Source: Nonlabens sp. (GTDB taxonomy: Bacteria; Bacteroidota; Bacteroidia; Flavobacteriales; Flavobacteriaceae). From it: DNA of 64,000 nucleotides. The stretch is from the NCBI GenBank assembly GCA_049671565.1, contig JBATVD010000039.1, forward strand, positions 12,329 to 76,328. The letters run 5' to 3'. Both the position numbers and the translations under genes were made by a program. A model generated the notes under the pieces. That model ran no database searches and was not told where the DNA came from. It saw only the letters and a program-made list of their open reading frames with translations. Of the stretch, positions 1-64,000 are shown one piece after another (position 1 is the stretch's first letter; the number at the start of each line of letters is the position of its first letter).

Positions 1-468
1 AATGATCCCTTTGTTTGTCTTGATTTTCAGCGTCAAGTGGAGAAGGACTGTTGGGAGGCGGCAGGTAAAACACAGCGTGTTCCAGCACAGCGTATGGTTG
101 ATTTTATTGAAGGTCGCGTCTCTACCGATTTCCCTAAAACTTCTTATCAGCCCGGTTTAACGAGTGTTGATTTAAATGAGGTTCTACCTGATCTTATTGC
201 TTCCCGATTGAGAAAAGCTTTCGTGGCTTTCGGTAAAAAGATGAATGGTTTTTATACAAATACTGCGGTACTGCATGCCCCTGAAAGTCGAACGAGCTCG
301 CCAGTAGCGATTCCGAGAAATTCAGAAACCTTTGAGCATGTTGAAATTAAAGGTCTATATCCATGTGGCGAGGGTGCTGGGTATGCAGGAGGAATCATAA
401 GTGCAGGTATAGATGGGATCAATTGCATGGACAAGATTATAGAGAAATACGATCTCTATATTAAATAA
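1..468 (+). CDS. FAD-dependent dehydrogenase-like protein, C-terminal fragment (5' end outside window)
   Basis: The frame is open from base 1, upstream of the listed 37..468 ORF. The C-terminal motif PESRTSSP...GLYPCGEGAGYAGGI is typical of COG2509-type FAD-dependent proteins. Confidence 0.55.
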   Translation, partial: NDPFVCLDFQRQVEKDCWEAAGKTQRVPAQRMVDFIEGRVSTDFPKTSYQPGLTSVDLNEVLPDLIASRLRKAFVAFGKKMNGFYTNTAVLHAPESRTSSPVAIPRNSETFEHVEIKGLYPCGEGAGYAGGIISAGIDGINCMDKIIEKYDLYIK

Positions 469-496
469 TCACTTATGAAGCTAGTTACTCCAGTTT

Positions 497-667
497 TTAA
501 TTCAAACTGTCTTTATTAGAACGTTCTCTTTTTTTACGCTCTAGTGATTCTCTAAAATTTCTTTTTGAACGGTTTTTGATGCTCGTGTTGCGTCCCTTGT
601 TCCAAAACAAGAAAAACACAAAAGCCGCGATAACTCCACCTATGTATAACCAGTCTGTATAGTCCAA
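497..667 (-). CDS. possible small membrane protein (56 aa, TTG start), below the ORF-track size cutoff
   Basis: My own minus-strand translation gives (M)DYTDWLYIGGVIAAFVFFLFWNKGRNTSIKNRSKRNFRESLERKKRERSNKDSLN*. It has one hydrophobic helix followed by a very basic tail. It starts 9 nt after the stop of the sulfotransferase at 677..1450. Confidence 0.3.
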   Translation of the reverse strand: MDYTDWLYIGGVIAAFVFFLFWNKGRNTSIKNRSKRNFRESLERKKRERSNKDSLN

Positions 668-676
668 AATCCTATT

Positions 677-1450
677 CTATAATCGTTTGTTTAAGAATTT
701 GGAAGCCTTTTCATTTCTGTTTATCATATTGAACATTTTAAGTTTTGTAGGTAGAAAATTTATGCGCTCCAACTCTTTTGTAAATCTCTGATTTATGATT
801 TCATACAATTTCATGTCAATTTCATTTGTTTCTGTAATTGCCGAAATTAATTCTGGGCTTATCTCGCTCTGTTTGGATGTTTTATTTAAGCTCTTATAGA
901 ATATTTTATTCCAGTTATAGGTTTTGTGAAGTAAAATTAAGGATTCATCAAATCTTTCTTGAATTCCAACGAAATCAAAATGTTGATCAATGTTTTTCAA
1001 AGCTAGATCGAGCATTTTATCTTCGTTATGTGTGCCACTTAATTTTCTTGCCTGTCCATTTATGACATCAAAGTCCCTGATTTCAGTAATGCATTCAAGC
1101 AAAGTTCTATTTTGTACTGCGCTCAGCAGTCTATGTTCTTTTTGGCGTCGTATATAATTGTAAAATGATATGGTTCTTTCAATAGGATTACGGAGCATGG
1201 TTATGTACCTAAAATCTCTTTCAAAAATCTCGTGAATTCCGTAGTTGAAATGACCTTGAAGTAGATTGATTTTTGCAAGCTCTTCTTTCGGAGAGCTTTT
1301 TAATTCTTCCATGTTCCAAATACCAGATGAATTGTACCCCACCTGAAAAATATTTTCCTTATCATAATATTTGGAAAGTATGGACTTAAAAGTCGTTCCC
1401 GCATTTTTAGGGAGATGAAGAAATATTATATTTTTTTCAGACTTGGTCAT
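677..1450 (-). CDS. sulfotransferase family protein (PAPS-dependent, family-2-like)
   Basis: 257-aa ORF with a 5'-PSB-like motif (LHLPKNAGTTF) near the N-terminus and a 3'-PB-like motif (RNPIERTIS). Confidence 0.75.
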   Translation of the reverse strand: MTKSEKNIIFLHLPKNAGTTFKSILSKYYDKENIFQVGYNSSGIWNMEELKSSPKEELAKINLLQGHFNYGIHEIFERDFRYITMLRNPIERTISFYNYIRRQKEHRLLSAVQNRTLLECITEIRDFDVINGQARKLSGTHNEDKMLDLALKNIDQHFDFVGIQERFDESLILLHKTYNWNKIFYKSLNKTSKQSEISPELISAITETNEIDMKLYEIINQRFTKELERINFLPTKLKMFNMINRNEKASKFLNKRL

Positions 1451-1470
1451 AAAAAGTTTAATTTCAATGT

Positions 1471-2166
1471 TTATCGATCGTTCCTTACATCGCTCTCTAT
1501 AACCCCATCGCGTAATCGAATAACTCTATGGGCATGTTCTGCAATTTCTTCTTCGTGTGTTACTAGGATCACTGTATTGCCATCTGCATGAATTTTATCA
1601 AATAGAGTCATGATTTCTACTCCAGTCTTTGAGTCAAGATTCCCAGTAGGTTCATCAGCTAGTATGATGGAAGGGTTGTTTACCAATGCCCGACCTACCG
1701 CTACTCGCTGGCGCTGACCACCTGATAATTGATTGGGTTGGTGATCCATACGATCTGCAAGCCCCACACTCTCCAGTACTTCGGAAGCTCTCGCAACGCG
1801 ATCTTTTTTTGATTTGCCCGCATAGATCATGGGTAAAGCCACGTTATCCAATGCCGTGGTTCTAGGCAAAAGATTGAAGGTTTGAAATACAAAACCGATT
1901 TCGGTATTGCGTATATCGGCCAAGTTGTCATCGCTCAAGCTGGAAACATCAGTGCCATTGAGTCTATAACTACCCGCAGTAGGCGTGTCTAGGCAGCCTA
2001 GTAAATTCATAAAAGTGGATTTGCCGCTTCCCGATGGACCCATGAAAGCTACATAATCGCCGCGTTTAATATCCAAGTCTATTCCCTTGAGGACTTTTAC
2101 CGTTTCCTGACCTAACCTAAAATTACGCACGATACCGCGCACCTCGATAACATTTTCACTACTCAT
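1471..2166 (-). CDS. ABC transporter ATP-binding protein (LolD/MacB type), no adjacent permease
   Basis: Walker [10 protein letters not shown], signature LSGGQRQR, Walker [13 protein letters not shown]-loop VTHE. Confidence 0.85.
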
Positions 2167-2218
2167 GGTACTAAATTAATTGATCTCACTTTATTAGGAC
2201 GCTCGTTTGCAATTTAAG

Positions 2219-3010
2219 TTACAGGTAAATATGAAAGCATTGCTGTCTTTGCTCCTTGCGCAGAAACAAAAAACCCAAGTCATACGTATCGATAGAAGCG
2301 GTTACCTGGTCATTTCTTTTCAAGCATTCCCATGCTTCATTCATATCCCGCGACCAGTAAATATCATCCAGAATGAATACAGTCTCATTGTGCGCAAATG
2401 GCAAAAGCTGCTCAAAATAGGATAATGTAGCCTTACCGTCATGATGACCGTCTATATAGATAAGGTCATATTTACCCTCTGGTTTCAGGGAAGCTTTCCC
2501 CTCGAGGTAGTCTTGAAAAATACAGTTAGTAAGGTTTACATTTGAAATACTACACTGCTTCAAATTATTATGAGTGAAATCTGCCAATTGATGAGAACCC
2601 TCAATGGTAGTGATTTCCGCTTTGGGATTTGATAATGCAAAAGCTTGAGTCGCAATTCCCAAAGATGTGCCTAATTCCAAAATACGTTTTGCATTGAAAT
2701 AGCGAGCAACTCTAAAAAGGGTTTTAGCAGTTTTGAGGGAAGAACTATTATGCTTTAAAATTTTATTTATAGCTCGTTGGTCAGATTTAAAGACTCTACT
2801 TCCTGCACCATGGTCCTCAACGGTGAGTATGGTGTTGTTTTTTTTTAAGCTTTCGCGAAAGCGAGATAGTTTCAGATACTCTTCAAAATGATTACGATCT
2901 CTCAAGCATTTTTTTTCAAATTGAAAGACAAACGGCGAGTGAATACCGTGCAGGTGAAAGGACTTTGCGAGGTGTGAGAAGTAAGTTGATATTTGAAACT
3001 GTGCCTGCAT
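2219..3010 (-). CDS. class I SAM-dependent methyltransferase (O-methyltransferase-like)
   Basis: Motif I ILELGTSLGIATQ and DLIYIDGHHD, characteristic of Methyltransf_24-like proteins. The gene contains one palindrome copy (LSRFRESL). Confidence 0.7.
   Translation of the reverse strand: MQAQFQISTYFSHLAKSFHLHGIHSPFVFQFEKKCLRDRNHFEEYLKLSRFRESLKKNNTILTVEDHGAGSRVFKSDQRAINKILKHNSSSLKTAKTLFRVARYFNAKRILELGTSLGIATQAFALSNPKAEITTIEGSHQLADFTHNNLKQCSISNVNLTNCIFQDYLEGKASLKPEGKYDLIYIDGHHDGKATLSYFEQLLPFAHNETVFILDDIYWSRDMNEAWECLKRNDQVTASIDTYDLGFLFLRKEQRQQCFHIYL
2849..2862. repeat. iterated palindrome copy (14 bp GCTTTCGCGAAAGC) inside the methyltransferase CDS
   Basis: Read directly from the sequence; perfect self-complementarity. 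Confidence 0.95.
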
Positions 3011-3015
3011 GCGAG

Positions 3016-4896
3016 CTATCCCATTTTTTCACTGAACTCAAGCCATTCCATCTCGGTTTCTTCAAGATCTGCTTTCACTTTTTCCAGCTCTATGGAGTTT
3101 TCGGTCATTTGCTCTGGATCAATCCCAGGATCTAGAAAACTGTTTTGCAGCTTCTTTTTTTGCTCTTCCAGCTTTTTGATTTTGTTTTCCAGTCGGGAGA
3201 GGTTTTTCTGCTGCTCTCGGCTAGGTCCCGAGCTTGAGTCCTCCTTTTTAAGAGAAGGTTCTTTTGCTGTTGGGGTCTCTGTTTTCTTTGAAATATCCTT
3301 TTCTAGTGAAATGTCTGTTGATCCTACATAAGCTCTGAAATCGCTGTAATTGCCAGGGAAATCAGTAATATTTCCGGAGGTATTAAACACAAAGAGATGA
3401 TCTACGATCTTATCCATAAAATAACGATCGTGGCTCACTACAATAATACAACCGGGAAAATCCATCAAAAAGTTCTCCAGCACGTTGAGCGTGGGAATAT
3501 CCAGATCGTTAGTAGGTTCATCCAAAATCAGGAAGTTGGGATTTTGAATCAGTATCGTGCACAAATACAGTCTTTTGCGCTCACCACCACTAAGTTTCTC
3601 AACGAAATCATGTTTCTTTTTACTATCAAACATGAAACGTTCCAGTAGCTGGCTTGCGCTTATTATCTTTCCTTTAGTAAGAGGTATGTACTCTCCATAT
3701 TCCTTGATCACATCGATTACCTTCTGGCCAGGATTGATATTGATACCTTTTTGAGTGTAGTATCCTATTTTAACGGTCTCACCAGTCACGATCTTACCCG
3801 TATCAGGCGGTAGCATGCCTGTTAGAAGATTTAGGAAAGTGGATTTCCCAGTACCATTTTTACCAATGATGCCAACGCGCTCACCACGCAAAAAGTTATA
3901 GGAGAAGTTTTCAAAAAGAGTATTCTCGCCAAAGGATTTGCTGATTTTGTGCAGCTCCACAACCTTGGTACCCATGCGCTCCATATTGATCTCAAGCTCT
4001 ACTTTGTGATCCTTGCGTCTATTCATTGCCGCCTCCTTGATTTGATAAAAATCATCGATGCGAGATTTGGACTTTGTGGTGCGTGCCTTAGGCTGGCGAC
4101 GCATCCAATTCAGTTCTTTTTTATAAAGTTGTTGCGCTTTTTCTTGAGTGGTTTGCTCCAGTATAAGGCGTTCTTCTTTTTTCTCAACATAATAGGAGTA
4201 GTTTCCTTTGTATGAGTATAGCTGGCCGTTATCTAATTCTATAATTTCAGTGCATACGCGATCTAGAAAATACCGGTCGTGAGTGACCATGAGGATTGTG
4301 TAATCTTCTTGTTTAAAATAACTCTCCAGCCACTCTATCATTTCTAGATCGAGATGGTTGGTAGGTTCATCCATGATTAGAAGTTGTGGATCAGAAAGCA
4401 AAGCTATGGCCATTGCTACACGCTTTTTCTGGCCTCCACTCAAGGTTTTTATCTTGATCGAGAGGTCGTCCAGTCTCAGTTTGGTTAGGATCTGTTTGTA
4501 TTTAGTTTCAAAATCCCATGCATTTGCAGCATCCATGCGATCCAGCGCATCTTGCATCTCATCAGCATCGTCTGGATTTGCCATGGCTTTTTCATACTGA
4601 GTAATAAGCTTTAAGGTGGGGATGTCGCTGTCTAAAATTACCTCTTCCACCGTCAAATCAGGCGCAAGGTCAGGCTCTTGGCTCAAGTAAGCCATGCGCA
4701 GATCGTTGCGGTAACTTACTTTTCCATCATCAGGCTGTTCCTTACCAGTAATTATGTGGAGAAGGGAGGTTTTTCCTGAACCATTTTTGGCAACGAAGCC
4801 TATTTTTTGACCTTGATTAATACCAAGGGATATATTTTTGAAGAGATATTTTTCTGCAAAGCTTCGGGAAACATTTTCAACCGTTAGGTAGTTCAT
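3016..4896 (-). CDS. ABC-F family ATPase (two NBDs, charged coiled-coil C-terminus, Uup-like)
   Basis: Two Walker A motifs (AKNGSGKTS, GKNGTGKST), two signature motifs (LSGGQKKR, LSGGERKR), no TM domain, and a K/E-rich tail. Confidence 0.85.
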   Translation of the reverse strand: MNYLTVENVSRSFAEKYLFKNISLGINQGQKIGFVAKNGSGKTSLLHIITGKEQPDDGKVSYRNDLRMAYLSQEPDLAPDLTVEEVILDSDIPTLKLITQYEKAMANPDDADEMQDALDRMDAANAWDFETKYKQILTKLRLDDLSIKIKTLSGGQKKRVAMAIALLSDPQLLIMDEPTNHLDLEMIEWLESYFKQEDYTILMVTHDRYFLDRVCTEIIELDNGQLYSYKGNYSYYVEKKEERLILEQTTQEKAQQLYKKELNWMRRQPKARTTKSKSRIDDFYQIKEAAMNRRKDHKVELEINMERMGTKVVELHKISKSFGENTLFENFSYNFLRGERVGIIGKNGTGKSTFLNLLTGMLPPDTGKIVTGETVKIGYYTQKGININPGQKVIDVIKEYGEYIPLTKGKIISASQLLERFMFDSKKKHDFVEKLSGGERKRLYLCTILIQNPNFLILDEPTNDLDIPTLNVLENFLMDFPGCIIVVSHDRYFMDKIVDHLFVFNTSGNITDFPGNYSDFRAYVGSTDISLEKDISKKTETPTAKEPSLKKEDSSSGPSREQQKNLSRLENKIKKLEEQKKKLQNSFLDPGIDPEQMTENSIELEKVKADLEETEMEWLEFSEKMG

Positions 4897-5006
4897 ATTT
4901 TTAATGTAATAGATGCAAAAATAGAGGTTCTTTGTCCTTAAACGATCATTTGCGTGAACCTAAGCCCAAACTCTTGTAAAATTCTTTCTCAATGGATAGG
5001 AATGAT

Positions 5007-5014
5007 TAGTTTTG
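5007..5014 (+). promoter_or_regulatory. Bacteroidota-type -7 box (TAGTTTTG matches TAnnTTTG) upstream of cysQ
   Basis: The motif lies 17 nt upstream of the ATG at 5032, at the head of the plus-strand locus. I saw no convincing -33 TTTG. Confidence 0.4.
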
Positions 5015-5031
5015 CCATTTAAATTTCATTC

Positions 5032-5832
5032 ATGATATCAAATCTAGGAGAACTTGCAATCAAAGCATCTATTAAGGCGGGCGCTGCGATCATGGAAGTT
5101 TATAATAAAAATGAGGCAATAGTAGATAAAAAAGCGGATGACTCACCACTTACTCAAGCAGATCTCAATTCCAATGCGGTAATCATCGATTATCTCAAAA
5201 GTACCGACATTCCCGTAATTAGTGAAGAGATCAAAAATTCCGATTACTTAGCTCGAAAAGATTGGGAGAAGTGCTGGATCGTAGATCCAATGGATGGAAC
5301 CAAAGAATTTGTCAACCGCAATGGCGAATTCACCGTCAATATTGCCTTACTGGAGAATGGGAAACTGACTATGGGAGTGATTTACGCACCTGTGTTGAAG
5401 TCCCTCTATTTTACTAGTGAAGGTATGGCAGATGCTTTCAGAGCAACGGTAGATTGGGAAAAGGGAATGAGCGTCTCTGAGATTGTGAAAGAAGCTTCAG
5501 TTTTAAAGCAGCATTCAGATAAAAATTACCTCAAGGTAGTCGCTAGTAAATCTCACTTAAATCAAGAAACTAAAGATTACATTGATCAGCTGTCTAGAAG
5601 TGACGATCGAGAATTGCAAATTGTGTCTGTAGGTAGTTCGCTCAAATTTTGTTTGGTAGCAGAAGGAACTGCTGAGGTCTACCCTAGATTTGGTCCTACA
5701 ATGGAATGGGATACTGCGGCCGGACAAGCCATATGCGAGGCAGCAGGCGTTTCTGTAACTTCTTACAAAAATAATCTACCTTTGCAATATAATAAGGAGG
5801 ATTTATATAACCCATTTTTTATAGTCAATTAG
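5032..5832 (+). CDS. cysQ: 3'(2'),5'-bisphosphate nucleotidase (PAP phosphatase), inositol-monophosphatase fold
   Basis: Motifs ISEE, WIVDPMDGTKEF and WDTAAG are characteristic of the CysQ/IMPase family. The gene sits directly upstream of cysC/D/N. Confidence 0.8.
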   Translation: MISNLGELAIKASIKAGAAIMEVYNKNEAIVDKKADDSPLTQADLNSNAVIIDYLKSTDIPVISEEIKNSDYLARKDWEKCWIVDPMDGTKEFVNRNGEFTVNIALLENGKLTMGVIYAPVLKSLYFTSEGMADAFRATVDWEKGMSVSEIVKEASVLKQHSDKNYLKVVASKSHLNQETKDYIDQLSRSDDRELQIVSVGSSLKFCLVAEGTAEVYPRFGPTMEWDTAAGQAICEAAGVSVTSYKNNLPLQYNKEDLYNPFFIVN

Positions 5833-5834
5833 CA

Positions 5835-6083
5835 ATGGATGTTACAAGGAAAAGGCATATTGCCAAAACAATTACGTGGAGAGTAATTGCGAGCGTTACT
5901 ACTTTTGCATTGGCTTTTATCTTCTTCCAAGAAGATCCAGATGCAATCACTAAAGCTTCGGGTGTAGCTATAGCAGAGTCGATTATTAAAATGGTACTTT
6001 ATTATTATCATGAACGTTTCTGGTATAAGTCAAATTTTGGTATTGAGGGCGAAAGAACAACTGAGGATGAAGGGAAAAAATAA
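5835..6083 (+). CDS. DUF2061-like small membrane protein
   Basis: 82 aa with two predicted helices. The KTITWRV...YYYHERFW pattern matches my memory of the DUF2061 signature. Confidence 0.6.
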   Translation: MDVTRKRHIAKTITWRVIASVTTFALAFIFFQEDPDAITKASGVAIAESIIKMVLYYYHERFWYKSNFGIEGERTTEDEGKK

Positions 6084-6669
6084 TATTTTCGCCACAGATT
6101 ATACAACTGAACAGCAACTTCGCATTCAAGTAAAAAAACAGAAACCTGTTCTTTTGTGGTTTACTGGACTTTCAGGGTCTGGAAAATCTACCTTAGCTCA
6201 AGCAGTTGAGAAAGATCTGCTCCGTGAGGGTTACCATACGTTTGTTTTAGACGGAGATAATGTGAGAATGGGTTTAAATAAAGGTCTCGGTTTTTCAGAA
6301 GAAGATCGGTCTGAAAACCTTAGACGAATAGGTGAGGTAAGTAAACTAATGCTTGAAGCTGGTTTGATAGTTATAGGTACTTTTGTTTCACCATTATTAC
6401 ATCAGAGGGAAAAGGTAAGAGAAATAGTGGGAGCGTCTCGCTTTCGCGAAATTTTTATTAATACTCCCCTCGAAGAGTGCGAAAAAAGGGACGTTAAAGG
6501 ATTGTATAAGAAAGCTAGAGCTGGGGAGATTCCTAATTTCACTGGTGTTGATGCTAAATATGAGATGCCTTTGAATCCAGATATAGAGGTTTTTACCACG
6601 GGAAAATCTGTTGAAGATACATCAAAAGAATTAAAAAATAAATTAATACCGTTTATAAACAATGGATAA
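6010..6669 (+). CDS. cysC: adenylyl-sulfate (APS) kinase; true start probably the ATG at 6067
   Basis: P-loop WFTGLSGSGKSTLA, then LDGDNVR and KGLYKKARAGEIPNFTGVD. The 6067 start (MKGKNNIF) overlaps the DUF2061 stop by 17 nt. Confidence 0.9.
   Translation: MNVSGISQILVLRAKEQLRMKGKNNIFATDYTTEQQLRIQVKKQKPVLLWFTGLSGSGKSTLAQAVEKDLLREGYHTFVLDGDNVRMGLNKGLGFSEEDRSENLRRIGEVSKLMLEAGLIVIGTFVSPLLHQREKVREIVGASRFREIFINTPLEECEKRDVKGLYKKARAGEIPNFTGVDAKYEMPLNPDIEVFTTGKSVEDTSKELKNKLIPFINNG
6439..6451. repeat. partial palindrome copy (CGCTTTCGCGAAA) inside cysC
   Basis: The left arm and centre of the iterated palindrome are present, and the right arm is replaced by TTT. It encodes SRFRE. Confidence 0.6.
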
Positions 6670-7567
6670 GTATTATTTAGATTATCTAAGCGAATTAGAA
6701 TCAGAGGCTATATATGTTATCAGGGAGGTGTGGGCTCAGTTCAACAAGCCTGTAATTCTTTTTAGTGGAGGGAAGGATAGCATCTTGGTGACACATTTGG
6801 CTAAAAAAGCATTTTATCCGGCAAAAATACCATTTGCCTTAATGCATGTAGACACAGGTCATAATTTTCCCGAGACCATTGCTTTTAGAAATGACATTGC
6901 AGAAAAACTCGATGTAGAATTAATTGTTGCAAAAGTCCAAGATTCTATTGATAAAGGACGCGTTGCAGAAGAAAAAGGCAAAAATGCAACCCGAAATGCT
7001 TTGCAGATAACTACTCTTTTGGATGCTATTGAAGAAAATAAGATAGATTGTGCTCTAGGAGGTGCGAGACGAGACGAGGAGAAAGCACGAGCAAAAGAAA
7101 GATTTTTTTCACATAGAGATGATTTTGGTCAGTGGGATCCAAAAAATCAGCGTCCGGAATTATGGAATATTCTTAATGGAAATCATTTTGAGGGTGAACA
7201 TTTTAGAGCTTTTCCTATTAGTAATTGGACTGAGTTAGACGTCTGGAATTACATTCATAGAGAAAACATAGAGGTGCCGAGCCTATATCTAGCACATGAA
7301 CGTAAAATGGTTTGGAGAAATGATACGTGGTTACCTTATTCTGAATATTTACAAGATGTAAAGGAAGAAGATATTGTCACAAAAAAAGTTAGGTTTAGGA
7401 CTTTAGGAGATATCACCATAACAGGAGCCATAGAATCAGACTGTGATACTACCGAAAAAATTGCCCTTGAGGTGGCGTCAATGAAGATGACAGAAAGAGG
7501 AAACCGCAGTGATGATAAAAGATCAGAATCTGCAATGGAGGATAGAAAAAAACAAGGATATTTTTAG
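6662..7567 (+). CDS. cysD: sulfate adenylyltransferase subunit 2
   Basis: PAPS-reductase-fold PP motif FSGGKDS. The conserved C-terminus is GDITITGAIES...ERGNRSDDK...MEDRKKQGYF. Confidence 0.9.
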   Translation: MDKYYLDYLSELESEAIYVIREVWAQFNKPVILFSGGKDSILVTHLAKKAFYPAKIPFALMHVDTGHNFPETIAFRNDIAEKLDVELIVAKVQDSIDKGRVAEEKGKNATRNALQITTLLDAIEENKIDCALGGARRDEEKARAKERFFSHRDDFGQWDPKNQRPELWNILNGNHFEGEHFRAFPISNWTELDVWNYIHRENIEVPSLYLAHERKMVWRNDTWLPYSEYLQDVKEEDIVTKKVRFRTLGDITITGAIESDCDTTEKIALEVASMKMTERGNRSDDKRSESAMEDRKKQGYF

Positions 7568-7576
7568 GAAAACAAC

Positions 7577-8833
7577 ATGAATTTAGATAAAAATCAATTA
7601 TTACGCTTTACTACTGCTGGTAGTGTTGATGATGGAAAAAGTACTTTAATTGGAAGGTTATTATACGACTCTAAATCGATCTTTGAAGATCAAATAGATT
7701 CCATTAAGAACACAAGTTCTCAAAAAGGTCTTGAAGATATAGACCTTGCATTATTTACGGATGGTCTGAGAGATGAGCGGGAGCAAGGAATTACTATCGA
7801 TGTTGCTTATAGATACTTTACTACTCCAAAACGTAAATTTATTATTGCGGATACACCTGGGCATATTCAGTACACTAGAAACATGGTTACTGGTGCCTCT
7901 ACTGCAAATGCTGCCCTGATACTAATTGACGCAAGACATGGAGTCATTGAGCAAACTAAGCGCCACGCATTTATTGCAAGTCTATTGAATATACCACACA
8001 TAATTGTTTGTATCAATAAGATGGACTTAGTTGATTTTAGCGAAAGTGTTTATGAACAGATTATCCAAGATTTCAATGATTTTGCTTCTAAAATGCTAAC
8101 GCGTGACGTAGCTTTTATCCCCCTAAGTGCCTTACTTGGTGATAACGTGGTTAATAGAAGTGAAAATATGCCGTGGTATCAAGCGGCTCCGTTGCTCTAT
8201 ACACTGGAGCACCTTCATATAAGTAGCGATATCAATAAGATTGATGTACGCTTCCCTATTCAAACAGTTTTGAGGCCACAACGCAAAGGGTTTGAAGACT
8301 ATCGTGGATACGCAGGGAGACTCGGTAGCGGAGTGCTTAGAGTGGGCGATGCAGTTACAGCTCTTCCGTCTGGATTCACATCTAGAGTTAAGTCAATAAA
8401 TTCAGGTGATAAAGAAGTTCAAGAAGCATTTGCACCGATGTCAATAGCAGTAACGCTGGAAGATGATATCGATATCAGCAGGGGTGGTATGATAGTACGA
8501 ACTAACAATATGCCAGAGTCCAAGCAACAATTTGATGTTATGATATGCTGGCTTAACGAGAAACCATCTCAAATAAGAAAAAAATATAAAATCATTCATG
8601 CTAGCAACGAGCAGATCTCTATGATTGCTGATTGTGTTTACAAAATTGATATTGAAACCTTGAAACGAGATAGCAATGTGGTTGAGTTTAAAATGAATGA
8701 AATTGGTAGAGTAAGTCTTAAAACCAATAAGTCAATGATGATAGATAGCTATCGAGATAATAAGTTGACTGGAAGTTTAATACTCATAGATCCTGATACA
8801 AATGAGACTGTAGCCGCTGGTATGATAGTCTAA
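7577..8833 (+). CDS. cysN: sulfate adenylyltransferase subunit 1 (GTPase), no fused APS-kinase domain
   Basis: GTPase motifs GSVDDGKST, DTPGH and NKMD. At 418 aa it stops before any CysC-like domain. Confidence 0.9.
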   Translation: MNLDKNQLLRFTTAGSVDDGKSTLIGRLLYDSKSIFEDQIDSIKNTSSQKGLEDIDLALFTDGLRDEREQGITIDVAYRYFTTPKRKFIIADTPGHIQYTRNMVTGASTANAALILIDARHGVIEQTKRHAFIASLLNIPHIIVCINKMDLVDFSESVYEQIIQDFNDFASKMLTRDVAFIPLSALLGDNVVNRSENMPWYQAAPLLYTLEHLHISSDINKIDVRFPIQTVLRPQRKGFEDYRGYAGRLGSGVLRVGDAVTALPSGFTSRVKSINSGDKEVQEAFAPMSIAVTLEDDIDISRGGMIVRTNNMPESKQQFDVMICWLNEKPSQIRKKYKIIHASNEQISMIADCVYKIDIETLKRDSNVVEFKMNEIGRVSLKTNKSMMIDSYRDNKLTGSLILIDPDTNETVAAGMIV

Positions 8834-8860
8834 TTAATGTGGGCATGAGCTATATTGTAG

Positions 8861-8868
8861 TATATTTG
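8861..8868 (+). promoter_or_regulatory. -7 box (TATATTTG) upstream of the wza-like gene
   Basis: Matches TAnnTTTG and lies 17 nt upstream of the ATG at 8885. Confidence 0.4.
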
Positions 8869-8878
8869 CAAGCTTAAT

Positions 8879-9700
8879 TTGATTATGAAAAATTTTTTTG
8901 CTCTCGTAATTCTGGCGCTGTTTGTAACTTCTTGTATACCTACTTCTCGCATTACTTATCTGCAAGATAAAGAAGAGTTTCCAAAAGATTCTCTACTTAC
9001 AATTCAGAGAGTACAGAGTCCTTACAGGCTGCAAGTAGGGGATATAATAGCAATAAACATTAAGGCCCCATTTGATAGCAATTTCGTTAGTGAGTTTCAA
9101 ATTGGTTCAGCTAGAGGAGGAGGAGGTAACGCTCAGCAGGTTTTACAAGGGGGCTTATATTTTACTGGTTTTACCATTAGTAATCGTGGTACCATCAGGG
9201 TGCCTCAATTAGGTGAAATATCTGTGGTTAGTAAAACTTTGGAAGAAGTGCGTTTACAAATTGAGGCTTTATTGTTTAAAACAAATTTTAAACAAACTTC
9301 TGATATTTTTGTAGACGTAAAGCTTGAGGGTTTACGATATACTATGGTTGGTGAAGTAAATAGTCCAGGTCAATACACTATTTTGAGAGACCAAGTAAGT
9401 ATCGTCGAAGCCGTGGCAGACGGTGGTGGAGTACCAGTGACCGGAGATCTTACTTCGGTGAAAATCATACGGCAATATGAGGGTGGGATCAAAACTCATA
9501 TACTTGATCTAACATCAATTGAGGTCATAAAATCCCCTTACTATTACTTGAGACCCAATGATATGATCGTTTTTAGTCCGCTCCCTCAAAAAGCTTTGGG
9601 TGTAGGGACTACTGGACTATCCACATTTACAACGGCCATCTCCATTTTTACTACAATTATCACTACTTATTTATTAATTGACAATTTATCTAATCGATAA
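8879..9700 (+). CDS. wza: polysaccharide export outer-membrane lipoprotein (OPX, Wza-like); likely start ATG 8885
   Basis: Signal peptide with lipobox (LFVTSC). A Poly_export-like segment (YRLQVGDIIAINI) is followed by an SLBB-like segment (GEVNSPGQY). Confidence 0.8.
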   Translation: MIMKNFFALVILALFVTSCIPTSRITYLQDKEEFPKDSLLTIQRVQSPYRLQVGDIIAINIKAPFDSNFVSEFQIGSARGGGGNAQQVLQGGLYFTGFTISNRGTIRVPQLGEISVVSKTLEEVRLQIEALLFKTNFKQTSDIFVDVKLEGLRYTMVGEVNSPGQYTILRDQVSIVEAVADGGGVPVTGDLTSVKIIRQYEGGIKTHILDLTSIEVIKSPYYYLRPNDMIVFSPLPQKALGVGTTGLSTFTTAISIFTTIITTYLLIDNLSNR

Positions 9701-12164
9701 GATGCAGGACGAGGATATTAATTCATTATCTGGGATTTTTGACATACGTCAATTTTTATCTAAAGTAATAAAGCTTTGGTGGCTTTTTATTTTAGTATTT
9801 GCCATTTGTTTCTCAATAGCCTATTACCAAAACCAATTTATCCAGACCTATTATGAGGTCGAATCATTGATCACAGTTACTGATAATTCAAGCCCTGGCC
9901 TTTCAGACAATACCAGCTTGACTTTTAATTGGGGAGGGACAACAGACAAAGTAACTACCGCAATAACTAAATATAAGTCCAGATCGCATAACGAACTTGT
10001 GGTAGATGAATTACAGATATATGTAGATTATTTGAAAAAAGGGGAATATTTTGATATTGACGCTTATAATAAAACTCCTTTTAAAATTCATGTGGATACT
10101 TCAAAAGCCCAGTTAAAAGGTGTTCCGATCCAATTTAACGTGCTTGATGAAAACCGTGTTAGGATAAGTGTTGACTTTCAAAAAAACAGTGCGAGTGGAT
10201 TTAATTATTCCACAAAGGAATCAGTGAGATTAAAAACTCCGATGGGACTTTTTTCTGATGTCTACAATTTTGGAGACAAGGTTGAGACTCCTTTTATGGC
10301 ATTTGAGATCAAACGCGTGCCTGAGCAGTTTAGAAAAGGGACTTGGGATGTTTACTTCAAAGACTACTGGTCTACAGTTAAAAATTATAAAGGAATATCT
10401 TTAGAGCAAACACCATCTGGTTCATCAATATTGACACTTACGCTTACAGGGACCAACAAACTCAAGTTGATTGATTACTTGAATGCAAGCTCTTCAGTTC
10501 TAGAAAAAGCAGAGCTTCTTAGGAAAAATTTATATGCGAACAGTCAAATCAGGTATATTGATAGCGTACTTAATGCTGATCTTCCAAAACTGGAGCAAGC
10601 AGAGAAAGCCTTAGAAGATTTTCAGTCTGAAAATGGAATTGTAGATGCATCTGCACAAATGTCCCAATTAAATAGCGAGCTATCAGTTCTAGAGTTAGAA
10701 GAGAAGCAGATTGAACGATCTAAAAAATATTACTATTCCCTCGAGGAGTTTTTGGAGAATAATACAGATTATACAAAAATTCAAGTACCTTCTGTAGTTG
10801 GGATAAATGAATCAAACATTGAACAATATGTAAGTCAGATCATCGAGAAGTCTCGAGAAAGAAATGTCAAACAATATTCTGTCAAAGAGAATACGTTTGA
10901 AATGGCTCGTTTAGATAGAGATATCGAAAGTTTGAGAAGACTGATCTTAGCAAACATTACGAGCTCCACAGAACTTCTCAATCAGGATTTGATTAGTAAT
11001 TTAGAAGAGCAAACTGAGGTAAAGCAGGAAATTAAAACACTTCCAGAGGAGCAGCAAGTGTTTTTAAGAATACAAAGAAACTTTGAGACTAGAAAATCGG
11101 AATTCAACAATTTGCTTAGAAGAAGATCCCAGGCGGAACTAGCTAAAGCATCAAATGTTTCGGACATTTATGTAATAGATAAAGCAAAAGATACTAACCA
11201 ATCAGGAAGGTCAAAAGATTCGACAGTTAACTATTTGTTGGCGCTTCTATTAGGATTGACAATTCCAACATTAGTGGCTTTTCTTCTTACATTATTTGAT
11301 AATTATATATATACTCCAAAACAAATAGAACGACTAACTACTATTCCCGTGCTTGGAGTTGTAGGAAAAGTAGATCACCCCAATAATCTAATCGTATACG
11401 AAAAGTCGAAATCTGCAGCCGCTGAAGCTTTTAGAGGATTAAGGTCGAGCCTTCACTTTATGTATGACCAAGATTCTCAAACCAATTCTAGGACTATCAT
11501 GGTTACGAGTAGTGTGAGTGGTGAAGGGAAAACTTTTTCCAGTATAAATCTAGCGTCTGTGTTTGCTTTAAGTGGTAAGAAAACAGTACTAGTAGGTTTA
11601 GATTTGAGAAAGCCAAAAATATTTGATGATTTTGATATTACAAATGACGTAGGTGTTTCTAATTACTTGGTGAAGGATTGTACCCTGCAGCAAATGACTA
11701 AGACAACTAAGATCAACAATCTTGATGTGATCCTATCTGGACCAGTTCCTCCTAATCCGAGTGAATTAATTTTGTCCGCTAAGATGAAGGAATTGATGAC
11801 GATTTTAAAGCAGGAGTACGATTATGTGATTTTGGATACGCCTCCTCTAGGACTGGTAGCAGATTCTATAGAATTAGCTAAGTATGCTGATGTGACACTT
11901 TATATGGTTAGACAAAAGTATACTAAAAAGATGATGCTTGATATTATCAACGAGAAGTATGCAAGAAAAGAGATAGATCGTGTCAGTATTTTATTCAATT
12001 ATTATAAGGATACAAAAGGTTACGGCTATGGTTATGGCTATGGTTACGGCTATGGTTATGGTTATGGCTATGGAGTCTATTCCAATGGGTATCATGAGCA
12101 AGACAGAGCTAGGGGCTTCAAATATGTTGTGAAAAAAATCCTAAAGCGTCTAATAAAAAAATAG
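9678..12164 (+). CDS. wzc: chain-length determinant / BY-tyrosine kinase (PCP-2a, Wzc-like); likely start ATG 9702
   Basis: N-terminal TM helix plus a long coiled-coil periplasmic region and a second TM helix. The cytoplasmic domain has Walker A SSVSGEGKTF, Walker B ILDTPP and a C-terminal Tyr cluster (GY)9. Confidence 0.85.
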   Translation: MTIYLIDKMQDEDINSLSGIFDIRQFLSKVIKLWWLFILVFAICFSIAYYQNQFIQTYYEVESLITVTDNSSPGLSDNTSLTFNWGGTTDKVTTAITKYKSRSHNELVVDELQIYVDYLKKGEYFDIDAYNKTPFKIHVDTSKAQLKGVPIQFNVLDENRVRISVDFQKNSASGFNYSTKESVRLKTPMGLFSDVYNFGDKVETPFMAFEIKRVPEQFRKGTWDVYFKDYWSTVKNYKGISLEQTPSGSSILTLTLTGTNKLKLIDYLNASSSVLEKAELLRKNLYANSQIRYIDSVLNADLPKLEQAEKALEDFQSENGIVDASAQMSQLNSELSVLELEEKQIERSKKYYYSLEEFLENNTDYTKIQVPSVVGINESNIEQYVSQIIEKSRERNVKQYSVKENTFEMARLDRDIESLRRLILANITSSTELLNQDLISNLEEQTEVKQEIKTLPEEQQVFLRIQRNFETRKSEFNNLLRRRSQAELAKASNVSDIYVIDKAKDTNQSGRSKDSTVNYLLALLLGLTIPTLVAFLLTLFDNYIYTPKQIERLTTIPVLGVVGKVDHPNNLIVYEKSKSAAAEAFRGLRSSLHFMYDQDSQTNSRTIMVTSSVSGEGKTFSSINLASVFALSGKKTVLVGLDLRKPKIFDDFDITNDVGVSNYLVKDCTLQQMTKTTKINNLDVILSGPVPPNPSELILSAKMKELMTILKQEYDYVILDTPPLGLVADSIELAKYADVTLYMVRQKYTKKMMLDIINEKYARKEIDRVSILFNYYKDTKGYGYGYGYGYGYGYGYGYGVYSNGYHEQDRARGFKYVVKKILKRLIKK
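12018..12074 (+). repeat. in-frame hexanucleotide repeat (GGYTAYGGYTAT-type) encoding (Gly-Tyr)x9 at the Wzc C-terminus
   Basis: Codons read directly: ggt tac ggc tat ggt tat ... gga. Confidence 0.95.
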
Positions 12165-12324
12165 GGAACTTGCAATCGGTTTGGAAGATCTTAGAATTGG
12201 TTTCCTTAGATATAGAATATTTAACAGGTCTAAATAAAATCTCAAACTGACCAGTTTAGAAATTGTTTTTGTCGTGATGAAAACTTGGTCACTAATTAAT
12301 TTTTATTAGGTAAATTAAAAAATA

Positions 12325-13164
12325 ATGAAAGTACAAATCTATCAGAAAGATAATCAAACCAAGTTTTTTAAGCTGTTAAAAGAAAGTTTATTTGATCTTA
12401 TAGATTCTAGATTTTTGGCTTATCAATTAGCAAAAAGAGATATATCCGCAAAATACAGACAATCACTTTTAGGTATTGTATGGGCATTTATAACCCCAAT
12501 AGCTACTGCAATAGTTTGGATATTATTAAGTTCAAGTGGAACGGTAAATATTAAGGATACAAATATACCCTATCCTGTTTACGTGTTTGCGGGTACCCTA
12601 TTATGGTCAATCATTACTGAATCAATAAACGCTCCTATTCAAAGCACAAATGGTTCTAAGGGAATATTGACAAAAATTAATTTTCCTAAAGAGGCACTTA
12701 TCGTTTCTGGTGTTTTGAAACTATTATTTAATTCATTTATTAAAGTTTTATTGCTGCTCATTTTTGTTTTTGCCTATGGCGTCGATTTAAGCTGGGGCTT
12801 ATTGTTATTCCCATTTGCTATTATTGGCGGTTTATTGATAGGAAATACCATTGGATTGTTGTTAACGCCTATAGGGATGTTATATCAAGATGTATCTAAA
12901 TTGATAAGCTTCTCCTTACGATTTATAATGTACGTTACACCTGTAGTTTTTGCTGTCCCAGAAAGTGGAGCAATTAAAATAATTATGGAACTTAATCCCT
13001 TGACCCCAATTATTATGGTAGGACGTAATCTTGCGGTTGGTTTACCTTTGGAGTATTTAACCTACTTTATAATAGTATTCCTAGTTAGCATCCCACTATT
13101 TTTAATCGGTCTGGTATTTTACAGGTTGTCCATTCCTATTTTTGTGGAAAGATTAAGTGCTTAA
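12325..13164 (+). CDS. wzm: ABC-2 type polysaccharide transporter permease (Wzm/KpsM-like)
   Basis: 279 aa with about 6 hydrophobic helices. The N-terminal LAKRDISAKYRQSLLGIVW is typical of ABC-2 permeases. Its end overlaps the downstream ATPase. Confidence 0.85.
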   Translation: MKVQIYQKDNQTKFFKLLKESLFDLIDSRFLAYQLAKRDISAKYRQSLLGIVWAFITPIATAIVWILLSSSGTVNIKDTNIPYPVYVFAGTLLWSIITESINAPIQSTNGSKGILTKINFPKEALIVSGVLKLLFNSFIKVLLLLIFVFAYGVDLSWGLLLFPFAIIGGLLIGNTIGLLLTPIGMLYQDVSKLISFSLRFIMYVTPVVFAVPESGAIKIIMELNPLTPIIMVGRNLAVGLPLEYLTYFIIVFLVSIPLFLIGLVFYRLSIPIFVERLSA

Positions 13165-14392
13165 AATGGCAAATAATTCAACTCAGAATATCCACAGAGA
13201 TAAAAATTTAGAGGAGGATGTTTTAATTGAGGTTTCAGATTTGTCAAAAAAATTCTGTAAAGATCTTAAAACCAGTTTGTATTATGGGGTCAAGGACCTG
13301 CTGACCAGTTATAAGGATTCCACATCAAGCATACTTCGTCCTAAAGAATTTTGGGCAGTCAAGGGTGTCAGCTTCAAGCTTAAACGTGGAGAGTGTTTAG
13401 GTTTGATAGGACATAATGGTGCTGGAAAATCTACATTGTTAAAGATGCTCAATGGACTTATTAATCCAGATGAAGGTCGGATAAAGATGAAGGGACGAGT
13501 GGGTGCTCTAATTGAATTGGGCGCTGGCTTCAACCCTATCTTAAGTGGTCGGGAAAACATTTACAATAATGGTGCTGTTTTAGGATTCTCTAAAAAAGAA
13601 ATTGATCAAAAACTATCTTATATAATCGATTTTGCCGAACTGAAAGAGTTCATTGATATGCCAGTGCGCAATTATTCAAGTGGCATGAAAGTTAGGTTGG
13701 GCTTTGCAGTAGCCGCGCAGATGAATCCTGATATATTGATTATCGATGAAGTTTTAGCTGTTGGCGATTTAGGCTTCGTTCTTAAATGCTTTAAAACTAT
13801 TGATGATATATTGCCAAAGACAGCGGTCATATTTGTTGCTCACAGTATGCCTACTGTTTCCCGTATTTGCTCCAAAATCATGTTATTAGAGAATGGGCAT
13901 GTGAAATATCAAGGCAACAATGTTTCAGAAGGAATCGACATTTATTATACGAGGTTTGCTGATAATGACGCAAATATTGTACTGAATGATGGTAGGATAC
14001 TATTTGGGTCAATGCTCTTAAATACTGATACTTATAGAGAAGGTGTTCAATGTTTGAGCTGGGGTGACGACCTGAACTTGAAATGTGATTTTGAGGTTGT
14101 AGATAGAAAAGCAAAATCCGTAAAAGTGGTGCTAACTTTGTCTGATAAAGAACAACGGCCGGTAGCTGTTCTTGATAATGACGCTGTAGAGCTCAACAAC
14201 AATCCGAATTGCGTACTGAATTTTAGCACCAGTAACATCCAACTCTCTAAAGGAGTTTACTCCATAAACATAACTGTCAACCTTGATGGTTCTCCCTGTT
14301 ACAGGGTCAATAGCCTTTTAGTTTTTCAAGTACTACATCATAAAGAAACTTGGCATCCTTTTATGCTAAAAACTGAAGTAACCTCTGGTTAG
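13157..14392 (+). CDS. wzt: polysaccharide ABC transporter ATP-binding protein with C-terminal extension (Wzt copy 1)
   Basis: Walker A GHNGAGKST, signature YSSGMKVRL, Walker B ILIIDEVLAVGD. An extra C-terminal domain of about 150 aa looks beta-rich. Confidence 0.85.
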   Translation: MLKMANNSTQNIHRDKNLEEDVLIEVSDLSKKFCKDLKTSLYYGVKDLLTSYKDSTSSILRPKEFWAVKGVSFKLKRGECLGLIGHNGAGKSTLLKMLNGLINPDEGRIKMKGRVGALIELGAGFNPILSGRENIYNNGAVLGFSKKEIDQKLSYIIDFAELKEFIDMPVRNYSSGMKVRLGFAVAAQMNPDILIIDEVLAVGDLGFVLKCFKTIDDILPKTAVIFVAHSMPTVSRICSKIMLLENGHVKYQGNNVSEGIDIYYTRFADNDANIVLNDGRILFGSMLLNTDTYREGVQCLSWGDDLNLKCDFEVVDRKAKSVKVVLTLSDKEQRPVAVLDNDAVELNNNPNCVLNFSTSNIQLSKGVYSINITVNLDGSPCYRVNSLLVFQVLHHKETWHPFMLKTEVTSG

Positions 14393-14676
14393 AAATCTAA
14401 TTTTATTATTTCCGAATCATAAATTATCGGTGGTCAGAAGAGTTTGAAAGGCCATTTGGTAATTCGGTTATTTGAATTTTTACGGTTTTTCTCAACCTGT
14501 CTTTTCCTGTCTCAAATTTAAAGACACAGCACTTACAATTTGATTTGAAAATATTGTGTAAGCTAGCCTTAGTATTCAAGATGTTATCCAGTATTGTTTT
14601 TTGATATTCCTATGAATAAGCATATCCGTATTTATTATAGATCATATGTTGATGAAACTTGAGTGTTTGATTGATG

Positions 14677-14694
14677 TCGCTTTCGCGAAAGCGA
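14677..14694. repeat. iterated palindrome copy (18 bp TCGCTTTCGCGAAAGCGA), intergenic
   Basis: Read directly; a perfect palindrome in the wzt1-wzt2 spacer. Confidence 0.95.
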
Positions 14695-14922
14695 ACTAGT
14701 TATAATCAATAGCCCTGCATATTTATTTCTTTCAAATTCCAAAAGTATGGAACAAACTCGATCAAAGAGATGGCAAGGATTTTTATCACTGTCGTTATTT
14801 AAGCATGCTATCTTTATAAGATATTCCTTACTTTCTAACCCGTTTATTAAAGGCAAGAAAAAATGATTTCTAGTTTTTAAATCAATTTGACTTGTAATGA
14901 ATAAATCCATTTGCACAATGGC

Positions 14923-14930
14923 TATCTTTG
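14923..14930 (+). promoter_or_regulatory. -7 box (TATCTTTG) upstream of the second wzt
   Basis: Matches TAnnTTTG and lies 23 nt upstream of the ATG at 14954. It follows a 560-bp non-coding spacer. Confidence 0.4.
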
Positions 14931-14953
14931 TAAATTGATAGAAGAATTAAAAA

Positions 14954-16192
14954 ATGAGTTCTACACCTATTTCAGTACCCCATGACAAAAATGAAACGTT
15001 ATATCAAAATGACGATATACTTGTAGAAGTTTCAGGCCTCTCAAAAAAGTTTTGTAAAGACTTGAAGACCAGTTTGTGGTATGGAGTAAAGGATTTGATA
15101 GCGGGCTATTCTGGGAATAGCAATAGTGAACTTAGGCCTAAGGAATTCTGGGCGGTTAAAGATGTTAGCTTTACTTTAAAACGAGGGGAGTGTTTAGGAT
15201 TAATAGGACACAACGGAGCAGGAAAATCAACCTTATTAAAAATTTTAAATGGATTAATTAATCCAGATGCAGGAAAAATCGTGATGAAAGGTCGCGTAGG
15301 AGCCTTAATTGAATTAGGTGCGGGTTTTAATCCTGTTTTAAGTGGACGTGAGAATATATATAATAATGGAGCCATTTTGGGTTTCTCTAGAAAAGAGATT
15401 GAAAACAAATTAGAAGAGATCATTGAATTTGCTGAACTCAGGGAATTTATAGATATGCCCGTGCGCAACTATTCTAGTGGTATGAAGGTGCGTCTGGGAT
15501 TTGCTGTCGCTGCACAAATGGAGCCTGATATCCTAATTGTGGATGAGGTGCTTGCTGTTGGTGATATGGGGTTCGTTTTGAAATGCTTTAAAACCATTGA
15601 TGAAATTTTACCGAAAACAGCTATTATTTTTGTGTCACACTCCACTCAGATGGTATCTCGTATTTGTACTCAAGTTTTGCTCATGGACAAAGGGAAGTCA
15701 AGATATCAGGGGACAGATGTTTCAAAAGGTATAGATCTTTATTATCAAAGATTTGGTGATATTAAGATGTCTACACTGATGGAGTCAAGCAAAATCAAGT
15801 ACCGCAGTTGCTCTATAAATGGTCTAGAAACTAAAACTGGGGTTCCAAAAATTAATTGGTTGGATGATGTGCGCTTTGAATTGACTTTTGAAAACTTAGA
15901 TATGACGCAATCTCCTTTCTTGTTAATTTCTATCTTTGACAAGGAACAAAGACCCGTAGCTATTGTAAATAATGACCTACAGCCCACTAAAATTGAAAAG
16001 GGAACTTTTTCTTTTAAGGTAGACCTGAAAAAGATTCAGTTGTCTAAAGGTATTTATCACTTAAACATATACTTATCTGATAAGAAGAGGAGTTCTCCTA
16101 TATTAAAGGTAAATAACGTGGGTTCATTTCAGATCATTTCAGAAATGGATATTTCACCACCATTATTGTTAGATAGCTATGTGGAAGTATAA
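14954..16192 (+). CDS. wzt: polysaccharide ABC transporter ATP-binding protein with divergent C-terminal extension (Wzt copy 2)
   Basis: It has the same NBD motifs as copy 1, and the NBDs are roughly four-fifths identical by eye. The C-terminal ~150 aa share only short islands (DKEQRPVA, IQLSKG[VI]Y). Confidence 0.85.
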   Translation: MSSTPISVPHDKNETLYQNDDILVEVSGLSKKFCKDLKTSLWYGVKDLIAGYSGNSNSELRPKEFWAVKDVSFTLKRGECLGLIGHNGAGKSTLLKILNGLINPDAGKIVMKGRVGALIELGAGFNPVLSGRENIYNNGAILGFSRKEIENKLEEIIEFAELREFIDMPVRNYSSGMKVRLGFAVAAQMEPDILIVDEVLAVGDMGFVLKCFKTIDEILPKTAIIFVSHSTQMVSRICTQVLLMDKGKSRYQGTDVSKGIDLYYQRFGDIKMSTLMESSKIKYRSCSINGLETKTGVPKINWLDDVRFELTFENLDMTQSPFLLISIFDKEQRPVAIVNNDLQPTKIEKGTFSFKVDLKKIQLSKGIYHLNIYLSDKKRSSPILKVNNVGSFQIISEMDISPPLLLDSYVEV

Positions 16193-16311
16193 TTTGAACC
16201 AATAACTCAATCAATATATCTTTTTATTTTAGATGTGTGGTGATTTATCAAAACGAAGTTTTTGTTATTAAAATGTAAGCAGATTTTTATTTGTTTTTTA
16301 ACCCTAAGTAA

Positions 16312-17385
16312 ATGATTAATGTAACGCAAACCTTCTTGCCTGACCAAAATGAATTTCAAGCTATTTTGAAAACCGCTTGGGATAATAAATGGTTGACCAA
16401 TCGAGGACAATTGGTAAAGGAGTTGGAATATAAGTTAATCAATTTTTTAGGGGTCAACAATTTGACTTTAACTACAAATGGAACCTTGCCTATTCAAATA
16501 GCTATTAAGTCTATGGGGCTTGAGGGTGAGATTATAACCACCCCTTTTTCTTACGTAGCCACAACATCAAGCGTTGTATGGGAGAATTGCACTCCCGTAT
16601 TTGTGGATATTGATGAAGATTTTTTTACGATTGACGAAAATAAAATAGCATCTGCAATAACCTCTAAGACTTCAGCGATTTTAGCAACCCATGTTTTTGG
16701 AAATCCTTGTAATATAGAGGCTATTGAAAAAATTGCACACAAACACAATATCAAGGTGATTTATGATGCTGCGCATTGCTTTGGTGTGAAGTACAAGGGG
16801 CAATCCATTTTCAATTATGGCGATGTTAGTACATGTAGTTTTCATGCCACTAAAATTTTTCATACTGGGGAAGGCGGGTGCTGGATCACTAATAATGATG
16901 AGTTGCAAAAGAGTCTATTTTTTCATCATAATTTCGGTCATGATGGTCCAGTTGACTTTTATGATGTGGGAATAAATGCGAAGATGAGTGAGTTACAGGC
17001 AGCCATGGGACTTGCCGTTTTTAAACATTTAGATGAAATTTTTCAGGCAAGGGAAAAAGTAGTTGATTCTTACAAAAAATTTCTAGCTGGCACCTCTTTG
17101 AAAATGATCAAGCTACGTCCAGGGACAGATTGGAACTTTCATTACTTTCCAGTTGTTTTTGAGTCAGAATCCCAATTGTTGAGAGTCAAACAGGTCTTGA
17201 ATGACCATGCTATCAATCCACGCAGGTACTTCTATCCGAGTTTAAATACTTTGAAATATGTAAGCTATCAAAAAATGCCTGTTTCTGAAAAAATCGCCTC
17301 AACCATTTTATGTCTTCCAAATTATGTAGGACTGGCTGGAAAAGATTTAAAACGGATAACTGATTTAATTAAAATGTCTTTATGA
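16312..17385 (+). CDS. DegT/DnrJ/EryC1/StrS-family PLP-dependent sugar aminotransferase
   Basis: The motif SFHATKIFHTGEGG carries the PLP-lysine. The N-terminus (FLPDQNEF...) is typical of the family. Confidence 0.8.
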   Translation: MINVTQTFLPDQNEFQAILKTAWDNKWLTNRGQLVKELEYKLINFLGVNNLTLTTNGTLPIQIAIKSMGLEGEIITTPFSYVATTSSVVWENCTPVFVDIDEDFFTIDENKIASAITSKTSAILATHVFGNPCNIEAIEKIAHKHNIKVIYDAAHCFGVKYKGQSIFNYGDVSTCSFHATKIFHTGEGGCWITNNDELQKSLFFHHNFGHDGPVDFYDVGINAKMSELQAAMGLAVFKHLDEIFQAREKVVDSYKKFLAGTSLKMIKLRPGTDWNFHYFPVVFESESQLLRVKQVLNDHAINPRRYFYPSLNTLKYVSYQKMPVSEKIASTILCLPNYVGLAGKDLKRITDLIKMSL

Positions 17386-18011
17386 TCTTCTCAAATAAAA
17401 AGCCAAAGGTTTTTTGCATAGGTTTTAATAAAACGGGTACCACTACCATAAAATATACTTTAGAGGAGCATAACTATAAAATGAATGTTCAGAGTAAAGC
17501 ATCGGTTTTTTTGAAAGATTGGAAGACTCGAAATTTTAAACCATTAATCAAATATTGCGAAAAATATGAAGCGTTTCAAGACTTTCCTTTTTCATTCCCA
17601 TATACATACATTGCTTTAGACCTGGCCTTTCCAAACAGCAAATTTATTTTGACGGTACGAGACACTCCAGAAGTTTGGTATAAGTCAATAACTACCTTCC
17701 ACGGTAAGTTATGGGCAAATGGAAAAACGCCCTCAAAGGAAGATTTGATGAATGCAGTTAGACACTATAAAGGAAGGCCTTGGGAAGTTAATAGATCAAT
17801 ATTCAAAACTCCAGAGAGTGATCCTTATAATGAAGAAATCCTTAAGGAACAATATGTAGATCATATAAAGTCTGTGAAAGAGTATTTCAGGTTTAGGCCA
17901 GATGATTTTTTAGTAATAAATGTCTCTAAGAATGATGATTATCGTAAAATGTGTGATTTTTTGAAGGTTAAACCAAAATTTGAGAAATTTCCTTGGAAAA
18001 ACAAAACTTGA
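17382..18011 (+). CDS. sulfotransferase family protein
   Basis: 5'-PSB-like GFNKTGTTT and 3'-PB-like RDTPEVWYKS. A 4-nt ATGA overlap links it to the upstream gene. Confidence 0.7.
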   Translation: MIFSNKKPKVFCIGFNKTGTTTIKYTLEEHNYKMNVQSKASVFLKDWKTRNFKPLIKYCEKYEAFQDFPFSFPYTYIALDLAFPNSKFILTVRDTPEVWYKSITTFHGKLWANGKTPSKEDLMNAVRHYKGRPWEVNRSIFKTPESDPYNEEILKEQYVDHIKSVKEYFRFRPDDFLVINVSKNDDYRKMCDFLKVKPKFEKFPWKNKT

Positions 18012-18017
18012 ATTGTC

Positions 18018-19190
18018 ATGAAGACTAAAAAGACTATAAAAATTGGTAATGAGAAAAAACTTTCATTCGGCTTTCATGCGTACAGAGTAAATGAAAAGAC
18101 AAAAGTTGTAAAGGATGAAGAGTCATTCCTTCCTAAACAAGACAATGATGGCGTACTTAATAAGTTTATTCATATAGGATATCCAAAAAGTGGCTCAACG
18201 GTTCTTCAAAATGGTTTTTTTGGCAAACACCCTGAAATACTTAACCTAGGTTGTGGAAATAGGAGTGATCAAACTTACTGGGATGATCTTGGATATATTT
18301 CTAGAGAAATCAACATCGCCATGGAGGTGGATTTGAGATACCGCAATTCCATCAGTTACAATGCAAAAAAGGTGAGGTCTAATTTTGAGAGCTATTTTGA
18401 ACAAGCAAAAAATTCAAACATCATTCGTACCGTAGGTATTTCTAACGAGAATTATAGTTTCCAATGGAACTACGGAATCGATATTGAAGAAAAAGCAAAG
18501 AGGTTAAAGGGTATTTTTGGTAGAGACACTAAAATTTTAGTTGTGTTGAGAGAGCAGATCGACTTGATAGCATCTTTATACAAAGAGCAAATAAGATTTG
18601 GTTATTCGGGCTCTATCAATGATTTTTTTAATTACCTATGGGATTATCAAGACAGGAGTGCCCTTCATGAATTTTGTTTTGACAAAGTAATTGATGTATA
18701 CGCGAGCTATTTCGGTAAGGAAAATATACATATTGTGCCCTTTGAATCCTTTAAAAAAGACAATGAAGTTTTTCTTAACAATATTGCTCGTGTGCTGGAT
18801 GTGGAAACAGATCTAATTACCAAAATTGAGACAATCTACAACCGCCAGCTCAGTGATCAGGCATTGGAGGTCAAAAAAATGATGAATGAACGATATAGTC
18901 ATTCTTTCGGTAATGGTTTTTACCAGGTGTTTGATAATCATAGGTACGTTCCCTATTTTACTGAAGAGTTAGGTAAGGAAGTTCCCCTTGAAGTTCACTT
19001 GGATTATCAGGTAAGACACCATTTGGTCAAGGCGGCAGAGAAAATAGCATCTTTGTCCAATGTGGAAAAAATTGATTTGAACATAGATAGCAACAATTTA
19101 AAACGCTTTTCTAAACTATTTAGTGAATCCAATAATAAGTTGGAAAAAGCTTATAAGCTAGATTTGAAACAATATAAATATTTATCGTGA
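18018..19190 (+). CDS. sulfotransferase domain protein
   Basis: 5'-PSB-like GYPKSGSTV and 3'-PB-like LREQIDLIAS. Confidence 0.65.
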   Translation: MKTKKTIKIGNEKKLSFGFHAYRVNEKTKVVKDEESFLPKQDNDGVLNKFIHIGYPKSGSTVLQNGFFGKHPEILNLGCGNRSDQTYWDDLGYISREINIAMEVDLRYRNSISYNAKKVRSNFESYFEQAKNSNIIRTVGISNENYSFQWNYGIDIEEKAKRLKGIFGRDTKILVVLREQIDLIASLYKEQIRFGYSGSINDFFNYLWDYQDRSALHEFCFDKVIDVYASYFGKENIHIVPFESFKKDNEVFLNNIARVLDVETDLITKIETIYNRQLSDQALEVKKMMNERYSHSFGNGFYQVFDNHRYVPYFTEELGKEVPLEVHLDYQVRHHLVKAAEKIASLSNVEKIDLNIDSNNLKRFSKLFSESNNKLEKAYKLDLKQYKYLS

Positions 19191-19876
19191 TGGGTAATAC
19201 TATTGCCATAATGCAACCCTATATTTTTCCCTACATAGGATACTTTCAGCTTATCAACTATGTTGATAAGTTCATATTTTATGATGATGTCACATTTATC
19301 AAGCAAGGCTGGATCAATAGAAACAAAATCACTATTAATGATAAGGAAGTTTTCTTCACGATTCCTCTATCCAATGCTAGTTCATATACCTTGATTCAGG
19401 ACATAAAGATCAACCAAAACTTGTTCAGCAAAGTCAAAAAGAAACTTTACAAAAGCATCAAGCAGTCCTACGGGAAAGCTCCGTTTTTCAATGAGGCATA
19501 TGAGATTATTGAAAAAACCTTTGAGCTAAATACAGATAGCATGAGCGAGATGGCAAAATATAGTGTTAAGCAGGTATCAGAATACCTTGAGCTAAATACT
19601 GAGTTTGCTAAAAGTCAAAACGCTTATGATAATTTAAGTTTAAGCGGTCAGGATAGGGTGATCGATATTGCAACTCAAGAAAAGGCAGTTCATTACGTGA
19701 ACCCAATAGGAGGAAAAGAATTATATAGTTCAGATATATTTCGCAAGAATAATCTGGATTTATCATTTATTAAAGTCAACGATAGTTTAGATAAAAAGCT
19801 TATAATTGATCTATTAATGAATCATAGTAAAGAACAGGTTAGAAGTATTTTGAATCAATATACAATTGTAAAATGA
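19187..19876 (+). CDS. WbqC-family protein
   Basis: The N-terminal MQPYIFPYIGYFQLI is the WbqC-family hallmark as I recall it. Confidence 0.65.
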   Translation: MMGNTIAIMQPYIFPYIGYFQLINYVDKFIFYDDVTFIKQGWINRNKITINDKEVFFTIPLSNASSYTLIQDIKINQNLFSKVKKKLYKSIKQSYGKAPFFNEAYEIIEKTFELNTDSMSEMAKYSVKQVSEYLELNTEFAKSQNAYDNLSLSGQDRVIDIATQEKAVHYVNPIGGKELYSSDIFRKNNLDLSFIKVNDSLDKKLIIDLLMNHSKEQVRSILNQYTIVK

Positions 19877-20874
19877 AAAAAGTTATTGTCTTAGGTGCTA
19901 CGGGTTCTCTGGGAACCTATTTTGTAGATTATTTGGTAGATCAAGGAGTTGAAGTTATTGCTTGTGGTAGAAAAACCGAGGTAAAAGATTACTATCAAAG
20001 CAGGAATATAGAATATATTTCTGTAGATATGACTAAGCAAGAAGACTTTGCCAAGCTTCCGCAAAAAGATGTTTCCGCTATTGTATTAATTTCAGGAGCC
20101 ATGCCATCTAGGATGGAAGGTTATAAGCCACACACTTATCTAGATGTAAATGTCATGGGGACATTAAATGTGTTAGAATTCGCTCGTAAGACCGGTGTAG
20201 AAAAATTTCTTTTTACACAATCCCACTCAGACGTTGCAGGTCACTGGAACACTGGAGAGGTGATTAAGCCAGACGCACCAAGAAGTTTGAATCTCAAAGG
20301 TGATCATGCAGTTTACATTATTTCTAAGAATACAGCAGTAGATTTAATTGAGCATTACAGACAAGACTACGGTCTCAAAACTTTCATTTTCAGACTACCT
20401 ACAATTTATCTCTACAGACCTATATTAGAAATGTTTGTGAATGGTAAAAATGTCCCAATTGGATATAGGTACTTTATGGATAAAGCAATGAAGTCAGAAC
20501 CTATTGAAATCTGGGGTGACCCTTCTGTTTCAAAAGATATTGTTTATGTTCAGGACTTTAATCAAATGCTCTATAAAGCTTTACAATCAAATCTGGACAA
20601 AGGTTTCTATAACGTGGCAAGAGGAGAGTCTGTTACCTTAGAAGATCAAATACGAGGCATAATCGAAGTGTTTTCACCAGACGACAATCCATCAGAAGTC
20701 ATATATAAGCCAGAGAAAAACAATCAGAATTCTTACCATTATGATATAAGTAATGCAGTAGAAGAGTTGGGCTATTCCCCAAAATTTGATTATTTGACCA
20801 TGTTAAAAGATATGGCCAAAGAAATGAAAGGAAGTCGATTTGAGCACCTTAAAAATTCTAATGTATCGATTTGA
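19873..20874 (+). CDS. NAD-dependent epimerase/dehydratase (extended SDR)
   Basis: Rossmann motif GATGSLG and catalytic YIISK (YxxxK). Confidence 0.75.
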   Translation: MKKVIVLGATGSLGTYFVDYLVDQGVEVIACGRKTEVKDYYQSRNIEYISVDMTKQEDFAKLPQKDVSAIVLISGAMPSRMEGYKPHTYLDVNVMGTLNVLEFARKTGVEKFLFTQSHSDVAGHWNTGEVIKPDAPRSLNLKGDHAVYIISKNTAVDLIEHYRQDYGLKTFIFRLPTIYLYRPILEMFVNGKNVPIGYRYFMDKAMKSEPIEIWGDPSVSKDIVYVQDFNQMLYKALQSNLDKGFYNVARGESVTLEDQIRGIIEVFSPDDNPSEVIYKPEKNNQNSYHYDISNAVEELGYSPKFDYLTMLKDMAKEMKGSRFEHLKNSNVSI

Positions 20875-21851
20875 TGAATGGTACAGTTACTGAAAAACCA
20901 TTAGTAAGCATATCTTGTATAACATTTAATCACGCACAATATATAGAGAAGGCGATTAACGGCTTTTTAATGCAAAAGACCGACTTTGCATTTGAAGTAC
21001 TCATTCACGATGATGCATCTACAGATGGTACTGAAGAAATTATAAGGGAATTTGAGCAAAAATTCCCTTCCATTATAAAGCCTCTCTACGAAGAAACAAA
21101 TCAATGGGTAAAAGGTAGAAAAGGGTCTGTTGTGTTCAATTTTCCAAGAGCTCAAGGAAAATACATGGCTCTGTGCGAGGGTGATGATTACTGGACAGAT
21201 CCATTTAAGTTACAAAAACAAGTGGACTTTTTAGAAAGGAATCCAGAGTTTGGATTGTGTTTTCATAAAGTAAGCCTGATACATCCTGATGGGGCTATTA
21301 CAGATGACTATAAAACCAAAGTTCCAGAACACTATCAAACCCATTCAGACTTAGCAGAAAAAGGTAATTATATTCAAACACCTTCTGTGATGTTTAGAAA
21401 AGAATATTTGTTATCAACTGAAGAAGCTAACCTAAGTCCGCTAGGAGATCTATTCATGTACATGATTGTTACCAGAAACAGCAAAATAGGTTATATAGAA
21501 GACACCATGGCAGTTTATAGGATTGGTTCTGGAATCTGGAGTGTTCAGAATGATTATGAAAGGAATATCAAAACCGCCCTGACTTTTGCGCTACTTATCA
21601 AAACAAGATTGTTTACTAGAGAAATTAATGACATACTCAACGCTAGAATTTTAAATATCATAACTAGATTTATTGATCAATTAAAATCAACTGATTTGGA
21701 AAAGCTGAGTATTGTACCAAAAGTCACCGAACAAATATTTGCGAAGCTCCTGTCTGAAATAGAGCTCCACAAAAATAGAACCAATCTGCCTTTTAAGGTT
21801 CAATTGAAGCGATATGCGAATTCAAAATTGAAGTCAATGGGTTTAAAATAG
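20871..21851 (+). CDS. glycosyltransferase family 2
   Basis: Motifs SCITFNHAQYI...HDDASTDGT and CEGDDYWTDPFKLQKQVDFL (DxD region). Confidence 0.8.
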   Translation: MMNGTVTEKPLVSISCITFNHAQYIEKAINGFLMQKTDFAFEVLIHDDASTDGTEEIIREFEQKFPSIIKPLYEETNQWVKGRKGSVVFNFPRAQGKYMALCEGDDYWTDPFKLQKQVDFLERNPEFGLCFHKVSLIHPDGAITDDYKTKVPEHYQTHSDLAEKGNYIQTPSVMFRKEYLLSTEEANLSPLGDLFMYMIVTRNSKIGYIEDTMAVYRIGSGIWSVQNDYERNIKTALTFALLIKTRLFTREINDILNARILNIITRFIDQLKSTDLEKLSIVPKVTEQIFAKLLSEIELHKNRTNLPFKVQLKRYANSKLKSMGLK

Positions 21852-21926
21852 GCAAGCTTGTTAAAGTCGAGAATAACCATTGTCTTTCTATTCTTTAATT
21901 AATTCAAACTGCCTTACATTAGTTTC

Positions 21927-21940
21927 GCTTTCGCGAAAGC
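21927..21940. repeat. iterated palindrome copy (14-bp core; flanks TTTC/AAA give an imperfect extension), intergenic
   Basis: Read directly. Confidence 0.9.
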
Positions 21941-22118
21941 AAATGATCTAAATCTTTTAAACCAGTCAAAAAAAAAATCAAAGTTTATAGGTTTGTCGTT
22001 TTACTTTGAACGAGATATTTTAGTAATTGTGAGAAAAATTAATACGTACTTCTGGATAAAGTAAGAAAAGCGAGTTATGACCTGTAAGTTGTAATCAAAA
22101 CCTGCTCAATCATGATTT

Positions 22119-23000
22119 ATGACGTTTAAAAAAGATGATCTAATTCAACCTCTACTTACTGTTTGTATAGTGACCTATAATCATGAAGCATATATTAAGC
22201 AGTGTCTTGAAAGTGTGCTGGCGCAACAAACCAGTTTTAAATATGTAATACATGTGGGAGAGGAGGATGGTCCAGATGGGACTCGAGATATTGTTGAGAA
22301 ATATACAGACAAATATCCAGATAAAATCAAGTTGTTCAAGTGGTTGAAAAAAGATAAGATACTCGTGAATGGACTTTCTACAGGTAGATATAATTTTAAG
22401 GAAACACTGAAAAGCGCCAGATCCAAATATGTTGCATATTGTGATGGAGACGATTACTGGACAGATCCTCTCAAACTTCAAAAGCAAGTGGATTTCTTAG
22501 AGGCGCACCCAGATTTTGCAATGTGTTTTCATAATGTAGACATTTTTGACCAGGATAAAAAGGAAGTCTTCTCAAATACATCCACGAGGGAAGTTGCTTC
22601 TGCTACTGATAGTATGGAGCTCGCAAAAGGAAACTATATTCATGCAGCATCCATTGTCCTCAGGAACGATTTTACTTTTCCAGAATGGTTCAATCTAGTA
22701 TACCTTGGGGATTGGGCATTTTATATGCTACAGGTGAAAAATAGGAAGATTAAAAAGTTTCATGAAGTAATGGCTGTGTATAGGATTCACAGTTCTGGAA
22801 TCTGGGCAAAACAGAACCGTAAACTCAGAATAAGACATACCGTAGAAAGTATGGAGATCGTACTCGAGCACTTGGAAAATTCCCCACAGGTAGAGCACGC
22901 CCTTACACAAACGATTCGTAAATTGCGTTCACAACTAGAAACTGACCAGAAAATAGGTCTGATCCAAAGAATTAAGAAAAAGCTTAAACTTCTGTTATGA
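22119..23000 (+). CDS. glycosyltransferase family 2 (paralog of 20871..21851)
   Basis: The motif CDGDDYWTDPLKLQKQVDFLE is nearly identical to the same block in the neighbouring GT2. Confidence 0.8.
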   Translation: MTFKKDDLIQPLLTVCIVTYNHEAYIKQCLESVLAQQTSFKYVIHVGEEDGPDGTRDIVEKYTDKYPDKIKLFKWLKKDKILVNGLSTGRYNFKETLKSARSKYVAYCDGDDYWTDPLKLQKQVDFLEAHPDFAMCFHNVDIFDQDKKEVFSNTSTREVASATDSMELAKGNYIHAASIVLRNDFTFPEWFNLVYLGDWAFYMLQVKNRKIKKFHEVMAVYRIHSSGIWAKQNRKLRIRHTVESMEIVLEHLENSPQVEHALTQTIRKLRSQLETDQKIGLIQRIKKKLKLLL

Positions 23001-23878
23001 AATCACTGGTTTCCGTTTGTCTACCTATGTATAACGGATCACAGTTCCTCAAAGAAGCTTTAGACTCCATTGGGGCACAAACTTATCCTAATATGGAGCT
23101 CATTGTTAGTGATGATGCTTCTAGCGATCATGGTCTTGAGATTGTTTCTCGCTTTCGCGAAAGCGTCACCTTTCCCGTTAAGATTTTTAAACATACACCA
23201 CAGGGAATAGGGGCAAACTGGAATCATTGCCTAGAAAAAGCAAGCGGCATTTATATCAAATACGTATTCCAAGATGATATTTTAGAGCCCACTTGTATAG
23301 AGGAAATGGTTGGGGCATTAGAAAACAATTCTCGCCTGGGCTTAATATCTTGTAAACGCTCTATAATTGTTGAAGAAGGCTCTGACCCACTTAAAATTCA
23401 AGAGTGGAAGTCAAAATATGGTAACCTTCAAAAGCAGCTTGAACCTAATTATTTTAAAGATGTCTTATTAACCAAAGATGTTTTTAAGCGTAAGGATTTT
23501 TTCAAAACTCCGCTCAATAAAATAGGAGAACCCAGCTTAGTACTTTTTAGGAAGTCTATCGTGGAGGAAGTGGGATATTTTAATGAGGATTTGAAACAAG
23601 ATTTGGACTATGAGTTTTGGTATAGGATTTTAAGAAAATATGATATTTTGATTTTGGGCCGGGAACTAGCCAGTTTTAGGATTCACTTAAATCAAGCGAC
23701 TAGTGTCAATGAACTTGAAGGAGCTGATGATTCAGACGCTTTTGCCCAAATCTTATACAATGACTTTCTACCTTACCTACACACAGATAAACAGAAAGAG
23801 CTTAAATTAAAATTCGATCCTTTTTTTAAGTGGAAGTTCAGGCTGAAACAAAGGTTAGGTAAGCTCGTCAAAAAATGA
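22997..23878 (+). CDS. glycosyltransferase family 2
   Basis: Motifs VCLPMYNGSQFL...SDDASSD and QDDI. It contains a palindrome copy that reads SRFRES. Confidence 0.8.
   Translation: MKSLVSVCLPMYNGSQFLKEALDSIGAQTYPNMELIVSDDASSDHGLEIVSRFRESVTFPVKIFKHTPQGIGANWNHCLEKASGIYIKYVFQDDILEPTCIEEMVGALENNSRLGLISCKRSIIVEEGSDPLKIQEWKSKYGNLQKQLEPNYFKDVLLTKDVFKRKDFFKTPLNKIGEPSLVLFRKSIVEEVGYFNEDLKQDLDYEFWYRILRKYDILILGRELASFRIHLNQATSVNELEGADDSDAFAQILYNDFLPYLHTDKQKELKLKFDPFFKWKFRLKQRLGKLVKK
23150..23165. repeat. iterated palindrome copy (16 bp CGCTTTCGCGAAAGCG) inside a GT2 CDS, codon phase 0
   Basis: Read directly; the codons are cgc ttt cgc gaa agc. Confidence 0.95.
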
Positions 23879-23899
23879 TTTCTAAAAAGAAGCATTCTC

Positions 23900-24790
23900 A
23901 TGATCATGAATGGTGACCGCATTTATATATTGATTCTCAACTACAACTCCTCTCAAGAGGTGATCAGGTTATACAATTCATTGAAAGTTGATTCCAGGGA
24001 AGAATACGTTTTTTTGATCATAGATAATTTGTCACCCCAGCCAGACCGGGAGCAATTAAAAAAAGCTATTCCTGATGAATGCCTTCTTTTGTTAAATACA
24101 AACGATGGCTACGCCTCGGGAAATAATGCTGGTATAAAACAAGCTATGAATAATGGGGCAACCCACATTTTAATATTAAATCCAGATATTGAAATAGCTG
24201 CAACAATCATTCATGATTTATATATACGCTTCAAATCGCTTGAAAAAACAGCTGCCCTAGGAACCAGGATATGTGATTCAGAAAACCCTGATATAATTTA
24301 TTCTGACGGTGGGATCATAAATAAAGAAAAAGGTTTTTCTACAAAACATCATAATGGCAAAAAGCTAACAAGTGAGGTTTCTGAGACTGGGTTACGAGAG
24401 GTAGATTATGTAAATGGGAGCGTCCTATTTACAAGTGTGGCAGTACTGCAGGATGTAGGACTCTTAGAGGAGTCTTTCTTTATGTATTTTGAGGAGACCG
24501 AGTGGTGTTTGAGAGCAAAGGAAAAGGGCTACAAATTGCTGGTAGATACAGATTTAACGGCCTACCACAAGCCGAGTTCAAAAAATACCCGTTATCAATT
24601 TTTAATGATTAGAAATAGGCTCTGGCTTGCCAAAAAATATCCAAAGTATTACCCAAAAGCAAAAAAAGTAGTTTTCCGTAAACTTAAGAAGGAGTCAATG
24701 AAAAAGCTAAAACGATTCCAACTACCCGGAAAAAATACCAGAGCAAAAATTAAAGGCTACCTGTATGGAGTCTATACCTCGCAGTCATGA
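23900..24790 (+). CDS. glycosyltransferase family 2 (rhamnosyltransferase-like subgroup)
   Basis: Motifs ILILNYNSS, IIDNLS and NDGYASGNN, with FMYFEETEWCLRA in the C-terminal half. Confidence 0.75.
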   Translation: MIMNGDRIYILILNYNSSQEVIRLYNSLKVDSREEYVFLIIDNLSPQPDREQLKKAIPDECLLLLNTNDGYASGNNAGIKQAMNNGATHILILNPDIEIAATIIHDLYIRFKSLEKTAALGTRICDSENPDIIYSDGGIINKEKGFSTKHHNGKKLTSEVSETGLREVDYVNGSVLFTSVAVLQDVGLLEESFFMYFEETEWCLRAKEKGYKLLVDTDLTAYHKPSSKNTRYQFLMIRNRLWLAKKYPKYYPKAKKVVFRKLKKESMKKLKRFQLPGKNTRAKIKGYLYGVYTSQS

Positions 24791-25827
24791 TCAAAGATGT
24801 ATTAATTCCCGCAGCGGCATCTGACAATAGTTTTTTTGAGGAAATTATAAATAATTCTCAATCTACACGATATCATTTCGGCTCCTTGGAGTCTGATATT
24901 TCAAAATTTAATGCTGTACTGATTCATTGGCCAGAGCAGTTGTTTGAATGGCAAGAACCTACAAATACTCAATTGGAGCAATTGGCTAGCGTATTGGGAA
25001 ATTGGTCATCGCGAGTACCTATTGTTCATGTAGTCCATAATCTGGCTCCTCATATCGGAACTAGTATTAAGTTCAGAAACCTGTATGAGCTGGTGTATAC
25101 AAATGCCACTACTATAATTCATTTAGGTACTTATAGTAAAAATCTTATGGAGGTGAAATATCCAGCCGCTGAGCATGTTGTCATAGAGCATCCTCTTTAT
25201 TCCAGTACCATGAGGGTTCGAGATAAATTTGAGGCGAGGAAACTTCTGGAGATTGATGAGGAACAATTCGTAGTTATAGTTCCGGGCACAGTCAGAAGCA
25301 TAGAAGAGAGAAAGATTATATTGAACTCTTTCAATGCTATAAATTGTAAGAATAAATTACTAATAGCCCCTAGAATGCTTTTTAAGCGTTTGAAGCCATT
25401 TTCAGGGTACTATAAAATAAAAAAGCTCTTTCCTATAGATCGTGTGTACGATTACTTTGCGAACAAACGATATGTGGGGAGTTATAGATTTAATAGTCGT
25501 TTTATAGACAGCGATAGCTTGTCTCAATTAATGTCTGCTTCTGATGTTGTATTAGTACCGAGATTTAATAATTTGAATTCTGGAATTATCTATTTAGGTT
25601 TGACGTTTTGTAAATTGATAGTAGGTCCGGATAACGGAAATAATTCTGAACTCTTGGAACGACATGATATGTTAAGTTACAATGTGGAAAAGCCAATTGA
25701 AGTGGCTCAAAAATTAAATCAAGCCTATAAACAGCATCGTGACTTTAGCTTAACTGATGGTGAGATAGATTATCTAAGACCCGAAAACATCGCTCTGAAA
25801 TGGGATCGTCTTTTTAGCAAGGTTTGA
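24787..25827 (+). CDS. hypothetical protein, possibly a GT-B-fold glycosyltransferase
   Basis: 346-aa ORF with a 4-nt overlap onto the upstream gene. The C-terminal half (VVLVPRFNNLNSGIIYLGLTFCKLIVGP) only loosely resembles a GT1/GT4 donor-binding domain, and I recognise no firm motif. Confidence 0.35.
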   Translation: MIKDVLIPAAASDNSFFEEIINNSQSTRYHFGSLESDISKFNAVLIHWPEQLFEWQEPTNTQLEQLASVLGNWSSRVPIVHVVHNLAPHIGTSIKFRNLYELVYTNATTIIHLGTYSKNLMEVKYPAAEHVVIEHPLYSSTMRVRDKFEARKLLEIDEEQFVVIVPGTVRSIEERKIILNSFNAINCKNKLLIAPRMLFKRLKPFSGYYKIKKLFPIDRVYDYFANKRYVGSYRFNSRFIDSDSLSQLMSASDVVLVPRFNNLNSGIIYLGLTFCKLIVGPDNGNNSELLERHDMLSYNVEKPIEVAQKLNQAYKQHRDFSLTDGEIDYLRPENIALKWDRLFSKV

Positions 25828-26118
25828 ATTTAGATTCAGGTAGGTGTATATCAAACAGAACTTACATCTACATCAACATATTCATTTAGACAGAGGGCTC
25901 AGTATTGTTTTCTGTAATAGGAGTTTTGCTTGTTATTATATTTAATTTTTAACCTGTATCTGTTATTAAAGCTACTCAATTTTCTGCAAAACGTCATGTA
26001 AAGTATTGACTTCGAGATATCAGCCATCAGTGACTACGGTTGTTTATAATTATCAAATAGTATTTTATTAATCAGGTATTAAGAATAGATAAGATCAGAT
26101 TATAAGTGCTCAGATTTG

Positions 26119-26126
26119 TATTTTTG
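26119..26126 (+). promoter_or_regulatory. -7 box (TATTTTTG) after a 319-bp gap inside the locus
   Basis: Matches TAnnTTTG and lies 20 nt upstream of the ATG at 26147. Confidence 0.4.
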
Positions 26127-26146
26127 CAGATCAATCATCTAATAAT

Positions 26147-27061
26147 ATGGATCCTTTAGTCTCTGTGATAATTCCTACCTTCAACGACTGGGATAGATTA
26201 AAGCTCTGCTTAAATGCTCTAGAAAAACAAACGTTCTCTATAAAGGATACAGAGATATTAGTTGTAAATAACAGCATAGATGATGATTGTCCTTACCAGT
26301 TAGACTCTAATGTAAGGTTACTAAGAGAGGTGACGCCAGGGTCTTATGCGGCTAGAAATAGGGCGCTAGGGGTTGCAAAGGGTAATATTTTGGGATTTAC
26401 TGATTCAGATTGTATTCCCAATGAAAATTGGATCAAATCAGGTGTTGATAAATTCAAACAGATTAATGAAGAATTCAAGGTAGTTTCAGGAAACATAAAT
26501 TTGTTTTATAGTAGTGAAAATCCATCTACCCTTGCAGAGCACTATGAGGCTCAATTTGGTTTCAGACATTTAGAGAAAAAAACTTCTAGAACAAAAACCT
26601 TTGTTACCGCAAATGTTTTTATTTCTAAAAACGTGTTTGATAGGGTAGGGTTATTCAATGAAAAGTTGTTTTCTGGTGGCGATTCAGATTTAGCCAAGCG
26701 AATTAAAAACAGCAAGATCAATATTCACTATTGTGAGCAGTGCTTGATTGAACATCCGGCGAGGAAGAATTTCAAGGATTTACTGAATAAAAGAGTCAGA
26801 ATCTTTGGAGGGAAGATTAAGAACAAGGCGTTGAGTCAAAATATTAAAATAAGCGGGTTTAATAAACCTTATTTAAATATCATTTGGAAAGAATTAAAAC
26901 AACAGAAAAAAAAATGGAAAGCAGATCGGTATCGAGCAAAACATGAAACTAAGCCCAAGGTAGAATCTACTAAGGTGATTAAGGCTCTTAATTTGATTTT
27001 TATAGGTATAGTTAAAGAGGCACTACATTTATCTATTTCCAGTAGATTTAAAAGAGAATAA
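26147..27061 (+). CDS. glycosyltransferase family 2
   Basis: Motifs VSVIIPTFND, ARNRALG and FTDSDC (DxD). Confidence 0.8.
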   Translation: MDPLVSVIIPTFNDWDRLKLCLNALEKQTFSIKDTEILVVNNSIDDDCPYQLDSNVRLLREVTPGSYAARNRALGVAKGNILGFTDSDCIPNENWIKSGVDKFKQINEEFKVVSGNINLFYSSENPSTLAEHYEAQFGFRHLEKKTSRTKTFVTANVFISKNVFDRVGLFNEKLFSGGDSDLAKRIKNSKINIHYCEQCLIEHPARKNFKDLLNKRVRIFGGKIKNKALSQNIKISGFNKPYLNIIWKELKQQKKKWKADRYRAKHETKPKVESTKVIKALNLIFIGIVKEALHLSISSRFKRE

Positions 27062-28243
27062 ATGAAATTAAACGTTTTGATATATTCTACTGTTTCGCCT
27101 TTTGAAAATAGAAGTCATGGTGGCGCAGAAACTTCTTTAAAGTTGCTCGGAGAGTCTCTGAGTAAAATTGGAGTTAATGTCGTTTATGTTACAGCTTCTT
27201 CAAAAAGGAGATTTAATACTTTATCTTATTCCCAAAAGGATAAATTAAAAGTGGTCACTTTGCATAATAGCATTTTGCCGCTAACAAATTTTCATAAAAT
27301 TAGATGTTTAATAAAGAAAATCAATGATCGTATTTTTGATAAAAATGTTCGCAAAATAATTGCGAACCATCAAATTACAACGGTATATACTTATTATGAA
27401 TTAGATGCGTGTCAACATTTTATCAAGTTGAAAGCAGAGCTGGGTTTCAAATATGTGGTTCGTATAGCGGGTATGCGCTGGGCAAACCAAATACAGAATA
27501 ATCCTGATCTTAAAGTCAATTTTGAGAATATCTTTAATTACGCTGATGGTTTGAATTTTATATCAGAGGGTCTAGTAAAAATTTTTAACAAAGAAGTATT
27601 CAGGCTAAATATGAATGTCATCCCAAAACAAAGCTTAGTGATGGATATAGGTGTGAGAAGCGATTTATTACGGAATAAGCACTGTGAACATTCAGATACT
27701 AATGGAAATATTTTCAATCTATTAATGGCTTCCAGACTTTCTTCACAACAAAAGAGGCAAGATATTTTAGTGAAGGCTATCAGCATTTTGCCTAAAAACT
27801 TCTCTTGCAAGTTATATCTAGTGGGAGATGGACCCGAAAGAAATTCCATTAAAAAATTGATTCAAGATTTGTCTATTGAGAACAAAGTTGAACTAATACC
27901 ATTTATGCCACAAGAGGATTTGTGGGGTTTAATGAAAGAAACTGATTTGCTATGTCATTCCTGTGATTACGAGGGTCTTAGTAAGGTTATTATTGAGAGT
28001 ATGGGTATGGGATTGCCGGTCTTGGCATCTAACGTACTGCCCCTAAATATGTATATCATTGATGGGAAAAATTCATACTTAGTAGACAACGATCCTCGAA
28101 AATGGGCTGATAAAATTTATCAGTTGTATTCAAATAAAGATCACCTTACAGAGGTAGGTACTAACGCTAAAGAATTTGTGAACAATCAATTTAACGCAAA
28201 GAAGAACGTACATAAATATGTTGATTTTTTTCAAAACTTATAA
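27062..28243 (+). CDS. glycosyltransferase family 4 (GT-B, group 1)
   Basis: The C-terminal motif EGLSKVIIESMGMGLPVLASN is of the EX7E type. Confidence 0.8.
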   Translation: MKLNVLIYSTVSPFENRSHGGAETSLKLLGESLSKIGVNVVYVTASSKRRFNTLSYSQKDKLKVVTLHNSILPLTNFHKIRCLIKKINDRIFDKNVRKIIANHQITTVYTYYELDACQHFIKLKAELGFKYVVRIAGMRWANQIQNNPDLKVNFENIFNYADGLNFISEGLVKIFNKEVFRLNMNVIPKQSLVMDIGVRSDLLRNKHCEHSDTNGNIFNLLMASRLSSQQKRQDILVKAISILPKNFSCKLYLVGDGPERNSIKKLIQDLSIENKVELIPFMPQEDLWGLMKETDLLCHSCDYEGLSKVIIESMGMGLPVLASNVLPLNMYIIDGKNSYLVDNDPRKWADKIYQLYSNKDHLTEVGTNAKEFVNNQFNAKKNVHKYVDFFQNL

Positions 28244-28249
28244 ATAGGC

Positions 28250-29371
28250 TTGTATCTTATGATATATCAAATTTTTGGAACATACCCGCAACCGTATCAA
28301 CCTTACAACATCAGATTGGTAGAAGGTCTCAAGCAAAAGCAAAAAATTCAAGCGGTGTCAGCGGCGGAGTTGCCTGTCTCTGAAAGAGAGAATGGTGTTT
28401 TTTATCATAGTTCTAAAAAATTCTCTTTGAGTGCACTCTGGTTTGCATTAAGTCAAAAAGATATGTCTTTCAAAAAGGCCTACCGATTTTATAAAAAATA
28501 TGATTATATCATCAATAATCAAGAGGCCATTTTTCATTTTCACAATCTGCAAAATATAAATGACGAGTTATTAGATTATTTGATTCATCATCAAATAAAA
28601 TATGTATTATCCTTAAGAGGTTACGACGTAACTATTTTTCCATTAATTTCTAATATTAACGAGAAATTTCTTGAAAAGAGATTAAGACATTCTTGGAAAA
28701 TACACTCGGTTTGTAATTCGCTTGTTGATAATGCTTCAACTTATTATAGTTTATCAAAAGAAAAGGCTCACGTAATTTATCGAACTCCTAACTTAAAAGA
28801 CGTGTTTGATTTCAAACCTAAAAGTACTTTAGGTAAAGAGATCAATATATTTACTATTTCTCGAGTTCACTGGAAAAAATGTATAGCGGAGTCTTTAATT
28901 TCCATAAAAAAGTTAATCGACCAAGGTTTTAATGTCAATTATCATGTCATAGGTGGATTTCAAGGCGATGAGAAAAAGAGGTTGCTGTACATAATTACAA
29001 AGCTTGGTCTTCAAAATAATGTTGTTTTGCACGGATACCAGCCAGAGGATCAATTTAAGGCGGTCATTGCTGGTATGGATATATGTTGGATTCCTACGAT
29101 AAATGAAGGATTGCCTAACACAATTTATTTTTTGTTAAAGAGTGGTGTGCCAACAATCGCATCATCCACAGACGGTATACCTGAGGTGATTAAAGATGGA
29201 ATTAACGGTTTGCTTTTCTCTCCATATAACTTTGATGAATTAACTACGTCTACAATCAATTTGCTTAAAAATAGTGAATTGCGTTTGCAATTATCAAACA
29301 ATGCCAGAAACACTGAGCTTCAAAATATAGAGTCGGAAGTGGAACAATATATTAATATGTATGAAGCCTAA
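28250..29371 (+). CDS. glycosyltransferase family 4
   Basis: Motifs SRVHWKK...NEGLPNTIYFLLKSGVPTIASSTDGIPEVI. Confidence 0.75.
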   Translation: MYLMIYQIFGTYPQPYQPYNIRLVEGLKQKQKIQAVSAAELPVSERENGVFYHSSKKFSLSALWFALSQKDMSFKKAYRFYKKYDYIINNQEAIFHFHNLQNINDELLDYLIHHQIKYVLSLRGYDVTIFPLISNINEKFLEKRLRHSWKIHSVCNSLVDNASTYYSLSKEKAHVIYRTPNLKDVFDFKPKSTLGKEINIFTISRVHWKKCIAESLISIKKLIDQGFNVNYHVIGGFQGDEKKRLLYIITKLGLQNNVVLHGYQPEDQFKAVIAGMDICWIPTINEGLPNTIYFLLKSGVPTIASSTDGIPEVIKDGINGLLFSPYNFDELTTSTINLLKNSELRLQLSNNARNTELQNIESEVEQYINMYEA

Positions 29372-30383
29372 AAAAGTTTTAATAACCGGGATTGCTGGAT
29401 TTATTGGCTTTCATCTTGCAGAACATTTACTTCAAAATGGATGCGAGGTTATCGGTCTTGATAATCTCAATACGTATTATGATGTTGATTTAAAATACGC
29501 GAGACTAGAGGTTTTAGGAGTGGCTAAAAAAGAAATAGAATATTATGGTAGAGAAGTTAAATCTACCATTCACGCAGAACTAAGTGTCTATCAGTTAAAA
29601 TTAGAAGACCGAGCAAATTTACCTAAATTGTTCAAGGCGCATCAAATTGATGTGGTCTGTAATTTAGCTGCTCAGGCTGGAGTACGTTATAGCATTGAAA
29701 ATCCAGAGGTTTATATAGATACAAACATTACTGGTTTTTTAAATGTTTTACAATGCATGCGAGAAAATGACGTGAAAAAAATTGTATATGCCAGTAGTTC
29801 TAGCGTTTATGGGAATTCAGACGACGTGCCCTTTACGGTTGATCAGACGGTAGATCACCCCATCAGTGTCTATGCAGCTACCAAAAAATCAAACGAATTA
29901 TTAGCGCACACTTATGCGCATCTATTTGGGATTCAGACAATAGGTTTAAGGTTTTTTACAGTATATGGACCGTGGGGTAGACCAGATATGGCTATTTATT
30001 TATTTGCAGATGCTATAACTAATAATAAGCCTATCAAGGTTTTTAACAACGGAAATTTGTCTCGGGACTTTACTTACATTGATGATATCGTTGAGGGTAT
30101 AACAGCTACGATAATGAAAGATTTACCCAACAATAAACTCTACGGTGTCTATAATATAGGAAATTCAAGTCCCGTAAGATTGCTGGATTTTATAGAGGCT
30201 TTAGAAGAAAGTTTTGATAAAAAAGCAATTAAAAAAATGTATCCTATGCAACCAGGAGATGTGAAGCAAACTTGGGCGGACGTTTCCAGCTTAAACAGAG
30301 ATTTTGGATATACACCTTCTACCGATATCCGAACTGGGATTCATAAATTTGTGGAATGGTATAGGGGATACTACAATTCTTGA
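29361..30383 (+). CDS. NAD-dependent epimerase, UDP-glucuronate 4-epimerase-like (CapI/LpsL type)
   Basis: Motifs VLITGIAGFIGFH and LDNLNTYYDVDLKYARL, catalytic YAATK, and FFTVYGPWGRPDMA. Confidence 0.7.
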   Translation: MKPKKVLITGIAGFIGFHLAEHLLQNGCEVIGLDNLNTYYDVDLKYARLEVLGVAKKEIEYYGREVKSTIHAELSVYQLKLEDRANLPKLFKAHQIDVVCNLAAQAGVRYSIENPEVYIDTNITGFLNVLQCMRENDVKKIVYASSSSVYGNSDDVPFTVDQTVDHPISVYAATKKSNELLAHTYAHLFGIQTIGLRFFTVYGPWGRPDMAIYLFADAITNNKPIKVFNNGNLSRDFTYIDDIVEGITATIMKDLPNNKLYGVYNIGNSSPVRLLDFIEALEESFDKKAIKKMYPMQPGDVKQTWADVSSLNRDFGYTPSTDIRTGIHKFVEWYRGYYNS

Positions 30384-30431
30384 TTATTTACCAAATCTGA
30401 TAAGCGTCTCAATGCCTCTTAAATTCAGTTC

Positions 30432-31598
30432 ATGAAAATTATCCTATTTGATGGTACTTTTGAAACCACTGCATTTATAAGGCGATTGATGCAAGGCCTT
30501 ATCAATGCTAATCATCAAATCTTTATACTTGGTTTCAATGAGCGACTTTCAAATCCTGTTTCTGGGGTCAACTATATAAGTCTAGGAAGTAATCAAAATA
30601 AAATAAGGTTTATAAAAACCAGTTTGTCTTGGGCGGTTCAATCGAAGTCTTTGATTAATTCTCTAAAGTATATTTTTCTCAATAATAAGAGCAAAGTCCA
30701 GCAAAGCAACTTGGAGGCTGCTTTTAATTCCATTCAACCTGATATTGTTCATTTGCAATGGGTTTCAAACATCCCTTTATTTGAAGACTTTTTAAAAAAA
30801 TCAACACACAGATTTATACTCTCGCAACGTGGCTTTCAAACTAACATAAGACCTTTCGTTAATTCTGATAACTACAATTACCTTAAAAAATGGCTACCAT
30901 ATTTTAATGGCTTTCACTCGGTTTCAAATGCCATATCAAATAAGGGTGATCACATGTATAATGATCACAATAAAATCGATCACGTGGTGTATACTGGATT
31001 AGATATGGATCAGATTGAGTATAGCAAAAAGGAGCCAGATAGTGATGTTTTCCAGATTATTTCAGTGGGCCGTCAGCATTGGGTAAAAGGATATGATCAT
31101 GCAATTAAAGCAATGAGTCTTTTGTTAAATAAAAATATAAAATTCAAATACAGTATTGTTGGAGCTCAGGGAGATGAGGAGTTATTGTTTCTGGTTGACG
31201 ATCTTAACCTTCGTGATTGTGTTGAGTTGTTACCCAAGTTACCTCAAAATGAAGTTTTTAAATTGATCAATCGATCAAGTGTGTTGCTCATGCCTAGTCT
31301 AGAAGAAGGAATCGCAAATGTTGCCGTTGAAGCCATGGCTTTGGGAACTCCAGTGATTTCTACTAATTGTGGAGGGATGGAAGAATTGATTACCCACAAT
31401 GAAACCGGATGGATTGTTCCCGTATATGAAGAGGAGGCACTTGCACATCAGATTTTAGAATTTACTCGATTATCAAATCACGATGTTTTAAATGTTGTAA
31501 ATTTCGCTCGAGCGAAAGTAGAAAAGCAACATAGTGAAGAACAAATGGTAGAAGGAATGTTAGAACTGTATCAAAAAGTCCAAAGTGTCGATATTTGA
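30432..31598 (+). CDS. glycosyltransferase family 4
   Basis: Motifs GRQHWVKG...EEGIANVAVEAMALGTPVISTNCGGMEELI. Confidence 0.8.
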   Translation: MKIILFDGTFETTAFIRRLMQGLINANHQIFILGFNERLSNPVSGVNYISLGSNQNKIRFIKTSLSWAVQSKSLINSLKYIFLNNKSKVQQSNLEAAFNSIQPDIVHLQWVSNIPLFEDFLKKSTHRFILSQRGFQTNIRPFVNSDNYNYLKKWLPYFNGFHSVSNAISNKGDHMYNDHNKIDHVVYTGLDMDQIEYSKKEPDSDVFQIISVGRQHWVKGYDHAIKAMSLLLNKNIKFKYSIVGAQGDEELLFLVDDLNLRDCVELLPKLPQNEVFKLINRSSVLLMPSLEEGIANVAVEAMALGTPVISTNCGGMEELITHNETGWIVPVYEEEALAHQILEFTRLSNHDVLNVVNFARAKVEKQHSEEQMVEGMLELYQKVQSVDI

Positions 31599-31770
31599 AT
31601 ATTCGGATTTGTCCAGGAGCTGTGTAAAATTTGATCAGGTTATGGCTAGTAGACTAAGAGTCTTGTGGACATCAATTAACCCTCGTTCCTATGATTGCGT
31701 TAAATCCTTGAGGTGTTTGGCACTAGCCACTAATTCATTTTACTACTTCTATTTTAACTAGATAGGGACT

Positions 31771-33207
31771 ATGCTGTTCAACTCAATAGATTTTGCAATA
31801 TTTTTACCGATAGTATTTTTACTTTACTGGTTTGTATGCAATAGAAATCTAAAGCTTCAGAATTTTCTCATAGTTGTTGCTAGTTATTTGTTTTATGGCT
31901 GGTGGGACTGGAAGTTTTTATCACTAATTATCTTTAGTACCATAGTAGACTTCACTATCGGGATTAGTTTGGATAAACAAGAAAATCCAACCCTTAGAAA
32001 ATTATTACTATGGATCAGTATTTTGGTAAATCTGGGTTTTTTAGGTTTTTTTAAATACTATAATTTTTTCATTGACAACTTCATAAGTGCTTTCTCATTT
32101 TTAGGTAGCGATATACAGCCCAATACCTTAAATATAATTTTACCGGTAGGAATAAGTTTTTATACGTTTCAAACCTTAAGCTACACCATCGATGTCTATA
32201 GGAAAAAATTAGAACCTACTAGAGATATCATCGCATTCTCCGCATTTGTAAGTTTCTTTCCTCAATTGGTTGCCGGTCCTATAGAAAGAGCAACACACTT
32301 ACTACCCCAGTTTTATGAGAAGCGCAAATTTGAATTACTTAAAGCAGTTGATGGAATGCGTCAGATTCTTTGGGGGCTGTTTAAAAAAATTGTCATTGCA
32401 GATAATTGCGCCCTTTATGCAAATGAAATTTTCAATGATTCTGCTGATTTGAATGGAAGTACTCTTATTGTAGGTGCAGTGCTTTTTTCATTCCAGATCT
32501 ATGGGGATTTCTCGGGTTATTCAGATATAGCTATAGGGACGTCTCGATTATTTGGTTTTGATTTGATGCAGAATTTCAACTTCCCATATTTCTCCAGAGA
32601 CATTGCTGAGTTTTGGAGGCGATGGCATATTTCACTCTCAACATGGTTCAGAGATTATTTATATATACCGTTGGGAGGAAGTAGGGGTAGCGTCCTGAAG
32701 AAAGTAAGAAATACCTTTATCATTTTTATCGTCAGTGGTTTTTGGCATGGGGCGAACTGGACATTTATTATATGGGGTGCCTTAAATGCGATATACTTTC
32801 TTCCATTATTGTTGACAAATAACAATAGGAGTAATATGGATGTTGTAGCGAAGGGTAGATTATTTCCTGAAATAAAAGAACTTTTTTGGATGTTATCCAC
32901 TTTTATACTTACCGTTTTTGCTTGGATCTTTTTTAGAGCAGAAAACATAAGTCATGCCTTTAGTTATATTTCTGGAATATTTTCTCCATCTACCTTTTCT
33001 CTTCCAGAGGTCAGGCCTACAAATGTTTTTGTATTGTTAGTAATATTCATGATCATCGAGTGGATCGGTAGAGAAAACAAATTTGCACTGGCCAAGTTAG
33101 GTCAAAAGTGGATTTGGCCATTGAGATATTCTTTTTATTACGTTCTTATACTTTTGATTTTTTGGTTCAGCCGTGAAGATCAAGAGTTTATTTACTTTCA
33201 ATTCTAA
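31771..33207 (+). CDS. MBOAT-family membrane O-acyltransferase (AlgI/DltB-like), copy 1
   Basis: Multi-pass membrane protein with motifs FWRRWHISLSTWFRDYLYIPLGG and SGFWHGANW (catalytic His region). Confidence 0.85.
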   Translation: MLFNSIDFAIFLPIVFLLYWFVCNRNLKLQNFLIVVASYLFYGWWDWKFLSLIIFSTIVDFTIGISLDKQENPTLRKLLLWISILVNLGFLGFFKYYNFFIDNFISAFSFLGSDIQPNTLNIILPVGISFYTFQTLSYTIDVYRKKLEPTRDIIAFSAFVSFFPQLVAGPIERATHLLPQFYEKRKFELLKAVDGMRQILWGLFKKIVIADNCALYANEIFNDSADLNGSTLIVGAVLFSFQIYGDFSGYSDIAIGTSRLFGFDLMQNFNFPYFSRDIAEFWRRWHISLSTWFRDYLYIPLGGSRGSVLKKVRNTFIIFIVSGFWHGANWTFIIWGALNAIYFLPLLLTNNNRSNMDVVAKGRLFPEIKELFWMLSTFILTVFAWIFFRAENISHAFSYISGIFSPSTFSLPEVRPTNVFVLLVIFMIIEWIGRENKFALAKLGQKWIWPLRYSFYYVLILLIFWFSREDQEFIYFQF

Positions 33208-33215
33208 GAGGGGTT

Positions 33216-34265
33216 ATGAAGATATTTTTGAAAAGACTTGTTTTATTTTTCTCGCTATTAATGGCTATTTTGGTGTTAAAAAAGATTTTCACACCCTACT
33301 TTCTTGGTAATGTCTATTTTAAGCCTAAACTGGAGTATTATAATAAAAATTATGAAACTAAAGACTATAATACTGTCTTTTTTGGCTCTAGCCGAATATT
33401 CAGACATATAAATCCCAATGTTTTAGATTCCATCATGAGTGATGAAAACATTGAGACCTTCAATTTTGGAACCGTAGGAACTTACAATCCTGAATCTTAT
33501 TTTCTTTATGAAAACTTCATTAACAATCAGGCAGATGAAAAAATAGACTATGCTTTTCTAGAGATACAGGCATTGAATGATATTGACGCTAAGAATCTTG
33601 CTACAACTAAAGGTAATTATTGGAATTCAATAGAATTTTTGAATTTTGCTATAAACTATATATCAGATACAAATAAAAGCGATAGTGAAAAATCAGACTT
33701 AATGGCTCGTTATTTTAAAAGTCATCTCTACAGTTATTTTGATGTAAAGATCTTTAAGCATTACTCCATGGATACAAAGAATACGGCAAGGCGCATGGGG
33801 TCAGATGGTTTTTATTCATTAGATGATGATCTAGAAGAAACGCCGAATAATAGAGTGCTAAATCAGAGAAGGGAAAATTTTCTAGCCGATACCGAAGTTT
33901 TGAAAGAAAGAAGACAGTCGGTTTTGGACATCTATGAAAGAACATCTGATATGGTTTTAAATGAATTTCATTACACTTACCTTTTATCTTTAATCGAAAA
34001 ATCTAAAGAAAAAGGTATTGACCTTATTTTTGTTTTACCTCCTAGGCTTACAGAAGAACAGTATTTAGAGTTGCTTCCCATTTCAAATCAATTGCCAAAA
34101 AGGAATGTCATAAATTTGAGTGACCCCAAAACATATGATAAATTATATATGAATGAGTACAGTTATGATGTGGGGCATCTAAATGCAAGGGGTGCCATTT
34201 TGATGACAACATATTTGGCAAATGAATTCAAGGATAAATTACAATTAAGGGATAATGGTAATTAG
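33216..34265 (+). CDS. membrane-anchored SGNH/DltD-like putative acyl-transfer partner of MBOAT copy 1
   Basis: N-terminal TM helix. A GSS block (VFFGSSRI) and a C-terminal DxxH block (YDVGHLNARG) resemble SGNH blocks I and V. It lies 8 nt after the MBOAT stop. Confidence 0.45.
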   Translation: MKIFLKRLVLFFSLLMAILVLKKIFTPYFLGNVYFKPKLEYYNKNYETKDYNTVFFGSSRIFRHINPNVLDSIMSDENIETFNFGTVGTYNPESYFLYENFINNQADEKIDYAFLEIQALNDIDAKNLATTKGNYWNSIEFLNFAINYISDTNKSDSEKSDLMARYFKSHLYSYFDVKIFKHYSMDTKNTARRMGSDGFYSLDDDLEETPNNRVLNQRRENFLADTEVLKERRQSVLDIYERTSDMVLNEFHYTYLLSLIEKSKEKGIDLIFVLPPRLTEEQYLELLPISNQLPKRNVINLSDPKTYDKLYMNEYSYDVGHLNARGAILMTTYLANEFKDKLQLRDNGN

Positions 34266-34411
34266 GAATTTTATTCGGATAGCTTTTGCCTATGTAATTT
34301 CGTTAAATACGTATTTCATCTTGCTCTTCATGGAGGCAAATATGGGTTAAAGAACAGAGATGTGTAAAATTTTACCCGATCTAATATTTCATCAAATCAA
34401 ATGAACTTTAA

Positions 34412-35413
34412 ATGAAAATAGCCATAGTAATAACAGCTAAAAATGAAGAACGATTGCTAAAAAGTAATCTTCAGTATCATTTTGCGGTGGGAGTAAACAA
34501 AGCTTACATATATTTTGATGGAGCTACTGATGGAGGTCCTGATAGTATAAGAGATATTCCTCAAGTAGAAGTGCAAGATTCAGTGAACCCAGAGACTTAC
34601 AGTCATTTGTCATTTTTGGATAAATTCACCACAATGGCGGATGAGCACCATACGGCGAGACAGTGTTTGAACACCTATAATGCCACGCTTAAATGCAAAC
34701 GGGACGGAATAGACTGGTTGATTTCTATAGATGCAGATGAGGTCATCATTGCAGATAAGAACGAGCCAGCACCATTGACAACTCTTTTTGATGGGGTTTC
34801 AGAAGATGTTGATTTAATCCACTTCAATACTAAAGAGGCAGTTCAGAGAAGAAATGAATACGACAATGTGTTTGCCGATGAGACTCTATTTAAATCTACG
34901 CATCTGTTTAAAAGAAAATTAGAAAGACCGAGTAAAGAAATTCATGACCCTTTCCTAAAGAAAAATACAAAGATATCATATTGGATGGGACAGTTTCAGG
35001 GAAAGTCGGCGATCAGGGTAGCCTCTGATTTAATTCCTAAAAACGTGCATAGGTACAAGCATAAGGATGGATCCTTATTAAAACAAATTGAAAAAGGCTT
35101 AGTGCTACATTATCATGCTTTCGATCAGCCTGATTTCATTAAAAAATTCACGAATTTCAAGAAACATCCTGATAATTTTTTGGCCGGTTCAGATGTGGGT
35201 TATGTTAAGAAATTGTGGAGAGATGTGGTAAATTCTGATGATATAGAGGCTCACTACAGAAACAATTACTTTCAAAATAATATAATGTTTACTGAATCTG
35301 AGATTAATAAAATGAGTTCTAAAATATTTGGAATTTTGCCCAGAAAGCAAAAGCCTTTTGAGAAGATTACATCTGTGAAAAAAGCCTTTGATTCGTTAAA
35401 CCTCCAAGAATAA
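34412..35413 (+). CDS. glycosyltransferase family 2-like (GT-A) protein
   Basis: Motifs IAIVITAKNEERLL...ISIDADE (DxD). Confidence 0.5.
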   Translation: MKIAIVITAKNEERLLKSNLQYHFAVGVNKAYIYFDGATDGGPDSIRDIPQVEVQDSVNPETYSHLSFLDKFTTMADEHHTARQCLNTYNATLKCKRDGIDWLISIDADEVIIADKNEPAPLTTLFDGVSEDVDLIHFNTKEAVQRRNEYDNVFADETLFKSTHLFKRKLERPSKEIHDPFLKKNTKISYWMGQFQGKSAIRVASDLIPKNVHRYKHKDGSLLKQIEKGLVLHYHAFDQPDFIKKFTNFKKHPDNFLAGSDVGYVKKLWRDVVNSDDIEAHYRNNYFQNNIMFTESEINKMSSKIFGILPRKQKPFEKITSVKKAFDSLNLQE

Positions 35414-35416
35414 GGG

Positions 35417-35998
35417 ATGATAAATAAAATTACAATCATTCAAAGGGTTTTAATAATAAAAGGTCTTTTTTCTAAAGTCGAGAACAACCATATTATTGAA
35501 CAAGATGTTCATCATTACTATGAACTACGTGGGTGTGATGCAAAAAAGAAAACATTTAAAGATCGTTACAAGCATTTAATGCTCTATTATCCTGAGTTTG
35601 TTTTTGTTTTTCAATGGAGAACTGGTTTGTTAAATAAAAGTCAGAAAAAGTTATTCAAACACCCCAATTATCAATGTAAGTTGTTCAAGAGTACTAAAAT
35701 AGCAGGTGGACTGTCGTGTTTCCATCCTTTTGCCACGGTTATAAATGCTAAATCAATTGGTAGGAATTTTGAATTTAGAAATGGTCTTACCATTGGTAAT
35801 AAAAATAATGACAATGAACTAGTGCCTACAATAGGAGATAATGTAGTGGTAGGGGCTAATGTTTGTATCATAGGGAAAATCAATATTGGGAATAATGTGG
35901 TTATAGGAGCAGGGAGTGTGGTTGTGAAGGATGTTCCAGATAACGTGGTTGTTGTGGGTAATCCGGCTAGGTTGATTAAGAACTTAGATACGCACTAG
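35417..35998 (+). CDS. hexapeptide-repeat acyltransferase (serine-acetyltransferase-like)
   Basis: The C-terminal left-handed beta-helix repeats are [46 protein letters not shown]. Confidence 0.75.
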
Positions 35999-36054
35999 AA
36001 ATTAATTATCACAAAAACATTTCAATTTTTGCAACTCACTAATAACTTGGAATA

Positions 36055-37449
36055 ATGCAGCAAACCATAAAAACCTCGATAATCCCAATCAATCAGCAAC
36101 TTGTTAAAATCAGGGGACAGGTACACGAAATTGACCATAAAGCAATTTGTCTATTTGCTGCAACTGGTTTCTTTTGGGATGATATGACATATTTTAAAGA
36201 TCAAAAAGTATTGCGTCCCGGTACGGTAAACAAAATTGATGATGATGGCTTTTTAATAGATTCTGAACCGTGGTTCAACTGGTATTATAAATCGGCAGAC
36301 CAGTCATTTCAAACCTCTGTCGAGCAACATAAGAATTTGCTAGAGCAGATTATAGGGGAGCAAGTTCAAGATAATAATGTGATTTTACCACTTTCTGGAG
36401 GCTTGGACAGTCGCAGTCAAGCCGTTGCCTTAAAAGAATTAGGTAAAAAGGTTACTTCTTATTCCTACTCGTTCAAGGATGGGTATAAAGAACATGGAAT
36501 AAGTCAAAAAATTGCCGAAGCTTGTAATTTTGATTTTCAAGCATTTGAAATACCATACAGTTACTTATGGAATAGAATTGATGAATTGGCAGAAATTAAC
36601 CAGTGTTATTCAGAATTCACCCACCCCAGGCAAATGGCCGTGCTTGATCAGCTCAAACAAATGGATGGAATTTTCTCACTTGGTCATTGGGGCGATGTAT
36701 TATTTGATACAGGTGGTGATGAGGGTATAGAAGACAACAACCTAGTCGCCTACATTCATAAAAAGGTAGTGAAAAAAGGAGGGATGGAACTGGCGCAATC
36801 GTTATGGAAATCTTGGGATCTTGATGGCTCATTTGAAGACTACATGACCCAAACGACTCAAGAATTGCTCGCTCAAATCAATATTGAAAACACCTCTGCC
36901 AAAGTACGAGCCTTTAAATCCACTTATTGGGCACCGCGCTGGACGAGTATCAATTTGAGCGTTTTTGAAGCCGCACATCCCATCACTTTACCTTATTATG
37001 ACGACCGTATGTGTCAATTGATTTGTGAAATCCCTGAAGACCATCTTGCAGACCGGAAGCTTCAAATTGAATATATCAAACAAACCAACCCAGAGGTTGC
37101 CAAGATTACTTGGCAGGATCAGAAGCCATTTAATTTGTTTAATTATCATAAAAATAGAATGCCATTAAACTTACCTTATAGGGTGACAAACAAACTCAAA
37201 CGCGTGCTTCAAGAAAAATCCGGTAAAAAATATGTGCAGCGCAATTGGGAATTACAATTTTTAGGTGAAGAGAATAAAAAGCAGTTGGAGTCTTATTTAT
37301 TTAGACCTGAATTTGCCAATTTTATCGATTCCGGATTGGTAAAGAATTTGTATCAAAAGTTTGAAAATCAAGATCAGGTTTGGTATTCGCACGCAATAAG
37401 TATGTTATTGACCTTGAGCGTTTGGCAGAGTCGTCAAGAAAATAAGTAG
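36055..37449 (+). CDS. asparagine-synthase-like ATP pyrophosphatase domain protein lacking the N-terminal glutaminase domain
   Basis: PP-loop LPLSGGLDSRS. There is no N-terminal Cys2/Ntn domain. Confidence 0.6.
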   Translation: MQQTIKTSIIPINQQLVKIRGQVHEIDHKAICLFAATGFFWDDMTYFKDQKVLRPGTVNKIDDDGFLIDSEPWFNWYYKSADQSFQTSVEQHKNLLEQIIGEQVQDNNVILPLSGGLDSRSQAVALKELGKKVTSYSYSFKDGYKEHGISQKIAEACNFDFQAFEIPYSYLWNRIDELAEINQCYSEFTHPRQMAVLDQLKQMDGIFSLGHWGDVLFDTGGDEGIEDNNLVAYIHKKVVKKGGMELAQSLWKSWDLDGSFEDYMTQTTQELLAQINIENTSAKVRAFKSTYWAPRWTSINLSVFEAAHPITLPYYDDRMCQLICEIPEDHLADRKLQIEYIKQTNPEVAKITWQDQKPFNLFNYHKNRMPLNLPYRVTNKLKRVLQEKSGKKYVQRNWELQFLGEENKKQLESYLFRPEFANFIDSGLVKNLYQKFENQDQVWYSHAISMLLTLSVWQSRQENK

Positions 37450-37536
37450 TAAATTGATCATAAGAACTGCTTAAGTCTTAATGTAGCAAATATTTCAAAG
37501 TCATTTTCAATTATTCAAAAGATCTTGAAGTGATAG

Positions 37537-37556
37537 TTCGCTTTCGCGAAAGCGAA
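37537..37556. repeat. iterated palindrome copy (20 bp TTCGCTTTCGCGAAAGCGAA), intergenic
   Basis: Read directly. Confidence 0.95.
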
Positions 37557-37710
37557 AAACCATATTACCTAGCCGTATTATCTGAATAAAATCATGTTGC
37601 AAAATACGGTAATATGACTGGGCATCTCATAGATCACACCTAGTTATTGTAAACGAAGATTGCACTAGTGTATTTTCTAATCAAAGAGAACTCATTTCAT
37701 CTAAATATTC

Positions 37711-37718
37711 TACATTTG
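37711..37718 (+). promoter_or_regulatory. -7 box (TACATTTG) after a 287-bp gap
   Basis: Matches TAnnTTTG and lies 18 nt upstream of the ATG at 37737. Confidence 0.4.
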
Positions 37719-37736
37719 TCCGCTGTTACTTAGTCC

Positions 37737-38840
37737 ATGCAACGATCTATTAGAATTCTTTATACCATTCCTAATTTTGACACGGCAGGAAGTGGGAAAG
37801 TGGTTTATGATTTAGTAAAGGGTCTGGATAAGAGCAAGTTTGAACCACAGATTTTAGTCAAACATACCAGAGGAAAGTTCTTCAAAGAGATTGAGAAATT
37901 AGGCGTTCCCATTCATATAATGGACTATGAGACTGATTACAGGCCATTTTTGACTTTTCCATCGCGATTATTAAAAGTAATTAGGTTCTTTAAAACCTTG
38001 GATATAGATGTAATCCATTCCTGGCACTGGAGTTCTGATTTTTCAGAAGCTTTAGCGGCAAAATTAGCGGGTGTAAAATTTATCTATACAAAGAAAGCCA
38101 TGGGCTGGGGAAATAAAGCTTGGGTCTGGCGATCAAAGCTGAGCACCAAAGTCATCGCTATCAATAGGGATATGATGATCGAGTTTTTTAATCCATTACC
38201 CACTGTGGATGCAGTCTACCTTCCTTTGGGCCTAGATACTGAAGTTTATCAACCGCGAGAGTTTCACAAACCTACTGCTGAAAAACACAAAATTGGAAAA
38301 AACGATTTTGTAGTGATCTCCGTGGTAAACATGGTAGCTGTAAAGGGGATTGAGATATTGATTGAGGCCGTAATTCAGTGTGGTATCCCTAATATCAAGC
38401 TACTTTTAGTAGGCAATGACCAAACCACTTATGTAGATGAGCTCAAGGCAAAATATTTAAACAAACATCCAGAAATCATCTTTACAGGCAAACAGCTTGA
38501 AGTGCGCAATTACCTATCCATAGCCGATGTTTTTGTGATCCCTACAAAGAACGAAGGTAAGCGAGAAGGAATGCCCATGGCTCCAGTTGAAGCCATGAGT
38601 TCTGGAGTGCCAGTAATTGGATCTAAAGTTTCAGGTATCACTGACATTTTAGAAGGTTTTGACGAGTGGCTTTTTGATGCGGGTGATGTGAGTTATTTAG
38701 TTACAAACCTAGAGGCTATGCACCGACTCCCTAGCGAGGAAAGAAGGAGTATTGGGCTTCACATGCGGCGTAAAGTAGTGGAACATTACTCCTATAGAAA
38801 CTTTATTGAATCTAGAGAACACCTTTATGAGTCTTTATAA
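37737..38840 (+). CDS. glycosyltransferase family 4
   Basis: Motifs NFDTAGSGKVV...NEGKREGMPMAPVEAMSSGVPVIGSKVSGITDIL. Confidence 0.8.
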   Translation: MQRSIRILYTIPNFDTAGSGKVVYDLVKGLDKSKFEPQILVKHTRGKFFKEIEKLGVPIHIMDYETDYRPFLTFPSRLLKVIRFFKTLDIDVIHSWHWSSDFSEALAAKLAGVKFIYTKKAMGWGNKAWVWRSKLSTKVIAINRDMMIEFFNPLPTVDAVYLPLGLDTEVYQPREFHKPTAEKHKIGKNDFVVISVVNMVAVKGIEILIEAVIQCGIPNIKLLLVGNDQTTYVDELKAKYLNKHPEIIFTGKQLEVRNYLSIADVFVIPTKNEGKREGMPMAPVEAMSSGVPVIGSKVSGITDILEGFDEWLFDAGDVSYLVTNLEAMHRLPSEERRSIGLHMRRKVVEHYSYRNFIESREHLYESL

Positions 38841-39675
38841 AAAGCATGTTATTGTTCTAGGATCTGCTAGGAGTGGAACAAGTTGGTTGAGTGAAAACTT
38901 GGCCAAGCCCTATCGTTATAGAATGCTTTTTGAGCCCGAGCATGACGAGAGAACGATAAACGGGCATTTGCTCACTGATCAGTTTTTTACTGATGAATAT
39001 CCGGCCTCCAAAAAAGCAGTGAACTATTTGACTCGGATTTTCAAAAATCGTGTAGATAGCGATTGGATCGCGCAAAATTCTAATAGAAAATATAAAAGGC
39101 ATCTCTGGCCATTTATCCCTAAAAAGTTTGTGATCAAATTTGTTCGCTTCAATCTGTCCGGACAATTTTTGCATGATAAATTCAAAATTCCCATAGTTCA
39201 TATTATTCGTGATCCATTTGACTTGATTCAATCTCAAAAAAGAGTCAGCTTTCCATGGCTATTTGATTTTTCATACTTTTTGGATCAACCACATTTATTG
39301 GAGTTGGTGAAGAATGAGTTCAATTACGATCTAACCAAAATTGAATCAAAATCGGACACTGAAAAATTAGCGGTACGATGGTGCATTGAAAACGTAATAC
39401 CTTTGCAAATCAATGCAATTCCAAATGACGATTATTGGGTGATCAAGCACGAAGATTTAAGAAAGGATGCAAATGTATACAAAGACTTATGCAATAAATT
39501 AGGGCTGGAGGTAGTAGATAATATTGAGAAAGAATTTAAGAAACCCTCCTCCAAAGCTCATCCAAAATCTAGTGTAAGAGGGCAGAATGATAAAAGAGAA
39601 TTTGTGAATGAACAAGAAGCTAAATTGATCTTGGATATCCTGAAAACGTTTAAACAGAACTTGTATCATTATTAA
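38806..39675 (+). CDS. sulfotransferase family protein; likely start ATG 38827
   Basis: 5'-PSB-like LGSARSGTSW and 3'-PB-like RDPFDLIQS. Confidence 0.7.
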   Translation: MNLENTFMSLYKKHVIVLGSARSGTSWLSENLAKPYRYRMLFEPEHDERTINGHLLTDQFFTDEYPASKKAVNYLTRIFKNRVDSDWIAQNSNRKYKRHLWPFIPKKFVIKFVRFNLSGQFLHDKFKIPIVHIIRDPFDLIQSQKRVSFPWLFDFSYFLDQPHLLELVKNEFNYDLTKIESKSDTEKLAVRWCIENVIPLQINAIPNDDYWVIKHEDLRKDANVYKDLCNKLGLEVVDNIEKEFKKPSSKAHPKSSVRGQNDKREFVNEQEAKLILDILKTFKQNLYHY

Positions 39676-39719
39676 TTGAAGCCTAGCTATTTTGAGGCTA
39701 CGAAATTTAACACCTTCTC

Positions 39720-40904
39720 ATGACGATTGCCCTAGTTCTTCCTAAACCACCAGCTTATTCTGAGACCTTTTTTAGATCAAAAATTAAGGGTTTGCAGGAT
39801 TCAGGGCATAAAGTTGTTCTAGTTACTGCGACAACTGGTTTTGAATTTGAAGAATGTGAGCACCTTCAGCACCCAGAAATAAGTAAGGATGTATTTGTTC
39901 AAGTTTTAAGAATGGTATTGGTTTTTGCCAGTTTGATTCCTTACTTGGGGAGAGTTAAATCTTACCTTACTTTGGAAAAGGAGGAAGGTACAAGCTTTAA
40001 AAGGTCTTTAGAGAAGCTGTACATTAATGCAACTTTAATAAAATTAAACTCAGACTGGATTCATTTTGGTTTTGCTACAATGGCTATAGATCGAGAGCTT
40101 GTAGGTAAGGTTATAGGAGCAAAACTGGCTGTAAGTTTTAGAGGCTATGATATAGGCGTCTACCCTTTGAAGCATCCAGGGTGTTATCATAAATTGTGGT
40201 CATACGTGGATCAAGTTCATTATATATCAGATGATTTGTACGAGAAAGCCCTAAATTTAGGTTTGTCAGCTGCAACTACAGGTAAGAAAATTACTCCTGC
40301 TATTAATACAGATTACTTCAAGCCATCAACACTTGAACTTAAAGGTGTTGCTGGCAACTTCACTTTTTTAACTTTAGGACGCTTGCATTGGAAAAAAGGT
40401 TTTGTAGATACATTAAAGGCGTTGAAACTATTGAAATTACAAGGCATAAACTTTATGTATAATATTGTAGGAGAGGGGCCTGATTACGAACGTATTGCAT
40501 TTGCAGCATATCAATTGGGGATGGCTGACCAAGTGAGGTTCTTGGGGAAATTGGATCACAAAGATGTCAAGGAACAATTGGACAAAGCTGATATTTACTT
40601 ACAATACAGCATACAAGAGGGCTTTTGCAATGCAGTTCTTGAGGCACAGGCTTTAGGTAAGTTATGTTTAGTTTCAGACGCAGAAGGTTTGTCAGAGAAT
40701 GTGTTAAATGGTAAAACTGGTTGGGTGGTACCTCGCCTTCAACCTGAACTTTTAGCCCAAAAGATTTTAGAAGTCATCAACTTACCAGATTTTGATAGAA
40801 ATAGGATTTGTCAGAATGCAATTGAACGTGTTCAGGACGAGTTCAACATAGAAAAACAAAGGAAAGAATTTAATCAGTTTTACTCTCATTCACATGCTGT
40901 TTAA
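39720..40904 (+). CDS. glycosyltransferase family 4
   Basis: Motifs GRLHWKKG...QEGFCNAVLEAQALGKLCLVSDAEGLSENV. It belongs to the same subfamily as the GT4s at 28250 and 30432. Confidence 0.8.
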   Translation: MTIALVLPKPPAYSETFFRSKIKGLQDSGHKVVLVTATTGFEFEECEHLQHPEISKDVFVQVLRMVLVFASLIPYLGRVKSYLTLEKEEGTSFKRSLEKLYINATLIKLNSDWIHFGFATMAIDRELVGKVIGAKLAVSFRGYDIGVYPLKHPGCYHKLWSYVDQVHYISDDLYEKALNLGLSAATTGKKITPAINTDYFKPSTLELKGVAGNFTFLTLGRLHWKKGFVDTLKALKLLKLQGINFMYNIVGEGPDYERIAFAAYQLGMADQVRFLGKLDHKDVKEQLDKADIYLQYSIQEGFCNAVLEAQALGKLCLVSDAEGLSENVLNGKTGWVVPRLQPELLAQKILEVINLPDFDRNRICQNAIERVQDEFNIEKQRKEFNQFYSHSHAV

Positions 40905-42318
40905 TTCTTTTACCTTTCTTATCTTTTTGCCAGTTGTATTTGCCTTGTTCTGGTTGTTCAGAAAACAACTTTTGTTGCAAAACATTCTTATTTTAATTGC
41001 TAGTTATGTTTTCTATGGCTGGTGGGACTGGCGTTTTTTGAGCTTGATAGCTTTTAGTACGATAGTGGATTATCTGGTAGCATTACAAATAGAAAAGTCT
41101 GAGGCCCCTAGAATAAGAAAACTTTTTTTAATACTCAGCCTTGTTGTCAATCTGGGCTTTTTAGGAGTGTTTAAGTATTACAATTTTTTCGTTGAATCAT
41201 TTGTTGAGGCTTTTTCAAGTGTCGGTATTGAGTTATCGCCATCCACTCTCAATATAATTTTACCAGTGGGTATAAGTTTTTACACTTTTCAGACCTTAAG
41301 CTATACCATTGATGTATACCGAAAGGAGCTGACTCCTACACGCTCCCTAATTAATTTTGCTGCTTACGTAGCTTTTTTCCCCCAGCTAGTGGCCGGCCCA
41401 ATAGAACGGGCAGCCAAATTACTTCCACAATTTAGTGTTGAGAAAAAATTCAGTTATGAACTCGCACGGTCCGGAATTTATCTAATTATATGGGGTTTTT
41501 TCAAAAAAGTTGTTGTGGCCGATAATTGCGCATTTTTTGTCAATCAAATTTTTGAAAATACAGAAGGAAGGTCTTCAGTAGAATTATTTCTTGGAGCTGT
41601 TTTATTTGCTTTCCAGATCTATGGTGATTTTTCAGGATATTCTGATATAGCCATTGGAACAGCTCGTCTGTTTGGCTTTAGATTAATGACTAATTTCAAA
41701 TTCCCCTATTTTTCAAGAGATATTGCTGAGTTTTGGCGTAGATGGCACATCTCACTGTCGACTTGGTTCAGGGATTACGTCTATATTCCATTAGGAGGAA
41801 GTAGAGGGCCTAAAACATTGCAATTAAGGAACGTGATGGTCATTTTTCTCGTTAGTGGATTCTGGCACGGAGCCAATTGGACATTTTTAGTTTGGGGATT
41901 GTTACATGCTTTGTTCTTCATACCCTTGTTACTTCAGAATAAGAACCGTAAAAATTTAAATTCAAGTGGTTATGACTTCAGAACTTTTGCGAGCACGTTG
42001 TATTGTTTCTTTTTAGTTACCATAGCTTGGATATTCTTTAGGGCTGTTTCGGTTACTGAAGCATTATTGTATATTCAACAAATATTCTTATTTGGATCAT
42101 TGGATTTAGGCATATTTATTCAATCAAGTAAATATGCCTTACTGAGTTTAATTTGCCTATTTGGAATAGGTTGTATTTTGATAATAGAATATGGAGCTTT
42201 TACAAAAGATCGGGAAGAAGTTAACTTAAACAAGTTTTCAGCGCTTATCATTAGTTGTTTAATTTTGCTTTTAGGTAGTTTCAAAAACCAAAGCGATTTT
42301 ATATATTTTCAATTTTAA
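40894..42318 (+). CDS. MBOAT-family membrane O-acyltransferase, copy 2
   Basis: About two-thirds identical to copy 1 by eye. It has the same FWRRWHISLSTWFRDY and SGFWHGANW motifs, and both copies end ...FIYFQF. Confidence 0.85.
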   Translation: MLFNSFTFLIFLPVVFALFWLFRKQLLLQNILILIASYVFYGWWDWRFLSLIAFSTIVDYLVALQIEKSEAPRIRKLFLILSLVVNLGFLGVFKYYNFFVESFVEAFSSVGIELSPSTLNIILPVGISFYTFQTLSYTIDVYRKELTPTRSLINFAAYVAFFPQLVAGPIERAAKLLPQFSVEKKFSYELARSGIYLIIWGFFKKVVVADNCAFFVNQIFENTEGRSSVELFLGAVLFAFQIYGDFSGYSDIAIGTARLFGFRLMTNFKFPYFSRDIAEFWRRWHISLSTWFRDYVYIPLGGSRGPKTLQLRNVMVIFLVSGFWHGANWTFLVWGLLHALFFIPLLLQNKNRKNLNSSGYDFRTFASTLYCFFLVTIAWIFFRAVSVTEALLYIQQIFLFGSLDLGIFIQSSKYALLSLICLFGIGCILIIEYGAFTKDREEVNLNKFSALIISCLILLLGSFKNQSDFIYFQF

Positions 42319-42320
42319 CT

Positions 42321-43196
42321 ATGTCTAAATTCCTTAGAAAAAGTATAATTTGGACTATCGTATTTTTAGTTCTAATGACAATTATAGCTGAGTTAAGCCT
42401 ATATTTACTTAGGTCATCTCACTTTTACAAGCCCAGTTTTGTGGCTCAATTGGAACAAAAAGACTTCGATTATGTGGTTTTAGGTTCTAGTACAGGTTTA
42501 ACTACTATTGATACTCAATTATTGGATAGTTTGTCTGGATATGAGGGCGTTAATCTGAGTATGGACGATACGGCTTTACCTACGCATTACTTAATGTTGC
42601 AGCATTTTTACAATACAGGTCATACAACTAAAAAGGTGGTTTTGAGTATTACCCCTTGGGATCTTGCAGAAGACACCCCAGAAATTGGAAATAATGACTA
42701 TCGGTTTATTCCTTATATAAATAGAGAGTATGTACATGGTCATTTAGATGAATTAACCAGTGAATTGTGGAATCCATTGACAGCAAGTAGGTTTTTCCCC
42801 TTTGTAGGTTTGTCATATTATAATACTGAACTGCTACCACCTAGCCTTATTAGTATAGTAGCTCCTGAGAAACGTAATCGATTTGATGAGAAAGGGAATT
42901 ACAGTTATCCAAAATCAATTTATAAACCTAAAGATGGTGAACCTCAGGTCTACGACTTACAATTTAATAATCCCTTCTTGGGAAAATTGGAGCAATTCTG
43001 TTCGGAGAAAGGCATTGAGTTGATTCTCTATCAATCACCTATTTACAATGGTAGTTATAAAGAACAAATAAAAGGCGATCACTTGATTAACCATATAAGT
43101 TTATTAGATTCGACAGAGTATTTTTACGACCGTATTCACGTAAATCAAAAAGGTCGTAAGTTGGTCACTTCGAACTTGGCAAATCGATTATTTTAA
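42321..43196 (+). CDS. membrane-anchored SGNH/DltD-like putative partner of MBOAT copy 2
   Basis: N-terminal TM helix, a GSS block (VVLGSSTGL) and a C-terminal DxxH block (YDRIHVNQKG). It lies 2 nt after the MBOAT stop. Confidence 0.45.
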   Translation: MSKFLRKSIIWTIVFLVLMTIIAELSLYLLRSSHFYKPSFVAQLEQKDFDYVVLGSSTGLTTIDTQLLDSLSGYEGVNLSMDDTALPTHYLMLQHFYNTGHTTKKVVLSITPWDLAEDTPEIGNNDYRFIPYINREYVHGHLDELTSELWNPLTASRFFPFVGLSYYNTELLPPSLISIVAPEKRNRFDEKGNYSYPKSIYKPKDGEPQVYDLQFNNPFLGKLEQFCSEKGIELILYQSPIYNGSYKEQIKGDHLINHISLLDSTEYFYDRIHVNQKGRKLVTSNLANRLF

Positions 43197-44054
43197 ATGA
43201 AATTAATAATATTAATAGGGCAGCGAGTCAGGTCAGGGACTAACTTTTTAGGTTCTACATTAGGTCAACATCCTGATATTCAAACCATACCTCCTGGAAA
43301 ATCCCACGGAGAATTTAATTTATTCAAGGATAGGGCGATTGATGGCGTTTTGAGAAACATCTCTGATAAGAGTTTTGGAGTTAAATATAACGATCAAGAT
43401 GTGGATGAATTCTATAGGAGGTTCGGCAACCTAATCTTAGAGCAGTTGAAGAATAAATACGAACTCAATTCTGAAAAAGCTGTTTTTATAAAATCTCCGT
43501 TTATTGCACATTATGATTTATGGCTCAGAGCTTTTCCAGAAGCAAAAGTCATTTTCTTATGCAGAGATGGTAGGGATAATGCAATATCTTCTGTTAAGGC
43601 AAGCCTGATAAGAAAAAGTTGGTTCTCCTTCCTAAGGAACACAAAAATTACACTAAATTATCGTTCAGGTCGCTTGTTAATTTCGCAAATAAAGGATTGG
43701 AAGAAAACGGCCAAAATCTATGATAGAGTACCTGCCAGTGAGAATGTAATTAAGGTACGATATGAAGACTTAATCAACTCAGAGGCGGATTTATCTCTTC
43801 TCTTAGATTTTTTGGAGGTACGTAACACAAAGGAAATTGTAGAAAGTTGTTTAAATGCTCCTGTAGTAGGAAGCTCATTTGGTATAAATTCTGAAAATAC
43901 CACTAAGTCCAATTGGATACCTGATCATGATAAATCAAAATTTAAATTCGTTAAAAAGTGGGAAAAGTGGAACTGGATCAAGAAAACGGCTTTCAAAGCG
44001 ATGTCCTCCGAAGAGTTAATTAAGCTTGGCTATGAAAAGAATGATCAATGGTAG
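43197..44054 (+). CDS. sulfotransferase family protein
   Basis: 5'-PSB-like GQRVRSGTNF and 3'-PB-like RDGRDNAIS. Confidence 0.7.
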   Translation: MKLIILIGQRVRSGTNFLGSTLGQHPDIQTIPPGKSHGEFNLFKDRAIDGVLRNISDKSFGVKYNDQDVDEFYRRFGNLILEQLKNKYELNSEKAVFIKSPFIAHYDLWLRAFPEAKVIFLCRDGRDNAISSVKASLIRKSWFSFLRNTKITLNYRSGRLLISQIKDWKKTAKIYDRVPASENVIKVRYEDLINSEADLSLLLDFLEVRNTKEIVESCLNAPVVGSSFGINSENTTKSNWIPDHDKSKFKFVKKWEKWNWIKKTAFKAMSSEELIKLGYEKNDQW

Positions 44055-44362
44055 CTTGTAAAAAAAAATGCTGTACATTTCAAATAAGTCAAAAAAAAGT
44101 CAGTCACAATTTTTTTGAGCAATGTCATCAGCTTCGTTAAAATAAAAAACAGCATTTTATTTGTATACCAATAATATTTAACAACGTAACCAGCTCAAGT
44201 TTTAAAGCTTTGATAACAAGAAACAAGGCTGCAAGATTATCATTCCTCTCTTAATTTGAAGGGGAACACTCTATTGGGAAAACAAATGATTACAACTTTT
44301 ATAATAGATAGGGTGTGAAAAGTAAATATATTGCAACTTGGTTTTTACTATAAAGAGAATAC

Positions 44363-45166
44363 ATGAATATTATACTAGCAGGGCCAGGTAGATCAGGAAC
44401 AACTTTGTTTAATCACATCTTTTCGCATCATGAAAAGTTTGCTTGGATTTCTGGTTGGGTAAGCAAATATCCAGCTTTTCCGCAGTTGAGCTTATTTAAT
44501 ATGCTTTATCAAAAGCAGCTGTGGGGCGTTAACTGGGCGCATGTAAGGTATTCGCCCAAACCAGCCGAAGCTTACCCTTTCTGGAATCATTTCTTCTATC
44601 CATTTGATAATTCAAATCACGCATTTGACAATAAGAGTATAACTCAATGTAGAGAAACGATATCAAAAATCAAGAAAGCATCACATAAAGAACATTTTGT
44701 CACTAAAATTACAGGTGAGACAAGGTTTGAAATATTGAATCAGGTATTTGAAGGAGATCTGAAATTTCTTTGGATAGAAAGAGATCCTCGAGTCGTGGTT
44801 TCCTCTTACATTAAACAAAAATGGGGTTATAAAAATAAACCAAAAGAGTTTGCAAATCTTTCAATGGAAGATAAGATAAATATAAATTGCTCAAGATATA
44901 TGAGTTTTTTCGAGGATTCCAAGAAAATAGAAAATAAGTCTCTTTATTTTTATGAAGATTTATGTGAGGATCCTATCGCATTTTTTACTAATATATTCAA
45001 TAAACTAGACCTAAATCTCAATGATGAATTGAAAGAAATTATTAGGAGTTGGGAGATCAAGCCTGTAGGTTGGGAGACGAAATATAAGCGCCAATATACA
45101 CAAGAACAACAATTCATGTTTGAGAACTTACTGTCTGAACCTCTGAAAGCATACAATTACCAGTAA
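44363..45166 (+). CDS. sulfotransferase family protein
   Basis: 5'-PSB-like AGPGRSGTTL and 3'-PB-like RDPRVVVSS. Confidence 0.7.
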   Translation: MNIILAGPGRSGTTLFNHIFSHHEKFAWISGWVSKYPAFPQLSLFNMLYQKQLWGVNWAHVRYSPKPAEAYPFWNHFFYPFDNSNHAFDNKSITQCRETISKIKKASHKEHFVTKITGETRFEILNQVFEGDLKFLWIERDPRVVVSSYIKQKWGYKNKPKEFANLSMEDKININCSRYMSFFEDSKKIENKSLYFYEDLCEDPIAFFTNIFNKLDLNLNDELKEIIRSWEIKPVGWETKYKRQYTQEQQFMFENLLSEPLKAYNYQ

Positions 45167-46491
45167 TGTTTAATTTTTTAAAATATCTACAACCTACTAG
45201 TTACTTTCGCTTAAAGCGAAAACAAAAAGGTAGCATATATCCTCACATAGAACAAATCAAACCTTCATTACTTAGTAAAGTGCCTAAAGATGTTTCTTAT
45301 CAGGACTCAAAGACTCAAGATTATGACCAGTCATGGAGGTTGATTCAAAAAGGTTATGTAGGTGATGGTGAAGCTTATAAGCAGTTTTCAAATCTACCTG
45401 TTGTAGATGAGTATAGATTTATACGCAAAAATTTCCATCCAGTTTGGGTGGTGTATGTTTTGGTAGTTAGGTTGCTGTCCTTTAAGAACCCAGTTCGTGA
45501 GATCTCCGCTTTCGCGAAAGCGAGATCCATAAAAAGAGTCAACGAGCATAAGGAACCCTTTGAATATCCTGAATATCAAACCTTCAACAGCTCCTTGATA
45601 GAGAAAAAGCCTCTTGTATCCATCGTGATTCCTACACTAAATAGATATCCTCATCTGAAGGACGTCATGGCAGATTTAGAAAAGCAGGACTACCAAAATT
45701 TTGAAGTGATCGTAGTGGATCAATCAGAACCTTTTCAACGTACATTTTATGAGGATTTTGATTTAGACATAAATTTGATTTATCAAGAAGAAAAAGCGCT
45801 TTGGTTAGCTCGAAATACCGCTATTCAGAAAAGTAAAGGTGATTTTATACTTTTATTTGATGATGATTCAAGAGTAGATCCAGATTGGATCAGTCAGCAT
45901 ATAAAGACACTGGATTTTTTCAAAGCTGATTTATCATCAGGAGTCTCTATTTCTACTCAAGGCGCAAAAGTTCCTGCTAGCTATGCGCATTTTGGGATCA
46001 GTGGTCAGCTGGATACGGGTAACGTTTTACTTAAAAAAGAAATTTTTAGGGATATCGGTTTATTCGATCGCCAGTTTGAAAAACAACGCATGGGAGATGG
46101 TGAGTTTGGCCTTAGAGCCTATCTAGCTGGCTATCTAAATATATCTAACCCATACGCCAAGCGTTTGCATCTAAAAGTAGGTTCAGGAGGACTGCGACAA
46201 ATGGGATCTTGGGATGGCTTCAGACCAAAAAAATGGTTTGACCCACGACCTATTCCAAGTGTCGTATACCTATTTCGTAAATATCACGGAAATTCTGCGG
46301 CGAGGTGGGCTCTTCTAAAAACGGTTCCCAGTTCAATTATGCCCTATAGATATAAAAGTAGCTCCATTATGATGTTATTAGGTGGTTTAATAAGTATATT
46401 TTTGTTACCAATTGTTCTATTACAGGTCAGAAAATCTTGGAAGCTAGCTACTCAAAAGCTAAATGAAGGTGAAAAAATTGAGAAGTTATGA
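45166..46491 (+). CDS. glycosyltransferase family 2 with ~145-aa N-terminal extension and C-terminal TM helix
   Basis: Motifs VSIVIPTLNRYPHL...VVDQS...FDDDS. The TAATG stop/start overlap with the upstream gene supports the long N-terminus. Confidence 0.75.
   Translation: MFNFLKYLQPTSYFRLKRKQKGSIYPHIEQIKPSLLSKVPKDVSYQDSKTQDYDQSWRLIQKGYVGDGEAYKQFSNLPVVDEYRFIRKNFHPVWVVYVLVVRLLSFKNPVREISAFAKARSIKRVNEHKEPFEYPEYQTFNSSLIEKKPLVSIVIPTLNRYPHLKDVMADLEKQDYQNFEVIVVDQSEPFQRTFYEDFDLDINLIYQEEKALWLARNTAIQKSKGDFILLFDDDSRVDPDWISQHIKTLDFFKADLSSGVSISTQGAKVPASYAHFGISGQLDTGNVLLKKEIFRDIGLFDRQFEKQRMGDGEFGLRAYLAGYLNISNPYAKRLHLKVGSGGLRQMGSWDGFRPKKWFDPRPIPSVVYLFRKYHGNSAARWALLKTVPSSIMPYRYKSSSIMMLLGGLISIFLLPIVLLQVRKSWKLATQKLNEGEKIEKL
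45205..45221. repeat. degenerate relative of the palindrome (TTTCGCTT-A-AAGCGAAA)
   Basis: Two 8-nt inverted arms separated by one base, read directly. It encodes FRLKRK in the GT2 N-terminal extension. Confidence 0.6.
45507..45522. repeat. iterated palindrome copy (16 bp) inside a GT2 CDS, codon phase 2 (reads SAFAKAR)
   Basis: Read directly; the codons are tcc gct ttc gcg aaa gcg aga. Confidence 0.95.
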
Positions 46492-47489
46492 GGCAGGGAA
46501 TTGAAATAGTTAATTATTGTCCCGCAATTGAGGAGCAACATTATTCTTTTGCCACAAGAATGTTTGGAAATCGTCGTAAACGTAGAAATCCCGAATATTT
46601 ATATTGGAAATTTAGAGGGAAGCAGGGCGAGGAACTAACGTCGTTTAAAATAGCCTTATCTAACGGGAAGATAGTTGGCCAGTTAGGTTTGATTCCTTGT
46701 CAATTAAATCTCGATGGTCAGATAGTTGACTCGCAGTGGGCTTGTGATTTAGTAGTTGATCCAGATTTTAGAGGTAAGGGCGTTGCAAAATTATTATATC
46801 AAGCGGCTCATGATCAAAAAGCTATAACTTTAGGTAGTGACCCTAGTCCATCGGCAGAGATATCAATGCTACGCGCGGGTTATAAAAAGTTGAAAAGCTC
46901 GAATAAGCAATTTGTGCCTATATTTTTAGGCTTGCCCCTAAGGATGAAAGGTGTGAATATTAAAATTTTAGATAAAGTAAGAAATCCATTCTTGAAACTG
47001 TACAGCTCAAGTAAGTATAAAAGTGATTTTGAAGAACTGGACATTATCGAGGCAAAACATGAAAAAATCTTCCAGTTAGAGAAAGACAAACAAATTTTTA
47101 TAGATAGGGGTAATTCATTTAAAAATTGGCGGTTTAGACCCTTTAAAGATTATTATCCTGGTGTAAAGCTATACGGTCTCACAGGTACAGGAACGTATTA
47201 TTCAGGCTACCACCATGGTGATGTATATTTTATTACAGACTTTTTTATAACTCACAGTGTACACTTCAAAAAGATTATTAATCACATTTTAGGTTATATT
47301 CCAGATAATATTGAAAGAATACGGTTCCAAAATAACACTAATAATGAACTTCTTGGTTCAAAATTGAATACTATTAAATACCGCACGGAAACCTCCATTA
47401 TTTATTATACAGAAGACGTAGAAATTGATAAGAAAGTAAAGAATCAATACTTTTATTATTCACATCAAGATTCCGATGAAAATGTCTAG
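46488..47489 (+). CDS. GNAT-family acyltransferase
   Basis: Motif A-like VVDPDFRGKGVAKLLYQAA. Confidence 0.6.
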   Translation: MRQGIEIVNYCPAIEEQHYSFATRMFGNRRKRRNPEYLYWKFRGKQGEELTSFKIALSNGKIVGQLGLIPCQLNLDGQIVDSQWACDLVVDPDFRGKGVAKLLYQAAHDQKAITLGSDPSPSAEISMLRAGYKKLKSSNKQFVPIFLGLPLRMKGVNIKILDKVRNPFLKLYSSSKYKSDFEELDIIEAKHEKIFQLEKDKQIFIDRGNSFKNWRFRPFKDYYPGVKLYGLTGTGTYYSGYHHGDVYFITDFFITHSVHFKKIINHILGYIPDNIERIRFQNNTNNELLGSKLNTIKYRTETSIIYYTEDVEIDKKVKNQYFYYSHQDSDENV

Positions 47490-48321
47490 TAAAAAGGTGG
47501 TCATAACGTGGGATTTTGATGGGCCTATTGGTATTATTAACGCTTCATATCCATATAATTTTCATTATAGTAACCTAGAGAGGGAAATAAATAATGCTAA
47601 AGCTATTCTCGATATTCTGGATGAGTATGATGTAAAAAGTTGTTTTGCAATAACTGGATTTTCTGCAGAGGAAGGGAAGTATCCATATACTTTCCCAGAA
47701 TTTATCAATGAGATATTTGAAAGAGGACATGAAGTTGCTTCGCACTCTTGGAGACATGAATGGTCTTCTATTTTTCAATTGAATCAAATAGATAAAAGCT
47801 TAAAACGCAGTAAAGAATCACTAAAGATGGCGATCAATCATAAACAGGAAATTTATGGCTTTGTACCGCCTCATAATAGACCTATGACTTGGCTCAGGCG
47901 TGGAGCTTTCAGTTGGGGTGATCGTGGCGTATATCCATTTTTCAAAGCAGCTGATAATGAGAGTATCATTAACCTTTTGAAAAAAAATAATTATAAGTGG
48001 TTGCGAGTTTCTTATAAAAACATTTTCCAAAAAATACGCCTTCAGTCCAGAAACATTACCGGTAGAATACATCATTATAAGGGAATCATGCTGCTTGAAA
48101 ACCACCACACAGGTTTTGGAAAAAAAGTCACCAAGCATATTTTGGAAACTAACTACGAGACTTATATTCTAAGTGCTCACCCTTTGATGTTTGATTTTAA
48201 AGATAAGACAGAAAATAAAGAGAATTTTATTTACTTACTAGACACCCTTAAAAATTCCACTCAGGACATTGAGTTTGTAAGACCTATTGATTTACTTAAT
48301 ATGTATAAGGGTGGCAATTAA
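47476..48321 (+). CDS. polysaccharide deacetylase (CE4/NodB homology domain)
   Basis: Motifs TWDFDGP (DD-type motif 1 variant) and HEVASHSWRHE (HxxxxH metal motif). Confidence 0.7.
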   Translation: MKMSSKKVVITWDFDGPIGIINASYPYNFHYSNLEREINNAKAILDILDEYDVKSCFAITGFSAEEGKYPYTFPEFINEIFERGHEVASHSWRHEWSSIFQLNQIDKSLKRSKESLKMAINHKQEIYGFVPPHNRPMTWLRRGAFSWGDRGVYPFFKAADNESIINLLKKNNYKWLRVSYKNIFQKIRLQSRNITGRIHHYKGIMLLENHHTGFGKKVTKHILETNYETYILSAHPLMFDFKDKTENKENFIYLLDTLKNSTQDIEFVRPIDLLNMYKGGN

Positions 48322-49420
48322 AGAGAAGAAAATTTTAATTCTAACATCAGAATTTCCACCTCAACCAGGTGGTATAGGCCAGCATGCGCTAGATTTAGCC
48401 AAACAATTAGAAAAAAGACATCAAGTCATAGTCATTGCAGATCAGCGATCTAATGATGGTGTGGAGGAACTCAATTTTGATGCTGATCTAGACTTTAAAG
48501 TAATAAGAATAAAACGTTTAGATAAAATCGCTTTCACTTATGCTTTTAGATTAAAAGAGACTTTGAATCATTTGAGTAAGGTAGATCTAGTGATGACATC
48601 GGGAAAATTTTCTCTTTGGCAAATCCATATGATCAAATTGCGCTTCCCTTCAAAGCCCGTGATTGCTATTATTCATGGATCTGAAGTGCTTCTACCATCT
48701 AAAATCACCAAAAAGTTGACAGATAGAGCCTTAGAGAAAGCAGATTGTGTAGTGGCGGTTTCACACTATACACAAAGTTTAGTCAATCACTTGAAAATTA
48801 AATCCATGAAAGTGATTCCTAATGGAATCACTAATATTCCCGACTATAAAAAAAATGTGATAGATTCCAATGAAATTCATTTGCTGACCGTAGGTAACCT
48901 CACTCAGCGTAAAGGGCAACACAATGTAATTGAAGCCTTGCCTCTGATTTTAAAAGAATTCCCACAAGTACACTACCATTGTGTTGGACTTCCTACAAAT
49001 CTAGAACAGCTTCAAGAGCTGGCGGAAAAACTTCAAGTTAGTGAGGCTGTCACTTTTCACGGTCGTTTGAGTGAGCGAGATAAGCAAAAATTTTACGAAA
49101 ACTCCCATATTTTTCTGATGTTGAGTGAGCGTACGGAATCAGGTGACGTTGAGGGTTTTGGTATAGCAATATTAGAGGCAAATGCTAATGGGCTTCCAGC
49201 AATAGGTAGTTCTGGTAGTGGAATAGAGGATGCTATAAAATCAGGACACTCCGGCTATTTGGTGAATCCACATGATAAAAACGATATCGTAGAAGCACTC
49301 CGAAACATTCTAAAAGATTACCCAAGTTTTGAAAAGCAATCCTATACCTGGTCAAAAAGTTTCAAATGGGAAGTTTTAATTCAAGACTACCATCAACTTT
49401 TAAAGCATTTATGCGCATAG
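48287..49420 (+). CDS. glycosyltransferase family 4 (start uncertain: TTG 48287 or GTG 48311)
   Basis: Motifs LTSEFPPQPGGIG...EGFGIAILEANANGLPAIGSSGSGIEDAI. Confidence 0.8.
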   Translation: MIYLICIRVAIKEKKILILTSEFPPQPGGIGQHALDLAKQLEKRHQVIVIADQRSNDGVEELNFDADLDFKVIRIKRLDKIAFTYAFRLKETLNHLSKVDLVMTSGKFSLWQIHMIKLRFPSKPVIAIIHGSEVLLPSKITKKLTDRALEKADCVVAVSHYTQSLVNHLKIKSMKVIPNGITNIPDYKKNVIDSNEIHLLTVGNLTQRKGQHNVIEALPLILKEFPQVHYHCVGLPTNLEQLQELAEKLQVSEAVTFHGRLSERDKQKFYENSHIFLMLSERTESGDVEGFGIAILEANANGLPAIGSSGSGIEDAIKSGHSGYLVNPHDKNDIVEALRNILKDYPSFEKQSYTWSKSFKWEVLIQDYHQLLKHLCA

Positions 49421-50547
49421 TAATCATTTCACATACGGAGCATTATAAAAGCACTGAAGGTGTAATCAAGGGATGGGGTTCAACAATACGTGAACTGAAT
49501 CATGTCGCTGAAATTTGTGATGAGTTGATTCATCTAGCTCCACTACATAATGATTTACCACCAGATAGCAGCTTAAGTTATACATCTAATAAAATCCAAT
49601 TTGTTGCTTTGAAGCCTTCAGGCGGTAAAGGTTTGAAGAAGTTAAGTATCATACAAACTGCTCTTCACAATTTAAAGTTGATTCACAAGTACACTAAGTC
49701 AGCTGATTATGCACAATTTCGAGCCCCAACAGGAATGGGTCTTTATGTGCTTCCCTATTTGAAACTGTTTAGATCTAATTCATACTGGATAAAATATGCG
49801 GGTAACTGGATTGACCCAGAAATGCCTCTTGGCAATCGTATACAAAAATATTGGTTGAAAAATATCGATCGTAAGGTAAAGGTAACGATCAACGGAAGAT
49901 GGGAAAGTAATCCACGATTCATCCCTTTCGAAAACCCTAGTTTGACGAGTGAAGAACATCTTATAGGTAAAGATATTATTAATGATAAAATAAAGAATTC
50001 TCCCGATAAATTCAGACTCATTTTTGTTGGAAGCCTTAATAGGCATAAAGGGGTTCATCTTATAATCGATACATTTATAAAGCTGAAAAATAAATCTTGT
50101 TTTTCCGAAATATTATTTGTTGGCGACGGAGCAGAGCGAAAAGTATTTGAAAAAAGTGCCAAACAAATTGATTTTCCAATTCATTTTCTAGGCCATTGTT
50201 CTAAAGAAAAAGTAGCAGAACTACTTGCGAGAAGCCATGTATTATTGCTTCCCTCAAAAAGCGAGGGTTTTCCTAAGGTAGTTGGTGAAGCGATGAATTT
50301 TGGATGTATTCCGATAGTTTCCGATGTCTCATGTTTAAGCGATTATATAAAAACAGGAGAGAATGGTTTAGTATTGGACGATCTGTCAAGTGACGCCATA
50401 TGGAGTGCTTTGGAGACCATAAGTAAATGGAGTTTGTCAGATTATCATATGGCTTTAAAGAAAAATGCAGGTCTAGCTTCTAGATTTACTTACCAACACT
50501 ATAACTTTGCACTAAAGTCAAAAATATTGAGGTCGGACAAAAGATAG
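49366..50547 (+). CDS. glycosyltransferase family 4; likely start ATG 49411
   Basis: Motif SEGFPKVVGEAMNFGCIPIVSDVSCLSDYI. The 49411 start gives a 10-nt overlap with the upstream stop. Confidence 0.75.
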   Translation: MGSFNSRLPSTFKAFMRIVIISHTEHYKSTEGVIKGWGSTIRELNHVAEICDELIHLAPLHNDLPPDSSLSYTSNKIQFVALKPSGGKGLKKLSIIQTALHNLKLIHKYTKSADYAQFRAPTGMGLYVLPYLKLFRSNSYWIKYAGNWIDPEMPLGNRIQKYWLKNIDRKVKVTINGRWESNPRFIPFENPSLTSEEHLIGKDIINDKIKNSPDKFRLIFVGSLNRHKGVHLIIDTFIKLKNKSCFSEILFVGDGAERKVFEKSAKQIDFPIHFLGHCSKEKVAELLARSHVLLLPSKSEGFPKVVGEAMNFGCIPIVSDVSCLSDYIKTGENGLVLDDLSSDAIWSALETISKWSLSDYHMALKKNAGLASRFTYQHYNFALKSKILRSDKR

Positions 50548-50647
50548 CATGTTTTAAAATCTTTAGAAGATGCATTTTGATGACTTTTAAGCCCTAAGAA
50601 AAGTAAACGTTCACAACTCGTTTTATTAATAGATACCTACTATAAGG

Positions 50648-52060
50648 ATGCCCAAAATAGAAAACCTTCCCTATCCTATAGTAATACTTATTCACATCAT
50701 TCTTGGAGCTGCTATTGTAACTGTTCCTTTTCTAGCCAAAATTCTTGTTTTAGTTGTAATGGGATATTTGTTGCTTAGAATTTTAAATAACTCTGATCGC
50801 AATAACGAGGTTCTGCTGGCATGTATTTACTTTGTCTGTGTAGAAGTTTTCTTTAAGATGACCAAAGCCATGCCCCTTTATGAAATGGGTAAATATTTTG
50901 TCTTGATTTGTGTTGTTTTAGGAATTTTACTGAAAGGATTTTCTTTAAAGTCTTCATTCTATGTCATTTATATTCTAACGTATATCCCTGCTATTTTTGT
51001 TGCAGCAGAAAATATAGCAATTGATGAGAGCCTCCGTAAATCCATAGCCTTCAACCTCGCTGGACCTGTCATATTGGGCGTTGTTGCCATTTACTGTTAT
51101 AACAGAAAAATTTCTAGAGAGAAATTACTAAACCTGTTTGGACTAGGGGCAGCTGCTTTAGCCATGATGGCTGTTTATGTGGTTTTTTCGGCTCCTAGTG
51201 TAGAAGAAATTGATTTCAATGCAGCTTCAAATGCTACAGCCTCTGGTGGGTATGGACCTAATCAAGTCTCTACCGCATTTGGTATCGGTATATTTTTGAC
51301 ATTTGCGAGATTTATTCTTATTAAAAAGCTATCCCATAACTTGATAGACCTCAGTCTTTTTTTAATATTTACTTACAGAGGATATTTAACTTTTTCAAGA
51401 GGAGGGGTTTTAACTGCATTTGTAATGATAGCGGCTTTCATATTTACAATAACCATTTTATATAGAAGTGGGTTTCGAAAATCTTTCATACCCAAATTTA
51501 TTTTAATAGGTGCAGGGGTCGTTTTGGCTTTTGCATATACCAGTGTAGTGACAGGAGGAATGGTGGACAATAGATATGCTAATAAAAATTCATTAGGAGA
51601 GGAAAAGGAAGACTTGACCACAGGTAGAGGTGAATTGGCAAGTTTGGAAATACAGGCTTTTTTAGAAAATCCAGTTTTAGGCATCGGTGCCGGGATGTCT
51701 AAGTATTATAGACTTAGAAAAGCAGGAATAGGAGGAGCTTCACATAATGAATTGACGCGGACTCTTTCCGAACATGGATCAATAGGGGTTTTGTCTATTG
51801 CAATGTTGGTTTTTATACCCTTGTTTTATCGATTGGGAGATCGATCCAACATATTTTTTTATAGTTTTTTAATATTTTGGTTTGCCACCATCAACCATTC
51901 CGCAATGCGTATCGCGGCACCTTCTTTTATTTATGGTTTGGCTTTGCTGAGATTCTTACCCCCAGATAAAAAATCTTTAAAAGATGAAGAGGGAAAAGAT
52001 GAATTTGTAGAGCTTATTAAAGAAAGAAAACTACTTTCACCAAGGCGCTTAAAGACATGA
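50648..52060 (+). CDS. O-antigen ligase / polymerase family membrane protein (Wzy_C domain)
   Basis: About 10-12 hydrophobic helices. A FSRGGVL block and a loop with GIGAG...ASHNELTRTLSEHGSIG (HNxxL...E.G hallmark) are present. Confidence 0.7.
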   Translation: MPKIENLPYPIVILIHIILGAAIVTVPFLAKILVLVVMGYLLLRILNNSDRNNEVLLACIYFVCVEVFFKMTKAMPLYEMGKYFVLICVVLGILLKGFSLKSSFYVIYILTYIPAIFVAAENIAIDESLRKSIAFNLAGPVILGVVAIYCYNRKISREKLLNLFGLGAAALAMMAVYVVFSAPSVEEIDFNAASNATASGGYGPNQVSTAFGIGIFLTFARFILIKKLSHNLIDLSLFLIFTYRGYLTFSRGGVLTAFVMIAAFIFTITILYRSGFRKSFIPKFILIGAGVVLAFAYTSVVTGGMVDNRYANKNSLGEEKEDLTTGRGELASLEIQAFLENPVLGIGAGMSKYYRLRKAGIGGASHNELTRTLSEHGSIGVLSIAMLVFIPLFYRLGDRSNIFFYSFLIFWFATINHSAMRIAAPSFIYGLALLRFLPPDKKSLKDEEGKDEFVELIKERKLLSPRRLKT

Positions 52061-53085
52061 AATTGGACATACTGTACATTGGCAATAAATTAAGTGTTCA
52101 TGGCTACAACGTGAGCTATATGGAAACTTTGGGGCCCTACTTGGAAAAAGAGGGGCATCAAGTGACTTACGCTTCAGATAAAAAAAATAAAATTTCCAGA
52201 TATATAGATATGTTGGTAACGCTTTCGCGAAAGCGTTATTCCGTAGACCTCGTGCTCATTGACACCTATAGTACATTGAATTACTGGTATGCAGTAAGTG
52301 TTGCGAAATTATGCCAACAATATGATATTCCCTATATACCTATTCTCCACGGTGGAAATTTGCCTCATCGTGCTAAATCATCAAGAAGTAGTTTTAAAAA
52401 ATTGATTGAAAGTGCATTTGTAGCCGTTTGTCCCAGTAAATATTTACAGGAATCGCTATCTCAGCTCGGTTTTTCTAATTTTGAGATTATCAAAAATACG
52501 GTGGCTATTAGTGATTATGATTTTAAGGCAAGAAAGAGTGCTCAGCCCAATTTATTATGGGTGCGTTCATTCTCACAGATTTACAATCCTGAGATGGCTG
52601 TTAAAGTATTGAAGTTTGTAAAGGCCAAGTATTCTAATGCCACCTTATGCATGATAGGTCCAGATAAAGATGGCTCGCTGGAACGAACTAAAAAATTAGC
52701 CCAAGGTTTAGATTTAAATGTGGAATTTACTGGGAAAATGACAAAGGAGGCCTGGAGAGCCAAAAGTCTAGATTTTGATATTTTTATTAATACCACCCAC
52801 TTTGACAACCTGCCTATAAGCCTTATAGAGTCTATGGCACTAGGACTTCCCATCGTGTCAACTAATGTAGGTGGCATTACTTACCTAATCAACGACGGCA
52901 GCACTGGGCTTTTAGTGGGTGATAAGGATGTGGATCATATGTGCGAGTCTATAGAAATGCTCATTCAATCACCAGAGCTTACCGCTTCAATCAGTGAAAA
53001 TGCAAGACTTGAAGCAGAGAAGTACGGATGGAACATCGTAAAAGAAGAATGGAAAAGGTTATTGTCTAAAGTTCCCAAGCGATGA
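52057..53085 (+). CDS. glycosyltransferase family 4
   Basis: Motif FDNLPISLIESMALGLPIVSTNVGGITYLI. It contains the longest palindrome copy. Confidence 0.8.
   Translation: MKLDILYIGNKLSVHGYNVSYMETLGPYLEKEGHQVTYASDKKNKISRYIDMLVTLSRKRYSVDLVLIDTYSTLNYWYAVSVAKLCQQYDIPYIPILHGGNLPHRAKSSRSSFKKLIESAFVAVCPSKYLQESLSQLGFSNFEIIKNTVAISDYDFKARKSAQPNLLWVRSFSQIYNPEMAVKVLKFVKAKYSNATLCMIGPDKDGSLERTKKLAQGLDLNVEFTGKMTKEAWRAKSLDFDIFINTTHFDNLPISLIESMALGLPIVSTNVGGITYLINDGSTGLLVGDKDVDHMCESIEMLIQSPELTASISENARLEAEKYGWNIVKEEWKRLLSKVPKR
52217..52238. repeat. iterated palindrome copy (22 bp TAACGCTTTCGCGAAAGCGTTA) inside a GT4 CDS, codon phase 1 (reads TLSRKRY)
   Basis: Read directly. Confidence 0.95.
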
Positions 53086-53104
53086 TTGTTTCTGATTAAT
53101 TGAC

Positions 53105-54514
53105 CTACAGATCAAAAATTTTACCCCTGTTCAATAGGTTTTTTGGATCCAATGATTTTTTGATAATCCTCATTAAATGAATTTCTTCATCGGTTTTACT
53201 GAGGCTCAGGTATTCTTTCTTGTCCACACCTATACCATGTTCCGCACTTACAGATCCGTTTAGTTCTTTGATCCCTCCATACACCACATGGTCAATTTCT
53301 TTTTTAAGTTCCGAGCTGGTATTTCCTTTGCCGATCATCAAATGAATATTTCCATCAGCTACGTGACCAAAGGCATAAATTTGCTCAACTCCAGCGACAA
53401 GTTTTAGAGATTCATAGCTCTTTGAGATATATTTATCTATGGCTGGAACAGGAATACTGATATCAAAATGCTGATCATGCTTCATGAAGTCTGTTATGTT
53501 GTTCACATCTTCCCGTATTTTGAAAAAGTGTTCTACCTCAGAAGGACTACTGGCAATGGCAGCATCTTCGATGATCTCATCAATCAACATTTTCTCTAGA
53601 GCCGCTTCCAGATCCTTGTGGTTGTTTGGGTCATTTGCACCCTGCATTTCAATCAATACATAAAACTTAAAACCATAGGGTACGGGTGGTCTTGCTTGTG
53701 CCCCATTTGATGTAAGTTGCTCATAAGCATTGCTCCACATGAGCTCATACCCGCTCAGTTTACCTGAAAGGCTGGCATCCATATATTTAAGCAATCGCAT
53801 TACATTCTTGTATTCATTTACGCCAACCATGGCTGCCTGTCTTGAAGTGGGAAGCTCTTCAAGTTTAAACACTGCCTTGGTAATAATGCCTAATGTACCC
53901 TCACTTCCAATTATCAATTGTTTAAGATCGTAACCGCTGTTATCTTTTATAATTGTCTTTAAAGATGAAACCACCGTCCCGTCTATAAGTACATACTCCA
54001 GTCCAAGAACGAGATTGCGAGTCATTCCATACTTCAAAACCCGCAATCCACCGGCATTGGTGCTAATGATCCCACCTATATGTGCACTGCCTTTTGCTCC
54101 AAAATTTAACGGAAAGAGCATACCCTTATCTTTCACAGCATCTTGTAGAATCTCTAGAATCACTCCAGCCTCTACGGTAGCGGTACGAGTCTCGTTGTTG
54201 ATTTCAAGAATTGAATCCATACGTTCAAGGCTAATGACCACGTCATTCTGCGTGCTAGTCGTGCTCCCCACGAGATTAGTAAGACCGCCATGGGTAACTA
54301 CGGTCAGTTCATGCTCATTGCAAATCTTTAAGACTGCACTCAACTGCTCCGTTGTTTCAGGCGATAGATGGCATAAGGCTGTTAGCGGTTCGTCCATTTT
54401 CCATATATGGGAATATCTGTCTGCTAAATCGGCTCCGGTCAGCACTCGCGATGCTGGAAGTATTTTCTTAAAAGCTGCTATTGCGTGATGCATCAATCTA
54501 TTTCTTTGGTCCAC
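53105..54514 (-). CDS. FAD-linked oxidase (GlcD/D-lactate dehydrogenase family); start may be the ATG at 54493
   Basis: FAD-binding PCMH-type N-terminal half (VVTHGGLTNLVGS...) and C-terminal SAEHGIGVDK. The alternative start forms a TGATG overlap with the upstream 81-aa ORF. Confidence 0.8.
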   Translation of the reverse strand: MDQRNRLMHHAIAAFKKILPASRVLTGADLADRYSHIWKMDEPLTALCHLSPETTEQLSAVLKICNEHELTVVTHGGLTNLVGSTTSTQNDVVISLERMDSILEINNETRTATVEAGVILEILQDAVKDKGMLFPLNFGAKGSAHIGGIISTNAGGLRVLKYGMTRNLVLGLEYVLIDGTVVSSLKTIIKDNSGYDLKQLIIGSEGTLGIITKAVFKLEELPTSRQAAMVGVNEYKNVMRLLKYMDASLSGKLSGYELMWSNAYEQLTSNGAQARPPVPYGFKFYVLIEMQGANDPNNHKDLEAALEKMLIDEIIEDAAIASSPSEVEHFFKIREDVNNITDFMKHDQHFDISIPVPAIDKYISKSYESLKLVAGVEQIYAFGHVADGNIHLMIGKGNTSSELKKEIDHVVYGGIKELNGSVSAEHGIGVDKKEYLSLSKTDEEIHLMRIIKKSLDPKNLLNRGKIFDL

Positions 54515-54738
54515 AATTGTCCTCTGTGAGGTTTGAGGTCGTCACGCACCTGAGGCATCTTTTCTTCATTTATCGCAACATATGCGATTGTGTGCATTTT
54601 ACTGATTTCCTCTGTTCCGGTTGCGATAAACTTAATGTCTTTCATAGATCCATATTCATTGAGGTGAGTCAAATGATGCTCGGCAGTTTTTTTACTGTCA
54701 GGTCCTTTAAAATCCCAAATCAACTTCAGATTTCTCAT
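54493..54738 (-). CDS. hypothetical small protein (81 aa)
   Basis: The ORF is translationally coupled at both ends (ATGA-type overlap at 54735..54738 and TGATG at 54493). I recognise no motif. Confidence 0.45.
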   Translation of the reverse strand: MRNLKLIWDFKGPDSKKTAEHHLTHLNEYGSMKDIKFIATGTEEISKMHTIAYVAINEEKMPQVRDDLKPHRGQLWTKEID

Positions 54739-55205
54739 GTATTGCTCGCTTTACTTTCTGCAAAAGTCTTGAAATCATTCATAAATTGTATGGTCTGCCC
54801 TTTAAAAAGATCGGGCTTGGTTCTACCTATCAGCCGCATGAAGCTCGTAAATTTAAAAACGCTGCGTGACTGCCATTCAGTGACTTTAGTGGTTTTGTTG
54901 TTTTTAGTGATCTCGCTTTCGCGAAAGCGGTTATACTGATAGTTCACAACTCCTTTTGAGCGATATACAGCTTCCCAGGCATGTGGCAGGTCTACTTTAG
55001 TAATTTCTTCTTCCATGGAGATTGAGGTTCCGGCAAGTCTTATTTTCATGGCACGCCTGCTACCTTCCTGTCCTATGGACGGAGTGATATTTGTCGAGCT
55101 CACGAGACCTTTTTGCCATTTTTTGAAATACTGTTGTTCTTGAAAGAGTTCCATCACAACATCGATGGGAAGTTCTACGGTGACATTTTGTTTGCTCTCT
55201 ATCAT
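54735..55205 (-). CDS. SRPBCC-superfamily (polyketide-cyclase/AHSA1-like) protein
   Basis: The size and beta-rich pattern with a terminal amphipathic helix (FMNDFKTFAE) fit this family. It contains a palindrome copy (NRFRESE). Confidence 0.45.
   Translation of the reverse strand: MIESKQNVTVELPIDVVMELFQEQQYFKKWQKGLVSSTNITPSIGQEGSRRAMKIRLAGTSISMEEEITKVDLPHAWEAVYRSKGVVNYQYNRFRESEITKNNKTTKVTEWQSRSVFKFTSFMRLIGRTKPDLFKGQTIQFMNDFKTFAESKASNT
54914..54929. repeat. iterated palindrome copy (16 bp) inside the SRPBCC CDS
   Basis: Read directly. Confidence 0.95.
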
Positions 55206-55260
55206 CTACACTACTTAAAATATCTGGTAAAGTTATGAAATAACTAAGCCTCTAATACGT

Positions 55261-55291
55261 TTTGAATGCGATCGCTAAATAGCTATTTTTG
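55261..55291 (+). promoter_or_regulatory. Bacteroidota sigma-A-type promoter: -33 TTTG (55261-55264), 19-nt spacer, -7 TATTTTTG (55284-55291)
   Basis: Both elements are present, spaced as in the published TTTG/TAnnTTTG consensus. The promoter lies 21 nt upstream of the ATG at 55313. Confidence 0.55.
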
Positions 55292-57292
55292 CACGCCTTC
55301 AAAATATGTATTATGAAAAGCTTAAATGCTGTATTAAAACTATTTATATTTCTATCTGTCGCTGCTGTCAGTGCGCAGGGATTAGAGGATAAAACTTTGC
55401 TTACCATAGATGGAGTAGATTACGATGCGGGTACATTTATGAAAGTGTATCAAAAGAATCTAGACATCGTTCAGGATGAATCCCAAAAAGATATCGATAA
55501 TTACCTTGAATTATACATCAAATATAGGCTCAAGCTACAACAAGCCTATGAATTGGGTCTTGAGAAAGATGAGGAGTATAAAAAAGAACTTAAAAATTAC
55601 AGAAGCAGTCTTGCGCAAGGGTATCTTACGGATACAGAAGTTACTGATGAGTTGGTAAAGCAAGCCTTTGACCGCTCGCTAGAGGAAGTAAATGCAAGTC
55701 ATATTCTCGTGAAGGTAGGTAAAGGAGCAACTCCTGAAGACACGTTAAAAGCATATAATAGAGCGCTGGAAATTAAAAAGGAACTGGATCAAGGTGCAGA
55801 TTTTGCCACTATTGCAAGAAACAAAAGCGAGGGCCCCAGTGCTGGAAATGAAGGGGAGCTTGGTTGGTTCGGACCTTTTAGAATGGTTTATGAGTTTGAA
55901 GATGCAGCATATTCTACGCCAGTGGGAGAATATACAGAGCCATTTAGAACAGATTTTGGCTACCATATTCTTAAAGTAAATGAACGTCGCAAATCTCGTG
56001 GTGAGGTAACGGTGGCTCATATCATGACCTTTGATAAACCCGCAGACTCCACTAAAACTGCTGAAAAACGCATCAATGAAATCAATGAACAGCTTAAGTC
56101 TGGCAAATCTTTTGAAGAACTAGCTCGGGAATTCTCAGACGATTTGCGCAGTGCTGATAAGGGGGGTGAGCTCCAAAAGTTTGGTACTGGTGGGTTGAAC
56201 TCTCCTATATTTGTGGACACTGCCTTAGAAATGGAAGATATAGGTTCATATTCGGAACCTTTTGAATCTAAATATGGCTGGCATATTATTAAGTTATTGG
56301 AAAAGCACCCAGTAAAATCTTTTGAGGAGCAAGAGAAGTTGCTTAGAGATAAAATCACAAAGTCGCCCAGAGCAAGAAAAATAACTAAATCCTTTATTGA
56401 GAAGCTCAAGACTAAGTATGATATCAATGCTGATTTAGCACTTTCTGATAGTATGCTTGAGGTGGTAGGGGACAGTATTATGCAAAAGGCATGGAAATAC
56501 GAGCCTAAGGATTTACATGAGGATGAGGTTCTTTTTTCTATAATGGACTCCACCTATACCGCTAGGGATTTTTACGAGTTTGCTGAGCAACGGCAAATGA
56601 AGGATTATGCAGAGTATAGCAACAAAAGAGAAAAGCTAGAAGGTATTCTAGATTCTTTTGAAGAGACTTCTATTATTGATTATTATGATCAAAACTTAGA
56701 ACGTGATAATGACGACTTTGCATTTGTTTACAGAGAGTTCAAGGAAGGAATTTTACTTTTTAACTTAATGGAGAAAAAGATTTGGGGTAAGGCAAAAGAA
56801 GATACTGTTGCTTTGAAAAGTTACTATGAAGATCATAAGCATGATTATCGCTGGAAAAGAAGGCTTGACCTTGTTCTAACCCAAAATACTTCACAAGAAG
56901 TGGCGGTTCAGGTGCAGGATCTTCTCAGAAAGGGTGTTGCGGTAGATAGTATCAAGTCTCAGCTTAATGTAGAAGGACGCACTAAATCCATTATCAGTTC
57001 TGGTACAGTTGAAGAGAACTATAACCGCCTGCCCGAAAACTTTGATATTAAAAAAGGAGTTTCTAAAATCTATCACGACGAGGGAGACTCATTTTATAAA
57101 GTGATTTTAGTAAAGGAAATTATGGAGCCATCCATCAAGAGTTTTGAAGAGGCAACTGGTGCTGTGATCAATAATTACCAACAAGTTCTTGAAAAGCAGT
57201 GGGAAGAATCTCTGGAAGAGGGTCACAAAATAAAGATCAATAAACGCACCTTGAAAAAGGTAAAAAATCAGCTTGCGAAAGAAGTTAAGTAA
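55289..57292 (+). CDS. peptidyl-prolyl isomerase (parvulin/PpiC domains, SurA-like periplasmic chaperone); likely start ATG 55313
   Basis: Signal peptide MKSLNAVLKLFIFLSVAAVSAQ. Two parvulin signatures are present (ASHILV...GELGWF...GYHILK and VAHIM...GGELQKF...GWHIIK). Confidence 0.8.
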   Translation: MHAFKICIMKSLNAVLKLFIFLSVAAVSAQGLEDKTLLTIDGVDYDAGTFMKVYQKNLDIVQDESQKDIDNYLELYIKYRLKLQQAYELGLEKDEEYKKELKNYRSSLAQGYLTDTEVTDELVKQAFDRSLEEVNASHILVKVGKGATPEDTLKAYNRALEIKKELDQGADFATIARNKSEGPSAGNEGELGWFGPFRMVYEFEDAAYSTPVGEYTEPFRTDFGYHILKVNERRKSRGEVTVAHIMTFDKPADSTKTAEKRINEINEQLKSGKSFEELAREFSDDLRSADKGGELQKFGTGGLNSPIFVDTALEMEDIGSYSEPFESKYGWHIIKLLEKHPVKSFEEQEKLLRDKITKSPRARKITKSFIEKLKTKYDINADLALSDSMLEVVGDSIMQKAWKYEPKDLHEDEVLFSIMDSTYTARDFYEFAEQRQMKDYAEYSNKREKLEGILDSFEETSIIDYYDQNLERDNDDFAFVYREFKEGILLFNLMEKKIWGKAKEDTVALKSYYEDHKHDYRWKRRLDLVLTQNTSQEVAVQVQDLLRKGVAVDSIKSQLNVEGRTKSIISSGTVEENYNRLPENFDIKKGVSKIYHDEGDSFYKVILVKEIMEPSIKSFEEATGAVINNYQQVLEKQWEESLEEGHKIKINKRTLKKVKNQLAKEVK

Positions 57293-58136
57293 CATATCTG
57301 TCTTTTTTGTAATAGTAATAGGCTTAGTCTCGTGTGACTTTTTTGATGATTCAAAAAATGTTAGCGGCGTCATCGAGCTGGATGAGAATTATCTCACTAG
57401 GGAAGAAATAGCAAGTCTACTACCTACTGATTATACCACAGAAGATAGTTTGAGGATCGTTGAAGGGTTTCTCAAAGAGTGGATGCTAAATGTTGCATTG
57501 AACAAAAAGGCTCTTGAGAATATTCCAGATGATAGACAGAAGGAGTTGAATATGCTAGTGAGCAGATATAAGGATCAGTTGTATTCACAAGAGTATCTTA
57601 CTGAACTTACAAAGCAGAATCTCGATACAGCTATTTCAATTAATGCTATCAAATCCTACTACGAGAAGAAGAGCGAAGAGTTCAGGCTCAACGAGGATTT
57701 ATTGAGGTTGACTTATGTAAAAGTAGATCCGTTTTATGATGATCTTGATCTAATTAAGAAATGGGTTCGTAAGAATGATTCTGCCTCAATGTTTAAGTTG
57801 GATAGTTTAAAGCTTACCTATAAAGATTATTTACTCAAGGATAGTCTTTGGCTTAGAAAAAGTACGGTTTTTGAAAAAATTGATTTTTTGAATGCTTCTA
57901 ATGAAGGTTCTTATGTAAGAGAAAATAAGTTTACGGAATATACTGACTCAACAGGGCTATATTTGATGCAAATCAACAAAGTATTGAAACGCGGGAATAT
58001 TTCTCCACTTTCATTTATTAAGCCTACTATCAAACAGATTATTCTGAATAGAAAGAAATTAGAGTACAAAAAAGAATTAGAAAAAGATTTATTACAAGAC
58101 GCTAAGTTGCGTTTGAAAAACAGGTTATATGAGTAA
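57273..58136 (+). CDS. lipoprotein, SurA-N-terminal-domain-like chaperone
   Basis: Lipobox GLVSC. It sits between two PPIase genes and overlaps both. Confidence 0.45.
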   Translation: MRKKLSNISVFFVIVIGLVSCDFFDDSKNVSGVIELDENYLTREEIASLLPTDYTTEDSLRIVEGFLKEWMLNVALNKKALENIPDDRQKELNMLVSRYKDQLYSQEYLTELTKQNLDTAISINAIKSYYEKKSEEFRLNEDLLRLTYVKVDPFYDDLDLIKKWVRKNDSASMFKLDSLKLTYKDYLLKDSLWLRKSTVFEKIDFLNASNEGSYVRENKFTEYTDSTGLYLMQINKVLKRGNISPLSFIKPTIKQIILNRKKLEYKKELEKDLLQDAKLRLKNRLYE

Positions 58137-59574
58137 ATTACTAAGTGTGGTTATAGCTTTAATGGGATCAGTGATGATCTATGGGCAAACCACGGACACA
58201 GCGGCAGAAGATCAAAAAAATACTAATGAAGTGATCAGTTCACTCATTAAAAATGATTCGGTTAAAAAGCCAGTTCAGAATACACGTTTCATGATAGACG
58301 GTGTCGCTGGAGTCATAGGTGATTACGTCGTTCTAGATTCTGATATTGCCAAACAGCTGGATGTGGTTAGGAGACAGGGTAACAATGCCAATTTGTCCAA
58401 GTGCGAACTTATAGAAAGCATTCTTCAAGAAAAAATGTATGCACACCACGCTATCCAAGATAGTATTACCGTGAGCGATGCAGAAATTAATGGACGTACT
58501 GAACAGCAAATCGAGTATTTCAAAAGCGAGCTGGGTACAGATGAAGCTGTTGCACGTTACTATAGACGTGATAATATTCAGCAAGTGCGTGATGAGCTAA
58601 ATAGATCCAATCGGGATCTCCTTTTGTCTCAAAGAATGCAAGAACGACTCACGGAATCCATTGAGATAACTCCTGAAGAAGTACGACAGTTTTTTAGTGA
58701 GATCCCCAAAGAAGAACGACCACTTTTTAATACAGAGGTAGAAATGTCCCAAATAATTGTTATTCCAAAGCCTACGCAGCAAGCGGTAGATGATGTTATT
58801 GAGCGATTGAATAGATACAGGGACGATGTTTTAAATAACGGTGCAAGCTTTGCCGCACTGGCCACCTTGCATTCAGACGACATTGGTACAGAACGAAATG
58901 GTGGGGTCTTGTCCATGAAGCGCAATGACCCATTTGTAAAAGAATTCAAGGATCAAGCATTTAGTTTGCAAGAAGGTGAGATAAGTGAGCCTTTTGAAAC
59001 AGGGTTTGGATGGCATATACTCTTGGTAGATAAAGTGCGCGGTCAGGTAAGAGATGTGAGACATATTCTCCTTGAACCATTTGTTTCTACCGCTCAGGTA
59101 AATGATGCACGACAGAAACTCGATGAAATGCGTGACAAGATAATTTTGGACGAGATCGAGTTTGGAGAAGCCGCCAAACAAATTTCAGATCAAGAAGAAA
59201 CCGCAAAAAATGGTGGTAAGTTCATTAATCCACGTACAGGTGATGTGCGTCTAGAAGTTGATAAACTACCTTCAGAGCTTGCTTCGCAACTTCAGTTTTT
59301 AGAAGAGGGAGGTGTAAGTGGAATTTTTCAAGAAAAGGATGAGCAGGATCGGGTTGTGTTCAAAATAATATATGTAGAAGATAAAATTGACGATCATATT
59401 GCAGATTATTCCCTTGATTATTTAAAGATCAAGAACCTTGCAATGAATAAGAAGAAGATTGATGCGATCAAAGATTGGAGAGAGGAAAAATTAAAGGATA
59501 CTTACATAAAGATCGGTCCTGATTTTAAAGATTGTGATTTTAACGCCACATGGACCGCAGGATCAAATAACTAA
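58129..59574 (+). CDS. peptidyl-prolyl isomerase (SurA-like)
   Basis: Signal peptide, plus parvulin motifs (MSQIIV...GFGWHILLV and RHILL...). Confidence 0.75.
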   Translation: MSKLLSVVIALMGSVMIYGQTTDTAAEDQKNTNEVISSLIKNDSVKKPVQNTRFMIDGVAGVIGDYVVLDSDIAKQLDVVRRQGNNANLSKCELIESILQEKMYAHHAIQDSITVSDAEINGRTEQQIEYFKSELGTDEAVARYYRRDNIQQVRDELNRSNRDLLLSQRMQERLTESIEITPEEVRQFFSEIPKEERPLFNTEVEMSQIIVIPKPTQQAVDDVIERLNRYRDDVLNNGASFAALATLHSDDIGTERNGGVLSMKRNDPFVKEFKDQAFSLQEGEISEPFETGFGWHILLVDKVRGQVRDVRHILLEPFVSTAQVNDARQKLDEMRDKIILDEIEFGEAAKQISDQEETAKNGGKFINPRTGDVRLEVDKLPSELASQLQFLEEGGVSGIFQEKDEQDRVVFKIIYVEDKIDDHIADYSLDYLKIKNLAMNKKKIDAIKDWREEKLKDTYIKIGPDFKDCDFNATWTAGSNN

Positions 59575-59583
59575 GAATACCAC

Positions 59584-60537
59584 ATGTCAGACGTACAAGC
59601 CATAGATCATCTCGTTCAGAAAAATAAACAGCTCAAGCAAGAGATTGCTAAGGTAATCGTAGGTCAGGAGGTCGTGATAGATCAGATCTTAATTTCTATA
59701 TTTTCTGGCGGGCATTCCCTTCTCGTGGGAGTTCCCGGGCTTGCAAAAACATTGATGGTCAATACTATTTCCCAGGCGCTAGGTCTTGACTTTAAACGTA
59801 TTCAATTCACCCCAGACTTGATGCCAAGCGATATTTTGGGGAGCGAAATCCTTGATGAGAACAGGACTTTTAAATTCTTGAAAGGACCGATTTTCTCCAA
59901 TATCATTCTTGCAGATGAGATTAACAGGACACCACCCAAAACCCAAGCGGCTTTGTTGGAAGCCATGCAAGAGAAAAGTGTGACGGTTGCAGGGAATAAC
60001 TATAAATTGTCGGCTCCGTATTTTGTACTCGCCACTCAAAACCCCATTGAGCAAGAAGGTACTTATCCATTGCCTGAAGCACAACTCGACCGATTCATGT
60101 TTGCTATTAAACTTGAGTATCCAACTTTTGCTGAGGAGGTTCAGGTAGTAAAATCCACTACATCAAATCATAAACCAGAGGTGAAATCCTTATTTAATGC
60201 CCAGGAAATCATTGATTTTCAGCAGTTGATTAGACGTATTCCAGTCGCAGATAATGTCATAGAATACACTGTAGGTTTGGTAAGTAGAACCCGTCCGGCA
60301 GGTGATTCCGCTCCAAAAATCATTAAGGAATATATAGACTGGGGAGCAGGCCCTAGGGCGTCACAAAATCTTGTTTTGGCGGCTAAAGCTCACGCTGCGG
60401 TAAATGGAAAATACAGTCCAGACATCGAGAATGTAAAAGCGGTGGCTACAGGAATTTTGCGTCACAGGATGATATTAAACTACAAAGCTCAGGCAGAGGG
60501 TTATACCGAGGAGCGTATCATTCAAGAAATCCTCTAG
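59584..60537 (+). CDS. moxR: MoxR-family AAA+ ATPase
   Basis: Walker A GVPGLAKT, Walker B ILADEINR, and ATQNPIEQEGTYPLPEAQLDRF. Confidence 0.9.
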   Translation: MSDVQAIDHLVQKNKQLKQEIAKVIVGQEVVIDQILISIFSGGHSLLVGVPGLAKTLMVNTISQALGLDFKRIQFTPDLMPSDILGSEILDENRTFKFLKGPIFSNIILADEINRTPPKTQAALLEAMQEKSVTVAGNNYKLSAPYFVLATQNPIEQEGTYPLPEAQLDRFMFAIKLEYPTFAEEVQVVKSTTSNHKPEVKSLFNAQEIIDFQQLIRRIPVADNVIEYTVGLVSRTRPAGDSAPKIIKEYIDWGAGPRASQNLVLAAKAHAAVNGKYSPDIENVKAVATGILRHRMILNYKAQAEGYTEERIIQEIL

Positions 60538-60587
60538 ACATTATTTGCCTCCTTGCTTAATTATCAATAGTTCTTGTAAAGGGTTTA

Positions 60588-60603
60588 CGCTTTCGCGAAA
60601 GCG
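60588..60603. repeat. iterated palindrome copy (16 bp), intergenic
   Basis: Read directly. Flanking GTTT-A / AAAC extends the pairing with one bulge. Confidence 0.95.
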
Positions 60604-60771
60604 AAACAAGCACCTATTATTTAGAATAATTACAGATTGCTAAAATGATAAAATATTAGCAAAATAAATACCGTATTGTTAATTTAAACACATCAAAAAT
60701 CATTAATTGTTAAGAATTGTTTAGTTCTTTCACTATATCGTTGTATATTTTTAAATGAGAACGGTTTTTTG

Positions 60772-60779
60772 TAAATTTG
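60772..60779 (+). promoter_or_regulatory. -7 box (TAAATTTG) upstream of aconitase
   Basis: Matches TAnnTTTG and lies 21 nt upstream of the ATG at 60801. Confidence 0.45.
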
Positions 60780-60800
60780 CAATCCTAAAAACAAAGAAAT

Positions 60801-63068
60801 ATGGCATTTGATATTGATATGATTAAGAAGGTTTATGCTGAGATGCCTGCTCGTATAGCAAAGGCTAGAGAGCTGACCAATAAACCGCTCACACTTTCAG
60901 AAAAAATTCTATACTCCCACCTTTGGGAAGGCAAGACTAGTAAAGCTTTTACAAGAGGAAAGGATTATGTAGACTTTGCTCCTGATCGTATCGCGTGTCA
61001 AGATGCTACCGCTCAAATGGCCTTGTTACAATTCATGCAAGCTGGAAAAGATAAAGTTGCAGTACCTACTACAGTGCACTGTGATCATTTAATCCAAGCA
61101 AAAGAAGGAGCTGATAAGGATTTACAGCACGCCATGAATACCAGTAATGAAGTGTTTAATTTCTTGGAGTCCGTTTCAAATAAATATGGAATTGGTTTTT
61201 GGAAGCCAGGTGCTGGAATTATTCACCAGGTAGTTTTAGAAAATTACGCATTCCCAGGAGGAATGATGATAGGTACAGACTCACACACGGTTAATGCTGG
61301 TGGTCTGGGAATGGTCGCAATAGGTGTAGGTGGTGCAGATGCGGTAGATGTAATGGCAGGAATGGCTTGGGAACTCAAATTCCCAAAACTTATAGGTGTT
61401 AAACTTACTGGTAACCTATCTGGATGGACGGCGCCTAAGGATGTCATCCTCAAAGTTGCAGAGATCCTTACTGTTAAAGGTGGTACTGGTGCGATTGTGG
61501 AATATTTTGGCCCAGGAGCTAAAAATTTGTCTTGTACAGGAAAAGGAACCATTTGTAATATGGGTGCTGAGATAGGAGCTACGACTTCTACTTTTGGCTA
61601 TGACGACTCTATGGAGCGTTATTTAAGAGCAACTGATCGAGAAGATATTGCCGATGCTGCAAATGAAGTACGAGAACACCTTACGGGTGACCCTGAGGTT
61701 TACGAGAAACCAGAGCAGCATTTTGATCAAGTGATAGAAATTGATCTTGACAAGTTGATGCCTCACCTCAACGGCCCTTTTACTCCTGATCTAGCGACAG
61801 AAGTAGGATCCATGAGACCTAAGGCAGAGAAAAATGACTGGCCTTTAAAAGTAGAGTGGGGATTAATAGGATCTTGTACAAACTCTTCCTATGAAGATCT
61901 TTCCAGAGCAAGTAGTATCGCACAACAAGCGATTGATAAAGGCTTAAAGACTAAAGCAGAATTTGGGATCAATCCTGGTTCTGAAAAAGTACGTTACACT
62001 ACAGAGCGCGACGGAATTTTAGGAATCTTTGAAAAATTAGATGCTAAGATCTTTACCAATGCTTGTGGACCATGTATCGGACAGTGGGCGCGTTATGAAG
62101 ATCCCAAAAATGCACCTAAAAACAGCATTGTTCACTCCTTCAACAGGAATTTTGCAAAACGTGCTGACGGTAACCCTAACACGCACGCATTTGTAGCGTC
62201 TCCAGAAATGACGGCTGCAATAGCGATCGCGGGTAGATTGGATTTTAACCCATTAACTGATAAGTTGATCAATGAAGACGGTGATGAGGTCATGCTTGAT
62301 GAGCCAACAGGATGGGAATTGCCGCCTAAAGGTTTTGAAGTAAAAGATGATGGTTATCTAGCACCAAAAGAAGATGGAAGCGATGTGGAAGTGGTTGTAG
62401 ATCCAGATTCTGAGCGATTAGAATTATTAGAGCCTTTTGAGCCGATAGGTCGTGAAATTAAAGGCGCAAAACTGCTCATCAAAGCATTTGGAAAATGTAC
62501 TACTGATCATATTTCCATGGCGGGTCCATGGTTACGATACAGAGGTCACCTCGATAATATTTCAAACAACTGTTTGATCGGAGCCGTAAATGCTTTTGGT
62601 AAAAAGACAAATTGGGTTAAAAACCAAATGACGGGAGAATTTGACGCAGTTCCTAAAACAGCTAGAGCCTACAAAGCAGAAGGAGTTCCTACAATTGTGG
62701 TGGGAGATCATAACTACGGTGAAGGTTCTTCTCGTGAGCACGCGGCAATGGAGCCTAGATTCTTAGGAGTAGTTGCTGTGATTGTAAAGTCATTTGCACG
62801 TATTCATGAGACTAACCTTAAGAAACAGGGAATGCTCGGTCTAACATTTGCAAATGAAGATGACTACGATTTAATTCAAGAAGATGATACGTTCAACTTC
62901 TTAGATCTAGATCAGTTTGCTCCAGACAAGCCGTTAACTATTGAGATTGTCCATAGAGATGGAAGCAAGGATAGCATCAAGGTAAACCATACTTACAACG
63001 ATGCGCAAATTGCTTGGTACGATAAGGGAAGTGCCTTGAATAAAATCAAAGAAGATAACGCGGCATAA
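60801..63068 (+). CDS. acnA: aconitate hydratase (755 aa, monomeric Fe-S aconitase)
   Basis: Fe-S cluster ligand regions IGSCTNSS and [10 protein letters not shown], plus DSHT and the swivel domain ([10 protein letters not shown]). Confidence 0.92.
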
Positions 63069-63091
63069 TCAAGCCAAATTAATATATAGCT

Positions 63092-63130
63092 AAAACGCCT
63101 TTTGATGAATTTCAAAAGGCGTTTTTGTTT
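63092..63130 (+). terminator. Rho-independent terminator after aconitase
   Basis: A perfect 14-bp stem pairs AAAACGCCTTTTGA (63092-63105) with TCAAAAGGCGTTTT (63112-63125). The 6-nt loop is followed by a T-rich tail (TGTTTTT). Confidence 0.85.
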
Positions 63131-63289
63131 TTAACTGGATCTGTAAACCGTTTCGATAAGAATTTTTGTTCTGAAGGTATAAGTACTTTTTGATTTAACT
63201 ATTTAACGTGAGTTCGACGTAAGAAAATAAGATTGGCTATAGGAAAAAAGAGAGGTAATTAGTATATTAATATCTTGTAATACAATTAA

Positions 63290-64000
63290 ATAACTAAAAA
63301 CTCTCTTATAGTTTCCGATGCAAAAACTATTGAAATCTTCTGTATAATTGATGACTTTATGATAGAACATGATCATATTGTCTCCCGATCTGGCATTTCT
63401 TCAGGCAAAACAACAAAATCACGCAATAGGAAATTTACCATGTCCGATAGTGAGGTAATGAAGATCATGACTCTATTTCACTTGAAGTCATATAGGAACC
63501 TCAAGGAATTCTATACTACCTAAGTATGCAGGCACATGCAGGATTTCTTTCCCAAGACGGTATCCTATAATCGGTTCGTTGAGCTTCAAAAACTTCTGGT
63601 CACGCCTCTGGCGGTCTATCTCAAACTATATGGCCTGGGAAGGTGTTCGGGAATATCCTTCATTGATTCAACTCCCTTAAAGGTGTGCCACATCAAAAGG
63701 GAAAAACCACATCGCGTCTTTGACGCAGTAGCCGAAAAAACCTTCGAGACCATGGGTTGGTATTATGGGTTCAAACTCCACCTGATAGCCAATGACATGG
63801 GGGAGATCATCGATTTTCAGTTGACCAAGGCCAATGTTGACCAAGGCCAATGTTGACCAAGGCCAATGTTGACGATAGGCAGCCACTAAAGGACAGGACC
63901 TTTCACGAAAAGGTATTTGGAAAGATATATGGGGACAAGGTCTATCTGGGAAGTACCTGTTTGACAAGCTCTTTGTTGATGGAATTCATCTGGTCACCAA
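63290..64000 (+). pseudogene. IS982-family transposase, disrupted (no ATG, in-frame TAA, two frameshifts); continues beyond the window
   Basis: My own translation gives ...IEIFCIIDDF...SDSEVMKIMTLFHLKSYRNLKEFYTT*VCRHMQDFFPKTVSYNRFVEL...GISFIDSTPLKVCH...GWYYGFKLHLIANDMGEIIDFQLTKANVDDRQPL...GDK..KYLFDKLFVDGIHLVT. This matches the IS982 transposase pattern I know. The TAA is at 63521-63523, a 32-bp tandem expansion lies at 63825-63872, and a further frame change lies near 63938-63952. Confidence 0.75.
63821..63872 (+). repeat. 16-bp direct tandem repeat (CCAAGGCCAATGTTGA) x3 (about 3.25 copies counting the leading TTGA)
   Basis: Read directly. The units are 63825-63840, 63841-63856 and 63857-63872. 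Confidence 0.95.

Follow-up and report, generated by a model that had tools for sequence, protein, structure and literature searches.

An exact 14- to 20-bp palindrome recurs in marine flavobacteria of the Dokdonia/Nonlabens group and in their phages

Results

Copies of the palindrome in a 64-kb stretch of Nonlabens DNA

The stretch of Nonlabens sp. DNA analysed here (64,000 nucleotides, referred to as the window; G+C 0.34-0.40, genome given as 36% G+C) carries GT1 and GT2 genes, two paralogous Wzt-like ABC ATPase genes and genes for an APS kinase, MoxR and aconitase, among which a palindrome is dispersed (Table 1). A first-pass annotation had listed nine perfect copies, four of them intergenic and five genic. 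All nine 14-mers, GCTTTCGCGAAAGC, were found at these positions, and comparison with the ORFs gave the same division; the five ORFs with copies are backed by Pfam or an orthologue. The 16-mer CGCTTTCGCGAAAGCG is present in seven copies, as had been described, those at 2849 and 21927 deviating by one outer base, and the proposed extension of copies to 18, 20 and 22 bp was borne out by the measured lengths. The truncated copy reported at 6439-6451 was likewise located; GCTTTCGCGAAATT is also, with three occurrences, the commonest two-mismatch variant across related genomes. A stretch at 45205-45221 that had been taken for a degenerate relative actually reads TTTCGC-TTAAA-GCGAAA, a different hairpin with the half-sites in opposite order, and was therefore excluded from the copy count.

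Table 1. Perfect and truncated copies of the palindrome in the window.
Position	Form	Start of 14-mer	Context	Reading in frame
2849..2862	perfect, 14 bp, AGCTTTCGCGAAAGCG	2849	in SAM-methyltransferase ORF 2219..3010(-)	(R)FRES
6439..6451	truncated/decayed, CGCTTTCGCGAAA(TT)		in APS kinase gene 6010..6669(+)	
14677..14694	perfect, 18 bp	14679	intergenic, 560-nt gap separating a pair of paralogous Wzt-like ABC ATPase genes	
21927..21940	perfect, 14 bp	21927	intergenic, 75 nt past stop of GT2 gene 20871..21851	
23150..23165	perfect, 16 bp	23151	in GT2 gene 22997..23878(+)	S-R-F-R-E-S
37537..37556	perfect, 20 bp	37540	intergenic, 90 nt past stop of 36055..37449, 183 nt before 37737	
45507..45522	perfect, 16 bp	45508	in GT2 gene 45166..46491(+)	A-F-A-K-A
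52217..52238	perfect, 22 bp	52221	in GT1 gene 52057..53085(+)	L-S-R-K
54914..54929	perfect, 16 bp	54915	in SRPBCC-like ORF 54735..55205(-)	
60588..60603	perfect, 16 bp	60589	intergenic, 51 nt past MoxR stop, ~200 nt upstream of aconitase	

The ORF scan covered about 40 of the window's 70 ORFs that reach 100 aa; neither an R-M, RAYT or competence gene nor a cognate protein or methyltransferase of the motif was found among them.

Enrichment and exactness

After masking of the copies, Markov models of order 1-5 were trained on the window; they predict between 1e-5 and 1e-4 occurrences of the 14-mer versus nine observed, an excess of about 1e5-fold, and none of 100 dinucleotide-preserving shuffles of the window gave any copy. 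The earlier statement that such a frequency needs a mechanism therefore holds, as the enrichment is not accounted for by any of these models; the class of highly iterated palindromes (HIPs) is characterized by short perfect palindromes, rich in G+C, whose frequency far exceeds that expected from Markov models. The half-site 8-mer GCGAAAGC/GCTTTCGC occurs 19 times in the window (2x9+1), indicating that the half is almost confined to the full palindrome, and of 13 TCGCGA hexamers ten lie within copies and three outside the motif. An all-or-none pattern was also observed in 866 kb, where 195 perfect 14-mers were accompanied by 17 with one mismatch, 18 with two and 25 with three; the one-mismatch forms are over-represented, yet about 11-fold rarer than perfect copies. 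The variants in this set are scattered over loop and stem alike, five of the 17 one-mismatch forms being CpG transitions, and no compensatory changes were seen among the variants listed.

At intergenic copies the unit is larger than previously annotated, namely a 20-bp dyad, TnCGCTTTCGCGAAAGCGnA, of the form TnC-GCTTTCGCGAAAGC-GnA, with T at -3 in 89% of intergenic half-sites. On each strand, about 18 nt 5' of the motif are C-poor and G+T-rich, synonymous codon positions included: the flanks on both sides hold on average 1.54 C per 18 nt versus 3.37, and the fraction of C at synonymous third positions upstream is 0.062 versus 0.176, with the mirror image downstream. The same bias surrounds 40 copies on phage contigs. 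Dyad and flanks together amount to a footprint of about 50 bp; no sequence conservation was found past ±4 nt of the motif. For the keto-rich flanks, at least three explanations are possible.

Distribution and placement

In the marine flavobacteria belonging to the Dokdonia/Nonlabens group, and in their phages, the motif, a perfect palindrome of 14-20 bp, occurs about once per 6 kb (about 170 per Mb), with an estimated 450-700 sites per genome. A genome scan with the 16-mer returned matches almost only in Dokdonia, Nonlabens and allied Flavobacteriaceae. Across 80 MoxR-syntenic Flavobacteriaceae loci (1.03 Mb), the motif was restricted to the three closest relatives, with 12 copies in 55 kb, and the 977 kb of the remaining syntenic loci contained none. 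On contigs of temperate phages (baseplate hub, tape measure, integrase), the motif is about as dense as in the host.

About 60% of the copies (124 of 207) lie in ORFs, where the reading frame is preserved and A-F-A-K-A is the commonest coding frame of the motif; the other 83 are non-genic, and intergenic DNA is about 4-fold enriched for copies. The distribution of intergenic copies between tandem, divergent and convergent gene pairs (54/10/7) is that of the background. In the tandem context, 22 of the 54 copies follow the stop codon of the upstream gene by at most 20 nt, and hardly any come that close to the start of the gene downstream. The copies occupy the least harmful places, i.e. intergenic DNA, positions just past stops, signal peptides and the A-F-A-K-A frame. 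This genome-wide occurrence in genic and non-genic DNA of a single lineage is again a HIP-class property.

Gain and retention at orthologous sites

In the comparison of orthologous positions that the first-pass annotation had proposed, every presence/absence difference that aligned cleanly, in host coding DNA and on phage contigs, is due to substitution and not to insertion, and target-site duplications, also suggested as a check, were not found above control. The copy at 54914..54929 is perfect at the orthologous position in L163, has one mismatch in L161 and six in L162, and no indel occurs in the MAFFT alignment. Substitution without indel was also observed at a signal-peptide site at about window position 58150, at 19324 of L163 as compared with L161, between L105 and L090, and at three phage sites; one phage polymorphism is C>T at a CpG. 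Copies arise in place by point substitution from near-matches in genes and phage DNA, and substitution instead of transposition, as in the HIP class, was found at no fewer than eight independent sites, located in coding DNA of the host and in phage DNA. The intergenic case is ambiguous, as the only alignable intergenic gain or loss (L030 versus L013) may represent either four substitutions or a 5-nt indel.

Once made, copies outlast the neighbouring DNA in perfect form. Even at orthologous positions with flanks that share no more than 64-80% identity they are still perfect, and 16 of 24 ordered orthologous pairs are perfect versus 3.1% for control 14-mers in the same alignments, a HIP-like retention measured on a sample that is partly ascertainment-biased, since pairs among L001-L118 are biased to shared sites; the unbiased set (window plus L161-163) displayed the same trend. 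The copy at 60588..60603 occupies the same place in all three closest relatives, despite non-homologous DNA on its left. At the same position as the copy at 2849..2862, Nonlabens tegetincola (L003 606) has a perfect copy, within flanks too diverged for blastn.

Discussion

A proposed signal evolving in place

Enrichment, genic copies, lineage limits and origin by substitution agree with the earlier proposal that the motif resembles HIP1 or uptake sequences and not REP or MITE elements. With slightly more confidence than doubt, we regard it as a highly iterated palindrome specific to the Dokdonia/Nonlabens lineage of Flavobacteriaceae and class it together with HIP1 and with the DNA-uptake sequences found in Neisseriaceae and Pasteurellaceae. 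The best reading is that of a signal evolving in place and read by a putative sequence-specific dimeric DNA-binding factor. As all 14-16 positions, including those of the loop, are held equally and compensatory changes were not seen, the motif appears to be read as double-stranded sequence. The reader would most simply be a homodimeric sequence-specific DNA-binding protein that is present in the clade and absent from relatives, and the sites may be maintained by selection or biased fixation for this interaction.

The most likely role of such a signal, proposed here only tentatively, is that of a 'self-DNA' mark in DNA uptake and/or homologous recombination. Alleles carrying it would be preferentially acquired or kept, and the G+T-rich flanks might represent strands that are turned single-stranded and loaded for pairing. 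Natural competence exists in some Flavobacteriaceae, and a preference for its own DNA has been reported for Riemerella columbina (PMC7965970); HIP1 is conserved and has lately been tied to transformation (PMC5861425; 10.1101/2024.09.10.611283; 10.64898/2026.06.24.733823). Against this reading, the motif density is 5-10 times below that of DUS, USS or HIP1, and no known uptake sequence comes close to the motif in length or exactness. One-off variants, many in known uptake sequences (PMC1939737), are rare for the motif, which better fits strong site-by-site selection than weak drive. In an unlikely but more specific form, the motif would be the first 'self-DNA' signal with sequence specificity in the phylum Bacteroidota, a 20-bp dyad that is recognised and possibly opened or nicked in uptake or recombination, with the 3'-ending strands on both sides repeatedly single-stranded. 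If true, this form would account for the spread of the motif by biased fixation as well as for the symmetric amino-to-keto (C>T, A>G) skew that its flanks show even at synonymous sites.

Alternative explanations

The sites might instead form an array bound by a clade-specific protein of nucleoid organisation, segregation or topology and serve chromosome structure, not DNA exchange, a reading to which we give appreciable weight but do not consider probable; Noc/NBS, MatP/matS, SlmA, ParB/parS and gyrase at REP are possible models. HIP1 has been interpreted in this way by Xu et al. (PMC5861425). A perfect dyad of 16-20 bp is typical for homodimeric DNA binders, the footprint of about 50 bp would allow wrapping, orthologous sites are conserved, and gene class is irrelevant to position, the intergenic contexts following the background. 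However, temperate phage contigs, which have no obvious need for host chromosome structure, carry copies at host density, and strand-asymmetric (keto) flanks are unusual for duplex recognition. Known chromosome-organising systems have tens of sites and tolerate degeneracy, whereas the several hundred sites estimated per genome here are essentially invariant.

According to the model that Elhai put forward for HIPs, the motif could be a by-product of DNA methylation and repair, or a tool of these processes, but this is improbable. An orphan methyltransferase would recognise the internal TCGCGA or CGCG, and methyl-directed or very-short-patch repair would turn near-matches into perfect copies and shield those already present. 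In favour of this, TCGCGA is part of the core and the 16-mer includes four CpGs, at a genomic G+C of 36%, such a process would act on any resident DNA, prophages included, and the alternative HIPs of cyanobacteria each co-occur with a matching methyltransferase (PMC4390886). The CpG transitions among the one-mismatch variants and the C>T phage polymorphism point in the same direction, but the excess of CpG transitions is not significant. A methylase site of 4-6 bp would leave the equal constraint on 14-20 positions and the 18-nt flanks without explanation; the scarcity of TCGCGA outside the motif indicates that the hexamer itself is not enriched, and no methyltransferase of this kind was found among the window ORFs scanned.

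Action as an RNA hairpin, be it a terminator, an attenuator or a REP-like 3'-end stabiliser, is very improbable, although the motif can be folded as a 6-bp stem with a 4-nt loop and tandem intergenic copies cluster just past stop codons. The fold reaches only -4.3 kcal/mol in a nearest-neighbour model, which does not capture the stability of the d(GCGAAAGC) mini-hairpin, and loop and stem are equally invariant, without covariation; thus it is the sequence that is kept and not the fold, and the previously suggested RNA mini-hairpin formed by the arms is not supported. An intrinsic terminator is rejected given this weak fold, the lack of an excess of copies between convergent genes and a T-rich 5' and A-rich 3' flank, the opposite of the A-run/hairpin/T-run terminators in the same family (L172, L203). 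A structured RNA family is likewise rejected, as Rfam returned no match at the gathering score and nothing relevant at E<=5 and compensatory variants are lacking; the majority of copies in ORFs also argues against an RNA role. Hardly credible, and already largely refuted, is a miniature mobile palindrome that a transposase would have spread (REP/REPIN, MITE or abutted terminal inverted repeats): a copy number per genome near that of E. coli REP, the intergenic enrichment and the possible 5-nt indel would fit, but most copies lie in ORFs with the frame kept, against the extragenic criterion for REPs, every clear presence/absence difference is a substitution with unchanged length, target-site duplications and a conserved body or flank are lacking, and no transposase or RAYT was among the window ORFs scanned.

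Significance

HIP1 has been unexplained for 30 years, partly because it is nearly the sole example of its kind. The motif provides a second, independent system that is much longer and more exact and resides in cultivable, well-sequenced marine flavobacteria. Owing to the sharp clade boundary, it should be possible to identify the cognate protein by phylogenetic profiling; the length of the site suits clean pull-downs, and the flank signature is a mechanistic clue absent from HIP1. In addition, the 16-mer is a near-unambiguous marker by which metagenomic contigs and phages can be assigned to the host clade.

Comparison with known systems

Like the motif, HIP1 (GCGATCGC) and the alternative HIPs are G+C-rich, perfect, hyper-abundant and lineage-specific palindromes of coding and non-coding DNA, whose extensions preserve the dyad symmetry, which are gained by substitution and conserved at orthologous sites, and for which no gene-level function is evident (PMC4390886, PMC5861425). 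HIP1 proper is rejected, as the sequence is not GCGATCGC and the phylum is not cyanobacteria. The motif is longer (14-20 bp versus 8-10 bp), about 5-10 times sparser (about 170 versus 300-2700 per Mb) and, unlike HIP1, bordered by keto-rich flanks of about 18 nt; one-off variants, common for HIP1, are rare for the motif, and no cognate methyltransferase of the motif was found among the window ORFs scanned.

DUS of Neisseria and USS of Pasteurellaceae are also clade-specific and over-represented and accumulate by point mutation in permissive places such as certain reading frames and gene ends. USS further share with the motif compositionally biased flanks and copies in related phages. In contrast to the palindromic motif, both have non-palindromic cores of 9-12 bp, occurring about once per kb, with a graded mismatch series (PMC1939737); the mismatch gradient of the motif is far steeper than for DUES (PMC1939737).

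REP/BIME and REPIN elements of Proteobacteria are palindromic and of similar copy number per genome, but REPs vary in sequence, are imperfect palindromes, stay strictly outside genes and are moved by RAYT transposases, whereas copies of the motif are exact, lie mostly in genes and come about by substitution. The parS (TGTTTCACGTGAAACA) and Noc NBS (ATTTCCCGGGAAAT) sites resemble the motif as perfect dyads of 14-16 bp with TTTC...GAAA arms that may be intragenic, and they are read by homodimers; they number ten to about 70 per genome, the half-site spacing of the motif is 2 bp shorter, and no ParB-like reader of the motif was found among the window ORFs scanned. Finally, each strand of the motif contains GCGAAAGC, as in d(GCGAAAGC), an extraordinarily stable DNA mini-hairpin (PMC13037366), this stability being a property of single-stranded oligonucleotides.

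Enrichment and distribution of the palindrome

The first-pass annotation had described nine perfect palindromic copies in the window, seven of them sharing a 16-mer and some extending further. All nine copies of the 14-mer core GCTTTCGCGAAAGC were confirmed at their exact positions, seven of the nine reach the 16-mer CGCTTTCGCGAAAGCG, and the perfect palindromes span 14-22 bp. The truncated copy is also present, and allowing up to three mismatches yielded only this copy and two further matches at chance level. The proposed degenerate relative did not hold up, as it is a different hairpin, TTTCGC-TTAAA-GCGAAA, which has the same hexamer arms in opposite order, lies just inside an ORF (45166..46491) and is probably unrelated to the motif. 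The window has a G+C content of 0.34-0.40; Markov models of orders 1-5, trained on the window with the copies masked, expect 1e-5 to 1e-4 copies, and none occurred in 100 dinucleotide-preserving shuffles. The half-site 8-mer was counted 19 times (2x9+1), and 10 of the 13 TCGCGA hexamers fall within copies. Thus, the unit is the whole palindrome and not its parts.

Scanning a single genome for each species, we found the 16-mer in at least 118 blocks. About 100 of the matches listed belong to Dokdonia, Nonlabens or other Flavobacteriaceae, often with 2-3 copies per 8 kb, and the remaining ones listed come from unrelated high-GC genomes, as one copy each. As an unbiased control, 80 metagenomic loci syntenic for MoxR (1.03 Mb) were analyzed. 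The three closest loci (83-85% MoxR identity) contained 12 copies in 55 kb, and no copy occurred in the other 77 (977 kb). Together with the nine copies of the window, this results in an unbiased density of 21 copies in 119 kb, about one per 5.7 kb, which by extrapolation corresponds to some 450-700 copies per genome. No comparable iterated palindromes, or 'dialects', of other Flavobacteriaceae were found in the 77 loci, each of which, at 21 kb or less, is too small a sample per genome to exclude them. The window matches one Logan assembly contig (run SRR28062231); in a search for other strains of its organism the aconitase protein was not on record, and no near-identical strain was found to polarise intergenic gains.

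The window itself harbors a large gene cluster for polysaccharide biosynthesis (encoding enzymes of sulfate activation, sulfotransferases, numerous glycosyltransferases, Wza/Wzc, Wzt-like ABC ATPases and Wzy), bordered by housekeeping genes for an ABC-F protein, PPIases, MoxR and aconitase. The sulfate-activation set is complete (CysQ-like phosphatase, APS kinase, PAPS-reductase-family CysD, CysN GTPase) and is adjoined by at least four sulfotransferase and some 15 glycosyltransferase genes; the locus suggests a sulfated exopolysaccharide as product. Two tandem Wzt-like ATPase genes, 60% identical, are separated by an unusually long spacer of 560 nt with one motif copy. No tRNA genes or Rfam families were found in the window, and a weak cmscan match to SurA sRNA (23 bits vs. 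a gathering score of 100, E = 0.037) is very likely due to chance.

Other repeats were observed in further flavobacterial contigs. Five sites in the unrelated contig L217 share the word AAAATGCCATTTTT, which forms the hairpin loop in at least two of them, with a stem that differs from site to site, and constitute an odd repeat family. In the low-GC contig L171, a G+C-rich repeat of some 30 nt, GGCACGAGCGGGACGCTCGCGCTAGCGTG, is present four times within 300 nt, as two inverted pairs. In L172, L203 and L175, canonical bidirectional terminators (A-run/hairpin/T-run) with an identical stem sequence occur more than once per locus; L175 contains the palindrome TTGTTGCGCAACAA twice, 65 nt apart. These might represent lineage-specific palindromes of other flavobacteria.

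Features observed in the window and in related contigs
Feature	Contig	Position	Remark
Truncated motif copy	window	6439-6451
Different hairpin	window	45205-45221
Site A	window	60589	intergenic
Site C	window	54915	coding
Variable MoxR-motif segment	L161	7437-8595
Variable MoxR-motif segment	L163	10955-11648
Variable MoxR-motif segment	L162	6791-7161
Sulfate-activation/sulfotransferase regions	window	677-1450, 5032-8833, 17382-19190	within cluster 8879-53085
Tandem Wzt-like ATPase genes	window	13157-16192
Match to SurA sRNA	window	52435-52558
AAAATGCCATTTTT sites	L217	3105, 6617, 18011, 20256, 20380
GGCACGAGCGGGACGCTCGCGCTAGCGTG repeats	L171	19862-20145
Recurrent terminators	L172	16518/18143
Recurrent terminators	L203	16961/18174
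Recurrent terminators	L175	3852/3917
Temperate phage contigs	L125, L157, L140, L150, L134, other IMG/VR contigs		2-6 copies, host-type flank skew

Anatomy and placement of the copies

Alignment of 193 copies resulted in the logo TTnC-GCTTTCGCGAAAGC-GnAA, beyond which no conservation was found. Among intergenic copies, the frequency of T at position -3 (A at +3) rises to 89%, which extends the dyad to 20 bp, TnCGCTTTCGCGAAAGCGnA. The 14-mer occurs in an all-or-none fashion, with 195 perfect copies in 866 kb and only 17, 18 and 25 copies with one, two and three mismatches, respectively. The mismatches are spread over stem and loop positions alike, no compensatory changes occurred among these variants, and the hairpin is weak (-4.3 kcal/mol). 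An extended hairpin was rejected, as the left and right flanks of a copy pair no more than their composition gives.

Within ORFs of at least 90 aa, 124 of 207 copies were located; these ORF calls give a coding fraction of 0.86, so that copies are about 4-fold enriched between genes. Genic copies are read as GCT-TTC-GCG-AAA-GCG (A-F-A-K-A) in 69 of 117 cases, a frame presumably favored by amino-acid frequencies alone, and in the other two frames in 23 and 25. Their N-terminal excess is mild, and several encode the end of a signal peptide. Such a protein-level cause is real for copies in three of the motif-selected blocks (L014, L055 and L023) and for the signal-peptide site B, but was ruled out overall because only 20 of 110 genic copies lie within the first 40 codons and 40% of the copies are intergenic. 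The latter are distributed over tandem, divergent and convergent spacers (54/10/7) as the background spacer length predicts. Of the 54 copies in tandem spacers, 22 follow the upstream stop at a distance of no more than 20 nt, and hardly any comes as close to a start. The pattern is that of a genome-level signal sited where it is least harmful, not of a gene-level regulatory element. A role as promoter was rejected because the flanks show no excess of TAnnTTTG, the -7 box of Bacteroidetes. The polarity of the flanks, the energy of the hairpin and the gene context rule out a terminator, and the T-rich/palindrome/A-rich polarity is the reverse of that of bidirectional terminators in related genomes.

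Composition of the flanks and occurrence in phages

On each strand, the 18-20 nt 5' of the palindrome are C-depleted and G+T-rich and the 3' side is, by symmetry, G-depleted and A+C-rich; the composition is back to baseline by about 40 nt. The flanks contain a mean of 1.54 C per 18 nt (background 3.37), with a unimodal distribution that does not differ between the two sides of a copy, and words such as GTTGT and TTGTG show a five-fold peak at -16 to -9. The skew is present in intergenic copies, in genic copies of all three frames and in 40 copies on phage contigs. It also affects synonymous third positions upstream (C 0.062 vs. 0.176, T 0.478 vs. 0.362, G 0.24 vs. 0.17, A 0.22 vs. 0.29), and those downstream are the mirror image. 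Replication-strand mutational asymmetry was rejected as the cause, as the two flanks of a copy show a similar depletion (r = +0.11). Since the skew occurs at synonymous sites, in intergenic as well as genic copies and in phages, and without flank pairing or a promoter box, the pressure acts on the DNA, over about 50 bp. Extended protein contacts, amino-to-keto deamination of repeatedly single-stranded strands, or selection for GT-rich pairing strands could underlie it.

In IMG/VR, the 16-mer was detected in 42 stretches, and about 12 contigs hold 2-6 copies each; in two of these that were checked, genes for a baseplate hub, a tape-measure protein and an integrase were present. Phage copies display the same flank signature and the same substitution polymorphisms as those of the host. 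The motif is therefore not a restriction target avoided by phages, and whatever creates or favors it applies also to the temperate phage DNA of this clade. The 16-mer could act as a host-assignment marker for Dokdonia and Nonlabens phages. Among the INPHARED cultured phages only chance 17-nt matches in Mycobacterium prophages were obtained, in a search that is blind to 14-16-nt matches.

Origin and persistence at orthologous sites

Comparison of orthologous positions identified substitution in all clean cases, and no target-site duplication was found at any tested boundary. At site C, the window and L163, one of its three closest MoxR-syntenic relatives, have a perfect copy; L161 has one mismatch (GGTTTCGCGAAAGC) and L162 six, at unchanged length among all four. 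Site B lies in the signal peptide encoded by the orthologue of window ORF 58129..59574; all three relatives have the motif there, and the window has unrelated sequence of equal length. Substitutions also distinguish L163 (19324) from L161 (GCTCTCGCGAAAGC), L105 from L090 (GCTTTTGCGAAAGC) and three related-phage sites (66-95% identity); an intergenic case, L030 vs. L013, is ambiguous (four substitutions or a 5-nt indel). In alignments of 64-80% identity, the 14-mer was perfect in 16 of 24 ordered comparisons and had one mismatch in four, compared to 3.1% perfect control 14-mers in the same alignments; pairs from motif-selected blocks are biased towards shared sites, and the unbiased MoxR-selected set showed the same trend.

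At site A, the window and all three relatives have a copy, some 190-220 nt upstream of the aconitase gene. The DNA to its left is non-homologous among the four, and in L161 includes an extra gene for a 368-aa lipoprotein-like protein. It is precisely at the motif that the relatives become homologous again, and the motif may therefore mark a recombination boundary. The MoxR-to-motif segment varies in length and content, from 52 to about 1240 nt.

Interpretation and comparison with known systems

As the mobile-element, terminator, promoter, structured-RNA and peptide readings each fail a direct test, a sequence-specific, dyad-symmetric signal remains. This signal evolves in place, is strongly maintained and is the same kind of object as HIP1, the highly iterated palindrome of cyanobacteria. 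The proposal of a behavior like that of HIP1 or DNA-uptake sequences rather than REP/MITE elements is supported. From the uniform constraint over 14-20 bp we infer that the motif has a reader, probably a clade-specific, homodimeric DNA-binding protein. Among the possible functions, self-DNA recognition in uptake or recombination ranks first, since it would fit the presence in phages, the placement at permissive positions and the GT-rich flanks. Flavobacteriaceae include competent members, and a preference for own DNA is also known in the family (PMC7965970). An array of nucleoid-organising sites is possible and ranks second, followed by a possible by-product of methylation or repair; the sole report of TCGCGA methylation that we found concerns MGIIA archaea (PMC9516812). 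The 12- or 14-mer appeared in no paper searched, and the literature yielded nothing on iterated palindromes in Dokdonia or Nonlabens.

HIP1 is a conserved repeat of unknown function with a possible link to transformation (PMC4390886, PMC5861425, 10.1101/2024.09.10.611283, 10.64898/2026.06.24.733823), and the motif also resembles uptake sequences (PMC1939737). In contrast to HIP1, the motif occurs in Bacteroidota; it has twice the length, is far more exact and is less dense. Its flanks further show a compositional signature, some 50 bp wide, that to our knowledge has not been reported for HIP1.

Follow-up and report, generated by a model that had tools for sequence, protein, structure and literature searches.

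The gene cluster at positions 5032-53085 of the Nonlabens sp. DNA analysed here (a 64,000-nucleotide stretch, the window) raises the question of whether it encodes the synthesis, sulfation, O-acylation, and export of a surface polysaccharide and, if so, of one glycan or of several. ORF listing and Pfam and NCBIfam scans identify 44 co-directional plus-strand genes (Table 1). The 5′ part has the order cysQ-DUF2061-cysC-cysD-cysN, wza-wzc, and wzm with two wzt genes, and the locus also contains 15 glycosyltransferases, five sulfotransferases, and two MBOAT acyltransferase pairs. The observation of a sulfated-polysaccharide locus, made in a first-pass annotation, is real. About 45 tightly packed genes with many 4-nt ATGA overlaps had been described; co-directionality and overlaps stand, with an exact count of 44 and with 4-nt overlaps at eight gene junctions, six of which have an ATG start that gives ATGA with the overlapping stop. 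As judged from its protein families, the locus is probably a surface-polysaccharide biosynthesis region with its own sulfate-activation module, and it may encode more than one glycan.

Table 1. Predicted genes of the locus and its flanks (window coordinates).
Feature	Position	Strand	Evidence
Flanking sulfotransferase (Gal-3-O / Sulfotransfer_2 type)	677..1450	-	Pfam Gal-3-O_sulfotr E 2e-14
cysQ, 3′(2′),5′-bisphosphate nucleotidase, PAP removal	5032..5832	+	Pfam Inositol_P E 2e-47; NCBIfam TIGR01331 equivalog
DUF2061 small membrane protein	5835..6083	+	Pfam PF09834 E 4e-15
cysC, APS kinase	6067..6669	+	Pfam APS_kinase E 4e-64
cysD, ATP sulfurylase small subunit	6662..7567	+	Pfam PAPS_reduct E 8e-44
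cysN, ATP sulfurylase GTPase subunit	7577..8833	+	Pfam GTP_EFTU + GTP-eEF1A_C
wza, outer-membrane polysaccharide export protein (OPX)	8879..9700	+	Pfam Poly_export + SLBB
wzc, PCP-2a co-polymerase / BY-kinase	9678..12164	+	Pfam Wzz, GNVR, AAA_31
wzm, ABC-2 permease of glycan exporter	12325..13164	+	Homologues; sub-threshold NCBIfam Wzm/RfbD
wzt1, ABC ATPase with C-terminal Wzt_C-like domain	13157..14392	+	ABC_tran E 2.5e-24; NCBIfam Wzt/TagH-like
wzt2, ABC ATPase paralogous to wzt1	14954..16192	+	ABC ATPase; wzt1 comparison
DegT-family sugar aminotransferase	16312..17385	+	Pfam E 1e-86
Sulfotransferase (Sulfotransfer_4)	17382..18011	+	Pfam E 1.3e-23
Sulfotransferase (Sulfotransfer_1)	18018..19190	+	Pfam E 6.7e-9, above gathering score
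WbqC-like protein	19187..19876	+	Pfam E 4e-55
NAD-dependent epimerase/dehydratase	19873..20874	+	Pfam E 2e-33
Four GT2 glycosyltransferases	20871-21851, 22119-23000, 22997-23878, 23900-24790	+	Pfam Glycos_transf_2
346-aa protein, faint GT-B hint only	24787..25827	+	Glyco_trans_4_4 E 0.21
GT2 glycosyltransferase	26147..27061	+	Pfam E 4e-20
Two GT4 glycosyltransferases	27062-28243, 28250-29371	+	Pfam Glycos_transf_1
NAD-dependent epimerase/dehydratase (nucleotide-sugar modification)	29361..30383	+	Pfam E 1e-57
GT4 glycosyltransferase	30432..31598	+	Pfam E 2e-34
MBOAT membrane acyltransferase, copy 1	31771..33207	+	Pfam MBOAT E 4e-28
MBOAT 1 partner, N-terminally anchored	33216..34265	+	Adjoins MBOAT 1
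GT2_4 / GT92-like glycosyltransferase	34412..35413	+	Pfam Glyco_tranf_2_4 E 2e-11
Hexapeptide-repeat acyltransferase, cytoplasmic	35417..35998	+	Pfam Hexapep E 1e-6
Asparagine-synthase-like amidotransferase, first gene of 3′ core block	36055..37449	+	Pfam Asn_synthase E 4e-7
GT4 glycosyltransferase	37737..38840	+	Pfam
Sulfotransferase, flavobacterial family mostly missed by Pfam	38827..39675	+	AF2 fold, homologues, motifs
GT4 glycosyltransferase	39720..40904	+	Pfam E 6e-33
MBOAT membrane acyltransferase, copy 2	40894..42318	+	Pfam E 8e-26
MBOAT 2 partner, DltD-like SGNH fold, N-terminal membrane anchor	42321..43196	+	AF2 + Foldseek
Sulfotransferase (Sulfotransfer_3)	43197..44054	+	Pfam E 8.5e-17
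Sulfotransferase (Sulfotransfer_3)	44363..45166	+	Pfam E 5e-11
441-aa GT2 glycosyltransferase, kept in core block	45166..46491	+	Pfam E 6e-20
GNAT acetyltransferase	46488-47489	+	Pfam
Polysaccharide deacetylase	47476-48321	+	Pfam
Two GT4 glycosyltransferases	48287..50547	+	Pfam E 3e-38 and 8e-28
Wzy_C-domain membrane protein, O-antigen ligase or polymerase-like	50648..52060	+	Pfam Wzy_C E 1e-13
GT4 glycosyltransferase, last locus gene	52057..53085	+	Pfam
FAD oxidase	53105-54514	convergent to locus	Next gene 3′ of 53085

All five genes of the sulfate-activation module are assigned by Pfam and NCBIfam in the order that had been proposed, the four cys genes with the proposed roles in PAPS supply and PAP removal. 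In particular, CysQ scores 264.6 bits against the TIGR01331 equivalog cut-off of 228.8, and CysD is 94-96% identical to its counterparts in two close relatives (L088 and L089). The longest cysC ORF begins at 6010; the likely start is at 6067, since the orthologues in both relatives have the resulting length of 200 aa. A genome scan confirmed 598 cysN relatives, the best 80 of which were taken as loci: cysQ is present in 54/80 and cysC in 71/80, DUF2061, conserved within the cys operon, adjoins cysC in 31/80, and in 21 of the 80 Bacteroidota loci sulfotransferase ORFs occur at most 10 kb from cysN. All ten sampled cysN-neighbour ORFs match Pfam sulfotransferase families (eight above gathering score). 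The five-gene unit is widely conserved and is placed in polysaccharide gene neighbourhoods.

The five sulfotransferases of the locus and the flanking one have correctly spaced PSB-like and R-x7/8-S motifs and no TM segment. The motif types reported in the first-pass annotation are thus present in all six, but the 17382 ORF (FNKTGTTT and R-x8-S), which matches the sulfotransferase in PDB 9kf1 (E 5e-5), lies outside the exact patterns given there. The 18018 ORF carries YPKSGSTV and REQIDLIAS and a 50-aa N-terminal extension, and the 43197 ORF has orthologues in Aequorivita, Mangrovimonas, Mesonia, Psychroserpens, and Lacinutrix. In profile-HMM searches, four in-locus enzymes and the flanking one pass Pfam gathering scores, and the fifth (longest ORF from 38806, likely start 38827) fails, with a sub-threshold E of 9e-4. 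The fifth protein contains SARSGTSW and RDPFDLIQS and has 424 homologues, many of those named by NCBI bearing the name sulfotransferase; its AF2 model (pLDDT 82.6) has a predicted sulfotransferase fold, and the best 50 Foldseek PDB matches listed comprise only PAPS sulfotransferases. The product of the flanking gene is weakly similar to heparan sulfate 6-O and 2-O sulfotransferases; its link to the locus is a candidate one and unproven.

Of the 15 glycosyltransferases, seven are GT2-like and eight GT4-like by Pfam. About 16 had been estimated; the product of 24787-25827, with only a faint GT-B hint, has no Pfam match at E<0.01. The presence of O-acylation genes is borne out by two Pfam MBOATs, which are 63% identical, copy 1 having 7 TM-like segments, and by the DltD-like fold of the second partner. 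Specifically, the AF2 model of that partner (pLDDT 96.7) has DltD as its top Foldseek matches (E 5e-6, probability 1.0), and the invariant residues G55, S57, D270, and H273 are retained by no fewer than 90% of 81 homologues; the model indicates that it is a DltD-like SGNH protein with conserved Ser, Asp, and His. The partner of copy 1 matches nothing in Pfam or PDB sequences; it has one N-terminal TM segment, and its N-terminal part is weakly similar to the 42321 product. In the relative L082 (83%), which lacks MBOAT copy 2, the gene for this first partner stays beside MBOAT.

The wza/wzc/wzm/wzt/wzt export set is present as annotated, by Pfam, NCBIfam, and, for wzm, homologue annotation. Wzc has 2 TM segments and a C-terminal GYGYGY tyrosine tail (YG repeat). 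Wzm, with 5 TM-like segments, has no Pfam match of its own and an NCBIfam Wzm/RfbD match below cut-off (E 2.5e-15); homologues with 62-77% identity match PF01061. The two Wzt proteins are 78% identical in the NBD and only 31% identical in the C-terminal domain, the Wzt_C match being sub-threshold in Pfam for both (E 1.5e-3 for wzt1). The Wzy_C protein has about 10 TM segments and is conserved in L082, L084, and L085. The combination of Wzy_C with Wza/Wzc usually marks the Wzx/Wzy and not the ABC route, and its occurrence beside an ABC transporter makes the export route ambiguous.

Protein families and topology suggest the following pathway. CysD/CysN would produce APS and CysC would convert it to PAPS, while CysQ would hydrolyse the by-product PAP, sparing the sulfotransferases product inhibition. 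Up to 15 glycosyltransferases would assemble the glycan on a lipid carrier (undecaprenyl) at the cytoplasmic face, starting with an initiating phosphoglycosyltransferase presumably encoded elsewhere. Unusual sugars could be supplied by the DegT aminotransferase, WbqC, the two epimerase/dehydratases, the AsnB-like amidotransferase, the hexapeptide and GNAT acyltransferases, and the deacetylase. Ester sulfate would be placed at several positions by five soluble cytoplasmic PAPS sulfotransferases while the glycan is still inside the cell; PAPS is available only in the cytoplasm. The finished sulfated glycan would cross the inner membrane through Wzm/Wzt, where the divergent C-terminal domains of the two Wzt ATPases may allow recognition of two different chain ends. 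In the periplasm, the two MBOAT + SGNH/DltD-like pairs would carry out O-acylation, most likely O-acetylation, and the product would reach the surface as capsule/EPS via Wza/Wzc or, through the Wzy_C protein, become attached to lipid A-core.

Comparison with relatives shows a locus that is, as judged by gene order, tripartite: a conserved head (cys and export), a middle that varies in a serotype-like way, and a genus-spanning 3′ core block. The head, from cysQ through cysN to wza-wzc-wzm-wzt, is kept in L088 and L089, where sulfotransferases (ST) follow, and Flavobacterium sp. CS20 has wza-wzc-wzm-wzt-ST-ST. The 3′ block AsnB-GT4-ST-GT4-(MBOAT-SGNH)-ST-GT2 is also present in Aequorivita, Mangrovimonas, Winogradskyella, and Psychroflexus, followed by GT4-GT4-Wzy_C-GT4 in relatives where the compared sequence extends that far; its cultured carriers include Aequorivita sediminis, Mangrovimonas aestuarii, Winogradskyella helgolandensis, and Psychroflexus tropicus. 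The amidotransferase has orthologues in L082, L084, L085, and L090. Synteny comparison with flavobacterial relatives, a check proposed in the first-pass annotation, finds the core cluster in many flavobacterial genera, and by gene order the locus is not unique.

Intergenic gaps of 267-561 nt within the locus, together with a conserved promoter-like stretch before 44363, show that it comprises several transcription units, possibly with more than one product. Possibly, though doubtfully, the 48 kb are two or more adjacent glycan loci: a first for an ABC-dependent glycan (cys, wza-wzc, wzm-wzt, DegT-ST-ST-WbqC, and GT2 genes), and a second, the 3′ block from AsnB to Wzy_C-GT4, for a different, also sulfated glycan that could be a protein O-glycan or an O-antigen, the latter either polymerised by Wzy or attached by a ligase. 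Beside these gaps and the difference between the two Wzt C-terminal domains, this division fits the middle region, which varies between close relatives that keep both ends; the Wzx flippase directly after cysN in relatives with the DegT-WbqC-ST-GT2 segment; and Aequorivita sediminis, in which the 3′ block lies about 60 kb from the wzm-wzt locus and, as in Mangrovimonas aestuarii, has a Bac_transf initiator gene directly after its last GT4. However, the 44 genes form an unbroken run on one strand, flanked in window and relatives by the same housekeeping genes (ABCF on the upstream side in L088/L089, FAD oxidase on the downstream side in L082), there are a single PAPS module and a single export set, and no second initiator or flippase that could give a second system its independence is present in the window. 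For the probable surface-polysaccharide region, all computational tests applied support a dedicated PAPS supply with PAP removal, five cytoplasmic sulfotransferases placed among glycosyltransferases, MBOAT-based acylation, and export genes, whereas two earlier descriptions change: a single heteroglycan was an assumption, and "self-contained" does not apply to a window in which Pfam/NCBIfam scans find no initiating phosphoglycosyltransferase and in which no Wzx flippase or sulfate transporter was found.

It is rather unlikely that the product is an LPS O-antigen and not capsule/EPS; in that reading the chain would be finished and sulfated in the cytoplasm before Wzm/Wzt export it, the Wzy_C protein would attach it to lipid A-core as a WaaL-type ligase, and Wza/Wzc would serve another polymer or be accessory. 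Wzm/Wzt with Wzy_C (O-antigen ligase family) and without Wzx is the classic ABC-dependent set, Wzm homologues bear the JGI name "lipopolysaccharide transport system permease", and the serotype-like middle fits; but Wza and a full BY-kinase Wzc lie between cysN and wzm, conserved in relatives, pointing to capsule/EPS export, and a Pfam Wzy_C match can mean either a ligase or a polymerase. Far less probable is a role of the cys genes in ordinary sulfur assimilation, with non-glycan acceptors for the sulfotransferases (for instance lipids, small metabolites, or pigments) and an unsulfated polysaccharide: many bacteria also use CysDN and CysC for assimilatory PAPS reduction, a steroid sulfotransferase is linked to cysDNC in Bacteroides, and acceptor specificity cannot be read from sequence, but the genes for the five sulfotransferases, several with translationally overlapping starts, are interspersed among those for glycosyltransferases in an arrangement conserved across genera, cysQ is linked to the operon, and cysH, cysI, cysJ, or sulfite reductase genes were not found in the window by Pfam/NCBIfam scans and are almost absent near cysN in the 80 loci (one weak CysH-like match in a low-sensitivity test).

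Sulfation of a polysaccharide is also favoured over assimilation by capsule clusters of the same gene logic, with cysDN/cysC(/cysQ), sulfotransferases, and an ABC transporter, in Vibrio sp. KMM 8419 and Cobetia marina, whose capsules are sulfated as proven by NMR (PMC11641403, PMC11766843). With these clusters, the published sulfotransferase-bearing cluster for cyanobacterial synechan (PMC8205485), and many flavobacterial proteins of these families already named "sulfotransferase" at NCBI, the earlier view of an under-described system overstated its novelty. We found in the literature neither a description of such a locus in Flavobacteriaceae nor chemical evidence for glycan sulfate in this organism or its relatives. 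Flavobacteria with the core cluster probably make sulfated glycans besides eating them.

The locus extends from 5032 to 53085 and comprises 44 genes, all on the + strand, separated in the ORF listing by short or negative spacers, with a 4-nt overlap at 8 gene junctions. Pfam and NCBIfam scans covering every window ORF of at least 100 aa identify genes for sulfate activation, export, sulfation, and acylation along it (see table), bearing out the co-directional multi-gene locus described in the first-pass annotation. The locus boundaries are clear, and GC content is 33-38% within the locus vs 38-41% in the flanks. Origin as a mobile element or prophage was rejected: integrase and phage genes are absent from the locus. 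Near the window end, well outside the locus, there is a truncated ORF for a DDE transposase (DDE_Tnp_1_3). Rfam and tRNA scans of the window returned no match, and a sigma-70 promoter/terminator scan gave 83 vs 71 expected, a count not above shuffles from a model that is not for Bacteroidota promoters.

Features of the locus and its flanks, in order within each row
Features	Place	Coordinates	Strand	Basis
ABC-F protein, methyltransferase, ABC ATPase, sixth sulfotransferase	upstream flank	sixth sulfotransferase 677-1450	opposite strand (-)	Pfam
cysQ, DUF2061, cysC, cysD, cysN	5' start of locus	DUF2061 5835-6083	+	Pfam/NCBIfam
wza; wzc; wzm; wzt1; 561-nt gap; wzt2	after cysN	module 8879-16192; GY run of Wzc 12105-12164; wzt1 13157-14392; gap 14393-14953; wzt2 14954-16192	+	Pfam/NCBIfam
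DegT; two sulfotransferases; WbqC; epimerase	after wzt2	sulfotransferase ORFs from 17382 and 18018	+	Pfam/NCBIfam
four GT2; ORF with no family assigned; GT2; two GT4; epimerase; GT4	after first epimerase	ORF with no family assigned 24787-25827	+	Pfam/NCBIfam
MBOAT + anchored partner; GT2_4-like gene; hexapeptide acyltransferase; AsnB-like amidotransferase	mid-locus	partner 33216-34265	+	Pfam/NCBIfam; topology for partner
GT4; sulfotransferase; GT4; second MBOAT + anchored partner	after AsnB-like gene	sulfotransferase ORF from 38806 (likely 38827-39675); MBOAT + partner 40894-43196; partner 42321-43196	+	Pfam/NCBIfam; modelled fold for sulfotransferase and partner
two sulfotransferases; GT2; GNAT; polysaccharide deacetylase; two GT4; Wzy_C membrane protein; GT4	3' end	sulfotransferase ORFs from 43197 and 44363; conserved non-coding stretch 44310-44362	+	Pfam/NCBIfam
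FAD oxidase (convergent), then PPIases, MoxR, aconitase	downstream flank			Pfam
truncated DDE transposase ORF	near window end	63536-63856		Pfam

CysD, CysN, CysC, and CysQ are all four present as recognisable family members (PAPS_reduct; GTP_EFTU and eEF1A_C; APS_kinase), and CysQ exceeds the NCBIfam equivalog cut-off TIGR01331. Exact copies of the window proteins were found only in a Logan assembly of SRR28062231, and CysN reaches no more than 75% identity with GTDB species representatives (highest, Psychroflexus halocasei). Of 80 Bacteroidota cysN neighbourhoods, 54 have a linked cysQ and 71 a linked cysC; a search for CysH near cysDN, a test of low sensitivity, gave one weak CysH-like ORF among the 80. 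The gene for the small DUF2061 membrane protein sits between cysQ and cysC; many Flavobacteriaceae (L003, L007, L011, and other fetched loci, at ~8.0-8.4 kb) carry two tandem copies, and the window and its close relatives carry one.

Six ORFs, five in the locus and one on the upstream flank, had been proposed as sulfotransferases on the strength of two motifs. Profile HMMs agree for ORFs 17382, 18018, 43197, and 44363 and for the flanking ORF, which exceed the Pfam gathering scores of Sulfotransfer_1, _2, _3, _4, or Gal-3-O_sulfotr; ORF 38806 stays below (20.0 bits vs 27) and is backed by its fold. The motifs themselves, a 5'-PSB P-loop-like motif near the N-terminus and a 3'-PB Arg...Ser block (R-x7/8-S) at the expected spacing, ~80-120 residues apart, are present in 6/6 ORFs, with ORF 17382 departing slightly from the usual pattern (FNKTGTTT and R-x8-S). 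All six lack TM segments and signal-like N-termini and are therefore predicted to be cytoplasmic. For the five in the locus, the context among glycosyltransferase genes supports a carbohydrate as the putative acceptor.

Homologues of ORF 38806 number more than 400 and span at least 14 flavobacterial genera, with at least 49% identity among the 120 listed, and many of those given a name by NCBI are called 'sulfotransferase'. Its family sequence profile gave no significant match in the PDB (CurM sulfotransferase, E 0.41). An AlphaFold (AF2) model of residues encoded by 38827-39675, built on 30 homologues (pLDDT 82.6, pTM 0.85), has PAPS sulfotransferases only as the best 50 Foldseek PDB matches listed (E from 2e-5, TM 0.3-0.48), and the assignment of this putative fifth sulfotransferase is resolved only by comparison of the modelled fold.

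In related loci, the window sulfotransferases recovered almost no sulfotransferases when used as plain tblastn or phmmer queries, and the survey needed an iterated HMM, checked against Pfam. With this HMM, sulfotransferase ORFs lie at most 10 kb from cysN in 21/80 Bacteroidota loci; all ten sampled ORFs match Pfam sulfotransferase families, eight of them over the gathering score. The flanking sulfotransferase is of Gal-3-O/Sulfotransfer_2 type, shows weak similarity to heparan sulfate 6-O and 2-O sulfotransferases, and adjoins ABC ATPase and O-methyltransferase genes. Directly 5' of sulfotransferase gene 44363, ~50 nt are near-identical to ~11140-11188 of an 83%-identical relative (L082), the remainder of the ~300-nt gap having diverged; judged by its conservation, this stretch probably serves as a promoter or regulatory site inside the locus.

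Export is assigned to the module after cysN. Specifically, the Wza/Wzc pair consists of a Poly_export and SLBB protein and a Wzz-GNVR-P-loop kinase with a Tyr-rich tail, and an ABC-2 permease with Wzt/TagH-group ATPases provides the gene pair of ABC-dependent glycan export. Wzm matches NCBIfam Wzm/RfbD with E 2.5e-15, under the equivalog cut-off, and Wzm homologues match PF01061; the Wzt proteins match ABC_tran, with TagH and Wzt/RfbE as best NCBIfam matches. The Wzt_C domain is matched in wzt1 and wzt2 with E 1.5e-3 and 8.5e-3, both under the gathering score of 30.4 bits, and Wzt_C matches are on record for Wzt orthologues in two related loci (L086 and L087). The nucleotide-binding domains of the two Wzt proteins are 78% identical and their weakly Wzt_C-like C-terminal domains 31%, a divergence that suggests two chain-end specificities. 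The C-terminus of Wzc carries a run of GY repeats, GYGYGYGYGYGYGYGYGYG, a tyrosine cluster unusually regular for a BY-kinase tail. Close relatives L087, L088, and L089 have a single Wzt; at the position of the window's wzt2, L089 carries the gene for a 279-aa sulfotransferase after wzt. The 561-nt non-coding gap between wzt1 and wzt2 has no notable ORF and no Rfam match and contains one copy of the palindrome CGCTTTCGCGAAAGCG; its reading as a decayed wzm/wzt copy was rejected, blastx against the window proteins giving none below E 0.5.

Wzm with the two Wzt proteins is the sole inner-membrane exporter in the window. Sulfation must come before export because PAPS is cytoplasmic, and the ABC route suits this constraint well because the whole chain is completed inside the cell. 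The locus had been called self-contained and ascribed to one heteroglycan. Neither point is established. No Wzx flippase (Polysacc_synt/MOP family) occurs among the window ORFs, and no initiating phosphoglycosyltransferase (Bac_transf/WbaP or WecA type) among those of at least 100 aa. A Wzy_C-domain protein with ~10 TM is present and may act either as a polymerase or as a ligase of the WaaL type; its domain also occurs in WaaL ligases and PglL-type O-oligosaccharyltransferases.

The acylation genes comprise two MBOATs that are 63% identical to each other (Pfam MBOAT E 4e-28 for copy 1 and 8e-26 for copy 2), each directly followed by a protein with a single N-terminal TM helix. Single-sequence PDB searches with both partners gave no match. 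For the copy 2 partner, 351 relatives came from a search of 1.8 billion representative proteins; across the 81 of these that were aligned, G55, S57, and H273 never vary and D270 is kept in at least 90%, a pattern that reads as the SGNH Ser...D-x-x-H signature. Its AlphaFold model (pLDDT 96.7) has DltD as best Foldseek match, followed mainly by other SGNH/GDSL esterases. The copy 2 pair thus combines an MBOAT with an anchored SGNH-fold protein bearing a Ser/Asp/His triad. DltB/DltD, AlgI/AlgJ-AlgX, and PatA/PatB likewise pair a polytopic MBOAT with an N-terminally anchored extracytoplasmic SGNH-fold protein. A Dlt D-alanylation system was rejected: no AMP-binding or PP-binding protein (DltA, DltC) occurs among the window ORFs, which therefore argues for an AlgI/AlgJ- or PatA/PatB-like periplasmic O-acylation pair, whose acyl donor we infer. 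The window also differs from Dlt systems in lacking DltX and in carrying an MBOAT-partner pair twice. The second pair is absent from L082 (8823-10858), where the GT4 gene adjoins the sulfotransferase directly; by this comparison, the second acylation module would be a recent gain or loss.

The window and close relatives L088 and L089, whose cysD is 94-96% identical to the window's, have a common head (ABCF, then cysQ-DUF2061-cysC-cysD-cysN-wza-wzc-wzm-wzt) and diverge after it: L089 continues with ST-DegT-ST-ST-WbqC-epimerase (ST, sulfotransferase), and L088 with ST-FdtA-FdtA-acetyltransferase-...-DegT. L082 matches the 3' half at 61-88% identity. Flavobacterium sp. CS20 has the head wza-wzc-wzm-wzt-ST-ST. 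Comparison with fetched loci located the 3' core block, AsnB-GT4-ST-GT4-(MBOAT-SGNH)-ST-GT2 (~445 aa)-GT4-GT4-Wzy_C-GT4, as far as the fetched sequence reaches, in Aequorivita sediminis, Mangrovimonas aestuarii, Winogradskyella helgolandensis, and Psychroflexus tropicus (cultured strain DSM 15496), and in the first two a Bac_transf initiator follows it. An IS element (HTH_Tnp_1 and rve; 12253-13490 of the fetched locus) occupies the place of the window's GNAT and deacetylase genes in A. sediminis.

In Marinirhabdus, Lutibacter, an Ulvibacter MAG, and an Algicola MAG (L011, L025, L014, and L017), a Wzx flippase (Polysacc_synt_3) directly follows cysN at ~11.3-13.6 kb, the position that wza-wzc-wzm-wzt(-wzt) holds in the window. 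DegT-WbqC-ST-GT2 follows Wzx in Marinirhabdus and Lutibacter, and sulfotransferase ORFs also lie downstream in the two MAGs. Lineages therefore differ in the export module that they carry here, and the gene orders point to an export-module swap inside an otherwise related sulfation locus.

The closest described systems differ in architecture. In rhizobia (NodH with NodPQ; LpsS/KPS sulfation in Sinorhizobium), dedicated CysDN/CysC paralogues give PAPS to a carbohydrate sulfotransferase for a surface or secreted glycoconjugate. One sulfotransferase acts there, on a lipo-chitooligosaccharide or LPS, and, unlike in the window, it is not set in a 40-gene polysaccharide assembly locus. The capsule clusters of Cobetia marina KMM 1449 (PMC11766843) and Vibrio sp. 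KMM 8419 (PMC11641403) contain cysN/C, cysD, 1-3 sulfotransferases, many glycosyltransferases, and an ABC exporter, together with cysQ in Cobetia (PMC11766843) and an acyltransferase in Vibrio (PMC11641403), and their products are proven sulfated polysaccharides (PMC11766843, PMC11641403). The Vibrio authors regard PAPS genes plus sulfotransferases in a polysaccharide cluster as a hallmark of sulfated polysaccharide synthesis (PMC11641403), and the window locus fits this gene-content definition. These gammaproteobacterial clusters use KpsMTED and KpsSC (Kdo-lipid primed group 2 capsules), whereas the window locus, from Bacteroidota, has Wzm/Wzt (Wzt twice), Wza, the BY-kinase Wzc, a Wzy_C protein, five sulfotransferases, and MBOAT/DltD-like pairs; the Cobetia and Vibrio products are known from chemistry, and the window product is predicted from its genes.

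The synechan xss cluster of Synechocystis PCC 6803, the genetically dissected cyanobacterial example, likewise combines glycosyltransferases with sulfotransferases for an extracellular polysaccharide. It has 8 glycosyltransferases and 2 sulfotransferases of different subfamilies, a gene count that approximately matches the sugar and sulfate stoichiometry, and its sulfotransferases work in the cytoplasm on the lipid-linked unit (PMC8205485). The xss cluster is Wzx/Wzy-dependent and plasmid-borne, with its own regulators and no cysDN/cysC/cysQ, whereas the window locus has an ABC exporter and no Wzx. Sulfotransferase genes had not previously been seen in other bacterial EPS clusters according to the synechan paper (PMC8205485), a sign of how thinly described the field is. 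The view of the first-pass annotation that the system is under-described holds in part: we found no description of a sulfotransferase-bearing polysaccharide locus in Flavobacteriaceae in the open-access literature, but published work already sets out the logic, and public records already annotate the genes as sulfotransferases. A Lacinutrix genome comparison goes no further than listing APS kinase, PAP phosphatase, and a putative sulfotransferase, from which 'sulfated materials' might arise.

The reading of the locus as one for synthesis, sulfation, acylation, and export, predicted from its genes, is well supported in silico. The locus represents a known kind of system, not described before in this phylum, with unusually many sulfotransferases and a core conserved family-wide. 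A more speculative and rather doubtful extension is that marine Flavobacteriaceae in general produce a conserved surface glycan, heavily sulfated and acylated, from a modular locus found throughout the family (with Wzx or wza-wzc-wzm-wzt after cysN) and would thus supply the sea with sulfated polysaccharide of bacterial origin. On the same rather doubtful reading, the divergent carbohydrate-binding domains of the twin Wzt ATPases in this genome would sort two kinds of chain that differ in their cap, possibly a sulfate. Algae are commonly regarded as the source of the ocean's sulfated polysaccharides, and flavobacteria are studied as the organisms that degrade them. If flavobacteria display multiply sulfated glycans, bacteria could account for some of the sulfated glycans in the sea and for some of the selection behind sulfatase-rich degradation loci; views of how these abundant bacteria carry surface charge, bind metals, and interact with phages and grazers would have to change; and the five distinct sulfotransferases, together with hundreds of homologues (in the two families searched), would offer biotechnology a set of candidate carbohydrate sulfotransferases. 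This makes the ecological implication attractive, and the prediction is directly testable in cultured relatives with the same core block.

The 16-bp perfect palindrome CGCTTTCGCGAAAGCG occurs nine times in the window, seven of them exact, against 0.01 expected (positions 2848, 14678, 21926, 23150, 37539, 45507, 52220, 54914, and 60588). The sites are both intergenic and within ORFs, and the flanks of the copies are dissimilar. It was not found in 84 other fetched loci and recurs at the same relative positions in the 83%-identical relative (L082, L083); it looks like a lineage-specific highly iterated palindrome.

Follow-up and report, generated by a model that had tools for sequence, protein, structure and literature searches.

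What does a bacterium do with activated sulfate when the genes that make it stand at the head of a polysaccharide locus, and why should a gene for an 82-residue DUF2061 protein be lodged among them? Both questions are raised by the stretch of Nonlabens sp. DNA analysed here (64,000 nucleotides, hereafter the window), in which a PAPS module heads a polysaccharide locus of approximately 48 kb with at least five sulfotransferases.

Organization of the PAPS module and its locus

An earlier note on this DNA had described cysQ, DUF2061, cysC, cysD and cysN as contiguous and immediately upstream of wza. This was borne out, as the products of all five genes passed the curated cut-offs of their families.

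677..1450, - strand: sulfotransferase of the Sulfotransfer_2 / Gal-3-O-sulfotransferase type, part of the divergent operon on the flank; PF06990 53.8 bits, PF03567 46.9 bits
5007..5014, + strand: putative Bacteroidota-type -7 promoter box TAGTTTTG; motif scan, consensus match
5032..5832, + strand: cysQ, 3'(2'),5'-bisphosphate nucleotidase (PAP phosphatase); TIGR01331 264.6 bits (cut-off 228.8), PF00459
5835..6083, + strand: DUF2061 protein, 82 aa; PF09834 56.3 bits (cut-off 23.1)
6067..6669, + strand: cysC, APS kinase, probable start ATG 6067; NF003013 263.8 bits, PF01583 215.8 bits
6662..7567, + strand: cysD, sulfate adenylyltransferase small subunit, PAPS-operon lineage; TIGR02039 402.6 bits (cut-off 396.6)
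7577..8833, + strand: cysN, sulfate adenylyltransferase GTPase subunit; TIGR02034 538 bits (cut-off 336.1)
8861..8868, + strand: second putative -7-type box TATATTTG, within the gap of 45 nt between cysN and wza; motif scan
8879..9700, + strand: Wza-like outer-membrane polysaccharide export (OPX) gene; PF02563/SLBB
9678..12164, + strand: Wzc-like tyrosine autokinase gene; TIGR01007, GNVR, Wzz
17382-18011, + strand: sulfotransferase (Sulfotransfer_4), downstream of a DegT aminotransferase; profile match
18018-19190, + strand: sulfotransferase (Sulfotransfer_1/3), adjoining the preceding gene; profile match
43197-44054, + strand: sulfotransferase (Sulfotransfer_3/1); profile match
44363-45166, + strand: sulfotransferase (Sulfotransfer_3/1); profile match

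Profile searches aligned residues 9-265 of CysQ with positions 5-248 of the 250 in TIGR01331, and the PF09834 match, to a domain of 52 positions with a gathering score of 23.1, spanned residues 9-63 of the DUF2061 protein. The CysC translation shows the P-loop GLSGSGKST and scored well above the cut-offs of NF003013 (263.8 against 163) and TIGR00455 (239.9 against 138.7). The two subunits of the sulfate adenylyltransferase are encoded adjacently, 9 nt apart, and both are above their cut-offs; CysN, at 418 residues, is without a fused CysC kinase.

The module is tightly packed, with spacings of -17 to +9 nt between its five genes and 45 nt between cysN and wza. DUF2061 starts 2 nt past the cysQ stop codon and does overlap the start of cysC, as had been noted, but the extent of that overlap has to be revised. 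The longest cysC reading frame begins at 6010 and would give an overlap of 74 nt; because the family models align only from residue 23 of this long frame, and a second ATG at 6067 (MKGKNN...) agrees with them, an overlap of 17 nt is the most likely. The putative -7 box TAGTTTTG lies 17 nt 5' of the cysQ start, within a 135-nt divergent intergenic region. A scan of the gap between cysN and wza found no terminator-like site, and the box TATATTTG located there is a possible internal promoter for wza and wzc. With this second box ahead of wza, the PAPS and export genes are only candidates for co-transcription.

Five of the six sulfotransferase genes in the genome are inside the window, and the co-location expected of a dedicated PAPS-supply module was found, since these five share the locus with Wza/Wzc and Wzm/Wzt.

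Use of PAPS in this genome

The reactions of CysDN, CysC and CysQ are established biochemistry, and we joined them here to the family assignments. CysDN would adenylylate sulfate and CysC would phosphorylate the product to PAPS, which the sulfotransferases of the locus would consume, while CysQ would clear the inhibitory by-product PAP. The earlier note had proposed that this copy of the pathway is dedicated to glycan sulfation and had called for a genome-wide search for a second cysDN/cysH set. That search returned none. The genome, scored 100% complete in 47 contigs, has a single CysD and a single APS kinase, such that the window holds its only cysDN/cysC set. The lack of cysH and cysI/J, first remarked for the window, extends to the entire genome, in which matches to PF01507 (PAPS_reduct) were confined to CysD, DndC and TilS, and PF01077 (NIR_SIR), the sulfite reductase family, had zero matches. 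With neither CysH nor a sulfite reductase, the cysDN/cysC set could not serve assimilation and would make PAPS for sulfation only. The dedication to sulfation is thus argued from the absence of a reduction pathway and not from duplication of the cys set; the sulfation claim holds, and a second, housekeeping set does not exist in this genome. The observation that the window has no sulfate permease was confirmed for the SulP family (PF00916), which is absent from the window's contig and has four loci on other contigs; this search covered SulP only.

Based on these gene contents, we consider it very likely that the operon supplies PAPS for sulfation only, and that the organism would spend its PAPS solely on sulfating the surface polysaccharide that the downstream genes encode. 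The same PAPS-only configuration was found in 35 of the 77 cysC-bearing Flavobacteriaceae genomes (one per genus sampled), and related modules adjoin sulfotransferase, Wzx, Wzy and GT4 genes, a glycan-locus setting seen in many genera. It could be argued that the module is instead the entry to general sulfate assimilation, passing PAPS to an unrecognised reductase, and that its adjacency to wza is incidental. It is, after all, the only such set in the genome, and in some relatives with a single cysDN (e.g., G131) a separate sir operon is probably supplied by the PAPS operon as well. We find this highly improbable here, given that no PAPS/APS reductase or sulfite reductase was found in a genome scored as complete, that five of six sulfotransferases are co-located with the module, and that the same module sits inside glycan loci of many genera. 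In addition, the window CysD belongs to the PAPS-operon lineage: it shares 81% identity with its counterpart in the PAPS operon of a different genus (G134) and only 61% with the assimilatory CysD of G134.

PAPS modules on glycan loci are already known from nodPQ/nodH and from the Cobetia capsule, and the window operon is therefore an ordinary, well-supported example. Within the same phylum, the sulfonation locus BT0411-BT0416 of Bacteroides thetaiotaomicron, which contains genes for a transporter and a sulfotransferase besides cysQ, cysC, cysD and cysN, shares with the window the cysQ-cysC-cysD-cysN core accompanied by a sulfotransferase. This organism, too, is without assimilatory sulfite reduction; our control searches of B. 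thetaiotaomicron identified CysD and APS kinase and no NIR_SIR. It differs in lacking DUF2061; the transporter of its locus is a polytopic one for anions, and the compound that is sulfated there is a steroid and not a glycan.

The NodP/NodQ/NodH system of rhizobia is a PAPS supply reserved for sulfation of Nod factors. There, nodPQ exist alongside housekeeping cysDN/cysC genes that they duplicate, whereas the window bacterium has neither a further set nor a pathway for reduction. The Mesorhizobium nod locus (plasmid CP050295) resembles the window in that the genes for sulfate adenylyltransferase and APS kinase are grouped with those for glycan sulfation (a sulfotransferase) and export (nodIJ), and not with reduction genes. 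Its order is nodH-DUF2061-nodP-nodQ, with a DUF2061 protein 44% identical to that of the window. Mesorhizobium NodQ is a CysN-CysC fusion of 646 aa, unlike the separate cysN and cysC of the window, and no cysQ was found in the stretch of the nod locus examined. A preprint on this locus lists “a gene of unknown function (DUF2061)”.

The sulfated capsule cluster of Cobetia marina KMM 1449 has cysN/cysC, cysD and cysQ beside ABC-type export genes and sulfotransferases, and sulfation of the polysaccharide was shown chemically (PMC11766843). Its PAPS genes lie in a capsule locus, comparable to the polysaccharide locus of the window. The Cobetia PAPS region has a conventional sulfate permease, with DUF2061 unmentioned (PMC11766843), while the window module has DUF2061 and no SulP permease. 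The two bacteria are from different phyla, and the window locus combines Wza/Wzc with Wzm/Wzt.

Linkage of DUF2061 to sulfate activation

The position of DUF2061 had suggested a role in sulfate/PAPS handling at the membrane, with co-occurrence across genomes as the means of checking it. Among 151 Flavobacteriaceae genera, DUF2061 and CysD were both present in 117 and both absent in 29, CysD occurred alone in five and DUF2061 alone in none. Every one of the 117 genomes with DUF2061 thus has CysD, and DUF2061 was found in 117 of 122 CysD-positive genomes versus 0 of 29 without CysD. It lies directly 5' of cysC in 59 of the 77 cysC-bearing Flavobacteriaceae genomes (one per genus). For 52 of the 58 single-domain relatives in Bacteroidota, a same-strand cys gene lies no more than 150 nt away; at least six gene orders occur, with DUF2061 nearly always immediately 5' of cysC or cysQ. 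The genome of the window has only one copy, and this was placed by the tree in a supported Bacteroidota clade (97/96) with other cysC/cysQ-linked forms.

DUF2061 is also found naturally fused to CysN or CysC; these fusions are of three kinds and come from three phyla. Fusions of the DUF2061::CysC type occur in Flavobacteriaceae and Gemmatimonadota; examples are a DUF2061x2::CysC protein of 342 aa (G068), a DUF2061::CysC protein (P0171) and that of Gemmatirosa (Gemmatimonadota), where cysQ is followed by the DUF2061::CysC fusion and then cysD. CysN::DUF2061 proteins of 538 and 529 aa are encoded by two Microvirga species, and an ESM Atlas cluster of 69 Pseudomonadota proteins joins DUF2061 to the CysN C-terminal domain.

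A second DUF2061 paralog heads an assimilatory cysH-cysD-cysN-sir operon in 57 of 80 genomes. In G134 (locus L091) the operon reads Rrf2 regulator, DUF2061, cysH, cysD, cysN, sir, cobA. As in the window, DUF2061 is directly 5' of the first enzyme gene and packed with cysDN; the paralog is 31% identical to the window protein, and the CysD is of the lineage with 61% identity. These assimilatory operons are without cysC and cysQ, and their product is sulfide for cysteine, as opposed to PAPS for sulfation. Because a paralog heads such operons, DUF2061 is linked to sulfate activation in general, and of the role proposed earlier “PAPS handling” is too narrow, whereas “sulfate handling at the membrane” is the better description.

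The linkage has exceptions. Ekhidna-type tandems were without cys linkage in 20 of 22 cases, as were the Bradyrhizobium, Microbulbifer and haloarchaeal copies. Control searches found no DUF2061 in Escherichia coli, B. thetaiotaomicron or Corynebacterium glutamicum, all of which have CysD, and DUF2061 must accordingly be dispensable for CysDN chemistry as such. We found no functional assignment of DUF2061 in the literature examined, which lists it in gene tables or loci. Taken from genomic context, it is quite likely that DUF2061 is a functional partner of sulfate activation.

Possible roles of DUF2061 at the membrane

Pfam labels DUF2061 (PF09834) a “predicted membrane protein”. The AF2 model of the window protein has helices at residues 3-31 and 37-65, and hydropathy analysis gave two hydrophobic helices with Kyte-Doolittle values of 1.89 and 1.33 over 15 residues. 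The N-terminal segment has five basic residues and one acidic, with an acidic loop and a basic C-terminal flank further along, a positive-inside bias that would place both ends in the cytoplasm, in agreement with both fusion polarities. DUF2061 is therefore modelled most likely as a two-helix inner-membrane hairpin with both ends cytoplasmic. Its insertion is a prediction, as its hydrophobic cores span only 15-17 residues and helix 2, in which the invariant E48 and K52 are located, is weakly hydrophobic. Other conserved positions are His, Arg, Lys, Glu and Trp residues clustered at the cytoplasmic helix ends. Because tandem duplications are numerous among its relatives, the protein is probably dimeric; the AF2 model of a tandem has four long helices (pLDDT 84).

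Our main reading, to which we give a probability of roughly 0.6, is that of a PAPS operon with DUF2061 as its fifth component, docked at the membrane. By holding both ATP sulfurylase and APS kinase at the cytoplasmic surface of the membrane, DUF2061 would couple activation to the place where sulfate enters and to that of glycan assembly and export, and its function would belong to the activation step common to the PAPS and assimilatory routes. The docking mechanism taken by itself is tentative. A pure tether would need different partners in operons with CysN, CysC or CysH, for which reason a substrate-level role, such as sulfate entry, fits at least equally.

Such a role could be played by a minimal, oligomeric two-TM or tandem four-TM transporter or channel that delivers sulfate to ATP sulfurylase, possibly coupled to protons by the invariant membrane-embedded Glu/Lys pair (E48 and K52), and the CysN and CysC fusions would then be transporter-enzyme metabolon fusions. 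Sulfate is the one thing common to the cysH-cysDN-sir, cysQ/cysC/cysDN and nodH-nodPQ contexts, and DUF2061 is the sole membrane protein recurring inside these modules. SulP was near only 1 of 80 loci, the remaining polytopic neighbours being Wzx, Wzy, GT4 or MBOAT, and its presence is not tied to that of CysD (35 of 122 CysD-positive versus 7 of 29 CysD-less genomes), as DUF2061 is. The sulfate permease of the Cobetia module (PMC11766843) stands where the window module has DUF2061. We nevertheless judge a sulfate-entry element to be rather unlikely, as DUF2061 is very small, with just four helices per dimer, and structure comparison found no match to any transporter. A passive anion pore would oppose the membrane potential, such that coupling has to be assumed; the four SulP-family genes of the genome could import sulfate; and rhizobia keep DUF2061 in the nod locus despite housekeeping sulfate uptake. 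A regulatory or sensory protein, neither structural nor transporting, that responds to sulfate, PAP/PAPS or a metal by tuning operon expression or the activity of CysDN/CysC, appears more doubtful still. DUF2061 is usually the leading gene of a unit and in the assimilatory operon immediately follows an Rrf2/CymR-type regulator, its conserved residues cluster at the cytoplasmic helix ends, and Caulobacter and Shewanella members are listed in tables of iron-responsive, Fur- or SsoR-associated genes, all of which would suit such a protein. Its covalent joining to catalytic enzymes, seen in three lineages, is however what one would sooner expect of a subunit than of a regulator; DUF2061 lacks a DNA- or nucleotide-binding domain, and its co-occurrence follows the enzyme CysD, whichever regulator is present.

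Whether by docking or otherwise, the co-occurrence with CysD, the position kept across rearrangements, the presence in both operon types and the fusions single out DUF2061 as a strong candidate for a component of bacterial sulfate activation that acts at the membrane and has so far been missing. If uptake or hand-over of sulfate by DUF2061 were true, it would explain why the protein travels and fuses with CysN and CysC in Bacteroidota, Alphaproteobacteria and Gemmatimonadota. The window bacterium itself would activate sulfate only to decorate its surface polysaccharide, a configuration that is common in Flavobacteriaceae, and DUF2061 may thus bear on both sulfated glycan synthesis and sulfate acquisition in marine bacteria.

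The PAPS operon and its probable dedication to sulfation

Profile searches identified five closely spaced plus-strand genes that fill positions 5032-8833, all of which scored above the curated family thresholds:

5032-5832, plus strand, cysQ (TIGR01331, 264.6 bits)
5835-6083, plus strand, DUF2061 protein of 82 aa (PF09834, 56.3 bits)
start at a probable ATG at 6067, plus strand, cysC (NF003013, 263.8 bits)
6662-7567, plus strand, cysD (TIGR02039, 402.6 bits)
7577-8833, plus strand, cysN, 418 aa, without a fused kinase (TIGR02034, 538 bits)

The gaps between these genes are, in order, +2, -17, -8 and +9 nt. An overlap of 74 nt between the DUF2061 gene and cysC, underlying an earlier description of the two genes, proved to be a product of choosing the longest ORF and was dropped, as APS-kinase models align only from residue 23 of the long cysC ORF. 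The ATG at 6067 (MKGKNN...) suits these models as the cysC start and leaves an overlap of 17 nt.

For promoters we used the Bacteroidota motif TAnnTTTG in place of the sigma-70 consensus, which is not the Bacteroidota one and whose scan returned 31 sites versus 25 expected. A putative Bacteroidota -7 box, TAGTTTTG, was found at 5007, before cysQ, and a second, TATATTTG, at 8861, inside the 45-nt gap between cysN and wza, where the terminator scan detected no terminator-like site. The sole plus-strand terminator-like hairpin of the operon lies within cysC at 6427-6447 (GTGGGAGCG...CGCTTTCGC, then a T-rich tail).

The Wza-like gene that begins 45 nt past cysN is followed by genes for a Wzc-like kinase, Wzm and two Wzt proteins, and then by a stretch of approximately 40 kb that encodes glycosyltransferases, MBOAT acyltransferases and sugar-modifying enzymes. 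The window holds at least five Pfam-supported sulfotransferases, and a further ORF with a sub-threshold match may be a sixth, divergent sulfotransferase of the locus. The ORFs at 24787-25827, 33216-34265 and 42321-43196 had no family match at all.

Sulfotransferase genes of the window, with the sub-threshold candidate
677-1450, minus strand, sulfotransferase (Pfam)
17382-18011, sulfotransferase (Pfam)
18018-19190, sulfotransferase (Pfam)
38806-39675, plus strand, ORF of 289 aa (Sulfotransfer_3, sub-threshold, E 8.7e-4, 20 bits)
43197-44054, sulfotransferase (Pfam)
44363-45166, sulfotransferase (Pfam)

In this locus CysDN forms APS, CysC converts it to PAPS, the sulfotransferases consume the PAPS and CysQ hydrolyses PAP, steps shown by family assignment together with established biochemistry. 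The earlier note had proposed that this set is dedicated to sulfation, and the search of the whole genome (3.70 Mb in 47 contigs, scored 100% complete) bore this out. CysD, APS kinase and DUF2061 each occur once in the genome, within the window, which also holds five of the six sulfotransferase genes detected genome-wide; the lone exception is a minus-strand Sulfotransfer_4 gene at G000:C16:165037-165783 (91.7 bits). The other PAPS_reduct-superfamily genes of the genome are DndC (DNA phosphorothioation) and TilS, and no NIR_SIR sulfite reductase was found in the whole genome. On these two results, the genome offers no recognisable way of turning APS or PAPS into sulfide, and its only sulfate-activation genes can supply sulfotransferases alone.

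The window CysD shares 81% identity with its counterpart in a PAPS operon from a different genus (G134) versus 61% with the assimilatory CysD of that same genome, and it is therefore of the PAPS-operon lineage rather than a stranded assimilatory gene. Sulfite reductase was also absent from 35 of the 77 cysC-bearing genomes among 151 Flavobacteriaceae genomes (one per genus), so the PAPS-only configuration is common. In the sister species of the same genus (G014, locus L098, 3145-8527) the situation is reversed: Rrf2, DUF2061 and a cysH-like gene are present together with cysD, cysN and an oxidoreductase gene (Pyr_redox_2), and neither an APS kinase nor a NIR_SIR match was found in that genome, as searched without 1283 of its bases. 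Separately, the DndC homologue (TIGR03183, 428 bits; G000:C12:180645-181190; L002 799-2127, minus strand) shows that a dnd DNA phosphorothioation system is present in the Nonlabens genome.

PAPS supply modules have been seen attached to glycan genes before, as in rhizobial nodPQ/nodH, and the BT0411-0416 locus of B. thetaiotaomicron is a further example. The operon itself is ordinary, being of an arrangement already known. Another known case is the sulfated capsule locus of Cobetia marina, which contains cysN/cysC, cysD, cysQ and a sulfate permease (PMC11766843).

Linkage of DUF2061 to sulfate-activation genes in Bacteroidota

Close relatives of the window DUF2061 were sought with a profile built from 18 single-domain sequences (A1), and 80 loci were fetched from species-representative genomes. 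For 52 of the 58 single-domain loci, a same-strand cysQ, cysC, cysD or cysN gene lay no more than 150 nt away, and for 2 others one lay within 6 kb. The association with PAPS genes, which the earlier note had put forward from this one operon, is conserved much more widely than was supposed. At least six gene orders were found: cysQ-DUF-cysC-cysD-cysN; DUF-cysC-cysD-cysN-cysQ; cysD-cysN-DUF-cysC-cysQ; cysC-cysD-cysN divergent from DUF-cysQ; DUF-cysQ alone; and DUF-cysD-cysN-cysC. These cover Flavobacteriaceae, Crocinitomicaceae, Parvicellaceae, Cyclobacteriaceae and Ekhidna. In the linked loci DUF2061 is directly 5' of cysC or cysQ, except in L089, where it precedes cysD, and L068, where it is approximately 4.7 kb from cysQ. 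That the linkage has been kept through so many rearrangements indicates selection.

In the Flavobacteriaceae sample, 59 of the 77 APS-kinase genomes had a DUF2061 match directly upstream of the kinase gene on the same strand, most of these being tandem two-domain proteins of approximately 145 aa. The idea that only the single-domain subtype of the window is cys-linked was ruled out, as the Flavobacteriaceae tandem forms are linked as well. Both DUF2061 and CysD were present in 117 of the 151 genomes, DUF2061 alone in 0, CysD alone in 5 and neither in 29. These counts, with one genome per genus, carry no phylogenetic correction; as related genomes are not independent, they describe a pattern and not a probability, and a Fisher p-value computed from them overstates independence.

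A second, single-domain paralog (approximately 85-95 aa, 31% identity to the window protein) lies upstream of a sulfite reductase of approximately 700 aa, on the same strand and typically 3.3 kb off, in 57 of 80 genomes. The assimilatory operon of G134 (L091, G134:C11:1006500-1017500, 1484-8709) comprises an Rrf2/CymR-like regulator, DUF2061, cysH, cysD, cysN, sir, cobA and siroheme synthase. The presence of this paralog in an assimilatory operon rules out DUF2061 as PAPS-specific, so the link of the family is to sulfate activation in general. In a domain tree of few columns and low resolution, the window protein fell in a supported Bacteroidota clade (97/96) that holds the cysC/cysQ-linked single and tandem forms; the rhizobial proteins branched outside it, as did the assimilatory paralog.

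Several individual loci had features of their own. In a Parvicellaceae chromosome (OZ253949, L058 2641-5908) cysC-cysD-cysN are on one strand and DUF2061-cysQ on the other, a divergent layout also seen in L040, L085, L036, L062 and L059. The gap of approximately 3.5 kb was annotated in L058 only. It encodes an aldolase of the DeoC/LacD type and two aldehyde dehydrogenases, which may form a linked pathway for sulfo-sugars or sulfonates. In L095 (G131:C5, 3700-5340) a 546-aa ORF with RmlD (dTDP-4-dehydrorhamnose reductase) and CysQ-type Inositol_P domains sits directly upstream of DUF2061-cysC-cysD-cysN, and is either a true fusion of RmlD with CysQ or two genes read through as one. In G019 (L093) the DUF2061 gene is between O-succinylhomoserine sulfhydrylase and sir.

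DUF2061 in other phyla, fusion proteins and unlinked members

On Mesorhizobium symbiosis plasmids, a DUF2061 gene with 44% identity to that of the window was found after nodBCIJ, between the Nod-factor sulfotransferase gene and cysD/cysN (nodP/nodQ); a preprint gives no more on it than "a gene of unknown function (DUF2061)". Gemmatirosa (Gemmatimonadota) has cysQ, DUF2061, cysC and cysD in that order, with a sulfotransferase approximately 3 kb downstream, and its DUF2061 and kinase are in one frame with no intervening stop.

Covalent joining to APS kinase or to CysN was seen elsewhere. A single 342-aa protein of G068 contains two DUF2061 domains and an APS kinase, with cysQ after its gene, and the 273-aa protein P0171 is likewise DUF2061 plus APS kinase. 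Two Microvirga plasmids encode CysN::DUF2061 proteins of 538 aa and 529 aa in a cysH-cysD-cysN operon, and DUF2061 is combined with the CysN C-terminal domain in an ESM Atlas cluster of 69 members from Pseudomonadota. At the G068 locus (L097, G068:C29), the DUF2061x2::CysC fusion and cysQ are preceded, across a gap of approximately 350 nt, by a NusG-like (UpxY-type) gene at 1281-1754, as is seen where Bacteroidota capsule operons begin.

Other members are not linked to cys genes. Tandem forms of Ekhidna and Cyclobacteriaceae are mostly unlinked (20 of 22). In one Ekhidna chromosome (L081, 2648-10581) the gene is flanked by a CheW/MCP pair on one side and an ABC fusion protein of 1073 aa on the other; the Ekhidna-type subfamily appears no longer to belong to a sulfate context. 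No cys neighbours were found for the copies in Bradyrhizobium, Microbulbifer, Halobellus or Chondrinema. Family members are listed in published tables of iron-responsive, Fur- or SsoR-associated genes of Caulobacter and Shewanella. An uncultured phage (MW202753, L105) has a DUF2061-like frame at 5001-5201 (30% identity, E 2e-4), just past holin and peptidase genes, over which the record annotates minus-strand hypothetical genes; no cys genes were near it in the 10 kb examined, and the frame was left out of the evidence on linkage. Control searches found CysD without DUF2061 in E. coli, B. thetaiotaomicron and C. glutamicum, and DUF2061 is therefore accessory in some lineages and outside the core chemistry.

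Predicted topology and possible role of DUF2061

The 82-residue window protein has two helices separated by a short acidic turn, QEDPDA (residues 3-31 and 37-65 in the AF2 model, pLDDT 67). The AF2 model of a tandem relative has four helices of 28-31 residues forming two hairpins (pLDDT 84, pTM 0.67); a PDB fold search with it gave no match at E <= 0.001. The fold is a plain helical bundle. The hydrophobic cores of the helices are 15-17 residues, with Kyte-Doolittle values of 1.89 for helix 1 and 1.33 for helix 2. The N-terminal flank has 5 basic residues and 1 acidic, and the C-terminal flank, HERFWYK, is also basic, with an acidic turn between the helices. These features predict a hairpin in the membrane whose two termini face the cytoplasm. 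CysN and CysC are cytoplasmic enzymes, and such a topology is what both fusion polarities need, with CysN at the N-terminus and CysC at the C-terminus. Residues R7, H8, K11, W15, R16, E48, K52, H59, E60 and W63 (window numbering) are invariant in single forms and both tandem halves. Under the predicted topology all sit at the cytoplasmic helix ends except E48 and K52, which are one helical turn apart on helix 2.

The genomic comparisons strongly support DUF2061 as a working part of sulfate-activation modules. How it might act is a more tentative matter. We favour, with a probability of roughly 0.4, a role in docking or coupling: a dimeric membrane hairpin would keep APS kinase and ATP sulfurylase against the cytoplasmic face of the membrane, and the docking site would be near sulfate entry and near glycan assembly and export.

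The main rival, that DUF2061 itself conducts sulfate, we consider less likely, although sulfate is the sole element shared by all DUF2061 contexts and no sulfate permease recurs in the modules, whereas the corresponding Cobetia capsule module has one. SulP was near only 1 of 80 DUF2061 loci, and the other polytopic neighbours were glycan machinery, so neighbours do not separate a tether from a transporter. Also in favour of conduction, SulP does not track CysD, being found in 35 of 122 genomes with CysD versus 7 of 29 without, as counted at an E-value cut-off of 1e-100 for one SulP subfamily only. However, the protein is very small, conduction would require energy coupling, and four SulP-family genes are elsewhere in the Nonlabens genome. 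That DUF2061 is regulatory appears less likely still, as covalent fusions to enzymes are harder to reconcile with such a role.

No assigned function for DUF2061 was found in the literature retrieved, where mentions are in gene tables or gene lists, or come in papers whose titles and abstracts are on other subjects; the titles retrieved for PF09834/COG3205 deal with signature genes in phylogenomics and with motifs of alpha-helical membrane proteins. What would be new here, judged from sequence comparison, is a sulfate-activation operon that includes a conserved subunit, uncharacterised and predicted to lie in the membrane. The DUF2061 result gives a specific, cheaply testable hypothesis on a component of sulfur metabolism that those tables, lists and titles do not address.
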